Assembly: GCF_003918875.1 (NCBI RefSeq)
Contig: NW_025765052.1
Coordinates: forward strand, 124,001-188,000
Direction of reading: 5' to 3'
DNA length: 64,000 nt
DNA from: Haliotis rubra
Lineage: Eukaryota
A model generated the notes under the pieces. That model saw only the letters and a list, made by a program, of their open reading frames with translations. It made no database searches and was not told the DNA's origin. Position 1 is the first letter of the stretch. Each line of letters opens with the position of its first letter. The position numbers and the translations under genes are program-made. Positions 1-64,000 of this stretch are shown one piece after another.

Positions 1-129
1 CCTCTACATTTTCCTAAACGCTATGTCCCTCTGGGGCGGAAATCTTAAACAGAAGTGAATGCATAGCTTAAAGTCTGATTCATGCAAATTCATGTTATGA
101 TAACAAGCTATTTCAGAAGGGCATTGGGT

Positions 130-310
130 AGTCTGGACCAGACAATCCAGTGATCAACAGCATGAGCACCGTTCTATGCAATTGGGAACCGATGACATGC
201 GTCAACCAAGACAGCGAGCCTGAACACCCGATCCAGTTAGTCGCCTATTACGACAAACATGGGTTACTGAAGACCAGTTCTTACTGAAGAACCCGGATCT
301 TCATGGTTCC
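130..310 (-). mobile_element. SINE family A copy (partial)
   Basis: Reverse complement of the acccgtgaagatcc...cttgtcgtaagaggcgactaa...ggattgtctggtccagac family seen many times in the window. Confidence 0.85.
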
Positions 311-355
311 TACCCACCCAGCACCCATCTCCTCCAGGCTCTTGTCAATACTCAC

Positions 356-1041
356 TCCGTCCTGTGATGGTGACGCGGGTCTCCCCGTTGGTACTGCCAT
401 GGCGGGGCTCGATGTACAACACTGAAGAATCTGGAAACATAACTCTTCGTATCAGAACAGGTTATATTCACGTTATATGCAGTTCTGGTGAATAACAAGG
501 ACAACGTATACTCCTTACTTCAACAAGAACCAAAGTTTGTAACATAGTTACTTTGATGACACCCAAATATTACACATGTGAAGTGAAGAAAGGAGGCGCG
601 TTTGATACTATGTCCTGATGGCGTGTTTTGAGGGATTTCCGTTTTGACTAAAGGTCAAACCTTTCACAAAAGTCGAAATATGTTCTTCAATTTCTTTAGC
701 AAAATGAGTAAAGTGGCCGGTAAAAAATGCACTATATATGGTATGGTCAAAACTGCTAATACTGTTACCTGTAACGGCAGTTCAAAACAGCAAATTAACA
801 TAAATCGGCTGATAATATGATTACATTGAACAGGACAATAACAACTACCACTGCAACTACCACTTCTACTACTACTTCAATTACCACTACCACCACTACT
901 ACTGCTACTCCTACTACTTCTTCTAAATCTACATGTACTACTACTACTACTAGTACGACTACTACTACTACGACTACTACTACTACTTCTGCTGCTGCTA
1001 CTACTACTGCTACCACTACTACTACTTCTACTAAATCTGTA

Positions 1042-1079
<38 letters not shown>

Positions 1080-1213
1080 TTTGCACTACTACAACTACGA
1101 CTACGTGTACTACTACAACTACGTGTACTACTAATACAACTACAATGTAATTGTATTATTATTACTACTACTAATTCTACTAGTGCTACTTTTTTCACTA
1201 CTACAACTGCTTG

Positions 1214-1272
<59 letters not shown>

Positions 1273-2732
1273 GTACCAGTACTACTTTTAGTACTGCTAC
1301 TTGTACTACTACTAAGCAATAATCACGATAGTGATGATTTATTATCCAAAACTGTCTTCCAAAAGAGATATCGCTTGCATGTCTTTCAGTGAGTGAATGA
1401 GTTTAATTTTACGCCACACTCAGCAATATTCCAGCCATATGGCGGCGTTGCATGTCTTTCAACATATAATGCACGAATGTTCGACGGTAAGAGTTAGCAA
1501 CTACACAGCACGATTCGGATGTTTTAAACTTTTATCGACTCATGTTTGTACGTTTGAAAAGTATGAATGAGATAATCTGTTTAACAATTTCCATTCGGCA
1601 TTAAGGGTAAAACAGCGAGAGTAAGTACTTGATAGGATCACTGAAAAGTTGGGATGGCACCAGGAGTTTCACAAAATGGTAAAAAATGTCCTGCAGTCCA
1701 TAATGATAATAATAATATTGCACTTATACTGCTCCAAACTCCAGGCACAGAGTGCTTGCTCATGGCGCTGCAAACAAAATGAAATCACTGCAAAAAGTCA
1801 CAGGCGTATTTTTTCATGGGTGCTCACAGGATTTGTTTAGGTCGCTCTTTAAAATGTTAATGAATTCTGCCTTCTTGATGTGAAGAGGTAACAGTTCATG
1901 AAGTGGCAGCCAAGTAGGCAAAAGATCTATAGCCAATCTGACTGACTGACTGAGTTTGGTTTTACGCGGCTTTTAGCAATATTCCAGCAACATCACGGCG
2001 GGGGACACCAGAAATGGGCTTCACACATTGTACCCATGTGGGGAATCGAACCCGGGTCTTCGGCGTGACGAGCCAACGCTTTAACCATTAGGCTACCCCA
2101 CCGCCCCCTATAGCCAAACGTTTTCAGATTGTTCTTTGGTACGTCAAGTAGATGATGGTCGGCAGATCGAAGTGATCTCAATGGTACATATTTGTGAATG
2201 AGATCATTCAAATATGGAGGAGCTGACAGATGACAGCATTTGTAGACAAGTGTCAAAATGTATAATTGAACTCTTGCTTGTACAGGAAGCCAATGCAGTG
2301 ATATAAGAACTGGTGTAATGTGTGAAGACATCTTGGTCCTCGTGACTATACGTGCAGCAGTATTTGGCACACGCTGAAATCTGGCAAAGTGTTCCTGGGA
2401 GACAGTTCCGAGGAAACTGTTGCAATATCCATCCGTCAGTAACGCGTTGTGTATAAATAAGTATAATCCGTTGCTCGACGCCACACAACAGTTCTCATGC
2501 AAACAAACCAGACAATCCAGTGATGGACCACAAATCCAGTCACATGATACTAAAAATCATTTTCAATTTCGAAGTACAGTTTCTCTTTTACATATAAGAA
2601 AAGACAATATACTTTACTTTCAAGTATTTGTCAAGCAAAATGTCAAGCTTTACCTGCAGCAAACGCCGACCGGCATTGCAAGACCGCGACTACAGCTAGT
2701 AATAATGTCTCCTTCCAACGTATTTTCATCAT
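356..2732 (-). CDS. PKHD1L1: Fibrocystin-L (PKHD1L1)-like gene, first two coding exons (2732-2654, 430-356); continues beyond the left edge
   Basis: Exon 1 encodes MMKIRWKETLLLAVVAVLQCRSAFAA (signal peptide) with a phase-1 GTAAAG donor. Exon 2 has a TTTCCAG acceptor and GTGAGT donor, is 75 nt (phase 1-1) and encodes DSSVLYIEPRHGSTNGETRVTITGR. This matches the first IPT/TIG repeat start of PKHD1L1 as recalled (P-x-x-GS-x-NG-x-TR-x-TI-x-G). Another IPT-domain protein cannot be excluded from 25 aa. Confidence 0.75.
840..1315. repeat. Imperfect (ACT)n microsatellite in intron 1 of the PKHD1L1-like gene
   Basis: Long runs of actactact; it explains the poly-T/V/Y/L/S ORFs. Confidence 0.95.
1700..2520 (-). 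mobile_element. L2/CR1-group LINE 3' fragment interrupted by a SINE B
   Basis: ORF 1993-2502 contains the typical C-terminal QRVPNTAARIV...HITPVLISLHWLPV...YKC...AP.YL motif; (ATT)n tail near 1700. The SINE insertion is flanked by CTATAGCCAA at 1925-1934 and 2108-2117. Confidence 0.8.
1938..2108 (-). mobile_element. tRNA-derived SINE family B (~165 bp). Other copies ~3620-3715, 6477-6633, 14187-14357, 16261-16436, 21801-21956, 31071-31235, 32466-32615, 38165-38274, 48909-49450 (split), 53677-53815, 53870-53980, 59701-59800
   Basis: Pol III A box (TAGCCTAATGG) and B box (GGTTCGATTCC), then ...gctggaatattgctaaaagcggcgtaaaacc and an (ACTC/AGTC)n tail. TSDs are visible, e.g. CGTTTCCTCCTGGA at 14174-14187 and 14357-14370. 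Confidence 0.9.
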
Positions 2733-2764
2733 TAGTGTTTGTGGAGGTCTGTCGCCTCACCCTC

Positions 2765-2799
2765 ATATATAGCCACAGGTCACGTGACCTCTGACGTCA
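2765..2799 (-). promoter_or_regulatory. Putative core promoter of the PKHD1L1-like gene: TATA + palindromic E-box + CRE
   Basis: TATATA on the minus strand at 2771-2766, about 35-40 bp upstream of the ATG; perfect palindrome GGTCACGTGACC at 2778-2789; TGACGTCA at 2792-2799. Confidence 0.5.
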
Positions 2800-5167
2800 T
2801 CGCTGGGGTCATTGATTTCCGATAGGTGGTCCGGTGACGGATTGTCCGTCTAGATATGGAGATAGGCCTGTAATCGTCTTAATACAATCATTTAAGAATG
2901 TCCTAATTCTAAGTATGGTCAGGAAAACAAATTTGGATTATATACAGTCGTGAGTACATACAAACTGAAGCGGCAGTGCCGATGGACTTGGATTGTTCAT
3001 GTATAACTTCATGAACATCGACAACAAAAAGCCGATAACTGACATAGGTATATTCTACGTCTAGTGTAGTAAACTTGTACTTGTTCATATATATTAATAT
3101 TAATATAACTGAACACAGAGTAAATTCCATGCTCCTTATATCTTTGTGATATTTCGATACACATTTCGATATTTCGATCAAAGAAATTGTGCCCAATGTC
3201 AGATATGTTTCGCTGATACTGCAGCTTCTAAAATGTATATGATCTACACCACAGTTCCAGTGAACTAGTCAACGCGTTTCTATAACGGTAAGATGGATAT
3301 GGCAAGGTCTTATGCATGATAGTGATCTATATATAATACAATGTCAGTGAACGTTGAAACTTGAACCTCTTTTAACAATGACCTTCCAGAGAAAGTTCAC
3401 GTATTTCGACAACACATTTACAGTAGTTTGTTCGACAAATGAATGCTATCTTAAAAGCCTACTGGGTATGGGTGGGTGCTTGGCGATATGTTTTCGTGAT
3501 TTATTGTTATACACGTTTGACTTCTATAGACTGACTGACTGAGTTTTACGCCGCTTTTAGCAATATTAATATTTAGAAACCTAAATAATCTCCAAACATA
3601 TGTCGAATCTTCTAGTACAAGGTAGCCCTGTGGTTAAAGCGTTCGCTCGTCACGCCTCCGAAAACCCGGGTTCGATTCCCTACATGGGTACAATGCGTGA
3701 AGCTCATTCTGGTGTGATAGTGGTTCGGTGGATTGTTGTCTTTTAAACATGTAATGTACAGGCTTTCAGCAATTTATTTCAGCCAAGTCACCTTTTCATA
3801 AAGTTTTTAATTATTCGGTCAAATACAGTATTGTCAAATGCATGTTCTCTCACTGACTGTTTACAGTTCACAATAATGTGAGTGAGTTAATTAATGTTTT
3901 TCGTCACATGTAACAATAAATGTACACATAAATGCATATCATGATGACTATCATTATATTACAATAAACAATTTAGTAATTTTACGGAAAAGTCTGCAGA
4001 ACTTTGCTCCAAGGCTGTGCTACATTCTGAACTGTAAAGGAAGAGTACTTGTGTCCTTATGATCGGTAATCTTGATAATCCGACAATAACGCCAGTCCCT
4101 TGTGGGGCCAACTTGTATCGTGTTATTTAATATATTTTCAAGGAATTATGATTAAAACTAATAACCATTTCTGTGCAGATGTCTAATAAACGAAATAGTT
4201 ACTGACATAATCCTGGATTAATGGATAATCTCGGATAATCACAATACTGGTAATGAATACCGTTGTTCCTGTTGAGGACGCTGCTACACCAGGTACAATA
4301 CCTTAAATTGGGAGTGGTCAACACAAAACGTTCTTATTGTACCAGAACCGCGTGTATTAATACAAATATGCGTCACGCATTCATGTGTGGATTAACCTGC
4401 ATGCCTGTTGTTGTCTGAACCTGAGGTTGTTCACCACTGGCCCTGAAAATCTGGCCATATAGAGTTAGTGAGTGAGTTTGCATACTTTCGTTCATTTACA
4501 ACCTCCAAAACATGAATTTCGAGCAAAGGTGAACATCTCATGGGCGAAATATTTTAATAACGTTCTAATTTAAATTAATTGAATTCAGTTAATTTGAGTT
4601 GAATTTTGTGTTATGATAGTTATAGATACTTTCATTCATTTTTAACCACGAAAACATGACATTTGAGCAAAAGTAACCATTATCGCGAATGGGCGAGATA
4701 TTTTGTTAACGCTCTAAATTAACCGAATTAAGTTGAAATTAGTTGAATTTTGTGTCATGATACTTATAGAAATATTCTCATTCATAAACAACCCATAAAA
4801 CATGTGTTTTGAGAAAACGTAAACATTCTCGACTTGGTAGCTTAAATTTGAGTTTTCGAAAAATATGCTTTTGATTTTTTCATCCTTTGCATATATATTC
4901 CTGATAACTGCACGTTGAATTTTGTCAAATCCTTTGTCAGAAAATGGTACACATTCATGTGTGGATTAACCTGCATGTCTGTTTTATGTGTAAAGCTGTG
5001 TGAAATAGAGGCTGTTGACCTATGAAAGTATGGCCATATATAGTTAGTGAGTGAGTGAGTTAGCATATCTGTTTTTATGTGTAAAGCTGTGTGAAATAGA
5101 GGTTGCTGACCAATGAAAGTATGGCCATACATAGTTAGTGAGTGAGTTAGCATTTAACCGGTTTGAA

Positions 5168-5408
5168 ACCCGTGAAGATCCGGGTTAGATTTGATCTTCA
5201 GTAACCCATGCTTGTCGTAAGAGACGACTAGCGGGATCGAGTGGTCAGGCTCGCTGACTTGGTTGACACATGTCATCGTACCCCAATTGCGTAGATCGAT
5301 GCTCATGCTGTTGATCACTGGATTGTCTGGTCCAGACTTGATTATTCACAGACTGCCGCCATGAAGCTGGACAATTGCTGAGTACGGCGTAAATCTAGAT
5401 CCACTCAC
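5168..5408 (+). mobile_element. SINE family A full copy (~250 bp, no tRNA head). Other copies 9932-10165, 21467-21667(-), 30201-30420, 30469-30570, 32899-33058, 37286-37576(-), 43630-43870, 49540-49700, 50567-50837, 52612-52850
   Basis: Near-identical dispersed repeat beginning ACCCGTGAAGATCC and ending gctggaatattgctgagtgcggcgtaaaac(TCAC)n. Confidence 0.9.
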
Positions 5409-5476
5409 AATCGATTTGAACAGTTTTGAAGCTATATATAGGCGTGTCTGTTTAATGTGGGAGCGCGCACCTGGTG

Positions 5477-6086
5477 CAGTCTGAATAAACTTAGGCTCAG
5501 TATTATTCGTTACACTGCTTCTCCCGAGTCTAACAAAACCTAGTAGAAGGTCGCGTCAGTTAACATTTGAGCGACCTATGACCAATCAAACGCGAGACGG
5601 CCGAACGGATGTACCCAATCAGACAACGACTACTTGTTAGGGTTCGGCAGAACTTACAAAACGGTTTTTGGATTTTCTCGTCCCTGGTCGCTGACACTGA
5701 TCTATCAACAAACGAAAATCCGCATAAAACACAGATATTTGACCTGCAGTATATACGCTTAGGGGTTTCTAATGACATGGTTACTATTTGCATATATTTT
5801 CGCAATATAACATCCTTGAATATTGACAAAAACGCTATTTTCAGCGACTGTTTACTCATTACGTGTATCACTCGGAAGCGATCGTGCGGCAAATAGCATT
5901 CGAAATCGTTCGAGTTTTTGAGGTAAAGGTTCAAACGGCATGTGCGAATGTTAACTTTTGCGATTTGGTAAGCTGTGTTCTGATGGGTCAGTCCAAAGGG
6001 TTAGCTGACGCGACCTTCTACTAGGTTTTGTTAGACTCAGTATAGCAGTGTAACGAATAGTACTGATCCTAAGTTTACTTAGACTG
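5477..6086. mobile_element. MITE with ~85-bp imperfect terminal inverted repeats (TIRs) and ~9-10 bp TSD
   Basis: cagtctgaataaacttagg...gtagaaggtcgcgtcag mirrors ctgacgcgaccttctac...cctaagtttacttagactg. Flanks are GCACCTGGTG (5467-5476) and GCACCTGGTA (6087-6096). Confidence 0.75.
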
Positions 6087-6789
6087 GCACCTGGTAATGC
6101 CGGTCTCAAACATCTACCGATTTGGTTAAACCCGCAAACATGGGTATGACGATGACAACCCCCAAAATATAAACTGAACAAAACCGGATTCGGAACAACG
6201 ATCGTAGGTTATGGCGTTTTACAGGTTATAGTCCACCAATCAGATTCTGTAGTTTAACAAGCACTTCTAGCCTTCAGTGCAGCTGTGATTGGATGATTTT
6301 GTTTAAGATGTTTTTTTAAATGCACTTCCGTCCAGTAATTAAAACTGACCATTCCTTTTAATGCTTAGTTCTGCCGTTTTTAACACGATGACATATGATG
6401 AATGTGTACAGAGATATTTTAGGTGACAATTGGTGCGGAACGTGGGTTGGTGTGTTCAAACTTCCTGTACTCGGACTGAGTGAGTGAGTATGGTTTTATG
6501 TCGCTTTTAGCAATTTTCAAGCAATATCACGGCGGGGGACACCAGAAATGGCCTTCATACAATGTACCCATGTGGGGAATCGGATCTTCGGTGTGACGAC
6601 AGAACGCTTTAACCACTAGGCTACCCCACCAACCCATGACAGTGGTTCAGAGAGCAATATATATGAGTTGTAACACGAGTTGGTGTAAGTTCGGGGTCTG
6701 ACACATACAACCGATGCTTCTTCGGCGTGACGTCACCAGTACGCTACCCCGCCGTCCCGCTTCTAGGAAAAACCTGCAAAAGTATGTAT

Positions 6790-7105
6790 GTGAGGTGAAA
6801 TTGGGTTTAACGTCGTGCTGGAGAATATTTCGCTTATATGACAACGTGCATGCGTGTGTATGTGTATGTGCGGCTGCTTGTACTAGACCAGACTTAAGCT
6901 GGTTTTATAGTGCTAGCCCACTGAGATACCATGCGGCAGTGAAGCATGAATAACTGTGACACATTTTACTGACTCCGAGCCGACCGGTCCTTGTTGTACC
7001 CAAGGGACCAACAAGTAGCATATTTTAACGTCTTTTGGTATGACGCGGTAGGGGATCGAAACCGCGACCTTCCGCTCTCCCGGCGGACGCTCTAACCACT
7101 ACACC
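6790..7105 (-). mobile_element. tRNA-derived SINE family C (~350 bp, Meta/MESC-like central domain). Other copies 31245-31605(+), 33086-33345(-), 34057-34350(-), 59805-60100(+), 61216-61532(-)
   Basis: tRNA head (gtggtgtagtggttagagcg...ggttcgatccc), then gacgttaaaatatggtacttgttgg...ggcgctcagcattaa...ggactggtcggctcggagtcagtataatgtgtc, and a (TCACC)n tail. The domain name is from recall. Confidence 0.85.
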
Positions 7106-7364
7106 NNNNNNNNNNNNNNNNNNNNNNNNNNNNNNNNNNNNNNNNNNNNNNNNNNNNNNNNNNNNNNNNNNNNNNNNNNNNNNNNNNNNNNNNNNNNNNN
7201 NNNNNNNNNNNNNNNNNNNNNNNNNNNNNNNNNNNNNNNNNNNNNNNNNNNNNNNNNNNNNNNNNNNNNNNNNNNNNNNNNNNNNNNNNNNNNNNNNNNN
7301 NNNNNNNNNNNNNNNNNNNNNNNNNNNNNNNNNNNNNNNNNNNNNNNNNNNNNNNNNNNNNNNN
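7106..7364. other. Assembly gap (N run)
   Basis: Run of 259 N. Confidence 1.
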
Positions 7365-7596
7365 TTTTCAGTTATAGATTGTAAGTAAAATGTATATACA
7401 AAAGTAGATATTGCATTCATTGATCCAATTCATCTAAAATGATATTTAATTTCATCACCTTCCAAAATGTATATGCAATTCTACAACCTTCTAACATCTT
7501 TATTATCAATATCTTTATATATTTGCAAAATTCACGTCCTATGTGGAACTGAGCAGCTTAGTTCACATGTACTTGAAATATGTAATATATATTCGA

Positions 7597-7964
7597 TAGG
7601 GGTGGGTATTGCAGAGAATTTTCATATTGCGATATATTGCGATGCGAAAGCATGTATTGCGTATGTATTTTTAAACAAAAAAACTACTTATAATCGAGGT
7701 AATGCTTGATTTATAGAGCAAATACACAGCAAAATCACTATGCTTGATTAAGCTTTAATAACAACTTTTATTCATGATTAAAAATAAAAATGTGAATAAT
7801 ATTTGGCACAAATGAAAAAAGGAAATATCCGAAGATTTCCGAGTTTTACGAAGTTTTCCGAGTGCAAGTCAAAATACCGGTTTTCGATCAGCGTATCGCA
7901 ATACGTATCGTTTTCATGTCTGAACCGGTAAATACCGGTAAACCGGTTATATTGCGCAACCCTA
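7597..7964 (+). mobile_element. hAT-like MITE; a second copy lies inverted at 34484-35137
   Basis: TAGGG...CCCTA ends; 8-bp TSD ATATTCGA/ATCTTCGA. Confidence 0.75.
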
Positions 7965-9026
7965 ATCTTCGATCGCCGTTGAGATAGGCAGGTGTGGCAG
8001 TCCTCCCAGTAATGTCCAGAACTTGACCACCCGTGGTCTGGAGGGTATGACTATGGGAGGGACATATATTGTCAATGACAATTACGGTAAAGTGTGTACA
8101 ATGCTCACAAAGACCTTGTACATTCAACGTCAATGCCAACCACTGTTAATGGCGCTGTTTACTCGAGTGCTTGCGGTTCTTAAATCCGAGATGTTTCTTA
8201 ACGGTTTATCTTCGGCTACACAAACGCAGTTCGTTATGTACACCCGCTAGGTAAGTCAGAAACTTCACAACAAGTGGGTACTTATGTTTAAGGAAGACGA
8301 GGAGTTGTTAGTTTTTGACATTAGACCTCGGTTCAGCTCCACTGACATTTGGGATTGCGTTGACAGGTGGTGATAATGGATGTATTGCTCGGTAACAATC
8401 ACCACTGAACTGTATTGGACGTTAACACCCCTAGAGGGCAAACGGCGACAAAATAATGTACGCATTTATACATTCGCAGTAACGGTATGTAACAGTACAC
8501 TGACGCAAACAAAAACAAAAACAAACACACACAAACACACACACACACACACAGATTGAGAAAAATATAACCCCTATATAGCCATTAATGTCTGTAACGT
8601 AATTTTTGTTTGTATGTATGTTTATTGTGATTTCAGATCTACGTGGTCCGGCCAAAGGCGATCGTCACGTGTAATACGTGCACGTGCAAATATCAAGTTT
8701 CGAAACACTGTCCTTACAGCTCGATAACTTTGAAAATCAATATTTATTGATTTGGCAAATTTGGCGCTTCCTCAACTCACATCTGCTCAAAGATGGCAAT
8801 TTATTGCTATTTGGAATGCAGGCATGTCATTGAGAGCAACTGCAAGAAGTGTTGGTTGTCATCCATCGATTATCAGCCGATTGGGCAGAACACATCAGCC
8901 AAATAATCAGGTTATTGATCTTAGGACTTCACGTCGACCACAAGTGACAATTCTCATGGATGGTACAGCCTGTCTCAGAATCACAGGACGTCATCCGTTC
9001 ATGTCAAGTGACGTGATACAATCAGT

Positions 9027-9906
9027 ACTAAAGTACTGTTGGAAATAGAAAAAAAACTGTTTTTAGGCTGTTTCTCTGTATCCCTAAAATTTACACAATT
9101 GCAAATAGCATATGTCGAAATAACCCACATCGGCCTAGCTGGGCGTTCAGTGGGATGCGTAATAGGATATCCAGAAAAGCATGTTTACTCGTAAAATCGG
9201 GCCAAACTTAGAAAACAGCTGCTGAAAACAATGCATCACACTATAGATCTATTGGCAATTAGGTCGCTGAGCCAGGTATGACGACGGACCGTCAACTCAC
9301 TTGGCATGAAATGCACGTGCTGCCCACAGACACAAGGGGTCATCTCAAATATATTTTATGCTTTTCATGTGTATTGAATGTCTCTACTGCTTATCTAATC
9401 TTAGCTAATATCTCTATCCCCAAGCCCCACCCCAACTACCGTCAGCAACAACCGTCTTGGTTTTGCTTTTGAGACGACCCCTCCTACCCGTTTCTTTTTA
9501 TAGTGATAGTAAGACTCAATGGTATCTATATCTTTAATAGTTTCAGTATTAAAGTTGTTATTATTTACGTCTGCTATCGTTTGTTATGAAGCTAAGTCTA
9601 ATTTCAAAATGGACATTCAAAAAGTGTCATTTGTTACACAATATCATCGCACACTTATTTGCATAAAGCCATGGTCTGCTCCAAATAAGTCTCTTCGGAC
9701 TTAGAAAAAACCCCGCATTGCTCATTTCTGCACTAATCTCTCCTCAGTAAAATCCTTTTTTAACGTTTCCTATGTTCCTACCACCGAGACTGTAGTTACG
9801 CCGAACTTAGTTCCATAGATATTTCACACTTTCACATATTAACTACCTAAATTGTAGATATAAATGTGAAAAAAAAGTGTTTTTCTATTTCCGACAGTAC
9901 TTTAGT
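9027..9906. mobile_element. TIR element nested in the Tc1 relic
   Basis: actaaagtactgttggaaatagaaaaa mirrors tttttctatttccgacagtactttagt. Confidence 0.75.
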
Positions 9907-10632
9907 GCCTTCCACGTCGTCGTTTGTTCAAGACCCGTGAAGATCCATGTTAGTATTGATATTCAGTAACCTATGCTTGTCGTAAGAGGCGACTAACAGG
10001 ATCGGGTGGTCAGGCTCGTTGAGACATGTCATCGTATCCAAATTGTGTAGATCGATGCTTATCCTGTTTATCACTGGATTGTCTGGTCCAGACTTGATTA
10101 TTTACAGACCGCCGTCATATAGCTGGAATATTGCCCCGTGCGGCGTAAAACTAAACACACTCACTCGTTGGTTCAACAGAACAGTCCGAAAATCGGCTGG
10201 GTATAGAGCCAGACGACCTATCAGATGTTCGTTGTTATCTCCAGAAAACAAAGCAGCACGACTAGCTTGGTGGTAATTTCGACGTCAGTGGAATTTGAGG
10301 TCATGGGGAAAGTCGATTTCTGACAAAAGCTGACTGGTCAACGGTACATCACGGACATCCTAGACATGGTTGGTGTATCCATATGAGCACACGGCCAGCC
10401 TACGTGGACGACAATGTAAGGCCATATCGTGCATATGCCGTTGATGATTTCTTACGTCCGGAGGCGGTAGCAGCTCTACCTTGGTCCGCAAAGAGTCCAC
10501 ATGTCAATCCCATGGGGCATGTGTGGAACATACATCCTCCAGTACAAATCGTGATGTATTGGAACAAGCCCTACATATAAAATGGAGCGTAATAACGTCA
10601 ACGTCAACGTCAAGTTCAGCGTCTGATACAGT

Positions 10633-13027
10633 GAGTGAGTGAGTGAGTTAATATTTAACGTCACATCGGCAATATTTCAGCCATATCGTGACGAGAACAT
10701 TTGATATTGAAATGAAATAAATGTATATTATAAAAAACCTGCCGACGAAGGACAGTAAAACAACTAGACTATCACAGATATGTATGTAAAAATAGTAATT
10801 AAATCTAAAACGTTTAAACTATAGGGGAAAAACAATACAGTATAAAAATGGGCTATAAATCGCCAATAACTGAAGGTAGATCACCATACCAGGGACCATG
10901 GGGACTTACATTACTTTTGCTACCTGCATGGACCCTAGTTGGATTTACACCATCCCTTCAACCAATCTAGCCATAAATTAAAAGCACACATATTCTACGA
11001 TTAAAAACGTGGCAAGCCTAAATTTACTTTGAAAGTTTTTGGGACTTACGTACCCTCTCAGGAAGACAATAATTTTACGCTACTTCAACCCCCTTTGAGG
11101 ATACAGCCACTAACAATCTAAGTTGAAAATCTGAACTACCAATTATAAAACCATTATCTATTTACAAAACATATATCAAAATTCATTTAACAAGTCTATC
11201 TCTTTTAAAAAAATAATGATTAAATGATAATTAACATTAATAAAAAGGTCCTTCACTGTTTTGACATTAAAATATCTATCCCTTATGATGGCGAATTCAA
11301 CACAGTCAAGCAGGACATGCTTGACCGTGGTTCTCCCATCACAAGGGATACAAAACGGAGGATCCTCACCTTTCAATAGGTACTCATGAGTATATCTTGT
11401 GTGACCAGTACGACATCGTCGTATGATGACCTCTTCAAACCTGGACGGACAACCCGATAGTTGGTTTTATGTCATGTAATTTATTGATACCTACTTGGGC
11501 ATCCCAATTCTTTTGCATCAGATCACGGATGTAAGTTCTAATGCTAGCTTTGTAATCAGAGTATGGGATCAGAAGTGGCGTCACAGATTTGTTGAGTGCT
11601 GCCTTGGCAGCAAAATCGGCCATTGTATTCCCAGAAATGCCAACATGGCTGGGTAACCAACAGAGGACGATGTCGTATTGGCCAGTTGCAAGATCATTAT
11701 ATAATTCTATAATTTCTATTAAAAGTGGATGTTTACAAGAAATATTTTTAATCGCCTGAAGGCAAGAAAGAGAGTCTGAAAATATTATATATTGTTTATA
11801 TTTAGGGTGTCTATTTATATATTTAAGAGCTGTTAGTATTGCGTTTGCTTCTGCTGTGAAAATTGAACTGTCATTGGGTAATCTGGAAGATATTGTTTTG
11901 GACCCAATGACAGTGGCACAAGCAACCGCGCCACCATCCTTGGACCCATCTGTAAATAAGGATTTATATGTATTATATTTACTTTTTAATTGAATATATT
12001 CTTGTTTATATAGTAAGTCATTAGTTTCTGATTTTTTAAACATAGTGAGTGTTAGGTCGACTTGTGGCCTAACCAATTGCCAAGGAGGAGAAGAAAGAAG
12101 ACGGGAAGGAGATATATTTTCCAGCTCAATGCCGGCAGCAGTAATGAATGGCTTAATCCTGAGCCCAAGAGGCGGAACAAGAGAAGATTTCTTGTTGTAC
12201 AAATCCTCATAAAGAGGATTAAAGATGCAGTGAAACGCAGGATTAGACTCGTTAGAATATAGTTTGGCAATATACTGTAATGATAATTTTATACGGCGTT
12301 GGGTAAGAGATGGTTCATCTGCCTCGACGTAGAGACTGTCAACAGGAGATGTTCTGAATGACCCAAGAAAAAGTCTTAGACCTTGGTGGTAGACTGAATC
12401 TAATAGTTTTAGGTTGCTTTTACAGGCTCCACCATATACGACGGAGCCATAATCAAGCTTCGTGCGGACTAGTGATCTATATAGGTCTGGGAGGGTAGTT
12501 TGGTCCCAAACCCAATTTGAATTAGAAACGACTTTCAATAAATCAAGTGCCTTCAGGCATTTATTTTTTAGGGATTTGATATGCGGAAGAAAGGTTAAAT
12601 GGGAGTCGAAAATCAGACCCAAGAACTTGGCCTCTTTTACAACCTTGATGGGAGTTCCATTTAAAAACAGTTCTGGGTCTTTATGTGGTTTATATTTACG
12701 GCAGAAATGTATGCAATTAGTTTTTGATTTAGAAAATTTAAAGCCGTTTTCAAGACCCCATTTATTTATTTTATTTAAACACAACTGTAGTTGCCGTTCA
12801 ATAGTATGCATATTCTTACCGCGAAAAGAAATGTTAAAATCATCCACAAAAAGTGATCCATCAATTGAATCATTTAAAACCTTGGATAAACTGTTGATCT
12901 TAATACTAAACAATGTTACAGACAAAATACTGCCTTGTGGGACACCCTGATCCTGATTATAATGGTCAGACAGGGTTGAACCCACTCTGACTTGAAATTG
13001 CCTGTCTTTTAAAAACTGTGATATAAA
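10633..13027 (-). mobile_element. 5'-truncated I-group (Nimb/Ingi/I-like) LINE with RT, RNase H and CCHC knuckle
   Basis: ORF 11435-12985 has GVPQGSILS, LFVDDF and RNase H motifs (FTDGSK, AEANAI, SDS, HVGISGN). A frameshifted tail carries C-x2-C-x7-H-x4-C (11176-11376). (ACTC)n tail; exact 15-bp TSD AGCGTCTGATACAGT at 10618-10632 and 13028-13042. Confidence 0.95.
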
Positions 13028-13419
13028 AGCGTCTGATACAGTCAGTGAGGAAGAGAGTCAGGGATGTTATTGCAGTTGGCGGAGGTTACACCAGATATTG
13101 ACATTGTACTCGGTTATCGATACTTAGGTGATTTCTTGAGGATTGTATACCCGATTTTGAAAATGACAGCACTTGTTGACGTCATATGGTTATCAACACT
13201 ACAAAATGAGTCATTTCTTCCCTGAATACGTTTTCGTTCTTTTTGCATTTATATCTTCAATTAATTATTAATGAGGGTCAGATACAGATGGTTTTTGATA
13301 ACCCATTGATATCATGAAAAAATGGGCGTGTTGAGATATTCTTTCCACGTGCAACATGTCGGTTTATCAGCCTCGAACTTAGTTTTTAACTTTCAAAATA
13401 AATAAATACATAAATAATA

Positions 13420-14720
13420 AAAAAAATACAGAAGAAAAAGAAACAAAGAACCGCACACGCTTTTTCAGCAGTTTATTTCGATATACTTTGACAGCAATCG
13501 TCATTAAGACAATGCCCATGTTTGAATCCCGTTAATCGTGTCTAATCCCGTTGTGGTGTATTGCGGGCAAACGTATCCCAAAATGTGTTTGTAGACGCTT
13601 GTCATAAAAACTGAAAACGACACATGAAAGGTGCATACAGATTAAGTTTTCCACGTAATGCACGTGCAATGTGTCGGAAACATGAGAAGAGATGTCGACT
13701 CTAAAAGGCAAAACCAAATTCCTCATTTCATTACGACATTTACATACAACGAAGATACAAATTAAATAAAATTTAAATGCTCCTGACCGAAATATCGCCA
13801 TTGGACGTTTGGAAGCAGGGGAGTACCAGTCTATCGTTGCAGGACACTTCAACGTCCACCACAGCACCATATCTCGCTTCTATTCGACCCAAGATCGTCC
13901 CAGAAGTGGAAGGCCAAGAGTGACCACTCCTGCTCAGGACCGATTCATCCGGGTGTTTCACCTACGTCACTGATTTGCTACATGAACGGACACTGCAGGA
14001 CAGGTGCCTGGTCTTAAAAGAATTTCCGACTAAACTATCAGAAATCGTCTGAGACAAACGGGAATTCGAGCATATCGACAAAAAGTTTTACCTTTACTGA
14101 CACGACTACTACCGCAACTACGAGTTCAATGGTGCAACAAAGAACAGGAATGGAACCTGGGGACCTGGAAACGCGTTTCCTCCTGGACTGACTGACTGAC
14201 TGAGTTTGGTTTTACGCCGCTTTTAGCAATATTCCAGCAACATCACGGCGGGGGACACCAGAAATGGGCTTCACACATTGTGCCCATGTGGGGATTCGAA
14301 CTCGGGTCTTCGGCGTGACCAGCCAACGCTTTAACCATTAGGCTACCCCACCGCCCCGTTTCCTCCTGGAACGACAGGATGGGAGACAACGTGTCTATCG
14401 GCGTCAACACGAAGGTTTTACTCCGAACTGCGTTCGACAGGGGGACAGATTTGGTGGCGAAAGCGTCATGGTGTGTGGGGCCATATCCAACACAGGTAGA
14501 TCAGAGCTAGTAGTGGTGGTTCAAGGAAATCTTATAGCAAAGTGCTACATCGACCAAATCCTGCGACCTCACCTCCCCCAAGCTTTTAACCGCCAGAGGG
14601 AGCTGTTTCAACACGACAACGTGTAGCAGGAGCCTATCTTTGCCAATGGAAACGTCAATGTCCTTCCTTGGTCTTCCAAATCGCCAGGACCTGAACACAC
14701 TACACATGGGATAAAAATGC
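13420..14720 (+). mobile_element. Decayed Tc1/mariner element containing a SINE B insertion
   Basis: Transposase fragments DRPRSGRPRVTTPAQDRFI, RFGGESVMVCGAI and VLPWSSKSP. The left end is homologous to 56892-57290. Confidence 0.8.
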
Positions 14721-15061
14721 ACTTGGTGACAGAGTGTTTTTAAATTAGAATATAAATTAGAATGCTTGACCAGATACTTTTATCCCCAGCTTTTGGAAAC
14801 CGTCGTATTCCGTCGTTCCCAGAATGCAGTGTAACTACTGTCCGAGATATTAGGTAGTCAGCGTGAGAAGTCGGGTGCCCGACAGCATTGTCCCACAAAA
14901 CATGGCGTGCACATTGCAGCCCAAGTCTGTTTTCATTAGCTATTATACACATAATTATGTAGTTACACTATTGCACCCCATCCATCTACTCAATTCATAG
15001 ACGTTGCGTTACTCACAGTAAATCTATTAAAAACTTTCTTCCTCATGTGTATCTCTTCTGA

Positions 15062-15520
15062 CATTCTCTTCCCACAGAGGTTACTTGTCATATCTTCCTT
15101 CGAACCTCCGTTCTAATACGGCCCTTTCATGGTGCGAGTGTTCAGGATTCGTGATTGGCTGCAATCATAATTAATTGTGCAATCAGCGACGTTGTTTCAA
15201 CAGTGATCATTCGCAAGGGCTCGGTAATTTCCGTAGGCTTCGGGAAAACTAGAAATTTTCTACTAGACAGAATTCAGTCATGCAATGGCCGATCAGTAGC
15301 GTCTCCGTCGCCCGGGAGAGGAGGGATATTTGTGGCCCCACACTTGCTTGTATTAGTCAAGTTGGATTTAAGTCGATGTAACACGTGTTCTGATTGGATA
15401 GAAAGAAGGGAGATAATCCATGTTGCGATTTTTTGCCGCTAGGGGATTTTGCGAGATCCGGGAAATTAGAACAGAGGTTCGTAAGAAGATATGCCAAGTA
15501 ACCTCTGTGGGAAGAGAATG
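15062..15520. mobile_element. Mutator-like MITE
   Basis: ~55-bp TIRs (cattctcttcccacagaggttacttg / caagtaacctctgtgggaagagaatg) and an exact 9-bp TSD CTCTTCTGA at 15053-15061 and 15521-15529. Confidence 0.85.
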
Positions 15521-16760
15521 CTCTTCTGAATGCCATTCAAAAACCTGATTGTTTGGCAGAGGCAGGGAAGAGATTTTATGACGCTTGAAGTTCTATGATC
15601 AGATAAAAGTGTGCAAATAAACTTTAAGAGGCTCTCTGAAGCGAGAACATAACATTACTTGAGAATGCTATAGATTCGTTTCATTATTATACTATCACAT
15701 TACAGACTTTGTCTATTGTTGGTGGACTAGATAGGAGTGGAACCTACTGTTTAGAAATCGAGGTCCCCTCACTGTAGATTACATAGATATTGAAGAATGC
15801 TTGATTGTGATTGGTTGAACATATTTACATTTACAACCTTTACAGAAAACACGTACGTATAAATAAACACCCTTTTATCTATCTACAGACTATAATGCAT
15901 ATTAAAGAAAAATAAAGAATAGCACCGTGCATTCAGAATGGCTGTGTACATTGAATTTCAAAACATATTTTCATATTTTTTTTTTTTAAAGTGGATGCAC
16001 TATTGACCTGCTTCAGTAATTGGTAAAATTCTATTACAAATGAAAACAATAACATTTCTAACAGGGTGGTTATTCATGGAGATCCCGATAAGAGTATTCT
16101 TATCAATCATTTCTTTTGGATAATAAAAGAATATATTTATATAAGTAATAATTTTTTTTAAAATAGACAAAATTATGTTTCAAGAAAGTGTCTTATATAC
16201 ATAGAAACGATCTGTAGTGCAATGTGATAAATAAGTATTAAATTTAACTGTTTTTTCCCCAGTGAGTGAGTGAGTGAGTGAGTTTGCTTTTACGCCGCTT
16301 TCAGCAATATTCCAGCAATATCACGGCGGGGGACACCAGAAAATGGGCTTCACACATTGTACCCATGTGGGGAATCGAACCCGGGTCTTCGGCGTGACGA
16401 GCGAACGCTTTAGCCACTAGGCTTCCCCACCGCCCCTTTTTCCCCAGTGACATGAATTTTCATTAACCAAGCCTTACCAGCCGTGTATCCTAATCACGGC
16501 ATGTGTATATGTTTTTCCGCAAAAAACTTGAATCCCGAGACACGTGGATATGTAAAGGCCGGTATATTCTGTTCCGAAATTTAAAAAAAATATGGAATTT
16601 CCGACTTGATTATCAAGTACAGCGACTGACGTGAACACTGTCCTGTCTTCCGGGGCCACACAATGATCGGTCACAGGAATGAGCAGTTGACACAGTCGGT
16701 ATTCAACGCTAATAACCTGGGTACTTGCCAATGGAACTACCATAAAGGATCATAATAATA

Positions 16761-18843
16761 AAAAGTAGGATTGCCTCCTGGGCAATACTGACGGTCTTCA
16801 GACCTCCCCATACACCCCTCCGTGGCTACCTTCACTTGTACCGTTTCTTTTGACGCCAGCTGGACCGTCCATTTTAACTCTCGGAGTTACAGGTGTTTGA
16901 AGTGTATTGAAGTGCTAGAAAGCGTCCAAAACACAGGCAGAACATGTTTTTGACACGAGAGCGGATCGGTGAAATGCAGCCGGGGTCATGTAGCTTTTAA
17001 GTAGTTCCCACAGAAGATACAGTTCTATCTTTAACTGGCCGTAGCTCCGCTGTCCTTGGGTGTACTGTTTAAACGATTAGTATTCTGGAATTGCCACCAT
17101 CCTAGGTATCTGACGCATAGACGTATATGCATATACTGCACTTGTGAAACAACCATAGATTTATGTGTGTGTATAGAGTGCATTTGTTAAACACCCATTC
17201 AAAAATTTGAAATAAAACTCATTTCTGACTCTGTATTTGCAGTGTTTATTAATGCAAACTTGTTCTTGGCGCTGTATGGGTAGGATAATGCCGATGTAAT
17301 GTAAAGGCCAATTCAAGGGCAACTATTTCTTTGGGCATTGAATAACGTTTCAGCAAAGATTTGATAGCTCCCTGTCATTGTCAATTACAGCTGTCGGTGA
17401 AATTCACATCGTCTCCCATATTTGCACGTGGACCACGCTTTGCAGTGGTAGTCACTTTATAGGACGCATATACTATAAGAGGGATTACTGGTAAATGTTG
17501 CAGACTTTGTTGTGGTCCAAAAGTCAAGTGTATTCTTCTCACTGTGAGGCTGGTAAATAAAGTGCTGGAGCGATCTCATCCTGGCAATTCCAGAACACTA
17601 ATTCTTTTGAATGTACACCTAAGAACAGCGGAGTTACGGCCTGTAAAAGAAGGAACCATTTCAGTGGGCACTGGAAAACCAGGACGTCGGCAGTGTTGCT
17701 AGATTTTACGACACTTCCTCCAGCTATATTACAACTCTCACAACTGAAAAAATGCGAAATCCTAATGTCCCGCCCTGTTTGTGGCGTAATTGTGGCGTAA
17801 CTATTGACTTTTACATAATAATAATGTGAAGCAAAATTGTTCCACATTTCATTGTCTACAGTTTAGTACCTTCAAACATGAAATACATTGTGTTTTCGCA
17901 GAGCTGTGAACCCTATAAAAATGCGTTTTGCCAAAAATTGACCAACTTCCAAGGACAATAACTCCGACACTATTCAAGCTATCGACATGCATTGAACAAC
18001 CTAAGTAGTCTGGAGTGTGGGCTTTAAAACGATATATAGAACACTATTGTACTATTTGCCGTTCAGGAGCAGATAATTGTTAAACACAGGCACCGTAAAA
18101 AAGGTGCGGAAATTTGCGAAATCGCGAAGTGTTTGTGTCGTAATGGTGACGTTATTATTGATTTTTACATAACCATGATGTGAAGCAGAAATGTTTCCCT
18201 TTCAATTACCTACAGGATGGTAATAACGAACATGGAATCCATTGATTTTTCGGAGAGTTGTGACCTTTTGTTAACCCTATGAAAATGCGTCTGAAAAAAT
18301 TCACCGACTTCCAAGGGCGATAACTCTTAAACTATTCAAGATATCCATATGCCTTGAAGGGTTTAAGAAGTCCGGAGTGTGGGTTTTACAATGATATATC
18401 GAACGCGATTGTACTATATGCCGTTCTGGAGAAGAAGATTTTTAAAGACAGGCACCGTCAACTCGAGGAAATCGGCAAAAAATTCAGTTTTTTCAAAATT
18501 GCGGAAAATTTATTCTGCCGCGAAACTTCCGGTATGGGTTGAATCGATGGGGCATGATGTTGTCTACATTGAGTGAAAATTTGGTCAATTTAGCTCTTTT
18601 AGTTTTTGAGTTATTCAGGTGTAAAGATTTCGACATTTTGGGTTGTCTGCCCTTACCGGAAGCCGGAAGTCTATGTATCAATTTCAGCACACGGGCTATC
18701 ATCCCTGAAAGTTTCACGAACATCGACCAAGCGGTTAGGTCAGGAGAGCTGTCACAAAATCTGTACAAATAATAATAATAAGAAGAAGAATAATATTCGG
18801 ATAATAACAGTAGGTCTTCCAGACTTTCGTCTGAAGACCTAAT
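16761..18843 (-). mobile_element. Helentron/HINE (DINE-1/pearl-like) non-autonomous element with an internal ~360-bp tandem duplication
   Basis: Sub-terminal inverted repeats ggtcttcagac (~16793) and gtctgaagacc (~18830); hairpin taggtcttc...gaagaccta; (AAT/AAG)n microsatellite at 18768-18795; terminal hairpin attgcc-tcctg-ggcaat; duplicated core ~17740-18110 vs ~18110-18490. Confidence 0.6.
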
Positions 18844-19511
18844 AAGGGCATTTGTAATGCGCTGAATCCCGCACCACGGAGGAGCAAGCTCAAAGCGCTA
18901 CAAGTTGTTTATTATTACCCGGATAACCCAAACTGCATGTGAGGCACTAGAAGGTTAAAGTCACATATCACACCGGGTACCGATTTTCTGCTGGGTGAAC
19001 AGAGGCATGTTTGAACAAACTCACATGCTTAAGGTGAGACCACGTCATGTGTGCTTCGTGGGGCAGGACTAAAGTCCCAGAAACTCTCAGGAGTCAAGCT
19101 GCCAAACACGGTCTCCACGCCCAACGTTGCTTACCCTAACGTCACATCATTTGTGACCTGAGCTCTACGCACAGGACGGAATCCAACAAGCTTAAGTTCT
19201 TGCTGCAGACGATTTTATGTGAAAAAAGCGAGCCTTCATTTTTGTGACCTTCACCTTCATTATGTGACTGCATTGGACGCCGACTGTAACGGAAGTGACT
19301 GATGTGTTCTTGAAATACATTCGTCACCACTCGCTCCTTCCCGTAACCCCCAGGAAGAGTCTGAACAAACTCACTAGCTTGAGGTGAGACAGCATGCATC
19401 ACATGTGCTTCGTTGTTCTGCATGACTGTGGTCCTAGAAACTTTCAGGAGTCAAGCTGCCAAACACGGTCTCCGCGCCCAACGTTGCTTAACTTCACCTG
19501 ATATGTGACAA

Positions 19512-20394
19512 GGGTGCCGTTCCACTAACCGATCTTATCTAAGATCAATCGATCTTAGCACGTTACGCCTATTTTACAATCGTCTTAGCTAAAAGTTACA
19601 CCCGTTCTACTAACCGATCTTAGTCCGATCGTAGCCGGTCCCGATCTTACGATCCGATCTAAGCTTAGATCGAGAACTCTTCCGTGCGAGAGATAGAGAA
19701 ATGCAAGGCATGAGTTATCTCCCTTTGCATAGTCTATTTGACGATGGAAGTAGCTTTGGAACCAAGTGTAAACGTGGAGAAAATATCTCGAGCAAAATAT
19801 TAGGGTAGTGCAAGTGCGTGTGAACGCTGGGTATCAGGCATAAGATGTGGCTGAATCTTGTGGATCAGAATAAACAAGGCGCGACCTGCCTTTAGACTCC
19901 CCCACCAAATAAACGCACGTGAAATCAAACATAGTCGTATTTTTTGGTTTCAGAACATTGCTCACTTCACGACCCGTCCCTGTTGTTAACCATGACGTTG
20001 CAATATTGTTGTACACATGTATTACACCGACTCCCTCGGCTGTGTTCCTATAACGTCAGTAGTCAGACTGGCCTCACATTTGTAATATAAGGCTTCAGTG
20101 CAGTGCTTGTTTTCATCGTAGAAATAAACAAATTCATTTCACGGGGAGTTTTAGGGGACTCTCACGGTGAAATGCTCGCTCTTCTTCTTTTACCACCATT
20201 TTAGTTTCTCTTCGATTGATTTTAGAGATCCTAAGTTGGTCATGGGCAACTTAGACTTTGGATCTTAACTTTACGATTGACTTAGGTAAGATTGGTTAGT
20301 GGAACGGTATGCCGATCGTAACGTCACGGCAAGATTGGGATTTTAGGGGTTTACGATTGGCGTGGGACTAAGATCGCTCAGTGGAACGGCAACC
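19512..20394. mobile_element. PIF/Harbinger-like MITE inserted into the second copy of a local ~350-bp duplication
   Basis: TIRs gggtgccgttccact / agtggaacggcaacc with many subterminal gatctta/taagatc motifs. 19010-19340 is repeated as 19362-19510 plus 20395-20560. Confidence 0.65.
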
Positions 20395-21179
20395 TGCTCA
20401 CAGGGCGGAATCCCACCATTGTAAGGTCTTGCTGCAGACGATTTTATGTGAAAAAGCGAGCCTTCATTTTTTGTGACCTTCACCTTCATGATGTGACTGT
20501 TTTCGACGCCAACTGGAACGGAAGTGACTGATATAGATCCGTCACCACTCGCTCCTTGTAACCGTAACCTCTGTTTGGCTTGTCCCAAACCACACGAGTG
20601 GGTCACAATTGCCTGAGTGATTGGTTTGTGTATGTTTTGCTAAGATGTGCCAGTAAGCGTTATAACTTCGTTCATTTTTATTTTGTTAAGCTGTAGGGCT
20701 AAGGGGAGATAATTTGGGATGTCGTAAAAGAATACTAGTAGCCGGAAAGTGGCGTATGTATACATGAGGCACTCGAAACTGTGCATCGACTGAGAAGGAA
20801 TAATTTGATGTACGCGTGTGATTCTGTCTCAAGAGTTTTAAATAATTATCCCAAATCATTCCACATATATTCCGTAACATTGTTTTCTCTAATGAAAGTG
20901 TTCATTACTTTATAATTATTACTGTTAGGCTAAATGTTCAGGCATAGGCGGATACAGAGGGGCTGTGCAGACGTGCGCACCCCCACTTGTCCTAAAAGTT
21001 CCATAATTGAAATCGGGTGGAAATGAAGTGTGCAGTCCCCGCCCGCTTTTTCAAGAGTATGGACCCCCCTGTTCAGCGCTCTGCAGTAAGGTGCTTGAGT
21101 GATCTCGTTCATTAATATTACTTATAACAGTTGGTAAACTCAGTAAATTTAATTTATTGTTCTGGTAATTGCATGTGCA

Positions 21180-21355
21180 GGGGTAAGACTTCCGCCCGTA
21201 TCCCCCCTAAATTTGAACGATGAGGAAAAAGATATCCATATATTCAGGTATAATGATTTGACTAGAAGCCATAAAATAAGGGTTAGGGTTTAAGGGTTAG
21301 GCTAGGACCTGGTAAAATGAAATTCAAAGAAGGGATACGGGCAGAAGTCTTTCCC
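21180..21355. mobile_element. Short MITE
   Basis: gggtaagacttccgcccgtatccc mirrors gggatacgggcagaagtctttccc. Confidence 0.6.
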
Positions 21356-22195
21356 AGGATAGGACGTTTGGTTTATAACAAGAATAATTATTTTCTTCGA
21401 ACCTGTGTCACAGTGTGTGCTTGCTCACAGCCAACTTGGATGGTCTGTCAAGAATAGCGGTAAGAGTGAGTGAGTGAGTGAGTTTAGTTTTACGCCGCAC
21501 TTATCAATATTCCAGCTATATGGCGGCGGTCCGTAAATAATCGAGTCTGCACCAGACAATCCAGTGATCAACAGCATGAGCCTCGATCTGCGCAAATGGG
21601 AACCGATGACATGTGTCAACCAAGTCAGCGAGCCTGACCACCCGATCCCGTTAGTCGCCTCTTACGAAATAGTGGTAAGATATCGTTGTTCCAAGCCCCC
21701 TCTTGCCAAATGCCGACGTTGCTGGTTCAACAATATTATGACGTGAATGATTGTTTTATACTTTTCATATATCTTATTTTACTTTTGAGATAGATTAACG
21801 GTGGGGTAGGCTAGTTGTTAAAGCTTTCGCTCATCACATCGAATGTCCGGGTTCGATTCAACACATGGGTACAATGTGTGAAGCCCATTTCTGGTGTCCC
21901 CCGCCGTCATATTGCTGGAATATTGCTAAAAGCGGCGTAAAACCATACTCACCTACTCTTTTTTCACTCACTTTGAATCAATACAATCGTAAGCATGACA
22001 AAATATAATGATGCACGTACTGACACTGACGTAGTTTAATGTCGAAAATCAAGAAATGAAAAATGCTTTTATTTCAACTCCAAATCTATCTGACATCTTG
22101 CCATAGAAATGTATATTAGAAACTAGTAGAGACAATTCTACTCCCAATTGTCAGAGAGCAAATAGGTGAGCTCCAGTAGCGTAATGGTAACCATG

Positions 22196-25100
22196 TCAAC
22201 ACCGAGGGATGTTACATTTTTCCCAACGTGTGTTTTGATCCGTCGTGTAACACCACAAATACCCACTGCCTGATGGGTCCCGACAGTAGTTGGCGCTATC
22301 GTCCAGTGTCTCACCGCCGAATGGGTTGACTGAGATGTGGTCCTTGAACGAGTGTCTGTGTGGTGCCTGGGCCTTCCATCTCTGACACGTCTTGCCTGTC
22401 ACCGTCGTAGCAACGTTGCCGGTGTACACCATCCTACCAAACCATCTTGCAACAACGACGGATACTGCAACATGGACAATAGGTTTGTTGCAGTATACAA
22501 ATGTTAAATTTGGACATTGCAAGGAGCCAGCTGGAAACACCAGAAACGGACGTTCCATTTACTGGACATGGAAGTCTCTTGAGTGTCCACCGGTGCCCCA
22601 CCGCCCCTAAAAATAAATTACTGTTAGTTCCGACGCCGCTGTGAAGAAATACTTGAAATCTTGCCAAGATCAATGTGAAAGGTCGTCCGTATTTGCCACG
22701 AAACCCAGAAAAGGTGTCTACTGCCAGATCAAATATTTATGACATATTTATTCCTTAAATCCACTAAACGATTTAATAAATTCGTGCTTCACGAGTAGTT
22801 ACCTTTTTTTGTAGGTTCTGTGGTATCATTAGCATGTCATTAAAAACAATTATACCCACACGTGTCAGAAAACTTATGACACACACACACACATAAACCC
22901 GTAAAAAAATCCTCTAATCAATGATCGTTGAATAAGATTGAGATAGCAACCTTCCAGGAGCTGCAGGTGTAGTTTTGATAATTAACATGTCCTAACGAAC
23001 ATTATGAAACAAATGAAAATATTGCAGCGTACTATATGACGTTTTCACACCGGCAGTGTCTACAAGAATGGATTCGCAGTTCCCCCTTTAATTTCCACAT
23101 TGTGCTAGTACCTGTTATATATCTGTTAATGACACAATCCTTGTAAAATGTACTTCCAAACAAGAAGTAATATATATTCATGGATCAGTTTTATTTCACA
23201 CACAAAAGATACACTTATAGGTTATAATACAACCGATCAGAACCCATAGTTTGACAAGCAGTTTTCGTATACTTGATTGAATTATCTAACATCTGTGATT
23301 GGATGAGTTTGTGAAAGATTATTGTGATTATTTAAAATCTGCATCAATCCGGCTATTAATTCAATCTGGCCATATTTTCAATATTCGGTGCTGCCTTTTT
23401 AACTTTCTGTACACTATTATGTGTAAATGATGTTCAGCGCCGAAACTTTCATTACACCACTAGGTGTAAATAACATTGAGCCTTTTCTTACACCAATAAG
23501 TGTAAGTCTTGTGTAAATGATGTCCAACATTGAGACTTTCTTTACACCGCTATTTAATAATGTTCAACTCTGTGACTTTCTCCACACCATTACGTGTAAA
23601 CATGTCCAACATTAAGACTTTCTTTACATCGTTAGGTGTATATAATGTCCAACATTAAGACTCTCTTTACATCGTTAGGTGTAAATAGTGTCCAACATTA
23701 AGACTCTTTACATCGTTAGGTGTAAATAGTGTCCAACATTAAGACTCTTTACATCGTTAGGTGTATATTATGTCCAACATTAAGACTCTCTTTACATCGT
23801 TAGGTGTAAATAGTGTCCAACATTAAGACTCTCTTTACATCGTTAGGTGTATATAATGTCCAACATTAAGACTCTCTTTACATCGTTAGGTGTATATAAT
23901 GTCCAACATTAAGACTCTCTTTACATCGTTAGGTGTAAATAGTGTCCAACATTCTGGCATGTTTTAGACACTACTGTGTCTGTCGTTCCAACAATCTAAG
24001 GGTATATATGCCATATCGACAGCCCATAACGGTGACCAATCCTTATGAAGCCGTAGTGACAGGTTTCCCCCTTTCAATGCGAAAACTGCATAAGGCGTTT
24101 ATCAGTTGCGATATATTGGCGCTCCATGAACCTGTGTACGTGAATTTCAATTTGGATATCCCCTGATAATGATCGTTCACTTGACAGAGACCATTCCAAA
24201 GTCCAAAGCCTTCAAAGCATCAATCCGGTTTACTTCGCATTGTAGAGTTCCGTCATCTATAATTCTTGCGTCACTTCGGACTTTTCTGCCACTTTAAGCT
24301 ACCAAGTCATGACAAATTAGAGTGCAATTCCACGACGATTTACTTACCATTACAACATGTTTTGTCTGTCGGGGACCAAACGCCTTTGTCGGTACACAGT
24401 GAAATATCTGAACCTTGTCCTACGTAACCGTCTCTGCAACTGTACTTGGCCACGCCATTGAGGTGAATCGATGTATATACAACCTCTGATCCATATATAG
24501 ATGGAGGCAGGCCGCACTTAACGTTAGCACCAGTTTTCAACGTCTCTGGAAGAATTATTATTATTATTGTTATTATATGGCTATTTTCATATAGCGCTAT
24601 AGTCCATTCCATCTACATGCATGCTTTAAGCGCTTTGTTTTTTCCCTCGATCACTGGATGTCAATCTCAACTGCACATAATATTTTCAATCTCAACTCCC
24701 TGGGGATCATGCTGTACAGAGATCGCCCTTTCCAGAGATAACAAGAGCGTTCTTAACACATGCTTAGTCCATTCCCTTTGATAAAGAATATGTTGGCATC
24801 TGTGCATTTTTATACAAAACGTATGCGTTTCCAAAGGTATTATTTTCGAATATATAATTAAGTGTGAATTGAAAGGTACCGAAACAAATTTATGAATAAC
24901 CGTCATTGCTTTCATATGCACTTTAGAGTGAGAAACAGTCGCATGATTATTTATTGTACGGTTTGAATTACGAAACTCAGCTCAGAACATTATGCGCTTG
25001 TGTGCATTCTGTTATGTTTTACTTGAGACCTATCGATCGTTGTCATGGTGAGAAAATGGCCATACCAAAGTTTTCCTCCAGCACGGCAACTCTGTACTCA

Positions 25101-26082
25101 ACAAAATCAAGGTGTTCCTCTCCTACAAGAATAAATGAAACGGTGATACAGATAAGGTAAAATAATATAAGTGAAGATTAATGAGATTTATTAACTAAAA
25201 AGGTTGACTGTATCTCAATCCTTTTCTTTGCACGACAAAGTGTTTTGTGTTATAAATGACTAGGTAGACTTCTTCATCTTAAATAGCAGTACACAGAGCA
25301 TTGCCATTATAGCAACATGAAGTTAGAAACGGATTGGGGATTGGGGATTCGAATCCCGAATCTGAATGTTTTGTTCACATTCGGAATTCGAATCCCGAAT
25401 CTTCTTTTGTTTGTTTGGAAACGTTATCGTATTGGGGACTGGGAAATCAAATCCCGAGTCTGAATTTTTTGTTCACATACGGAAATCGAATCTGTTTTTG
25501 GGGCTTTGAAACGTATTCGTATTGGGGATTGGGGATTTAAATCCCGAATCTGAATTTTGTTCACATTCGGAATTCGAATCCCGAATATGTTTTTTGTTTG
25601 GTTTAGAAACGTATTCGTATAGGGTATTGGGGATTCAAATCCCAAATCAGAGTTTGTTGTTCTCATTCGGGATTTGAATCCCGAATCTGATTATTTTTTT
25701 CATATTTGGGATTCGAATCCCCAATTCCCAATACAAATCCCGAATGTGAACAACAAAATCAGATTCGGGATTCGAATCCCTAATCCCCAATCCCCAAATC
25801 CGAATCCGTTTCTAACTCCATGCTGCCTGTCATTAGAAGGTCTTGTACTACTACTAGTAGTGAAAGACTAGCCAGCCATGTTTGTGTCACTGAAGATCCT
25901 TGTCCAGGCGACTTCATATTCAAATTATGATCTTTATAGCGTAACTTTAATGGTCGATAAACATTATAATAATACTATCACTGACCTGATACCTCATGCA
26001 TGGAGTGTTTTGCATGTGCGAAGTCACAACGTATTGACATCAGCAGCAGCGGGAAGACGAGAAGAACACATCCAGCGGCCAT
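22196..26082 (-). CDS. Secreted Sushi/CCP + Kringle protein, 206 aa, 4 exons (26082-25986, 25122-25066, 24545-24348, 22464-22196)
   Basis: All junctions are GT-AG, phase 1; total 621 nt and open. Signal peptide MAAGCVLLVFPLLLMSIRCDFAHA; Sushi CGLPPSIYGS...AKYSCRDGY...SLCTDKGVWSPTDKTC; Kringle YTGNVATTVTGKTCQRW...NYCRDPSG...WCYTTD...WEKCNIPRC*. Confidence 0.85.
23430..23955. repeat. 41-43 bp minisatellite in intron 3 of the Sushi-Kringle gene
   Basis: Unit gtccaacattaagactctctttacatcgttaggtgtaaatagt; about 9 clean copies plus degenerate ones. Confidence 0.95.
25312..25826. mobile_element. MITE with internal tandem repeats in intron 1 of the Sushi-Kringle gene
   Basis: TIRs gcaacatgaagttagaaacggatt / aatccgtttctaactccatgctgc; internal repeats rich in attcgaatcccgaat. 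Confidence 0.8.
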
Positions 26083-26874
26083 GTTGTCGTGTTCACACGT
26101 CAGACTGGTCTGTAGCCATTCTGCAGCCCCCACATAAGACCAAGCAAGACAATGCTTCCAGTATTACGTAATGAATTAGTTTATTTCAACACACTGCGCC
26201 AACCATTGCGCATTCCTATTGCATTGTTATAGCGTTTCGTTCCCAGGAATTTGATTACTGCTTTCAAGTACTTTCAGTTGTGTCGATGACATTGATAAAA
26301 TTCAAGTTGGGTCACCATGCTCTGTTATTTGTAAATCTTCGCTACGAAAAGAATAGTTCGCATATTCCCAAACTAAAGCCACTGACATTTTCAATTCTAC
26401 TGGTTTTTGTTCTTTTTTTGTGTGTATTAATTGTTTTTGGTTTTTGGTTTGAATTGTGCTGTAAACGAATGTCCCTTTGCAAGGGTGTTTGGCATCGAAA
26501 CGTCAGTGAATTGCAAACCAGAGGCATCCATGTGTACCGCCGCCGGTTTGAAAACAGTTCTTAAAATTGACAATAATTGAAAATGACAAAGTTATCAGTT
26601 AACTAACATTGAAGTCTAGATGAAGTAGACAAATTGACAAATCATATAGTAAGCTCTATATATGAATGGGATATTGTGATATTCTCGCACACATGAAATC
26701 AAAAACGTTCTCAATACAACAGCAAGAAATCATTTTGATGTTGTTTCTTTCCAAGTGTTAATTATCGGCGTAACTTGAATTGTGACAACTAAAACATACA
26801 AATCGATCTTGTCAAAGTGATTCAGGCCCAGTGAGACGAGAACGGGTATCTCCACTAAACACGGGATGTCCTTA

Positions 26875-29800
26875 TAGTAGGGCAGATAATGGAAAAATCG
26901 TTCACTTTGTGATACAAGCAACAAAATTTGCATACATGTTCATTTTAGTACACTTACTGAAAAAATAACGTTGGCCACTCAAAATTCCAAGATGACCGTC
27001 ATTTATATTACACTATCTTTGTTTCAGCTCCTAAAAACAGAATTTCTCTGAGATTGTCAACGTATTTGTGTCTCAGTGTGTTAATTAAGACATTGTTTAT
27101 GCTATGTAGCAAAATATGATTGCTTCCAAAATCCAAGATGGCCATCAATTTTCCAAAAACAGCAAAGTTTTAAAAATATTTCTTGCATTTTGAACTCAAA
27201 ACAAGACAGAATCAAAAGTAATCTTCATATTTGCCTTTCATCATAACATCTCTAGATTGGATGATGTAATAGGCCAGAAAACATATTCATTTTGCTGAAG
27301 GAAATCCAAGATGGCCGCCATATTATATTATAAGCAAATGTCAAATGAGGCAAAATACGAAAATTTTAACCAGGTTTCGACTTTTTTGTCTCAGATATGG
27401 TTGGTGGTACTCATGTTGATCAAACAATAAGGTTGGCTCCGCCAAGAGACGAGAGATAGTATTTCAAAGGCAAAATTATCAGATCATGATCACTTAATAC
27501 AAGAACATGATTTAGAAGACAATGAATGTTCAATGATAGTTTTTATAGCTTTCCAAAGAACAAAATTATTGTAAGGAAGTATGGACATCAGAATCATCTA
27601 TATTGTAACTGTTTACCAGGCTCATCTGTTTCATTTATAATTGCCTCTCTATATATAAATGATCTGATCAGCGTTAGGATCAAGAGTTCCATGTCTAGTG
27701 CCAGATTGAAATAGTGGAATTGAGGGCTCTGCGACTTACGCTTCTCACTTTTCAGAAAAGTTTAAGCGGGGTGACTTTGGAATAAGCTATACTTGATGCA
27801 GCTATGATGTACTTATATTTCTTAGAATTTGTATAACGCAATTTGCTTTTGTTTACTAAAATCTGATTTTAACATAGGTGAACAATTTTACTTACCAGGA
27901 GATAAGATATCAATGTTTCAATATATTTTCGGAAAACATATTGTTTATACCATTTATATATAGTTTGATAACTTTGAAAAAATATTTAAAAAAACAAAGA
28001 TAAAATTTGTTTGGGTCCAGTGTTATCTAATTTTGAATCTATGCTACTCATAGCTGAAAATACTCATATATTTAAGCATGTAAGTTTAAGTGGTATAGGA
28101 CAGTGATAGAGAAAACACTGTTGAACATGTACTGCCCAGTGGAAGTAGAGGTGGTACGTAACAAATGACATGTGCAGTAAGGTCGTAGTCACAGAGCAGT
28201 CAATATCTTATGTGAACGCCATTAGCAACAATGGTTGCCTGGCATTAGCGTCCAATAGATTGAATCAGATTCCGGATGAACTGTCCAGGAATGACCTGAT
28301 ATTATTCGTGCAAAATCAGAAACAAAGCTGCTAAGGTCTGCAGCTGAGGATCACACTGTCTCACACGTTGATTCAGTTCGTTCCACAAATGTTCACTTTG
28401 GTTCAGATCTGGTGATCGGAGGGTGATGAAAGAACCTGAACGTTATGCTGAATATTCCTGCATGCGGTCTATCATCGTCATGTTGGAAAATGACGTTCTG
28501 ACAGTTCATGAATGGAATGACAGGAGGCCTGATGATTTTATGGAACAGTAACCTGGAGATTTAAGATTGCTCTGGACGTGAATAACATCGGGTCTTCCAC
28601 TGCCTGCCCAAACCATAACACTCTCGCCACCGAATTTATCCACTTCCTGTACACAGTTGGGAGCATACCGTTCATGACGCCATCTGCACACACATGCTCT
28701 TCCGTCAGGCTGAGCATATACCAGCCCGGGACTCATCACTGAACACGACAGTTCTCCACTTTGTGATGGTCACTGGAGATGGTTTCGACACCACTGTCTA
28801 AGTTGCTGCCGATGATGTCGGGTAAGGACAGGTCCTCGCAAAGTTCTCCTAGGACGAATATCAGCCACACGAAGGCGGCTCCTGGCAGTTAGGTCCGAGA
28901 TTGTTAGGAGTCCTGGCACTACAGATGTTGTAGATGCTGTCGTCAACCTGTTCCGTAAGTGTCGAAGACGAATAAACCTGTCTATCCTGGGCGGATGTTG
29001 TCACCCGGGATCATCCTGACCGAGGACGATCACGTGTCGTTCCATGCTGCTGGTGCTGATGCCAAAGCCTTCCTATGGTACACTTGGACACATAAAAGTG
29101 CTACGACTCACCAGCTTCCAAATGACCGACCGCATTATTGTGCTGAGCTTCGGTAAGTCTAGGTATGAATCCTGTTTTCTACATTATAAGTCTCTGAACA
29201 TATATGTCATGATTCTGATTCTCAAAATTAGGTTGCATAGTCAGTAATTATATTTTCTTTTTTGTGCAATTTATAGCATTACAGTATGCCGTTTTGTCAT
29301 TGAAGTAATGTCTGTGTAGATTTTAATTTCAATAAAGATAATCACTAAAACTTCATATATGTTCTTCACCCAATATTAGGATTCTCATGAAAAATATTGC
29401 AGTTGTTTGAAAAGCGTATTGCAATATACCGGTAATACCGCGCAGTCCTATTCATGGAAATACTGATTAGACACACATTTATGATTCATTTTTGAAACAT
29501 AACCAGGAAAAATACTGGCTATGCGTTTTTCTTTCTGTTTTTTTAATAGTATATATTTGATTAAACGTTTTTAAAAATCTGTTAACTGCGTTATGTTTTG
29601 TGCCACAATATTTCTTGAAAACTAAATTTGTAAGAATTGTTAACAGTTATACAGACAAGAGATAAACAAACATGAAAATCTAATATATTATCTAAATGTG
29701 TATTATATTACTGCAATGTTTTCATGTTTGAATAATTATTTTATTACTGCAATATTTTTACCAATTTCCTTAAAATATGTCTCTTTAAAACCCATTTAGG

Positions 29801-30167
29801 TACAAATATCAGAGTGATGAAAGCCTGCAAAGGAAACCAAAACTTTTGTATGATCAGTGGCAGCCATCTTGAAAAACGGCGGCCATCTTAGATTGTTGAG
29901 TGGCTAATATGATTTATTATTTGTCTTTGTTTCATTAAAACATGGTTCTGCAAGCTAAAGTAAAGTGGAATTAGTCATCTGGAAGAAAAACATAGTCAAA
30001 AGAAAAAGATTCTATTTTTGTATAACCAGTGGCGGCCATCTTGGATTTTTGATTGGCCTACGTTTTTTTCTGAAAAGGGAGCCCATGGTGAGCGATCATG
30101 CCAATTTTGGTGCTTGTGTCACAAAGTGAACGATTCGGCCTATTTTGGTCTGTTATGCGCGATACTA
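26875..30167. mobile_element. Large non-autonomous TIR element (Academ-like) carrying nested insertions
   Basis: TAGTA...TACTA ends with TTA on both flanks; mirrored aatcgttcactttgtga(t/c)acaagca; subterminal caagatggc(c/g)gcc repeats in opposite orientation at each end. Confidence 0.55.
28200..29200 (-). mobile_element. Decayed Tc1/mariner transposase
   Basis: DGRACVCRWRHERYAPNCVQEVDKFGGESVMVWAG (ORF 28506-28739); FQHDDDRPH and SPDLNQSEHLWNEL further downstream. Confidence 0.8.
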
Positions 30168-30599
30168 TTAGCTGTCTGTATTGTCACTTAAGATTGGGCT
30201 ACCCGTGAAGATCTGGGTCAAGATGTATCTTCAGCAACCCATGCTTGTCGTAAGAGTCTGACCGACGAGATCGGGTGGTCAGACTCGCTGACTTGATTGA
30301 CATTTGTCATCGTATCTCGATACATCGATGTCAATAATGTCTGCCACTGGGGTGCCTGGTCCAGACCGCTACAATACAGCTGTAATATAGAACAGTGCTG
30401 CGTTTTAAAGCAACAAAACAAACATACAATAATCCCATACCAGATTATTTCGTCCTTAACTTTGTTAAACCCGTGAAGATTTGATCTGCAATTATGCTTG
30501 TCGTAAGGGGCAACAAACGGGATCGGTTGGTCAGGCTCACCGACAAGGGACAAGGGACAATTGACACATGTCCGAGGGGTACCCAAAGTCCGTGGGCAA

Positions 30600-30772
30600 G
30601 ACTACCATTGTCCGACTTCCGTTTTTGTGGAAGCCGCGATGGCTGAGTGGGTTAGACGGCTAACTTTGTGAACTGGCGATTAGGTTCGAATCCCGGGAGG
30701 AACTCAACCCAACAAAAGTACTAGAATCTCTACTTTACTTGGAAAGTGTAATCCCAAATATAACATGTGTTA
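30600..30772 (+). mobile_element. tRNA-related element family D; also present as an inverted pair at 36003-36335
   Basis: A box tggctgagtgg, B box ggttcgaatccc; 3' gaaagtgtaatcccaaatataac is shared with 36306-36330. Confidence 0.7.
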
Positions 30773-33700
30773 ACACCAATGGAGACATAGGCGGATCCAG
30801 AGGGTGGGGTGGGGTGGGGGGGGGTGTGTGCAGGGTGCAGGGGTGCGCACCCCTTTGTGCTGAGAGTTTGTTAAGTGACCATTGAAACTCGGGTGAAAAT
30901 GAAATGTGCACCCCTCCTTTTCTCAATAGTGTCCCCCCCCCCCCCCCCCCCCTTTCTCAAAAGCTGTATCCGCCCTTGGGAGAACAGACACTGCAAGCAT
31001 GCATCTCGAACCAGTATGGCTGATATAATTTGCTTGAAAATGTCTACAGGGTCAGTTTTCCAAGTTTCCTTGGGGTGGTGGAGTAGCCTCGTAGTTAAAG
31101 CATTGGCTCTTTGCGGCGAAGTCCTGGGTTCGATTCCCCACATGGGTATAATGTGTGAAGCCAATTTCTGGTGTCCCCCGCCGTGACATTGCTGGAATAT
31201 TGCTACAATCATCATATAACTATACTCACTCACTCTTAAAACTGACCGCCTCCGTGGTGTAGTGGTTAGAGCGTCCGCCCGGAGAGCGGAAGGTCGCGGG
31301 TTCGATCCCCGATCCCCGATCCCCCATACCGCGTCATATTAAAATATGGTACTTGTTGGTCCCTGTCTGGCGTTCGGCATTAATGGGTACAACAAGGACT
31401 GGTCGGCTCGGGGTCAGTATAATGTGTCTGAGTGGGGTATTCATGCTTCACTGCGGCATGGTATCTCAGTGGGCTAGCACTATAAGACCAGCTTAAGTCT
31501 GGGCTAGTACAAGCAGCCGCACATACACATACATACGCATGCACGTCGTCATATGAGCGAAATATTCTCAAGCTCGACGATAAACCCAATTTCACCTCAC
31601 CTCACTCTTAAAACTTAATAGGATCTGTCACTCCACTTGCGAATTAATATAGTTTTACATTGAGTTCAGGGCTTTTCAATTTAGCCTTTATGAAGTGCAA
31701 CCATTGTTCCATTTCCAAGGTTCAGAGAAACAGGATCACTAATGACTCCTGAAGAAAGATCATTACAACATGCACGATGCATTGAATGAGACTAGCGCAC
31801 GTAATCACGTTTCATAAATCTCTCGTGCCCGAAATTTGATGAGATGAGGTGGCTCAACAGCGTATTTTATACGTATTATACAAGGGCTTGACATAACCAT
31901 TTAGAACCTGCACTTGTACAACTTGAAACTGAAAAACGCAACGTCACATTTACACCAACTTGTACTCCGTTCATGTTAATATTTTGCCGTTCAAAGAATA
32001 CAAGGCAATGGCTTTCGTCTGTGTTTCCATACACCTATATAAAAACTACGTGCGAGACGTTTCCAGCATTCCTAGTGCCTAGCCTGTGATATGCATAGCA
32101 TCCAGTACAAACACGATCGATGAGTGAAAACTTCAATTGATTTTTTACTTATTATCTACGTCACAGACATATTCATTGAATTTATACACAGACGGGAGGA
32201 AAGTATTTTTCACAGGAAAACGTGTTTGCCTGTCTACAGTGTCTGTCGTCTGCAACAAGTAACATCTGCAGCCATTTTCGTACTGGAAATGTTGGAACTG
32301 TTTCTACATGAATTTCCATGTCTTTAACGATGTTCTGAAAAATCGATTTTCTCGTCGAAGATTTGGACCTGGAGACACTGGCCCTCGGACAGAAACTTCC
32401 CTCTAGCTTTCCAGAGTCTTTGAACCACAAAAAACAAATGCTTGTGCAATTTTCTAAATTTCCCTGTGAGTGAGTTTAGTTTTACGCAGCTTTTAGCAAT
32501 ATTCCAGCAATATTACGGCGGGGGACATCAGAAACGGGCTTCACACATTGTAACCGGGAACCTGGGTCTTCCTCGTGCCGCGGAAACGCTTTAACCACTA
32601 CGCTACCCCACCGCACCAACTTACCCTGTGACTAATATTAAGCGATAAGTCAGCCTGCAATTGCAAAATATGTTCATAAGTGTATATGACAGAGTATGCA
32701 TGAACACGTAGTATATTATCTAGACTTTGTCTGCTATCCCTGGCTGTCATTCATCGAACATTAAACGAAACGGTCACTGGTCCAAGGGAGATAACTCTGT
32801 TATAGCCAAGTTCATTGTGCGAGGCTTCTGTAAACTGTGTAAAGTTTCCTTTACGGGCGAAATAACGCAAAACAGACATAGCTGTTTTGCGGGTAAATCC
32901 GTGAAGGGGCCTCCAGCAACCCATGCTTGTTGTAAGAGGCGACTAACGGGGTCGGGTGGTCAGGAACTGGACTGTCTGGTCCAGTCCCGATTATTTACAA
33001 ACCGCTGCCATATAGCTGGAATACTGCCGAGTGCAGCGTTACACAACCAGCAGCCAACAATCAAAATTTTTGTGGAGATGCTGGTGAGGTGAAATTGGGT
33101 TTAACGTCGTGCTTTAGAATATTGCGCTCATATGACGACGTGAATGCATGTGTATGTGTATGTGCGGCTGCTCGTACTAGCCCAGACTGAAGCTGGTTTT
33201 ACAATGCCGCAGTGAAGCATGAATACACCTAGAGAAGCACATTATACTGACTCCGAGCCGACCAGTCCTTGTTGTACCCATTAATGCCGAGCGCCAGGCA
33301 GGGACCAACAAGTACCATATTTTAACGTCTTTTGGTGTGACGCGATCGGTAATATCGACAGTCAGTAAGTTTGACTGTTACTGTATAATGATCGTTATCA
33401 TGTTTGCTGCAAAGTATTCATAGAACGTTCCTTAATCGGATATCTTCATGTTCACCAACTACACAGGCGTGTATGTTCAGAAGATTATACCAGATGACTT
33501 GTGTGCACAAAATAAATATTAGGTAAAATGACACATTCTCTGGTATGTCATTTGACACCTAAAATGAGAGGATAAATCTGTGAGTATGTTGTTTTACTCT
33601 GCCAAAATACGTCTACTTACGTACGAATGTAAAATGACACATTCTGTAACTTATGTAAATAAAAAAATAGAAAATCAAATGTTGATTTGTTTATTACTCC

Positions 33701-33795
33701 AAATATTTGTGCATGACATCAATTATTACAAAATGTACTGGTTTCCGTTATCTCAGTATTTTCAAAATGGTCCGATGTTGCCGTTTAATTGTTTC

Positions 33796-36700
33796 TCAAA
33801 CAACAAACTGTCCGAAGGTTGCCATAATCATCAAGGTCAAGACAGGAAGAGTAACCTGTCCCTGACCTGAGTGAAAAGGGAAAATGTCATCCAAGCCCCC
33901 AATGCTCTCGATACGATATTGTAGATACAAGCCCTGAAAAGGAAAGAACATGTTAGAGTACTTGAGAACCATAATCCCGCAGATAGAGCAAATACAATAA
34001 AAATGAAGTTGGATAAAGGACGCTACAATCATCAACCCCATGTTCAAGAAACATCGAGGTGAGGTGAGGTGAAATTGGGTTTAACGTCGTGCTTGAGAAT
34101 ATTTCACTCATATGACGACGTGCATGCGTGTGTATGTGTATGTGCGGCTGCTTGTAGTAGCCCAGACATAAACTGATTTTATAGTGCTAGCTCACTGAGA
34201 TACCATGCCGCAGTGAAGCATGAATACCCCACTCAGACACAGTATACTGACTCCAATCCGACCAGTCCTTGTTGTACCCAATAATGCCGAGCGCCAGGCA
34301 GGGACCACCAAGTACCATATTTTAACGTCTTTTGGTATGACGCTGTCGGGACATTTGAGATAGACACTCTTTTCAGAAGCCCAGCCTGGCTGGAGATTAA
34401 TTGTAAACAATATGCTGGGATTCCTATAATGATCGACCCCATATTTCACTGACATTAGTCGACAAGGTTTACACCATCTCAACTAGGACTGCGCAATATA
34501 ACCGGTTTACCGATATTTACCGGTTCAGGCGTGAAAACGATACGTATTGCGATACGCTGATCGAAAACCGGTATTTTGACAATCATCATGCATTCGGAAA
34601 ACTTCGTAACACTCGGAAATCTTCGGATATTTCCGTTTTTTAAATTGTTCCTTTCCTTGTTTCATTTGTGCCAAACATTATTTACATTTTTATTTTGTCA
34701 TGATTAAACGTTTTTATTAACGCCTTATCAAGCATAGTGACTTTGTTGTGTTTTTGCTTTGTAAATCAAGCATTAAACTCGATTATAAGTAACTTCTTTG
34801 AGAGGCAATTTAGAAGTTGGATAGATGAAGGAAAACCAAGTTCTATGGATAGTCAACTTCTTTATTGCAATGGGGGCGACGTTTCGGTGTAGGTACTAAC
34901 ACCGTTATCAAGCAAGTGACTTATTTGACTTGCTTGATAACGGTGTTAGTACCTACACCGAAACGTCGCACCCATTGCAATAAAGAAGTTGTCTATCCAT
35001 AGAACTTGGTTTTCCTTCGATTATAAGTATGTTTTTGCGAAAATAATTCCTGCAATATATTGCAATACATATCGCAATATATGCTTTCACATCGCAATAT
35101 ATCGCAATATGAAAATTCTCTGCAATACCCAACCCTAATCTCAACACAAAGTAAACTATAAATATATACCCAAAGGCGAGCGGAGTTACGATGTTGATGT
35201 CACACACAACACATGGATTAGACACAAAAACATATCTTTAAATTTGGGATTAGATACAGAAATGGTTATGTGTTTTTACAATAATCGACGCGTATTCGTG
35301 AATATGTTCTTCATCAGGTGGATAAGAGAGTATGTATATACTGTATTCCTCATAATATAGAAGCTGAAACCCGTAAAACTTTGTGTGAACAAAATTCATG
35401 CTACCCAACTTACAGTGAAGCCATTCTGATCCCCGCACCGGTTCGCTGTCACGAACCACCCAGAGCTGCTGTCGATGTCGATGTTGAACCTCCCGACACA
35501 GAAGACGTAGTCTCCCTTGAAGGCGTCGTAACGGTTGTAACATCCTGAGCTGGGTTTCGTGGTGTCCAGACTGAGAACCTGCCCGGAATAGGAGGGATAC
35601 TGCAGCAGGGCGATCTTCTGTTGACAGGACTGGAACATGGAAGTTTGACAGGCTTACAAAGACATCTGTCCTTGGACAGGTTAGAATATAACCATACTGA
35701 GCTGGGTGTCCAACAATGTGTGATTGGTTCTCCTTCATCTCCGTGTAGCAGGGCGTGGAGTCATCCCACAGATGACATACTTACCTTGTCAGGGTTAACC
35801 TCTTTAGTCATGTGGACAAGGCGTCCGACTTCTGATCAGAAGGTCCGTGGTTCGAATCCCAGCAGGGGACTCGGAAATGTTATGGACGCTACATCCGTAA
35901 CATATATTTAGCTTCACATGAATTTCCTTTAATGGTTGAATCTGTATGCTTTGAAACGATCCACATATGAATACACAATGGCATTTAGAAAGTGGTCAAA
36001 TGTAACACAAGTTATATTTGGGATTACACTTTCTTAGTAAAGTACACATTCTATTACTTTTATGGTTGTGTCCCATCCGGGATTCGAACCCACACCCTCA
36101 GAGTCAGGCACCTAATCGCCAGCATACAAAGTCCAGAGTCTAGACTACCACTTGACGACTTCTTTTTTTGTGGAAGCCGCGGTGACTGAGCGGATTAGGC
36201 GTCTGACTTTGCGTCCTGGCGACAAGGTGCCTGACTCTGAGGGTGTTGGTTAGAATCCCGGATGGGACTCAGCCCAAAAAAGTACAAGAATCTGTACTTT
36301 ACTAAGAAAGTGTAATCCCAAATATAACATCTGTTAGATCCACATTATTCATTTTGGATAGGTAGTTTGGTAGTACATCATTTGCTATTCCGGTACAAGA
36401 TGACAACTGATCTTATGGGTGCTAAACACCAACAATGTATGGCTCCTACTTCATAGAGAAATGTACATTTGTACTGGAATATTCTGTTGCATGTGGGTCG
36501 TATATTTGTTTCTTGTCTGCTTTTCCACAACATGGTGGAATTTGAATTTTCCAGTGGTCAGCAACCGTTATAATCAAAACACTTAAAATCAACTTCGACA
36601 CTTGCAAATGAAGACTTACTGATTTAAAGTGCCACCCACCTACATGTAAGTATCATCTAATCAGATGAAAGTATCATACTCTGTTTACAAGTACTGAATG

Positions 36701-39027
36701 TCTAACATTTTCTGGACATGTATCAGAACTTATAGATAGCTTTCGACAGCTCTAGCTGTGTTTTGCATGCATTGATTCTGTTACTCCAATGTACTTAAAA
36801 CAAAACAACTGTTTATTATAATTGGCTCATCTACAACGACTTACTTTGAAGGGGTCGTTGGCCTGCGCAAACTGATCGCCACCATAGAACAGAAGTTGCA
36901 AAGGAGCGTATTGCTGCAATACAAGAACATTCGAGAAAGCCACATGGTCAGTGAATCTTTAAGAAATCCAATTACACATATATATTTGAATATATTTGCA
37001 GCTGAACCGAAACTAGGTATGCTGTTCAGCGGAGCTGTGAGGAGTCAGTCACATATAGGCTTTTCTGAAGAAATATGTATCACAAATAGTATTACGATTG
37101 GCTAAAATGTGTCTGAAAGTATGTTTTTCAGGACGGGATGCTTTATTGGAAGTTAATTTAGACTTAACTGAAATACTAGTAGATACAGATGAAGCTTATG
37201 TAAACTTGAGTTGAACACATGCGGAATTTACCTTGAACAAATGTTTCTTCAATGTAACCATCCTTGTTTGACGTATAATGGTTTGGTTTGGTTGTTGTTT
37301 TAACACCGCACTCAGCAATATTCCAGCTATATGGCGGCGGTCTGTAAATAATCGAGTCTGGACCACACAATCCAGTGATAAACTGCATGGCCATCGATCT
37401 ACGCAAATGAGATACGATAACAAGTGTCAACCAAGTCAGGGAGCCTGACCACCCGATCCCGTTAGTCGCCTTTTACGACAAGCATGGGTTGCTGAAGATC
37501 CCATTTTTAGTCGCTGGTAATTTTACGACAAGCATGGGTAGCTAAAGATCAATTTTAACCCGGATCTTCACGGGTCTATCGTATAAGCTTGGTTTACAGT
37601 TGCTAGGCAAAATCTCTTTATCCTCCCTGAAGATAAGGCTGAAACCGTCTCATGTGATATATTTGTCGATGTCTTTACATATGAACGAGCACTGCACGAG
37701 GATATCTTCGCTTCTTTATATTTTCAAATTTAGAAAGAATTTTACCAATGCATAGTTTCTTTTTGTGCTAGTATTTTTCAGTACTTCTCACCGCGAGTTT
37801 AACCTTGCATTTGGTGACCTGGTAGCGTTGACGTGAATGGATAGTGGATGAACTTATCATTTTGTAGCTATATCTCAAAGAGGTTTCGAACCCGAGTTAT
37901 TTACGTGTCCTTTCATGGGAGATTTTGTACCTGAATAACTGCACATATAGGCTGAGTGACTTACCCTTGGATATGAGATGTTGTATTTGAATGAAGCACC
38001 GTCGCCGGCGGGGAAGAGAAAGCTGTCGAGGAAGACCCAACCCTGCAGTGGACAATCATGTAACAGCAAGGCATTCATTACACCCCCTGAACCCCACTTG
38101 AAGGCCATTTTGGAGAACAGCTGATACACCAGTCATATTGCTATAGTGGCTTCATTGGACTCACTCGATTCCCCACATGGGTACAAATGTGTGAAGCTCA
38201 TTTCTGGTGTCCCCCGCCGTGATGTTGCTGGAATATTGCTAAAAGTGGCGTAAAACCAAACTCAGTCAGTCAGTCATTGAACTCACGGGATAATAAAGGC
38301 AACCTGACGAGAGAGTAAGTGAATATTGCTTAACGCCGGATCAACAATGTTGCAGCCATTCACGACGAGAGATGTCATAAAATACAAAAACTGACTTTGA
38401 CATCAAATCGGTATTTTATCAAACAGTTTGATCTCTTTTAAATATGCGACGAGGTTCACATATAGTACGTTTAGTTCATAGAGATGTTGCGCAACCTATT
38501 ACCATGACATTTACAGTTATAAGCATTGGATTTAGCCTAACGTTTTAGAATTAACTCTGATTCCGAAAAATGATTCTACAAGAACCATGATTCAGTTATC
38601 GTGTTTGGTTTTCAAATGTTTCATTATGATCAGCTTAAAACAATGTCTCAGTTTATAGACAGAATATGAGGAAAGTCTTAAACGATGTAAATTTCACTTC
38701 ACTAAAACGAGGATTCAACATTAGAGCATTTATACGATGAATACAACTGAGCATATGCACTAGGTGCTCCTCAAACTCAACCGTCTGTGAGTTAACGCTG
38801 AAATAGGAACCAGTTATATTTTTGTAATCTCTGTGAACAGCGTGTACATCCAAAGGGCAGACTTCTGCTAAAATATTATTTGTCTTTCATGTTGAAACAA
38901 ATACCAATATTTCGCCTTGGATGGCACTCACCTTTAAAGAGACAATAGATCCTTCTGCGTATTTCCCTGAAATATGCGAAACACTGGTTAGTAAACAGCA
39001 GACAGCCAGCAGCCACACACCCGCCAT
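33796..39027 (-). CDS. TMEM145/GPR180 ectodomain-only protein, paralogue A, 198 aa, signal peptide + predicted GPI signal; exons 39027-38932, 38042-37965, 36913-36845, 35629-35414, 33933-33796
   Basis: Five phase-0 GT-AG exons give MAGVWLLAVCCLLTSVSHISGKYAEGSIVSLK|GWVFLDSFLFPAGDGASFKYNISYPR|QYAPLQLLFYGGDQFAQANDPFK|SCQQKIALL...QVLSLD...SGCYNRYD...VFCVGR...GWFVTANRCGDQNGFT|GLYLQYRIESIGGLDDIFPFHSGQGQVTLPVLTLMIMATFGQFVV*. It is colinear with the recalled TMEM145 N-terminal motifs (KYVRG..DWVFL..YP..LLY..DC..K..QVINL..SGC..C..WWY..CG..GL.LEY). Confidence 0.85.
34484..35137 (-). mobile_element. hAT-like MITE in intron 4 of paralogue A, carrying a nested insertion
   Basis: Same family as 7597-7964; exact 8-bp TSD ATCTCAAC at 34476-34483 and 35138-35145. 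Confidence 0.85.
34792..35016. mobile_element. Penelope-like inverted-repeat remnant with a hammerhead-like motif in each arm
   Basis: ~91-bp near-perfect inverted arms (34827-34917 and 34928-35018); 13-bp TSD TCGATTATAAGTA at 34779-34791 and 35017-35029; motif TTGATAA-c-GGTGT...ACACC-GAAAC-GTC followed by AATAAA. Confidence 0.6.
35798..35870 (+). pseudogene. tRNA-Arg-like relic or SINE head
   Basis: ...tggacaaggcgtccgacttctgatcagaaggtccgtggttcgaatccc resembles tRNA-Arg, but the stems contain mismatches. Confidence 0.45.
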
Positions 39028-39729
39028 CTTTATTTCCCAATGCCAAGGTCACGACGGTGTCTCTCCAATTTCATATCGGCTCGGCTCATGTCTCCACCCT
39101 TGCAATTACTGCCGTGCTGTTACAGGCTTGTTGTGACGATTATCTCGGTCAGGTGACTGAGCATCGAATCATACTTTTTGAAATTCTCTTTCACAATTTG
39201 CCCAATTATTTTACGTTGTGTGGTTTTGGTGACGCGCTGTTATATGTACAGAACACGACTACTTCTTGACGGTTCGAGGAAAAACTCTCAGAGGGGTCCA
39301 ACCTCCGACACATATTAGGGTGCAGTGTGTACAAGTGTGTGTACCTGTGTACCAGTCCCGTCTGAGGATAGGTCCATCGTTTTGTGATGCAGATACTGCT
39401 ATTAGGATAATTAATGTATGATACCACCAGGTCTTGTAACTATGGTCAGACAGCAAAGGATGTACACTGCCTAGATCCTATACATGGCAGCATCCTGTTA
39501 ATATTTCATATTTTGATATGAGTTTTGACAAATGTCCATACGCGATCATTATACCTCATTTAGTTTGACTGTATGTGTGCAAAACCGAATAAGCATTTTC
39601 CTCGTCAAGTCTCAGTGACGTGTATATCACAGATTCTAGACCAGACAGAGCAATGATTTAAAGTATAAATGGTTTATGTTAGGAAAGGTATTTTAACCTT
39701 AGCGCCGAGTAACAGAGCGTGTTTTAGCT

Positions 39730-40120
39730 CACACTTGAGCAGGACAGTGGCCCAGATCGTTGTTTAACCCACATATAAGTAGCACAGAACAGTGGACCAG
39801 ATGTTTGTTTAACCCACATTTAAGCAGCAAAATGGACCAGAGCGTTGTTTAACCCACATTTAGGCAGCAAAATGGACCAGAGCGTTGTTTAACCCACATT
39901 TAAACAGCAAAATGGACCAGAGCGTTGTTTAACCCACATTTAGGCAGCAAAATGGACCAGAGCACATTTAAACAGCAAAATGGACCAGAGCGTTGTTTAA
40001 CCCACATTTAAGCAGCAAAATGGACCAGAGCGTTGTTTAACCCACATTTAAGCAGCAAAATGGACCAGAGCGTTGTTTAACCCACATTTAAGCAGCCAAA
40101 TAGACCAGCGTGTTGTTTAA
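39730..40120. repeat. 40-bp minisatellite ~700 bp upstream of paralogue A
   Basis: Unit tggaccagagcgttgtttaacccacatttaagcagcaaaa, about 9 copies. Confidence 0.95.
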
Positions 40121-42045
40121 CTGTTGTCATACTCGTGGTGTTTAAATTGCTGCCAACGTCATGTCCATCGCTGTAGCAGCTAAAACCAAGTCCCACCATC
40201 GCAAAATGGGTGCTCAGTACATGTATTTGGTTATATTCATATGCAAACATGAAACACAAGTGTTTAGGGTTAATTAGGACACGTGTTAAAACTGTTATGT
40301 TAGCATATTCAGTTGATATGCCAGAGGTTCAAGCTAAAGAAGAGCTGCGATATGTGTGTTCCCGTACGAACCTTTGTCAAACCTGGTCTGGTGCGTCAGT
40401 ATGTCAAATACGGTTCGTCGAGCATTCCCGTTAGTTAGATGTGGCACCTTCCTTCTGACACAAGGTGCTGATTGTTATAACGAGCCTACATACACTATGT
40501 TCCCACAATATTAAAACTAAAAGTCTGTGTCGAAAATAAGCGTTATAAAATAATTTAGGATAAATCACAAGCAACATATTTCGAAAATCGAAAACAATGA
40601 TGATTAGGAGAATCTACAAGGTTTTGTAAAACTGTTTGTTTTCTACATAAATACATCCCCAAAAAATAATTCAAAAGCAAAATCACAATGCTTTAATGAA
40701 ATGTGTAGTGGTAAAGATAGTCTAGCGTGTGACTGGGTTAAACGCAAAAAAACGTCACAGCTCAAGTCTTTTCAAAACAATATTTGAAACGATAATTTAT
40801 GGCTAGAATATATTATCAGTTTTGAAAGTTAACAATGATGTATTTAACTGAAAGACTTTAAATCGAGATTAGCCATGACAGACAACACTGCATGTATCTT
40901 ATAGTCAGTATCCTCGTAAAGAAATCAAATTTCAAGAAACAGCACCAACACATGCATGTTCACATATCCAGGCTTTTTAACAGATTATAAAGGTTTATAA
41001 TTCCCTGGAAATACGAAGATGGGTTGAACTGGTCGTAGGTACTTTTAATGTGATGAGGGCTCATAATCAGATGAACCAGCTCTAACAATGTGAGTACTAA
41101 TTAAATACACGCTATGTATGTCATGTCGGCTTCAGGTCAACTCTCGGAATAAATTATGTGTTTTATGTCATCACTGGTTGCCGTATGCCTACTCAAAACC
41201 AACATGCATACACGTGACTGTGGACTTGTACAGACTATGTGTCTGTAAAACATGCTCTGCGTTAGAGTAATGTAAGCAAAATTAATGTTCAGTGTGGTAT
41301 TTCTATATGATTCGTACTGCGTAGTTCAAATTGTCAGTTTTGCAGACATTGAAAAAGGTATTTTCTTAAAATTCCTGAGCTTCCCTCCTTCCTGTAACGG
41401 GCGAGTTTGGTTACGGTCGCACCCGTGACTAGGAGTAGAGTACAGATTAAGGTATTATGACACCTGTACTGGTATATATGATAGCGCAATAGACTGTGAC
41501 CAGTCTCTCTTCATAGACAGTAGCGGACAGAAGGTAATGTGTCCATCAGTAGAACAATATGATACACAAGAAGATAATATATAAACATACTCAACGGGTA
41601 TCAAAGTGCAGTCTGGTTCCATTCTCGGTCCATTGAGAGATTGCAATCAGAGATGCTCAGTTGCTATTTTCACATTTATTGTACATCTTATCCTGCCGTG
41701 CATCTAGTCACAAGATAATGCGTAACTGGTACTCTTAGCGGGGCACTAAGATGACGTTATTGGCAAGGTAAGATGCTATGACTGTTTTCACAACATATCT
41801 AGACTACGAAAACGTATAGTCACTGAGAGAATGTATATACAGTAAAAGTAAACAGCATCAACAGTTTTTGGATACAATATTATGGAGCCTCTTAATATGT
41901 GTAGAATATTACAAAATCTGAATACAAATTTATAACATTTGTGTACAATATTATAAAATATGTGTGTATAATGTTATGAAATCTGTGTAAAATGTTTTGA
42001 AATATGTGTAAAATATGTATGTCTGTGTCAAAGGTTGGTAATATA

Positions 42046-43221
42046 TACTCTTCAAAAAAGAAACTTTACATGCCGTTTTGGAGTTTACTTACTGAGTGCA
42101 TATAATTGATTCAAACATGACATCATTGCTCAGTTACAGTAAAATCATCACTTTACAAATTTCCAAAATGTGATTATCGAGAAATTATCTTGTAAAACCA
42201 CAGAGGGCTATTAAAGCCAAGTGGTCAGAGTGAAATGTCAGTATCTGGTGTGACCACCATGAGCATCGATAACAGATTGGCAGCGGTGACCCATAGACGA
42301 AAGGAGATGCCGAATGCTGTCTTGAAGAATGTTTTGATGCACTTGCTGAAGTGCTGTGTGCAGTTCTTGTAGTGTCTGAGGTGGCGGATTACGCTGCACA
42401 CAGTTGGTATCCCATAGATGTTCAGTGGGGGGACAAATCGGTTGATCGAGAAGGCCAAGGTAGCACCTGAACATTGTTTTGATGGAGGAAGACCTGTCAA
42501 ACACGTGCAACGTGAAGTCGAGCATGGTCATGCTCCAAAGATCACGTTGATGTAGGGAACGACGTGACGTTGAACTGGTCTTCTGGCAAAAAGTCTGACT
42601 TTCCATAGCCAATTGCGCACTGTCTGGTCGGAGATTCGGAGCAGTCCAGGGATTTGGGTTGTTGTGGATGATGTGGCCGTGGTGTTTAAACGAAAATGTC
42701 TCAACCGGATGTAGCAATCCTGGGTCTGTAGCATGTAATGTAGCATGGGTCTGTCATTAACACTCCCAGTATTTTTGTATCGGGTCCATAGGTTTGAGAT
42801 GGTCCGTCTGGGCACGCTGAAGTGCCTTGCGACATCTTGCTGCGACGTCCGTCCTTGTAAACGGCCGATGGCGTTGTATCGTTGAGCTTCTATCAGTTTT
42901 TTCATTCTCTTGTCGTCTATAGTGGCTTAAAGCAATGCATGTGTAGTACCATTGATGTGGGTTTTTAAAGCCTACAGTCATAGGCTTCAGCTCAGGGTGA
43001 TATACAATTTCATGATGCTCGTGCTTCATGTAAGGTGCGTTTTAGCGATTCGTTACAGACGTGACTGTAACATTACGTTTTTGTTAAACGTTTCTTTTTG
43101 CAAACGTTTTGTTGTCGGCAACCCTTCCCCGACATGCTGGGATTCAGCACGGATTGGTTTGTGTCAAATATTTTCCTAAATTCATATTTTCCCTATGTCA
43201 AGTTTCTTTTTTTGAAGAGCA
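42046..43221 (-). mobile_element. Near full-length defective Tc1/mariner element
   Basis: TIRs tactcttcaaaaaagaaact / agtttctttttttgaagagca flanked by TA; frameshifted transposase from MKKLIEAQRYNAIGRLQGRTSQQDVARHF to IRHLLSSMGHRCQSVIDAHGGHTRY*. Confidence 0.9.
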
Positions 43222-44984
43222 TATATAACATATGTGTAAAATATGGATTTAGCATGTTTAAAATGCGTTTAAAATGTGTATAAAATATATGACATAAACA
43301 TGAATAAAAAATAAAATAATTGACCGTTCCTAGTGTGTAATAATTATGAATGCTTGAGCCAAACACCTTGTCCGTCATATATATTTGTAATGATTATGAA
43401 AAATTATTAAGAAGTGTTGGTGTTATAATTCTATTCTTATTTATTTAATTTCAAATATTATGCCTAAAATCTAAGATATACCTTCAGGTATTTATAATAC
43501 CCGAGAGCGTCAGGTATTATGCTATACCTAACAGAAGCAGGAGGAACATATAGCTCCTGAAATGGTCGGGTATTATACACAATAATTGATAAAATGTTTT
43601 AACTGTTACATATATGGAACGCTTCCGACCAGTGAACATCCGGGTTAGAATTGGGCTTCAGCAACCCATGCTTGTCGTAAAAGGCGACTAATGGGATTCG
43701 AAATTCGCCATCGCTGACTTGGTTGACACATGTCATCGTATCCCAATTGCGTAGATCGATGCTTTTGATTTTGATCAATGCATTGTCTGGTCCAGACTCG
43801 ATTATTTACAGATCGCTGCCATATAGCTGGACTATTGCTGAGTGCAGCGTTACACAGCAAACCAACCAACCAATGGATCGTTACCAGACGCAAGGTTTTT
43901 GTGCCAGTAGAGCCCTGACTGACGAGTTTCATGATCAGTCGTACATGTTCAGATTAAAATATATGTATTTACACAGCATACACGCCTGGGATTAACTTGC
44001 GATAAATGTGCTATGATTTTAACAGTGTTATATATATTAGTGCTTGGTGTGACATTGTTTATTTTCATTTCTCGCCTTTGGAATACAAATCGGCAATGAT
44101 GTAGTTTAACATTGCTGTATGTTCGTACTCCTGGATCAGTGTGCATCTGAAGTCGGGACCACAGGCAGCTGCAGGAGAAGTAAGTGTACTGTGAGTATAG
44201 AATTTACTCTGCACCAAAACGTTGGTTATACTACATTAAAATCTGTTTATGAACTTCGCATTGGGAGATGGGTTTGTTGGTATGTCGTTGGATCTTCACG
44301 CCGACGGGGACGGTTGACATATTGTGAAACCGGCTTAAATATTGCCCAATGTTGCCTGAAAAGTGGGTGTGGGTGTGGGTGTTTTGAACCTCACTCGTTA
44401 AACTTCAAGCGCGCAGCTTCTAGTCAGTATCCAACAGACTGTCTATGTGGGATGGTATGTCTGAATATCTTTGTTTAAACTTATTACAGTCCATTTTAAT
44501 TTTCCTTTGAACTTTTCAGATTTTGAGGTTTTATTTTATTTTCCGGGGAAGCTGTCAAATTACTTCTATTGTTGAGTTAGTATCCATATTCACGGTTTCG
44601 ATGATGACCGAACGAATTAAAATGCATTGAAATGTGTAAGGAGTTTGATTTGAACGTTCAGAATGTGTCAGGTGTCTGTAGAGTTTAAGATATGCTCATA
44701 GACTAATAAGGGAACACATGGAGGTACACGTGTTCCTTTATTTGTTTCGAGAATTTCACTCACAGTGCAATACATACCTTGTAAAGAAACCTGGAAAAGA
44801 ATAAAGGAACACTTGTATTTGTATTTATATTTATGTTGGATGGTAATGTTCAGGGTGTATCAAGAGTGATGAAAATGTTGATTATATGTATACGATATAT
44901 GCAGGGGTATGTAGAGCTTAAGACTTTATGATGGATGAAGACGTTCAGCAGATGTCGTTTTAAACAGTGCTTGAGATTTTAAAC

Positions 44985-45530
44985 TCTGATTTTATGTTCA
45001 GGATGTGTCAGGTGTAAGAATTGATTGACATTTAAATCTCTGATGATTATGCTCAGGATGTGTCATGTTTAAGAATTGCTTGATATGATTGATGATTACG
45101 TTCAGGATGTGTCATGTTTAAGAATTGCTTGACATGTCAATCTCTGATGATTATGTTCAGGATGTGTCGGGTTTAAGGATTGCTAGACATTTCAATCTCT
45201 GATGATTATGTTCAGGATGTGTCAGGTTTAAGAATTGCTTGACATTTAAATCTCTGATGATTATGTTCAGGATGTGTCAGGTTTAAGGATTGCTTGACAT
45301 GTAAATCTCTGATGATTATGTTCAGGATGTGTCAGGTTTAAGAATTGCTTGACATTTCAATCTCTGATGATTATGTTCAGGATGTGTCAGGTTTAAGGAT
45401 TGCTAGACATTTCAATCTCTGATGATTATGTTCAGGATGTGTCAGGTTTAAGAATTGCTTGACATTTTAATCTCTGATGATTATTATTATGTTCAGGATG
45501 TTTCGGATTTACGGATTGCTTGACATTTTC
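44985..45530. repeat. 55-bp minisatellite just upstream of the membrane-protein CDS
   Basis: Unit gatgattatgttcaggatgtgtcaggtttaagaattgcttgacatttcaatctct, about 10 copies. Confidence 0.95.
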
Positions 45531-45647
45531 ATTCACATCACCAGACAGTCATATGTTTTCGTTATTGTTTCAGCAGTCTTTTACGGATAATCGCTGAAGC
45601 GGCAATACACTCATGCCATCTGTTGCTCTTGAGACCCTGAATCCAAA

Positions 45648-47142
45648 ATGAACAAGCTGTACGTTCAACTGCTGGCGCTCAACTCCGCCATCGTCGTCCT
45701 CTTTATTGCTGCCATCACCGTCTTCATCGCCGGCGTATACAGCCATGATCGAGGTACAGAGAGCGAGGGATCATAGACGAGTTTCAGTATATAGTCGCAT
45801 ACCGATATGCCGAACAAACTTTGATGTGTCGAACATATGGTTCTCTCGAATTAAAAGCTTCGTATCTGCGTACTTCGACAGTGTTATTTTGAATGTGTGG
45901 CGAACCTCGGACAAGTCGAAGTGTTCACGGAGGTTCCTTCAGCTTCGACACAACAGTGTTTGACTATAGTTACACCTTCGGGTTTGATACTGTCTTTACT
46001 AGCCAACGTATTGGATAGCCGAGGCAAAAACAGTACGGCTGTCTCTCTTTACCATGACAAGAAACTAACAAAAAGACTCATCTTTAATAATGGCTGCCAT
46101 AACTCTTTATATTGCAAGAAGTTATATTGCATTAACAATTGTGCCTTCATGGCGTCAAATAGATCTGTGTTCCTTGTCAATAGTGTGCGTGTATTGTTAT
46201 GGTTTTAAAGCCTCACATATTCTGTGATTATATTATAAAATAATAATAAATAATTTCCGACTTAACGACGTATATATTTTCATAGTTCCAGCACTGCAAG
46301 ACCATGTCCCCGTGTTAGACGTCTACCCAGCCCGCTGGACACTGGTCATTGCCTGGTTCGTCTATTCCTGGCAGGTCAGCTGGATCATCTACTCCCTGAT
46401 CCTTGTGTGTAGGTCCAGCCCCCATCCAGTCCTGCTGACTCCCCTCTTCCTGGGCATCTACATCGTGGCGCTTGTACTCCAGATCATCATCAACTCAGTA
46501 GCCTTCACGGACATCGTAACCGTGTCATTCATTGCTCTGCTTCTCATATCCGTAGCTCTGTTCGGATGTCTGGCCCTGTCCTACATAGCTCTGTACCAGC
46601 ACGGAACCGTTCTAGTCCAACAACATCGCAGGGTGGACGACGCTCTCATCAGAGGGCTGGTACAGAATGGAATAGCCTTGTACGCTACATGGACCTCAAT
46701 GGCTGCCTTCATCACGATGGCCGTCTTGATGGTTTACCGATCTGATCCAACCATCAACCAGGCAACTGCTTCCTCTGTGGTCCTCGCCTTCATCGCAGCC
46801 TTCCTAGTAGTCTACAGCATCACCGATCTGATTGTCCTGGACAAGTACTCCCGCTACACCTTCACCCCCTACGCTGTCATCTTATGGGTCTTGATCGGTA
46901 TCCTTGTCAGTCTGCCTGCAACGAATGCTACAAACTTCATCTTCGCGGCTGTGCTGTTGGGGGTAGCTATTGTTGCTCTGAGTGCGAAGATAACCCTGGT
47001 TGTTGTCAGAAGGAAGGCCGACCCTGTCTTGGCTCGCTTGTCTGCGGGTGAGAGCGCGCATGGGATCGAAACGGGAAATGCAACCAAACCGGAAGTTTCA
47101 AAACCGGAAATACCAAACCGGAAATACCCAAACCGGAAGTAG
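45648..47142 (+). CDS. Uncharacterised ~8-TM membrane protein, ~320 aa, exons 45648-45753 and 46286 (or 46292)-47142
   Basis: Exon 1 MNKLYVQLLALNSAIVVLFIAAITVFIAGVYSHDR has a phase-1 donor that joins in frame to ORF 46312-47142. About eight hydrophobic segments. Motifs YPARWT..AWFVYSWQ and LVQNGIALYATWTS resemble a widespread uncharacterised 'PAGWTFSIWG.IY' membrane family (from recall). A possible non-coding exon ends at 44178 (GTAAGT). Confidence 0.85.
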
Positions 47143-49006
47143 TTAAATAGGAGGCCGGCTATTAGGTAATGATTGAAAAGAGCTGAAACCGGATGATATC
47201 AAGGCATGAGTGCATTTTGCATATAGAACAGCTCCTATATAGATACATGTATAACATTTTGCATACTATATTGAATTAAAATGCTAAAAATCCCTTTATA
47301 ATATTAGGAAAGAGTCATAGGAAGGAAAAAATGTCTCAACAGGCGAACAAAATATCTCAACAGGTAACATTTTTAAATTCTTCTGACGTCGAAGTAATCG
47401 GATGCATATTACAATGATTAATACTAATACTATGATAATAATAATAATTGTGTATATACAAGGCACATTATAACAAAACGCAATTTTCCATGTTAATAGT
47501 CAAGACTTACACTTGCTCTGGGTGACCAAGGCAAGTTTGAACAAACACAAGGTGACACAACTGGATTATTACTCCAGATAGGTTCGAAAGCGGCCTGTAA
47601 AATGGATGCTAGAAGGTTAAATAGTGGCACAAATGTGACAAACCCGAACTAGTTTTTAGAGCACTGCACAACACGGCTCACCAATTTATTGCACGAATGC
47701 AATTCTTGAATATAGAAATTGGTCTCACATTTCTGGATCATGTGTCACAGTTTTGTTTAGATTGTTATTTAAATACCAGTTTCAATGTTCAATGCAGCTT
47801 TATACAGTTGGTTAAGACCCATCACTCTATCAAGTAACGCATTTGTTGCTGGTCACAAAACAATTATGAACACACCCATTCATGGTACCAAATTTAGTGC
47901 TACCAGATTGCTGTTTCTACAGATACCAGACTAATTTCATAGTTTCTTGCATTAAATTTGTCTTAGTAGTTTCGATTAATGAACTTTGTTATAATCAAAA
48001 CACACTTACAACTGACACTTCTCTGCACATTTTGAACTGCCCTCCACATGTCTCCCATAACGCTTTGAAAGATTAACTAAGTCCTTAAATGTTGTAATCT
48101 TGATCAAACAACATTCTTAGCAAGAACCATATGACGTTCTTTGATCTTTAGCAGAAACAACATGTTCTTTTGTTCCCCAGAAGGTCTGGTGAAATGTTGT
48201 TGGGCATAGAGGCAGAACTGACTATTGTGTGGTTGATCTGTGAGAAGAGGTATTGAATATGCTTTATGTGAATGATTATGTGTACGCATGTCATGTTCGC
48301 CACTGTTGTGTGATCACATGTGATTGTAGTCATGCACGATCATTTATGTATAATAGTATAACATTATACTGTATAGAAATGATGTTTATTTATTTTTTTG
48401 GTGCCTGTTAATGAATAAACAGCTTTATTTGCATTTCTTTTTATGATTGAGTGTATACAGACAGATCACTTTAACTCACGTTGGCTATGGTGAAACAATA
48501 CCTCCATCGAGGCTCACAAAGGCATTTACACACCCAATCGATCGCCTCTTGAAAAGACCCCTTGATCCGAAGGACAAAACATCAAGATGACCTACAGTTC
48601 CTGATGATTGCATTAAGGAGAGAGAATACTGAGTTTGACACTTAAAAGCATTTTGTTTTGTCACAGCATAACAGCTAAATGATGAAAATACGAGGGGGTT
48701 GGGACTACAAGTCATCAGATCCTGCTATGGTGGTGGAATTGTGTATCAGTATAACATGCCACTACTGGGAACATGGGTTTATTGGACTAATTGTTTAGTC
48801 ATTCAGTCTTTATAGCAGTGGTCGTGGATATCAAAACATAAACGTTTTAGCGTTCGTCCAATGTTTTCGTAAATGTCAAAGGTATATGAGCTAATTTACC
48901 GAGGCTCATGAGTGAGTGAGTATGGTTTTACGCCGCTTTTAGCAATATCCTTGCAATATCGCGGCGGTGGACACCAGAAATGGGCTTCACACATTGTACT
49001 GATGTG

Positions 49007-49420
49007 TAGTGGTGGTCCGATTAATTGAAATAATCGAAGATTGGTCGCAGTGACTAAACGACCAAGCAATCGATCATGTTTTCTCATAATCGAACACAAA
49101 CAATTCTGGAACACTTGTTTTTATCAACAATATGTTTCACAAGGTTGGTTTTGTCTGTTACATTTCATAAGCACTACAAGCTCGTTCCAAGTCATGATTG
49201 AATTTATCTTAAAGACACCAAGAAATTTATGTTCCTAGCATACTAGTCATCCTTTAAAGATGTGAATTTTGCCAAAAAAACCCAAATAACTACGTTTGTT
49301 TCCTTATTTCTTTGTGCTTTAACAAATTTCATAAATGACGCTAACCAATTATTTTCGATGATTGATCGGTGGTAATGAACCAATCATCAATTATGAGATT
49401 TTAACCAATTCCCAACACTA
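49007..49420. mobile_element. hAT-like MITE inserted into a SINE B
   Basis: TAGTG...CACTA ends; exact 8-bp TSD CTGATGTG at 48999-49006 and 49421-49428; the SINE halves rejoin across it. Confidence 0.85.
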
Positions 49421-51665
49421 CTGATGTGGGGAATGGAACCCGTGTCTTCTCATGAGTGGGTACTCTAACTAATTTATACATTATGTATCATTATGTATCA
49501 TGAGACAACTTCCACAATACATGTGACTGTGGAGGTCCGATGTCCAGCAACCTATGCATGTATTAGGCGACTAACGGAATAGAAGAACAGACTCACTGAT
49601 AGATGCATCGATGTTCATGATATCAATCACTGGATTGTCTGGGCCAGACTAAGGTTTTTACAGCTTTCCTCATTTAGATGAACTATTGCTGAGTGCAATA
49701 TGCTCAATGACGTATGATGCCCGTTTGTTGCCAGACAACGATGACTAGATAGACAGGATTTAAAGTTGTAATTATTGAGAAAAAACGAAACAGTTCACTC
49801 CACCCCATGTAATGTAATAAAGTACAACGTTGTACTGTATTTTATAGTTGGAGCAAGAGGACGCTTGCAAATCCAGGTATACTACTAAAAACTCGAATGC
49901 CACGACATGACAATGGTTAGACTTCACTTCATCTTTTCCAAAGTAAACGTCTCGAATATTCACCTCGAATATTCGAGAATACTGTATCAAGCTTGTCTGA
50001 ACGTATTTAGCTACAGTGAGTGAATGTGTTAATACCGCAGTTAATCAGCAGTATATGTCTATAAATGCACGGCGGCCTGTTTTGAATCCAATTGATGGTT
50101 CACAAGACACGCAGTCTTCAGTGTATGTACGGTTGTCCATGGCAAACAAATACATTTGTTTGATTTTACTGATTGTACATAAGTTTGTGAATGTACCAAC
50201 TCCCTTCAGTTATTGTGTTAGTGACATGATGTGACATTCGACACAATGGTAATCACTCCCAGTCAGGAGTATACACATGTATATCATAGACGTACGTGTT
50301 GTGCATGCGAGGAGTTTGTGCTTGGAATAAGTCACTTGGACCGACATTTTCACTGACAGGCGGATTTGATCGTGTACTGCTAAACATTGCATTTTTACAC
50401 ACACACACACACTCCCTCACTCTCCGTTTCTCTCTTTCTCCCACACACACAGATACACACATACAAACAGACACACAGACATACAGACACACATAAACAG
50501 ACAGACAAACATAATATTTTATTGAAGTCTCACCTTATATGTACATATTGCACTCACATATAAGTGACCCGTGAAGATCCGGGGTAGAATAGGTCTTCAG
50601 CAACCCATGCTTGCCATAAAAGGCGACTATGCTTGTCGTAAAAGGCGACTAACGGGATCGGGTGGTCAGGCTCGCTGACTTGGTAGACACATGTCATTGG
50701 TTCCCAATTGCGCAGATCGATGCTCATGCTGTTGATCACTGGATTGTCTGGTCCAGACTCGATTATTTACAGACTGCCGCCATATAGCTGGAATATTGCT
50801 GAATGCGACGTAAAACTAAACTCACTCACTCACTCACTAACATATAAGTACTGATAAAATATACAAGCCACTTCAGCTGACGTTATGAGACACACACGTG
50901 GAGACAGACACACAGACACACACGAGCGTGCACGCACACACACTCACACACGCGTTTTCATGCAAACATTTCGAAGTGTTTTCCTTATAGTAAAAGCTGT
51001 GGCAAAATATTTTTCACAAATTCCATTCATCCATCTTCATTGTAAACGACCAAATCTCAAGTGTATTCTTTCTACCCTTGAAGGTACTGAAATTGAGTGT
51101 GAACAACATAAAAGGCCATCGACAGTTGTAAGGAAAATAGCTTTTATTTTCATTTACTGGCGTATTACACTATATCGTTCTAATACGTGACGTGAATGCA
51201 CAGCCACAAGAACGAAATACGGAGTATTAGATATACTGTTCAGCAGTCAGTCGCCATGGCAACGGTGACGTCACACTGCAACATCTCAGCTACATTTGCA
51301 TACACAAGGTGTGGGATGTACATAACTATATATCATTATATATCATTATATATCATTGCATATCACTCAAAGTCCAGGGGCAGGGCCTTCATTAACATAA
51401 ATATTATCCTGTGTACAAAATGATCTTTACTTCGAAAATTAAAAATGTCCAGTTGATGTACCTGTCAAAATTAACTCGGTCTCTTTCAGCTTAATTATTG
51501 TTTAGCTTCAGAAACGTTTCACGAAATCAGGGAACCATTGTCTTCGTTCTCATGCATGGATGGGTTAAGCAGATTGGAGCTCTCTTTATATATCAATAAC
51601 AGATCAATGTGAAGAGACATTTGGAGTATGTTCACTCTCAAATACATGTAGAAGATCAACTTGCA

Positions 51666-54600
51666 CTAGGCTAAACACTGTTTCAGCACAAGGAAAGGAA
51701 TCAAGGTCAAGGCCGTGAACGTGGCCTTTGATTGGCCGGAATATGTTGGGAAGACAGGGTACCGGGTTGTCTCCCCTTCCCTCTCCTCCGTGTTGTCGAT
51801 GTAGTACCACGTGTCCATGCCCTGAAGTTGGAGAGGAAGACGTTATGGTCAAGACCGTTAAATACCCTCTTGAATTGAAGTAGTAGATGCATCCATATAA
51901 CGACTTGCGATTATGTATGCATAATATAAATATTGTATGATGAATAGTGTCTGCGTGGAAAGAATTATAATCTTTGCTGTTATGTTAATATTTGCATAGC
52001 GCCAATATCCAGCTCAGACGCTCAAAGGCGCTTTGTTTTTCCCTCAATCACTGGATGTCAATCTCAGGCGGCACATCGCATTATCAATCTCAACTTCCTG
52101 GAGATCATGCAGCAAGCAAATTGGTTTCATTTAACTGAACACGAAGAGTGGTCGTAATAGGTCAAATAGGCATGATGTAACAACATAATTTGGCATATAC
52201 TTTCTTAGTTACGTACAAATTCTGGTAATTTGGTGTTGTCTGTTCAAATGTATTTTTCTCCTAAGGATGCTGTGATGATGTACACCTGTCAGAGGGGTAT
52301 ACAGAGTACTTGATCTAGGCAACAGGGGACGAACTTTCATTTTCACCCAAGGATATGTAATAGAATGTACTTGGCAATGTGCAATCCCAAATGTGACATG
52401 TTTTACGAGTCGTCAAGTCATGTCTATGAGTGTGGTGAGGTTTTGAATGTACACTGCATAGACAAGTATTTCAGTTGGGCCATTTTGGAAAGCCCGATGG
52501 GGACAACATCGGAAGTGATGATGCTGAGGACCATGATGCTGTCAAGTACTGTATCAGGATCATTGTGATTTAGAAGTCTCTGACATAACTGAAGGACTTT
52601 CTAGCAAGAGCACCCGTGAAGATCCAGGTTAGAATTGGTCTTCAGCAACCCATGTTTGTCGTAAGAGGCGACTAATGGGATCGGGTTGTCAGATTCGCTG
52701 ACTTGGTTGACACATGTCATCGTATCCCAACTCCATAGATCGATTCTCATTTTGTTGATCATTGGATTGTCAGGCCCAGACTCGATTATTTACAGTCCAC
52801 CGTCATATAGCTGGAATATTGCTGAGTGCGGCGTAAAACAACAAGCAAACCAAAACTCTAGCAAGAGCGCAGCGAGTTGTCCAATGTTGTATTTCTGGGA
52901 TGGAACCAATGGATCGTCACATGGTTCATCTAGATTCAAGTCTCAGCATTCCATAGTGTTACGTATTACACATCGTATAGCGCTGCAGCCAAAGCGCTGA
53001 ATCCAACTATCAATTATCTGCAACCCCCATCCGGTAAATGAAATAGATATGAACATGTGTATATACATCGTTCTGACATTGGTCAAAAGCTGGAAAAGGT
53101 GTAGTACGTACCGCGATACCGTTCATTGCGCCGCACCGGTTGGCCACCACGTACCACATCATACCACGATCGACGTTGAAGGTGACGCGGCCGTTGCAGG
53201 TGACGCTGTCCCCCATGGTGGAGTCGTAACGCTGCATGCAGCCAGCTTGGGTCATTCCAATGTCAAGGTTGAGGACTTGTTGACCACTGCCGGCGAATTG
53301 TAGAACCGACAACTTCTCCTCACAAGACTGTGATATAAAGGAAATGTACAGGGATGGATGATCAAGTTGTGAAATGCCACTTTGGGAACTACGTCAGTTG
53401 AGTTGGAGGAAAGCGTTAATGGATGTCCTAAACGTTTTAACACTTTCGTATAATAATGGACAGATACGTTACGGACAAGACTAAAACAGAATCCGGGCGA
53501 AGCGCGATTCAAATCATTGATGATAGTTTCCTGTCACACGTAAGGGACACAACTCTGAACACAGGCAGGATACTTAAACCGTCATCATGCATCGTTAATA
53601 TTAGTTTGGGCAAAGTGGTGTCGCCTAAATATTTTCTTACATTATTCCATTGTGAGGTAAACTCTTATATTTTACCAGGTGGGGTAGCCTGTGGTTAAAA
53701 CGTTCGCTCGTGACGCCGAAGACTAGGGTTCGATTCCCCACATGGGTACAATGTGTGAAGCCCATTTCTGGTGTCCCCCGTCGTGATATTACTGGAATAT
53801 TGATAAAAGCTGGCTTCACACATTGTGCATGTGAGGAATCGAACCCTGTAATATGGCTATAGCTAGCTAGTGAGTGGGTGAGTGAGTTGGGTTTTACGCC
53901 ACTTTTAGCAATATTCCCGCAATGTCACGGCGGAGGACACAGGAAATCGGCTGCACACGTTGTGGGGAATCGAACCCTGGCGATCGGCATGTAATATGGC
54001 TAAAAGCGGCGTAAAACAATCCCCACTTTACAGAACAAAGACGAGTATAGAACAGAACAGGGTGCAGTTGACTGATACTCCCATACACTGCAGCAGACTC
54101 ACCTTGGTTCCTTCGTTAGCCTGGAAGAACTGGTCCTGTGTGTAGAACAGGAACTTCATGGGGCTATAACTCTGAAAGGAAAGAAAATATTAATAGGACT
54201 TAGATCGTTCAATATATTAATAGTAGTAGATCATTCAAAAGAAATTATTTCCATAAATCGATTCATTTGATCATATCGGAAGCGATGGACAGCGTATTGC
54301 CGCGACATGAACGACTGGAACCGTCGTGCGCTTATCGCGACATCCTACACACCCCGGCTTTTTCAGGAAGCCGGGGTACTGTAAGCCCTCCATGATACCC
54401 AGCCAATTGGCCAACTTTGTTTTTTGTTGGCTTATAACCCGTGTTTTAAACAGTTATACAAATATTGCTATGTTTGAATTCGTACAATGGATGTGCTTTT
54501 GAATATAACACTGTGTTTGTGTTCATTCACTTGTTAATGTGTAAATGTATCAGCTTGGTGTCGCTTTATGGCTGAAAAGACGCCGATGCGACGTTACATT

Positions 54601-55912
54601 TTAACTCACTCACTCTGACTCCATTGTTTCTAAACTATTTAGTTCAACGGTACCTGGATTTTTCTTTAACTTACATGTTTGTTTTTTTTATAAATTTAGA
54701 CAAAAGTCCTTATATTCATTAACATAATGTAAGTGTGATATTACACCCCGCTTCCTTCATCACGAATGTGTTTCTACGAAAAGCGGTTGCATCGTTCATT
54801 GTTCATCTGTGAGAACTTCACTGACACATACAGGTGGAAATATTTATTATTTATTGGTGCGTTCTTACCCGAGGAAACGTGACGTTGTAGTTGAAACGAA
54901 CGTAGCCGGAATCGAAAGTCCACGTGTCGATCAACTGCCAGTCCTGGAAGGGATATAGGAACATAGAAGTTTTGTAATATGAAGAGCGACCAATTCAAAC
55001 TTTTCACATTTGACAAATTGCAGGTCCAATCATTGACGTTTTCACGTTTTTCACAAGATGGCAGGCAAGAACGTAGCCACAACAGAACAGTTCACATAAT
55101 CGTCCACCACGAAGTTTGAAAATAAAAGCATCATTGTTTATGAGACAATAGAAATAAATCATTACATGCAATCAACTGACCCTATCTATCTCAAAAACAG
55201 TATTTCCGTTCACATTCGGCCACAGTAGGTCCCATAATGTTGTTGGACTTACGTTTATAAAGCATGGCCATTTAGCAATCATTGGAGGACTTTGAAAACT
55301 GCATAATACATATAGCGCAATAAGCTTCAGAACAGACCCTTGCAGACAATTGTACTACCTTTAATGTGAATATATATATCACAAATACTCACATAACGTT
55401 GGTGCTATAAAACATTTCTAAGCAACTGATGAATATGACTGATGTCTATTAAACGTACGTTTCTTAAACTTTCAGTTACCGTGTCTCGAGTTCACTCCAA
55501 GCTGCTTCCATCTGTTATCATAGTACAAGAGTGTACAATCGTCCATGATTGGCTAGGAACGAGAGGTGCTAGCAACGATGCATTTGGGTTCGATATCTGT
55601 GGTGTTTTGGTAACAAATACATTACTGTCACGACCCAAACACTTTGCAAAACATTCCGGCGTGGAAAGTACTGCCCAAACACCTAACGTGTACTTTCTTT
55701 TTTACCTCAGTCTATCATACGAAACATAAGACCTTCATCATTCCAGACGTTGGGAGAATTTCAGGCCGGAAAGTTAATCTTCCAGACATAATCAATGTAT
55801 ATTAGATACTTACACTAGCTGTTTGGAGCCTACGCTGAGCGACTTTGTAAGTAGCCGACGTGAAGGATGACAAGCAGAGGACACACAACATGGAGAGAAA
55901 GACAGCGGCCAT
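51666..55912 (-). CDS. TMEM145/GPR180 ectodomain-only protein, paralogue B, 204 aa, signal peptide + predicted GPI signal; exons 55912-55814, 54943-54869, 54171-54103, 53327-53112, 51821-51666
   Basis: Phase-0 GT-AG exons give MAAVFLSMLCVLCLSSFTSATYKVAQRRLQTAS|DWQLIDTWTFDSGYVRFNYNVTFPR|SYSPMKFLFYTQDQFFQANEGTK|SCEEKLSVL...WYVVANRCGAMNGIA|GMDTWYYIDNTEEREGETTRYPVFPTYSGQSKATFTALTLIPFLVLKQCLA*. Exons 3 and 4 have the same lengths as in A (69 and 216 nt). Confidence 0.88.
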
Positions 55913-55963
55913 CTTGACGTTTCAAAGTTGATCCCGAAATGTGGCGTCTTCAAGCGACCCGTC

Positions 55964-55969
55964 TTTATA
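55964..55969 (-). promoter_or_regulatory. Putative TATA box of paralogue B
   Basis: TATAAA on the minus strand, about 52 bp upstream of the ATG. Confidence 0.35.
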
Positions 55970-56891
55970 AAGGCAACATTCTACGTGAAAAGTCAACACT
56001 TCCTTTGTAAGATGTAACAGTTTTGTCATGTGTAGCGAATGCTCTGCTAATAACTAATTTGTATGTATCGCATGAAAGAGTTGCTGTCAAATTATTGTCA
56101 ACAAAATCAGGCTGGGTATGTGAATGTCAAATAATAAGACTGTTTGTTGGATTGATAACGTTGCCCCTGTCCAATTAGATACAAACAAGCTTGTTATGAT
56201 TGGTAGAGTAGTTTTATGTTGTGCTTGAAAGTTAACACGTCAGTACACCTAAGATGTTATTGTTGTTTTACCTGTAGGTGGCCTTGTGTATGTTTCGGTA
56301 TATACACATCCAAACAAGAATTGATATATGCCTTTCCGTAGACCAACATCTAGTCTCTGACATGAACATATTTTACAGAAAAAACGTTCCCTAAAATTAT
56401 TATCATAAAATATAATGAAAAAGAGTCCATTGACTTTTTTCATTTTTAGAAGCTGGTAATCTAGACTTGCCACATATTCTAGACCTATATGGGATTTCTT
56501 TGGTATATTTGTCTCAGGTTTTGTATGACAGACTAGCCTTATTGGTAGGGCAGCATATGCTTTCACAGACTTTAACTGAACTGTTCATGTACTTTATACC
56601 ACTACCTTGCCCTTTACTGGAGCTGGAATAAGCAGAATCTGCAGATTATCTAGACTAGTTATTCCCTGGCGTTATATTTACAGGCAAATCACCAAGAAGG
56701 GTGGTGGAGTCTAGTGGAGAAAGCGTTCGCTCATCACGCGGAAAACATAGGTTCGGTTCGGAGTTTCCATGATTATATATCATGGTGGCGTCATGAGGAG
56801 GACACGGAAAAATGACACGAAGCGGTATCTTGACAGTCTGTGGTCTTTTAAAACACTAAGATTTGTGTAATGTTACTGTTTCTTATATAAG

Positions 56892-57383
56892 TACACTCTT
56901 AAATAAACCCGTATGGGCGTTTTCAGCAGTTTATTTCAATATATTTTGACAGCGATCGTCATTAAGTCAATTCCTTTGTTTGAATCCCGTTAATCGTGTC
57001 TTGGTTGTTGTCTATTGCGCGCAAACGCATCCCAAAACGTGTTTGTTATCGTTTGTCATAAACAATGTGCATGCAGAAGGAGTTTTCCACGTAGTGCACG
57101 TGCATGTGTTGGACACATGAGTCGAGACATCGACTATAAACGGCCGAACCAAATTCATCATTTTATTTTGAAACTTAAGACGCAGACGCAGATCACAAAT
57201 GCCAAGATTGAATACTGCTGACTGAAATATCGCCACTGGACGTTTGGAAGCAGGGAGTCCCAGTCAGTCGTTGCAAGACACTTTCCTCCATCTATGTTCA
57301 AGCTTAATCGATTTATGCACACCTAAATACGCTTAATACATTTCCATATTTTGACCTATGCGTTTCTTTTTTTGAAGAGTGTA
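56892..57383 (+). mobile_element. Internally deleted Tc1/mariner derivative
   Basis: TA-CACTCTT...AAGAGTG-TA ends; the left 400 bp is homologous to 13450-13850 and stops within the transposase start. Confidence 0.8.
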
Positions 57384-57559
57384 AGACCTTGTGTCGTTAT
57401 GACAACGTCTACTGGTCGCTTGACGTTTTTCAGCAGTTTTACGTTCGGCTGTTTCTGTAATATTACAACTTGGAATACAAAACCCCCCAAAACTTTGCTC
57501 GTTCATGTCATTAAATTTCAATAAAATTTCTTTTATCTAGTGAAATTTCTTCTTAATCT

Positions 57560-58090
57560 ATTATTTACACAGAGTGCCATTAAAACCGCTTCGCAATATA
57601 TATTGGTACATGGAATGCAAATATATTTTTTTTCATGTTATCATATAACGACATGAAATGCCATTATATTTACGTCTTAATATATTATTACACGGAATGC
57701 CAATAAAACTAAATATCAATATGTTATTACACAGAATGCAATTATAATTACTTCTTAATGTATTATTACCAATAGAGTTATTATTATCATTGTATTATTA
57801 CACGGAATGCAAATATAACCGTTTCTTATTATTATCGCATTACACGGAAGCCAATTATTTTTACTTCTTAATGTGTTATTACATGGAATACCAATAATGT
57901 TATTCTTATCATTATGTTATTACACGGAAGCCAAATATAAATACTTCTTAATGTATCATTACATGGGATGCCAATGCAGTTATTCTTATCAGTATTGTAT
58001 TACACGGATTTCAGTCTACTTCCAAATACAAATGGAACTTATTTTTATCATTATATTATTGCCTGGATGCCTAGAAAATCATACCTCTTA
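57560..58090. repeat. Degenerate AT-rich tandem repeat
   Basis: Recurrent tattacacggaa(t/g)gcca motif every ~40-45 bp. Confidence 0.7.
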
Positions 58091-60500
58091 ATAAATAAAT
58101 ATATTCTTAATTATGAGTAAGTCTGAGAGTGAGTGAGTGAGTGTGTGTGAGTGAGAGAGTGGGTGCGTCTGTACGTAGATGCGTGCGTGGGTGCCTTCGT
58201 GCGTGAGTGAGTGAGTGAGATCAAAACAATCCAGCAGACTCAACTGACAAAGCAAGTTGGTACATTGGTATATTATAAGTTTGACTGGATGGACTGTTCA
58301 GACTGATATGTTAGTATATGACAGTCGACTGACACTTGATGGCGACTATATCTTCCCACGTTTTGCCAAAGCGCCCTACAACACAAGCTTTGTTTCAGAA
58401 AATATCGGCCTTGGAAGTTGAATGAGGTCTTATTTGTTTCATTTGGAAGTTTCTATTTCACAATACACAAACGAAAAGTGACATTTTAAAATACGTTTTT
58501 TCATTTTGAAAAATGCAAAAAATATGTTTTAAAGTAGACTTATCAGGTGTTGACATGATCCAAATTGTTTTGTTTTTTTCGCATCAAGGTATAGGTGTTA
58601 GTTAGAACATAATTCGAACTACTCAGAGTGTAGAATATGGAACACTGAGGGATTTAATGTCACTTAACAAATTTGAAAGTAAACTGCGTTCTATGTTTTC
58701 TATATGATGTATGATAATATTATAATATTGACCACAACTTTGATCATCTCATTAGCCCAAGTATATGTGTACGTATGAATCAGAGACAAAGGGTAGCATG
58801 GAGATGAGGTGTCCGCTCGTCCCGATGTAATTCCGGGTTCGATGTAAATCAGTTTTTGAAATTACCATACCGTCATTAATTGATCAATGATTTCAGTGCA
58901 GTTCATGATTTCATCGAACACACCGGAATGTCTTTCATTTCGGCCTAAAGTACCGAATACCTTAATTACTGTACTGAAGAAAATTAAGTCAGAATTGCAA
59001 GGACATTCGTGCAGACCATCATTTATCATGCCTCTCGATGATGGTTTGGGACATCATCTTCTTCGGTCATGTGACTGTCTACAAGTAGCTGTCAGGAGTT
59101 GTTATTGTGGATTTGACCAACCAGTCATAGTCGAACATGTTTCATGGTGGTATTTTACATCATACGTTGTATGCTTCTCTCGAGGTAACACGGTCTGTTG
59201 CACGCCTTTTTGTAGCAGTGTCACCCGAGCCGTATTTATCTTACCGCCATCTTAAATGTACAAAATATGTATCACTTTGTTCTATTTTCAAGATCGATAA
59301 GGTCGTTACCGACTATATAACATATAAACAAAATGGCGTCTGCCTCTCGACTGTTTTTTTTTAAAATCAGTGAAACATATTCAGACAAGCTGAAAACTGC
59401 TTAAAAATTATCCGTGATTTCATAAAGAGTTATCTAACATGACTGCAGCATTTACCTTTTTAACATGAAATCCTTGATCGCTGTCTACTACCCTTGCTGA
59501 AATTAAAGACAATCTGCAATTCTTCCATCACCTTTTCCATGACCAAACTGTTCGCTGAACACCGAATCTTTGTCTTGTCACTATGTACATAAGGCCGCAC
59601 GTTCAAATATATAGGTAGATAAAGAGACTCTAGAGCTGAGATTACAGTCGTTCCTCTGAAACGTTGTGTTAAAGCAACAAAGTTGTCACCCACGACACTT
59701 GGGGGGTGGGGTAGCTTAGTGGTTAAAGTGTTTGCTTATCATGGTTCTATTCCTCATTTTGTAGCTCGTTTCTGGTTTACACCGCCCTGATATTACGGGA
59801 ATTCCCCGACCGCGTCATACCAAAAGACGTTAAAATATGGTACTTGTTGGTCCCTGCCTGGCGCTCAGCATTAATGGGTACAACAAGGACTGGTCGGCTC
59901 GGAGTCAGTATAATGTGTCTGAGTGGGGCATTCATGCTTCACTGCGGCATGGTATCTCAGTGGGCTAGCTCTATAAAACTACCTTAAGTCTAGGCTAGTA
60001 CAAGCAGCCGCACATACACATACACGCGCATGCACGTCGTCATATGAGCGAAATATTCTCAAGTACGACGTTAAACCCAATTTCACCTCACCTCACCTCA
60101 CCTATTACGGGAATATTACGAAACCTAATTCACTCATTTGGCATGGACTTATAAAGTACACGGTGCTTCATTCATTGTAAACATGTGGTGGAACTGTCGC
60201 CTTCTGAACGAACGTTTCAACTAACACACATGTTTATGTATGTGACTGGGTGACTGTTGTTTTATGCTAATGTCAGAAATATTCTAGCTTTTTCACAGCC
60301 TCGGACAGACCAATCATATTGAAGAATGTTGTTGTATGATGAAGTCCTCGACATATTCCGACAGTGGGTAATTAAAGGATCAAACACGCTCATGATATCA
60401 CCCACCGGTTTAGCAGCCTGAAGCATGATAATTTACAGCCCGGTGTGATATTGTTGTCATTCATGGACTGTGCGACAACATTAACAATTCTCCAGAATAA

Positions 60501-61010
60501 GGGGGCGTGGTGGGCGAGCTGGCTAAGGCGCCAGGCTACTGATCCAGCGAGTATGAGGTGCCGGGATCGAGCCCACCTTTGACCGTGTGTAAAAACCTTG
60601 GAGTCAGCTTTGTGTGCAGACTCTTTCAGTGTTGTCACAACCCCTAGTGTACAGTAGACTTAAAAGAACCCACGAATCCGTTGATATATGACCATATTGT
60701 GGCCACATGAATACGTGCAAACACCTAGTTGAGGGTACAGCAACGTGCAGAATACTTGGACAAAGTACTGTGACTATGTGTCCCAGTCCACCCAGCTGTG
60801 AATGGGTACCTCGTGAGGATGGGAAAGCCACATTAACCCGGTGCGCCTTGTGGCAGCACGAGTTGTATGCTCCCCAGGGAGTTGAGATTGATAATGAGAT
60901 GTGCCGTTGAGATTGACATCCAATGATCGAGGGGAAAAGATACCAGCGCCTCGAGCATGCACAAGTACCTGGTTATGCGCTCTATATAAATATCCAAAAA
61001 TAATAATAAT
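60501..61010 (+). mobile_element. Composite tRNA SINE (family E) with Deu/Nin-like and CORE-like domains and an L2-type tail; 3' fragments also at ~24552-24730(-) and ~51990-52110(-)
   Basis: tRNA head at 60501-60585; ggagtcagctttgtgtgcagactctttcagtgt; tccacccagctgtgaatgggtacc; tail agcgcctcgagcatg...gcgctctatataaat(AAT)n. Domain names are from recall. Confidence 0.7.
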
Positions 61011-62562
61011 GATCAACAATCGGTCCAGTCAAGGTACGACCATAGTTATTCTATTCAAACATTTAGCAAACAAAACAGGGCCCCGATCCACAAAAGCGTT
61101 CGTAACGTTACGACCTATCGTAACTCATAGACTAATGTAGTTGTGGTGCTATAACGTTTTGTAGATCGGAGCCCAGGTCATTTACTCGAACACAAACTTA
61201 GATGGTGGTTGTGGATTGGGTTTAACGTCGTGCTTGAGAATATTTCGCTCATATGACGACGTGCATGTGTGTGTATGTGTATGTGCGGCTGCTTGTACTA
61301 GCCAAGACTGAAGCTGGTTTTACCATGCCACAGTGAAGCATGAATACCCCTCTCAGACACATTATACTGACTCCGAGCCGACCAGTCCTTGTTGTACCCA
61401 TTAATGCCGAGCGTCAGGCAGGGACCAACAAGTACCATATTTAACGTCTTTTGGTATGACGCGGTCGGGGATCAGACCGCGACCTTCCGCACTCCGGGCG
61501 GACGTTCTAACCACTACACCACGGAGGCGGTCCACAATCTTAGAAGTTACGATAGCAACATGAAAGAATCCATAAACTCCTTTTACTAGCATGCCAGTGA
61601 AGACCAACTGGATATGGGAGTATTTGAATATGAATTGTGAAATAATTACTGTATTTGCTTCACATGTAACGGTTGTTTTTGACATGAAACAAAGTAAACA
61701 CAAATAAACCCGGAATTGTCAAAATTATTTTTATTGCTCAGCTATCAATAATGAACGTTCTTCATGATTAAAATGCAAGAACATTCAAAATGAATGTATA
61801 ATGCTGCCATGCCGTTCCGCAGTCAGTCGCCATGGTGATGGTGACGTCACACTGCAAATACTAATCACACGACTGAAGGCAAGCGATTATGCTATAGGAA
61901 AACTACTCGGTTATCCACAACTTAGAAATATTGGTACAGCTTGCAGAAGTTGAGAAAACTCGTCAGGGGATAGGTCCTTCGTTACTCAAACATATTAAAC
62001 GCATTAACTGACGTCCTCCTTCTAAATATCCCTGGGCTAAAGAGTATGTATAATCTGGTAGCAAAACTTAAAATCGTAGACCACACCACGACATAAGAAC
62101 AACTGATGTGTAGAAAACGTACAAATACACCCCCATCCCCTTAAAATTAGAGAAAAAATTGAAATAAAAATATAATGATAAAATACAACGAAATAAATAA
62201 AACAATTAATAGGAACTGCAATTATCCCATGTTTATGCCATTTACAAAATAATAATTTGTTACCGTTTGGTACATAAAAAATCATATCAATGCCTTGCCT
62301 CCTTATGGGAGCCCTCCACTGGTCCTATTTATCATTTAAGCAGATGTTTGCAAATGCAAAAATACACAATAATAACACATACAGATGTAAGTTACACAAT
62401 GGCCGACCGAGGCTGGTTCAAAAAGTTTAGCTTACAACTGTTATCATATCGATGTAAGTGCTTGAAAGACTGTGAAACCGCAGTTCAGATTTTAGCTTTC
62501 GAACGACAGTCAATATGTGAAACGTTTGTGTAACCTTCTTGTATTCACAGGAGCTGTCAGGT

Positions 62563-63655
62563 CTATGCGAGGCATTGTTTTAGGACAAGGAAGGGGACTA
62601 AGGTCAAGGCAGTGAACGTTGCTTTTGACTGGCCGGAGAACATAGGGAAACGAGGGTCGTTGTTCATCTCGCCCATGTTGTCGATGTAGTACCACATGTC
62701 CATGCCCTGCAGATGGAGAGAAAGACGTTCATAATTTTTTTAGAAATGTTCAAGCATATTTAATATTGTCCCAGAGTGTTCTGGAATGTTCAAGTATATT
62801 TAATAATGTTCAAGCATTACACATGTTCAGGCATTAATTAGACGACGTTCTATAAAGTGTCAGTTTAGTTTACATTTCACAAACCAGCGTCTCACAAATA
62901 AAAGTAAAATGTCTACAGTACATTGTTTTTTTATGAGTTAGCGAACACATAAACAAAGCTCCACAGTAGGTGTCGACGTAAACCTTCACATTTTTCTTTA
63001 AAAAAAATTTCATTTTGCGATATAAATGTATTTTAGCTACACTATCAAGTATACAATTTAAAGCTTGGTCACTAATCTTTAATTCCAGGGACAAATTTCA
63101 ACAGTTTGCTGGTTGTCTGAACCTATAAACATACATTGGTTCAGGGTATGATAGGTTAATGCTCTCTGAATCCATCCTTTAACACAATATTTCGTCCTCA
63201 CACAGAACACCGATACACAATAATATAAGAAAATGGACATGTGCGTTTTGACAGAATAATCTCCAGTGTAAACCCAAACGTGGTCAATGAACTTTGGTTT
63301 AAATATTAAATGATTGCCACAACATACCTCCTGGAGAAACAAACAAAATATACAAGCAAATAAATGCATCCTTATTCTCGTGCGAACACATTATTATTTT
63401 CACATTCAACCTGAAATATTATTTGGATGCAACACGTACCGTAATCCCGTTCATCGCGCCACATCGGTTGGCCACCACGTACCACATCATACCACGATCG
63501 ACGTTGAAGGTGACACGGCCGTTACAGTTGACGCTGTCCCCCATGGTGGAGTCGTAACGCTGCATACAACCAGCTTGGGTCATTCCAAAGTCTAGGTTGA
63601 GGACTTGTTGACCGCTGCCGGCGAATTGTAGAACCGATAACTTCTCCTCACAAGA
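62563..63655 (-). CDS. TMEM145/GPR180 ectodomain-only protein, paralogue C, last two exons (63655-63440, 62706-62563); 5' exons lie beyond the right edge
   Basis: The 216-nt exon is 69/72 aa identical to paralogue B. The last exon encodes GMDMWYYIDNMGEMNNDPRFPMFSGQSKATFTALTLVPFLVLKQCLA*. Splice sites are canonical. Confidence 0.88.
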
Positions 63656-64000
63656 CTGTGATAAAAGCAAAACCATTTGACTCAGTTTTTGTTTTTTCGT
63701 CACTTTCAACAGTGTTTACAGTATATCACCACTTGCCGCCACTGACAAACGCAAAACCTAATAAGTAGTAGGAATGGGGCTTGATTCCCTTACAACAGTT
63801 TTCTGTGGACGTTTCAGGGACGTAACATAGGAACGCGTCCATGCCCCCGTAAACATACGTGAGTGATATACGTCTCAGTTCAATGGTGCTTATATAAGGT
63901 GTGTTCTCTAAATAATTCTATAATCTATTGTTAACATGTGAATGCTTTTTATCACGTGATGTTTCATGTGACTGCAAAAACTATCGGTTTTAGACAAAAC

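Follow-up and report, generated by a model that had tools for sequence, protein, structure and literature searches.

The minus strand of a 64-kb stretch of Haliotis rubra contig QXJH01001143.1 (the window, meaning the whole of the DNA analyzed) bears three paralogues, A, B and C, which resemble the luminal part of TMEM145 and end about where its first transmembrane helix (TM1) would start. The locus raises the question of whether these are complete, functional genes and, if so, what a TMEM145-type domain may do without the seven-transmembrane (7TM) part to which it is normally joined. On balance, we think it probable that they specify tandem secretory proteins of ~200 aa, each made of a TMEM145-type GOLD domain with four invariant cysteines and one sequon, a stalk and a GPI-type tail, that they derive from a partial duplication of TMEM145, and that they are putative surface-tethered or shed binders.

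The first-pass annotation had described three same-strand paralogues with phase-0 exons, five each in A and B and only the last two in C, and the splice-site check bore this out: all exons are in phase 0, and each has an AG acceptor and a GT donor. Gene A (LOC124253655) encodes 198 aa identical to RefSeq XP_046543428.1 (P0004). Its exon 1 (38932..39027, minus strand, as for all exons below; 32 aa) holds the start codon and signal peptide and runs to a KYAEG motif, exon 2 (37965..38042; 26 aa) carries the GW.F motif, the NIS sequon and YPR, and exon 3 (36845..36913; 23 aa) carries LFY, all three being identical to P0004. Exon 4 (35414..35629; 72 aa) contributes the TMEM145_N core with all four invariant cysteines and scores 24 bits alone against Pfam PF21892, while exon 5 (33796..33933) supplies the last beta-strand, the stalk, a candidate SGQG omega site, the hydrophobic tail and a TGA stop. 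Two possible polyadenylation signals on the same strand, ATTAAA 7 nt 3' of this stop (33784-33789) and an AATAAA hexamer 101 nt 3' of it (33690..33695), are consensus matches only.

Gene B (LOC124253675) encodes 204 aa, and its RefSeq H. rubra model is partial and N-terminally truncated. The missing exon 1 (55814..55912; 33 aa), with the start codon and signal peptide, was placed by tblastn with H. cracherodii P0003 at 88% identity. Exon 2 (54869..54943; 25 aa), with a DW.L motif, an NVT sequon and FPR, and exon 3 (54103..54171; 23 aa) are likewise supported by tblastn. Exon 4 (53112..53327; 72 aa) holds the TMEM145_N core, scores 35 bits and is 100% identical to P0001, and exon 5 (51666..51821) ends with stalk, SGQS site, hydrophobic tail and a TAG stop. 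Gene C, the third copy, is cut by the end of the window, so that only exon 4 (63440..63655; 69 of 72 aa identical to B, 35 bits alone) and exon 5 (62563..62706; stalk, SGQS site, hydrophobic tail, TAG stop) are visible. Its exons 1-3 lie past that end, with exon 3 expected beyond base 64000 by analogy with intron 3 of B (775 nt). The genes are already present in RefSeq, where they carry the label 'uncharacterized protein'. A recount of exon 4 of A against B returned exactly the 31/72 identical residues given earlier, and the paralogues are only 37% identical. The structure is not a product of chance, because RefSeq models in three Haliotis species show it as well.

Each protein consists of a signal peptide, a single TMEM145_N domain, a flexible stalk of ~15 residues and a ~22-residue GPI-signal-like tail followed by the stop. 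The first-pass annotation had noted four conserved cysteines, an NIS/NVT sequon, an N-terminus resembling a signal peptide and a hydrophobic C-terminus, all of which are present, and the homology to the luminal domain of TMEM145 and GPR180 that it had proposed withstood the Pfam, AF2 and Foldseek checks. Against PF21892 (gathering cut-off 28.1 bits) the whole A protein scores 59.3 bits over profile positions 2-128 of 131, and for the orthologues of B and C in H. cracherodii the values are 68.9 and 71.3 bits. In an alignment of 41 family members, the cysteines corresponding to C83, C111, C125 and C146 of A are invariant. The AF2 model of A reached a pLDDT of 85.8, with a low-confidence stalk at 166-180, and its best fold matches in AFDB/Swiss-Prot were TMEM145 of mouse, Xenopus and human (E 1.7e-12 to 8e-8; top TM 0.64), followed by GPR180, GPR107 and p24. 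Among solved structures the best match was the GPR180 GOLD domain 9FOW (Z 11.1, rmsd 3.0 A, 122/134 residues), the next match falling to Z 8.3 and the SPF and p24 GOLD domains to Z 7.4-7.9. Plain Foldseek against the PDB placed generic jelly-rolls on top and missed 9FOW, which was recovered by VIA re-alignment, and a profile search of PDB sequences gave chance matches only. By profile and predicted structure, the A/B/C domain is thus a GOLD-type beta-sandwich of the TMEM145 type.

Comparison with known GOLD proteins sets this assignment in context. With TMEM145, a GOST protein carrying PF21892 and PF10192, the Haliotis proteins share the homologous N-terminal domain (59-71 bits; AFDB top matches), the four invariant cysteines and the K[YW].EG and [DG]W.F motifs. 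Unlike TMEM145, they lack the 7TM domain and cytoplasmic tail; their identity to it is only ~22-25%, and they form three tandem GOLD-only copies, whereas the full-length gene lies on another contig. GPR180, in spite of being the best solved structural match, shares just 15% sequence identity with them and has its GOLD domain fused to a 7TM region, and its disulfide pattern differs (PMC11605061). The p24/TMED proteins are alike in having a luminal GOLD beta-sandwich of similar size, a length of ~200 aa, a signal peptide and a C-terminal membrane anchor, but they possess a coiled-coil, a true transmembrane helix and a cytoplasmic COPI/COPII motif. The Haliotis proteins gave no p24 Pfam match and no sequence similarity to p24, and the fold matches to it were weak (E ~1e-3).

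We then consider how the domain may be held at the membrane. A hand-made rule check for GPI signals (small omega and omega+2 residues, spacer, hydrophobic tail) found a candidate omega Gly with a small omega+2 residue (G or S) exactly 22 residues from the C-terminus in 7/7 Haliotis proteins. The tail motif SG[QE][GS] is followed in these seven proteins by a hydrophobic run with a mean Kyte-Doolittle value of 2.2-2.6, and the polar or charged C-terminal end comprises at most five residues (KQCLA in B and C), leaving no cytoplasmic domain. The hydrophobic stretch of B is short, at ~14 residues before KQCLA, which counts against the GPI reading. Overall, the tail is consistent with GPI anchoring, in which case it would be removed in the ER in favor of the lipid anchor. 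Alternatively, the tail could remain in the mature protein and span the membrane as a short anchor; the result would be a type I protein with next to nothing on the cytoplasmic side and with its GOLD domain held by a peptide helix. AF2 does predict a helix at 181-197 of A, where the uncharged stretch extends over 19 residues, the tail aligns opposite the start of TM1 in the family alignment, and a chiton relative, P0027, is genuinely single-pass. Nevertheless, we regard this arrangement as unlikely: the ~14 hydrophobic residues of B and C are interrupted by Pro and have no basic stop-transfer flank on the cytoplasmic side, and the small-residue site has stayed fixed 22 residues from the end despite the low identity of the paralogues, a constraint that a GPI signal needs and a transmembrane helix does not.

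If the tail is indeed replaced by a GPI anchor, the GOLD domain would be displayed at the cell surface, on the outer leaflet, or be shed from there. It may then bind an extracellular protein partner, as the isolated GOLD domain of mouse TMEM145 binds stereocilin, and the protein would act as a membrane tether, co-receptor or decoy, without the 7TM-mediated trafficking or cytosolic link of TMEM145. This putative binding role at the surface is drawn by analogy: a TMEM145 construct without the 7TM region still binds stereocilin, whereas a construct without the GOLD domain does not (PMC12789471). The canonical RFCF cysteine of TMEM145 is lost in the Haliotis GOLD-only proteins, and the binding surface may therefore have changed.

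A different location would make these proteins soluble or lipid-tethered cargo adaptors inside the secretory pathway, in the lumen of the ER or Golgi, and not surface proteins. Most GOST and p24 proteins act in Golgi/ER trafficking, and trafficking roles have been proposed for their GOLD domains (PMC11605061, PMC9711517), TMEM145 promotes stereocilin secretion (PMC12789471), and the weak fold matches to p24 GOLD domains point the same way. However, we found no KDEL-type retrieval motif in the Haliotis proteins, and in the absence of a cytoplasmic tail there is no cytoplasmic COPI/COPII motif either. Moreover, the usual destination of proteins with GPI-type signals is the cell surface, which leaves an intracellular adaptor role rather improbable and a tethered or shed surface protein the reading that we prefer.

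Any such role presupposes that the genes are functional. Orthologues in H. asinina and H. cracherodii retain all five exons, and both the position of the stop and the order of the genes are unchanged in them. Comparison of H. rubra with H. asinina gives a dN/dS ratio of 0.14 for A, comparison with H. cracherodii gives 0.16 for B, and the B-C paralogue pair gives 0.11, at dS values of 0.26-0.57. In addition, exon 4 of B and C is 93% identical in nucleotides while intron 4 is essentially unalignable. A, B and C are thus genes maintained by purifying selection, and the earlier view of an old, maintained and lineage-specific family, as opposed to a set of truncated pseudogenes, holds, with these genes so far found only in Haliotis. 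Among Logan transcript contigs, none carries the Haliotis A/B/C proteins, a null result that is uninformative because Haliotis TMEM145 has no Logan contig either. Together with the truncated RefSeq model of B and the very long stem branch in the tree, this missing transcript evidence is what could be cited for dead relics of partial TMEM145 duplications or functionless gene-prediction artefacts; that notion is already largely refuted and very improbable, given that frames, splice sites, exon lengths and stop position are kept in three species under the low dN/dS ratios above, that exons are conserved while introns have diverged past alignment, and that the four structural cysteines are invariant.

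The lack of a 7TM part, as claimed in the first-pass annotation, also stood up to scrutiny. No 7TM exon occurs in the whole 64 kb, where tblastn with 13 full-length TMEM145 proteins matched only exons 2, 4 and 5, and the proteins themselves gave no match to PF10192 (GPR180-TMEM145_TM) or PF06814 (GOST_TM). In three Haliotis species the proteins stop after ~200 aa. Downstream of the GOLD-only genes lies a Kringle gene or an opposite-strand gene, and on the same strand the next gene, in each of the three species, is either a Kringle gene or a further GOLD-only copy. A separate full-length 7TM TMEM145, which had been suggested as a search target, was found in Haliotis on another contig. It is scarcely credible that A, B and C represent just the 5' portion of ordinary TMEM145-like 7TM genes, in which exon 5 would be an alternative terminal exon and the main isoform would leave exon 4, or an internal site of exon 5, to join 7TM exons elsewhere. 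Although exon 5 of A holds a phase-0 CAG|GTTACT near the position of TMEM145 intron 5, the internal GT is missing in B and C, a comparison of A, B and C revealed no conserved strong splice donor inside exon 5, the RefSeq models end at the same stop, and neither the 64 kb nor the same-strand neighbors supply 7TM-coding sequence. An opposite-strand multi-TM neighbor at 45648-47142 was considered as a 'split' 7TM half and rejected, because all checks were negative: BLASTP returned nothing and hhalign gave a probability of 0.1%. The Atlas instead relates this neighbor to a TspO/DUF1774-like 8-TM family, and an AF2 model built on four sequences was unusable (pLDDT 49).

The introns after exons 1, 2 and 3 occupy the identical position and phase in 7TM TMEM145, and the fourth lies within two codons. 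In the tree, the Haliotis clade falls inside the 7TM TMEM145 clade on its very long stem (2.28). This placement favors descent from a 7TM TMEM145, but cannot serve as proof of it, since an AU test did not reject the grouping of the Haliotis clade with the other non-7TM clade (p 0.18), and for this reason we take the shared introns as the stronger argument. Most likely, the genes were born by partial duplication of TMEM145, which would have retained its exons 1-5 and recruited a new 3' end near the position of intron 5 and TM1. The source of the tail may have been intron read-through or TM1. The CAG|GTTACT in exon 5 of A was discarded as a relic donor of TMEM145 intron 5: that intron is in phase 1 and neither B nor C has the GT, so that the resemblance is only suggestive.

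Finally, we considered how far this architecture is new. A literature search found no paper describing such GOLD-only TMEM145 proteins, in agreement with the earlier statement that no description of the family was known. That statement does not extend to uniqueness: the genes were already in RefSeq, and the architecture is not restricted to abalone, because non-7TM TMEM145_N proteins occur in other invertebrates as tandem two-domain proteins with GPI-like tails, single-pass proteins and one Ly6 fusion. Examples are Intoshia linei OAF70446.1 ('GPR180-like N-terminal domain-containing protein'), Liolophura sinensis LOC135462770 and the Logan sequences P0030, P0032 and P0034, of which P0030 and P0032 are probably transcripts, being complete ORFs with non-coding flanks on ~1 kb contigs. 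Like the Haliotis proteins, these have the domain without a 7TM region, and many have a signal peptide and a GPI-signal-like tail. Most, however, group apart in a clade of their own (100/97 support), marked by a WYGYLAN-type motif, additional cysteines and often two tandem domains, and the two members tested have intronless coding regions. The Haliotis genes look like an independent, later truncation, although the AU test does not reject a shared ancestry.

A bolder extension, which we offer as speculation and consider improbable, is that the abalone proteins are natural 'delta-7TM' versions of TMEM145, GPI-tethered adaptors that would retain a stereocilin-like partner, in the form of a secreted matrix or link protein, at the cell surface or else vie with full-length TMEM145 for binding to it. 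On this view, their duplication would have included a paralogous pair of uncharacterized TspO/DUF1774-like 8-TM genes, which would have stayed next to them because both gene types cooperate, and together with the widespread tandem TMEM145_N GPI-type clade they would represent an unrecognized class of invertebrate GOLD surface receptors.

The GOST proteins (TMEM145, GPR180, TMEM87, GPR107/108 and Wntless) are poorly understood, and a division of labor is assumed in which the GOLD domain is thought to recognize cargo or ligand while the 7TM region serves lipid or trafficking functions. The impact of the present finding is limited, since the genes are so far abalone-only and other non-7TM TMEM145_N proteins already stood unremarked in databases. 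Taken together, our results reveal a natural, stand-alone form of a domain that earlier descriptions report only in fusion with a membrane part, and a GOLD module that has been separated and selectively kept indicates that the domain can work without its 7TM partner. Such proteins would provide a small, soluble and easily expressed tool for identifying the binding partners of TMEM145-type GOLD domains, as well as a clean example of how a new surface protein may arise from a multi-pass gene truncated at an intron and given a GPI-signal-like end.

Searching for stop-free frames that carry the motifs of the first-pass annotation, and then setting exon borders from the DNA, we modelled three tandem minus-strand genes, A, B and C. 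Gene A comprises five exons (38932-39027, 37965-38042, 36845-36913, 35414-35629 and 33796-33933), as does gene B (55814-55912, 54869-54943, 54103-54171, 53112-53327 and 51666-51821), the first exon of which was located by tblastn with an orthologue as query. For gene C, exon 4 (63440-63655) and exon 5 (62563-62706) were found, and exons 1-3 must lie beyond base 64000. Every intron is in phase 0 and bounded by a GT donor and an AG acceptor, and the window contains no additional copy of a GOLD-only gene. Under these models A encodes 198 aa and B encodes 204 aa, the same lengths as in the first-pass annotation, whose count of 31/72 identical residues between A and B in exon 4 is also reproduced. 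An AATAAA hexamer, a consensus match only, lies 3' of each stop codon, at a distance of 101 nt in A, 518 nt in B and 828 nt in C. Protein matches locate the window on Haliotis rubra contig QXJH01001143.1 (assembly GCA_003918875.1). The product of A is 100% identical to RefSeq XP_046543428.1 ('uncharacterized protein LOC124253655'); B corresponds to LOC124253675, for which the RefSeq model has only 142 aa and begins within exon 3.

The short proteins carry a TMEM145-type GOLD domain, an assignment that is solid because profile and structural comparisons both support it. Whole proteins scored 59-71 bits against Pfam TMEM145_N (PF21892; cut-off 28.1) with near-complete profile coverage, and exon 4 alone scored 24-35 bits. 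In an AF2 model of A (41-sequence alignment, mean pLDDT 85.8), the signal peptide forms a helix ahead of a beta-sandwich (residues 23-164), and a stalk modelled with low confidence leads to a second helix at the end of the protein. Its top AlphaFold/Swiss-Prot matches were mouse, Xenopus and human TMEM145 (E 1.7e-12 to 8e-8), followed by GPR180, GPR107 and p24 proteins. Plain Foldseek against the PDB did not recover the GPR180 GOLD domain 9FOW, which was the best solved structure upon VIA re-alignment (Z 11.1, 122/134 residues; runner-up Z 8.3). The homology to the TMEM145/GPR180 luminal domain that had been proposed from the sequence is thus borne out.

The same proposal held that these proteins lack the seven-helix (7TM) region, and this was also upheld: the short proteins match no 7TM Pfam family, and tblastn of the 64 kb with 13 full-length TMEM145 proteins, in which the 7TM region is well conserved, matched GOLD exons only. 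No plausible splice donor common to A, B and C was found inside exon 5. In the 3' direction, C is followed by B, B by an opposite-strand gene and then A, and A by a Kringle gene, a gene order shared by H. cracherodii and H. asinina. The first minus-strand gene downstream of A carries a Kringle/Sushi-domain annotation (about 23796-26082), and a Kringle gene occupies the matching position in H. cracherodii. Full-length H. rubra TMEM145 (protein P0097) is encoded by a separate gene on contig QXJH01000691.1.

Instead of a 7TM region or a cytoplasmic domain, all Haliotis short proteins have a tail that is consistent with a textbook GPI signal. In 7/7 proteins the motif SG[QE][G/S] is present with its Gly, the candidate omega site, exactly 22 residues from the C-terminus and with G or S at omega+2; the hydrophobic stretch that follows spans 19 residues in A, compared with about 14 in each of B and C. 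The 15 residues before the candidate site are predicted to be flexible in the AF2 model of A. Since the 22-residue distance is fixed in paralogues that are only 37% identical, the spacing of the tail probably matters to these proteins.

Full-length orthologues occur in two other species: H. cracherodii has all three genes, with products of 200 aa (A), 204 aa (B) and 201 aa (C), and H. asinina has A (200 aa) and a B-like protein of 238 aa. Exact spliced mapping to both genomes recovered the same five exons, unchanged in length. Nei-Gojobori estimates of dN/dS were 0.14 for A between H. rubra and H. asinina (dS 0.26), 0.16 for B between H. rubra and H. cracherodii (dS 0.43) and 0.11 for exons 4-5 of B versus C (dS 0.57). 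Exon 4 of B and C shares 93% nucleotide identity, whereas intron 4 gave no meaningful alignment. With dN/dS of 0.11-0.16, and the stop position and tail kept in 7/7 Haliotis proteins, A, B and C are maintained coding genes and not decaying fragments, in line with the first-pass annotation.

We infer, mainly because of shared introns, that the short genes arose from a partial duplication of TMEM145, at the DNA level, that took in exons 1-5. Exons 1 and 2 of H. rubra TMEM145 (99 and 75 nt) have the same lengths as those of B; three phase-0 introns coincide with those of the short genes, one preceding [DG]W, one following YP. and one preceding the first conserved Cys, and the fourth lies at most two codons away. 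TMEM145 exon 5 ends just past FSADEF, which aligns with SGQGQ/SGQSK at the start of the short-protein tail, and the tail itself could be either a TM1 remnant or read-through into former intron 5. In a maximum-likelihood tree the Haliotis clade (100/100) fell among molluscs within the 7TM TMEM145 clade, on a very long stem. Alternatively, the Haliotis proteins could belong with a separate clade of invertebrate TMEM145_N proteins that lack the 7TM region, a grouping that the AU test did not reject (p 0.18); the two members of that clade that were tested have intronless coding regions. The RefSeq model of H. rubra TMEM145 (P0097, 516 aa) has tandem-repeat sequence in place of exon 4 (about 12297-13100 of its locus, L002). 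Residues 83-115 match many repeat copies, and the conserved Cys-containing exon present in the H. rufescens protein P0075 is missing, so exon 4 of this model is probably mis-modelled or mis-assembled.

Between B and A, a gene on the plus strand (45648-47142) encodes an 8-helix membrane protein of about 320 aa; its position is conserved in all three Haliotis species. Because of this conservation, and because H. cracherodii has a paralogue (51-52% identical) upstream of C, a multi-TM gene and a GOLD-only gene seem to have formed an ancient duplication unit. Genes of this kind outside the window are at L003 20170-21795, L004 4828-6254 and L006 1663-3137. The 8-helix protein has no Pfam match, is ruled out as a relative of the TMEM145 7TM region (hhalign probability 0.1%) and resembles an uncharacterised, TspO/DUF1774-like family of animal proteins (Atlas); its AF2 model (pLDDT 49) was unusable. 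A functional link with the GOLD-only genes is possible but unsupported. Elsewhere, two kinds of repeated ORF fragment (GPDSIIY...YSWNIAECGVK and AWRSALMGTTRTGRLGVSIMC) occur on both strands in introns and spacers, at about 33299, 34299 and 37364 (minus), 43789, 50750, 52773 and 59856 (plus) and 61249-61401 (minus), and resemble scattered copies of transposable elements or SINEs. Positions 7106-7364 are 259 consecutive N (an assembly gap or masked stretch).

Finally, when 1.84 billion representatives were searched exhaustively with HMMER, only the two Haliotis clusters reached E < 1e-10; about 40 distant relatives were also recovered, including others without a 7TM region. Among these, several have two domains and a GPI-like tail, one of them from Intoshia linei, a chiton protein is single-pass, P0034 (a 279-aa Logan transcript) joins TMEM145_N to a Ly6/uPAR three-finger domain and a GPI-like tail, and P0016 (Batillaria attramentaria, 983 aa) continues from TMEM145_N into Ig-like regions and one TM helix. 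There are also single-domain ORFs of about 200 aa whose contigs, about 1 kb long, resemble transcripts. The separate 7TM-less clade is well supported (P0005, P0007, P0008, P0010, P0014, P0022, P0043, P0027, P0032 and P0040) and derives from an orthonectid, a chiton and unidentified invertebrates; many members combine a tandem pair of domains with a GPI-signal-like tail, and we found no publication on it. Full-text searches likewise turned up no publication that deals with proteins having PF21892 only, with GPI-type GOST GOLD domains or with TMEM145 in Haliotis. The earlier statement that no description of such a family was known therefore stands as far as these searches reach, but databases do hold other 7TM-less TMEM145_N proteins. 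Because these occur among the distant relatives, the stand-alone TMEM145_N architecture, so far undescribed, arose or persisted more than once.

Recognition of ligands or cargo is the role generally ascribed to GOST GOLD domains (PMC11605061, PMC9711517), and a TMEM145 construct without the 7TM region still binds stereocilin, whereas one without the GOLD domain does not (PMC12789471). On the most economical reading, the short Haliotis proteins would be a lipid-tethered or shed GOLD module with an extracellular protein as its ligand, and may act as a tether, co-receptor or decoy.
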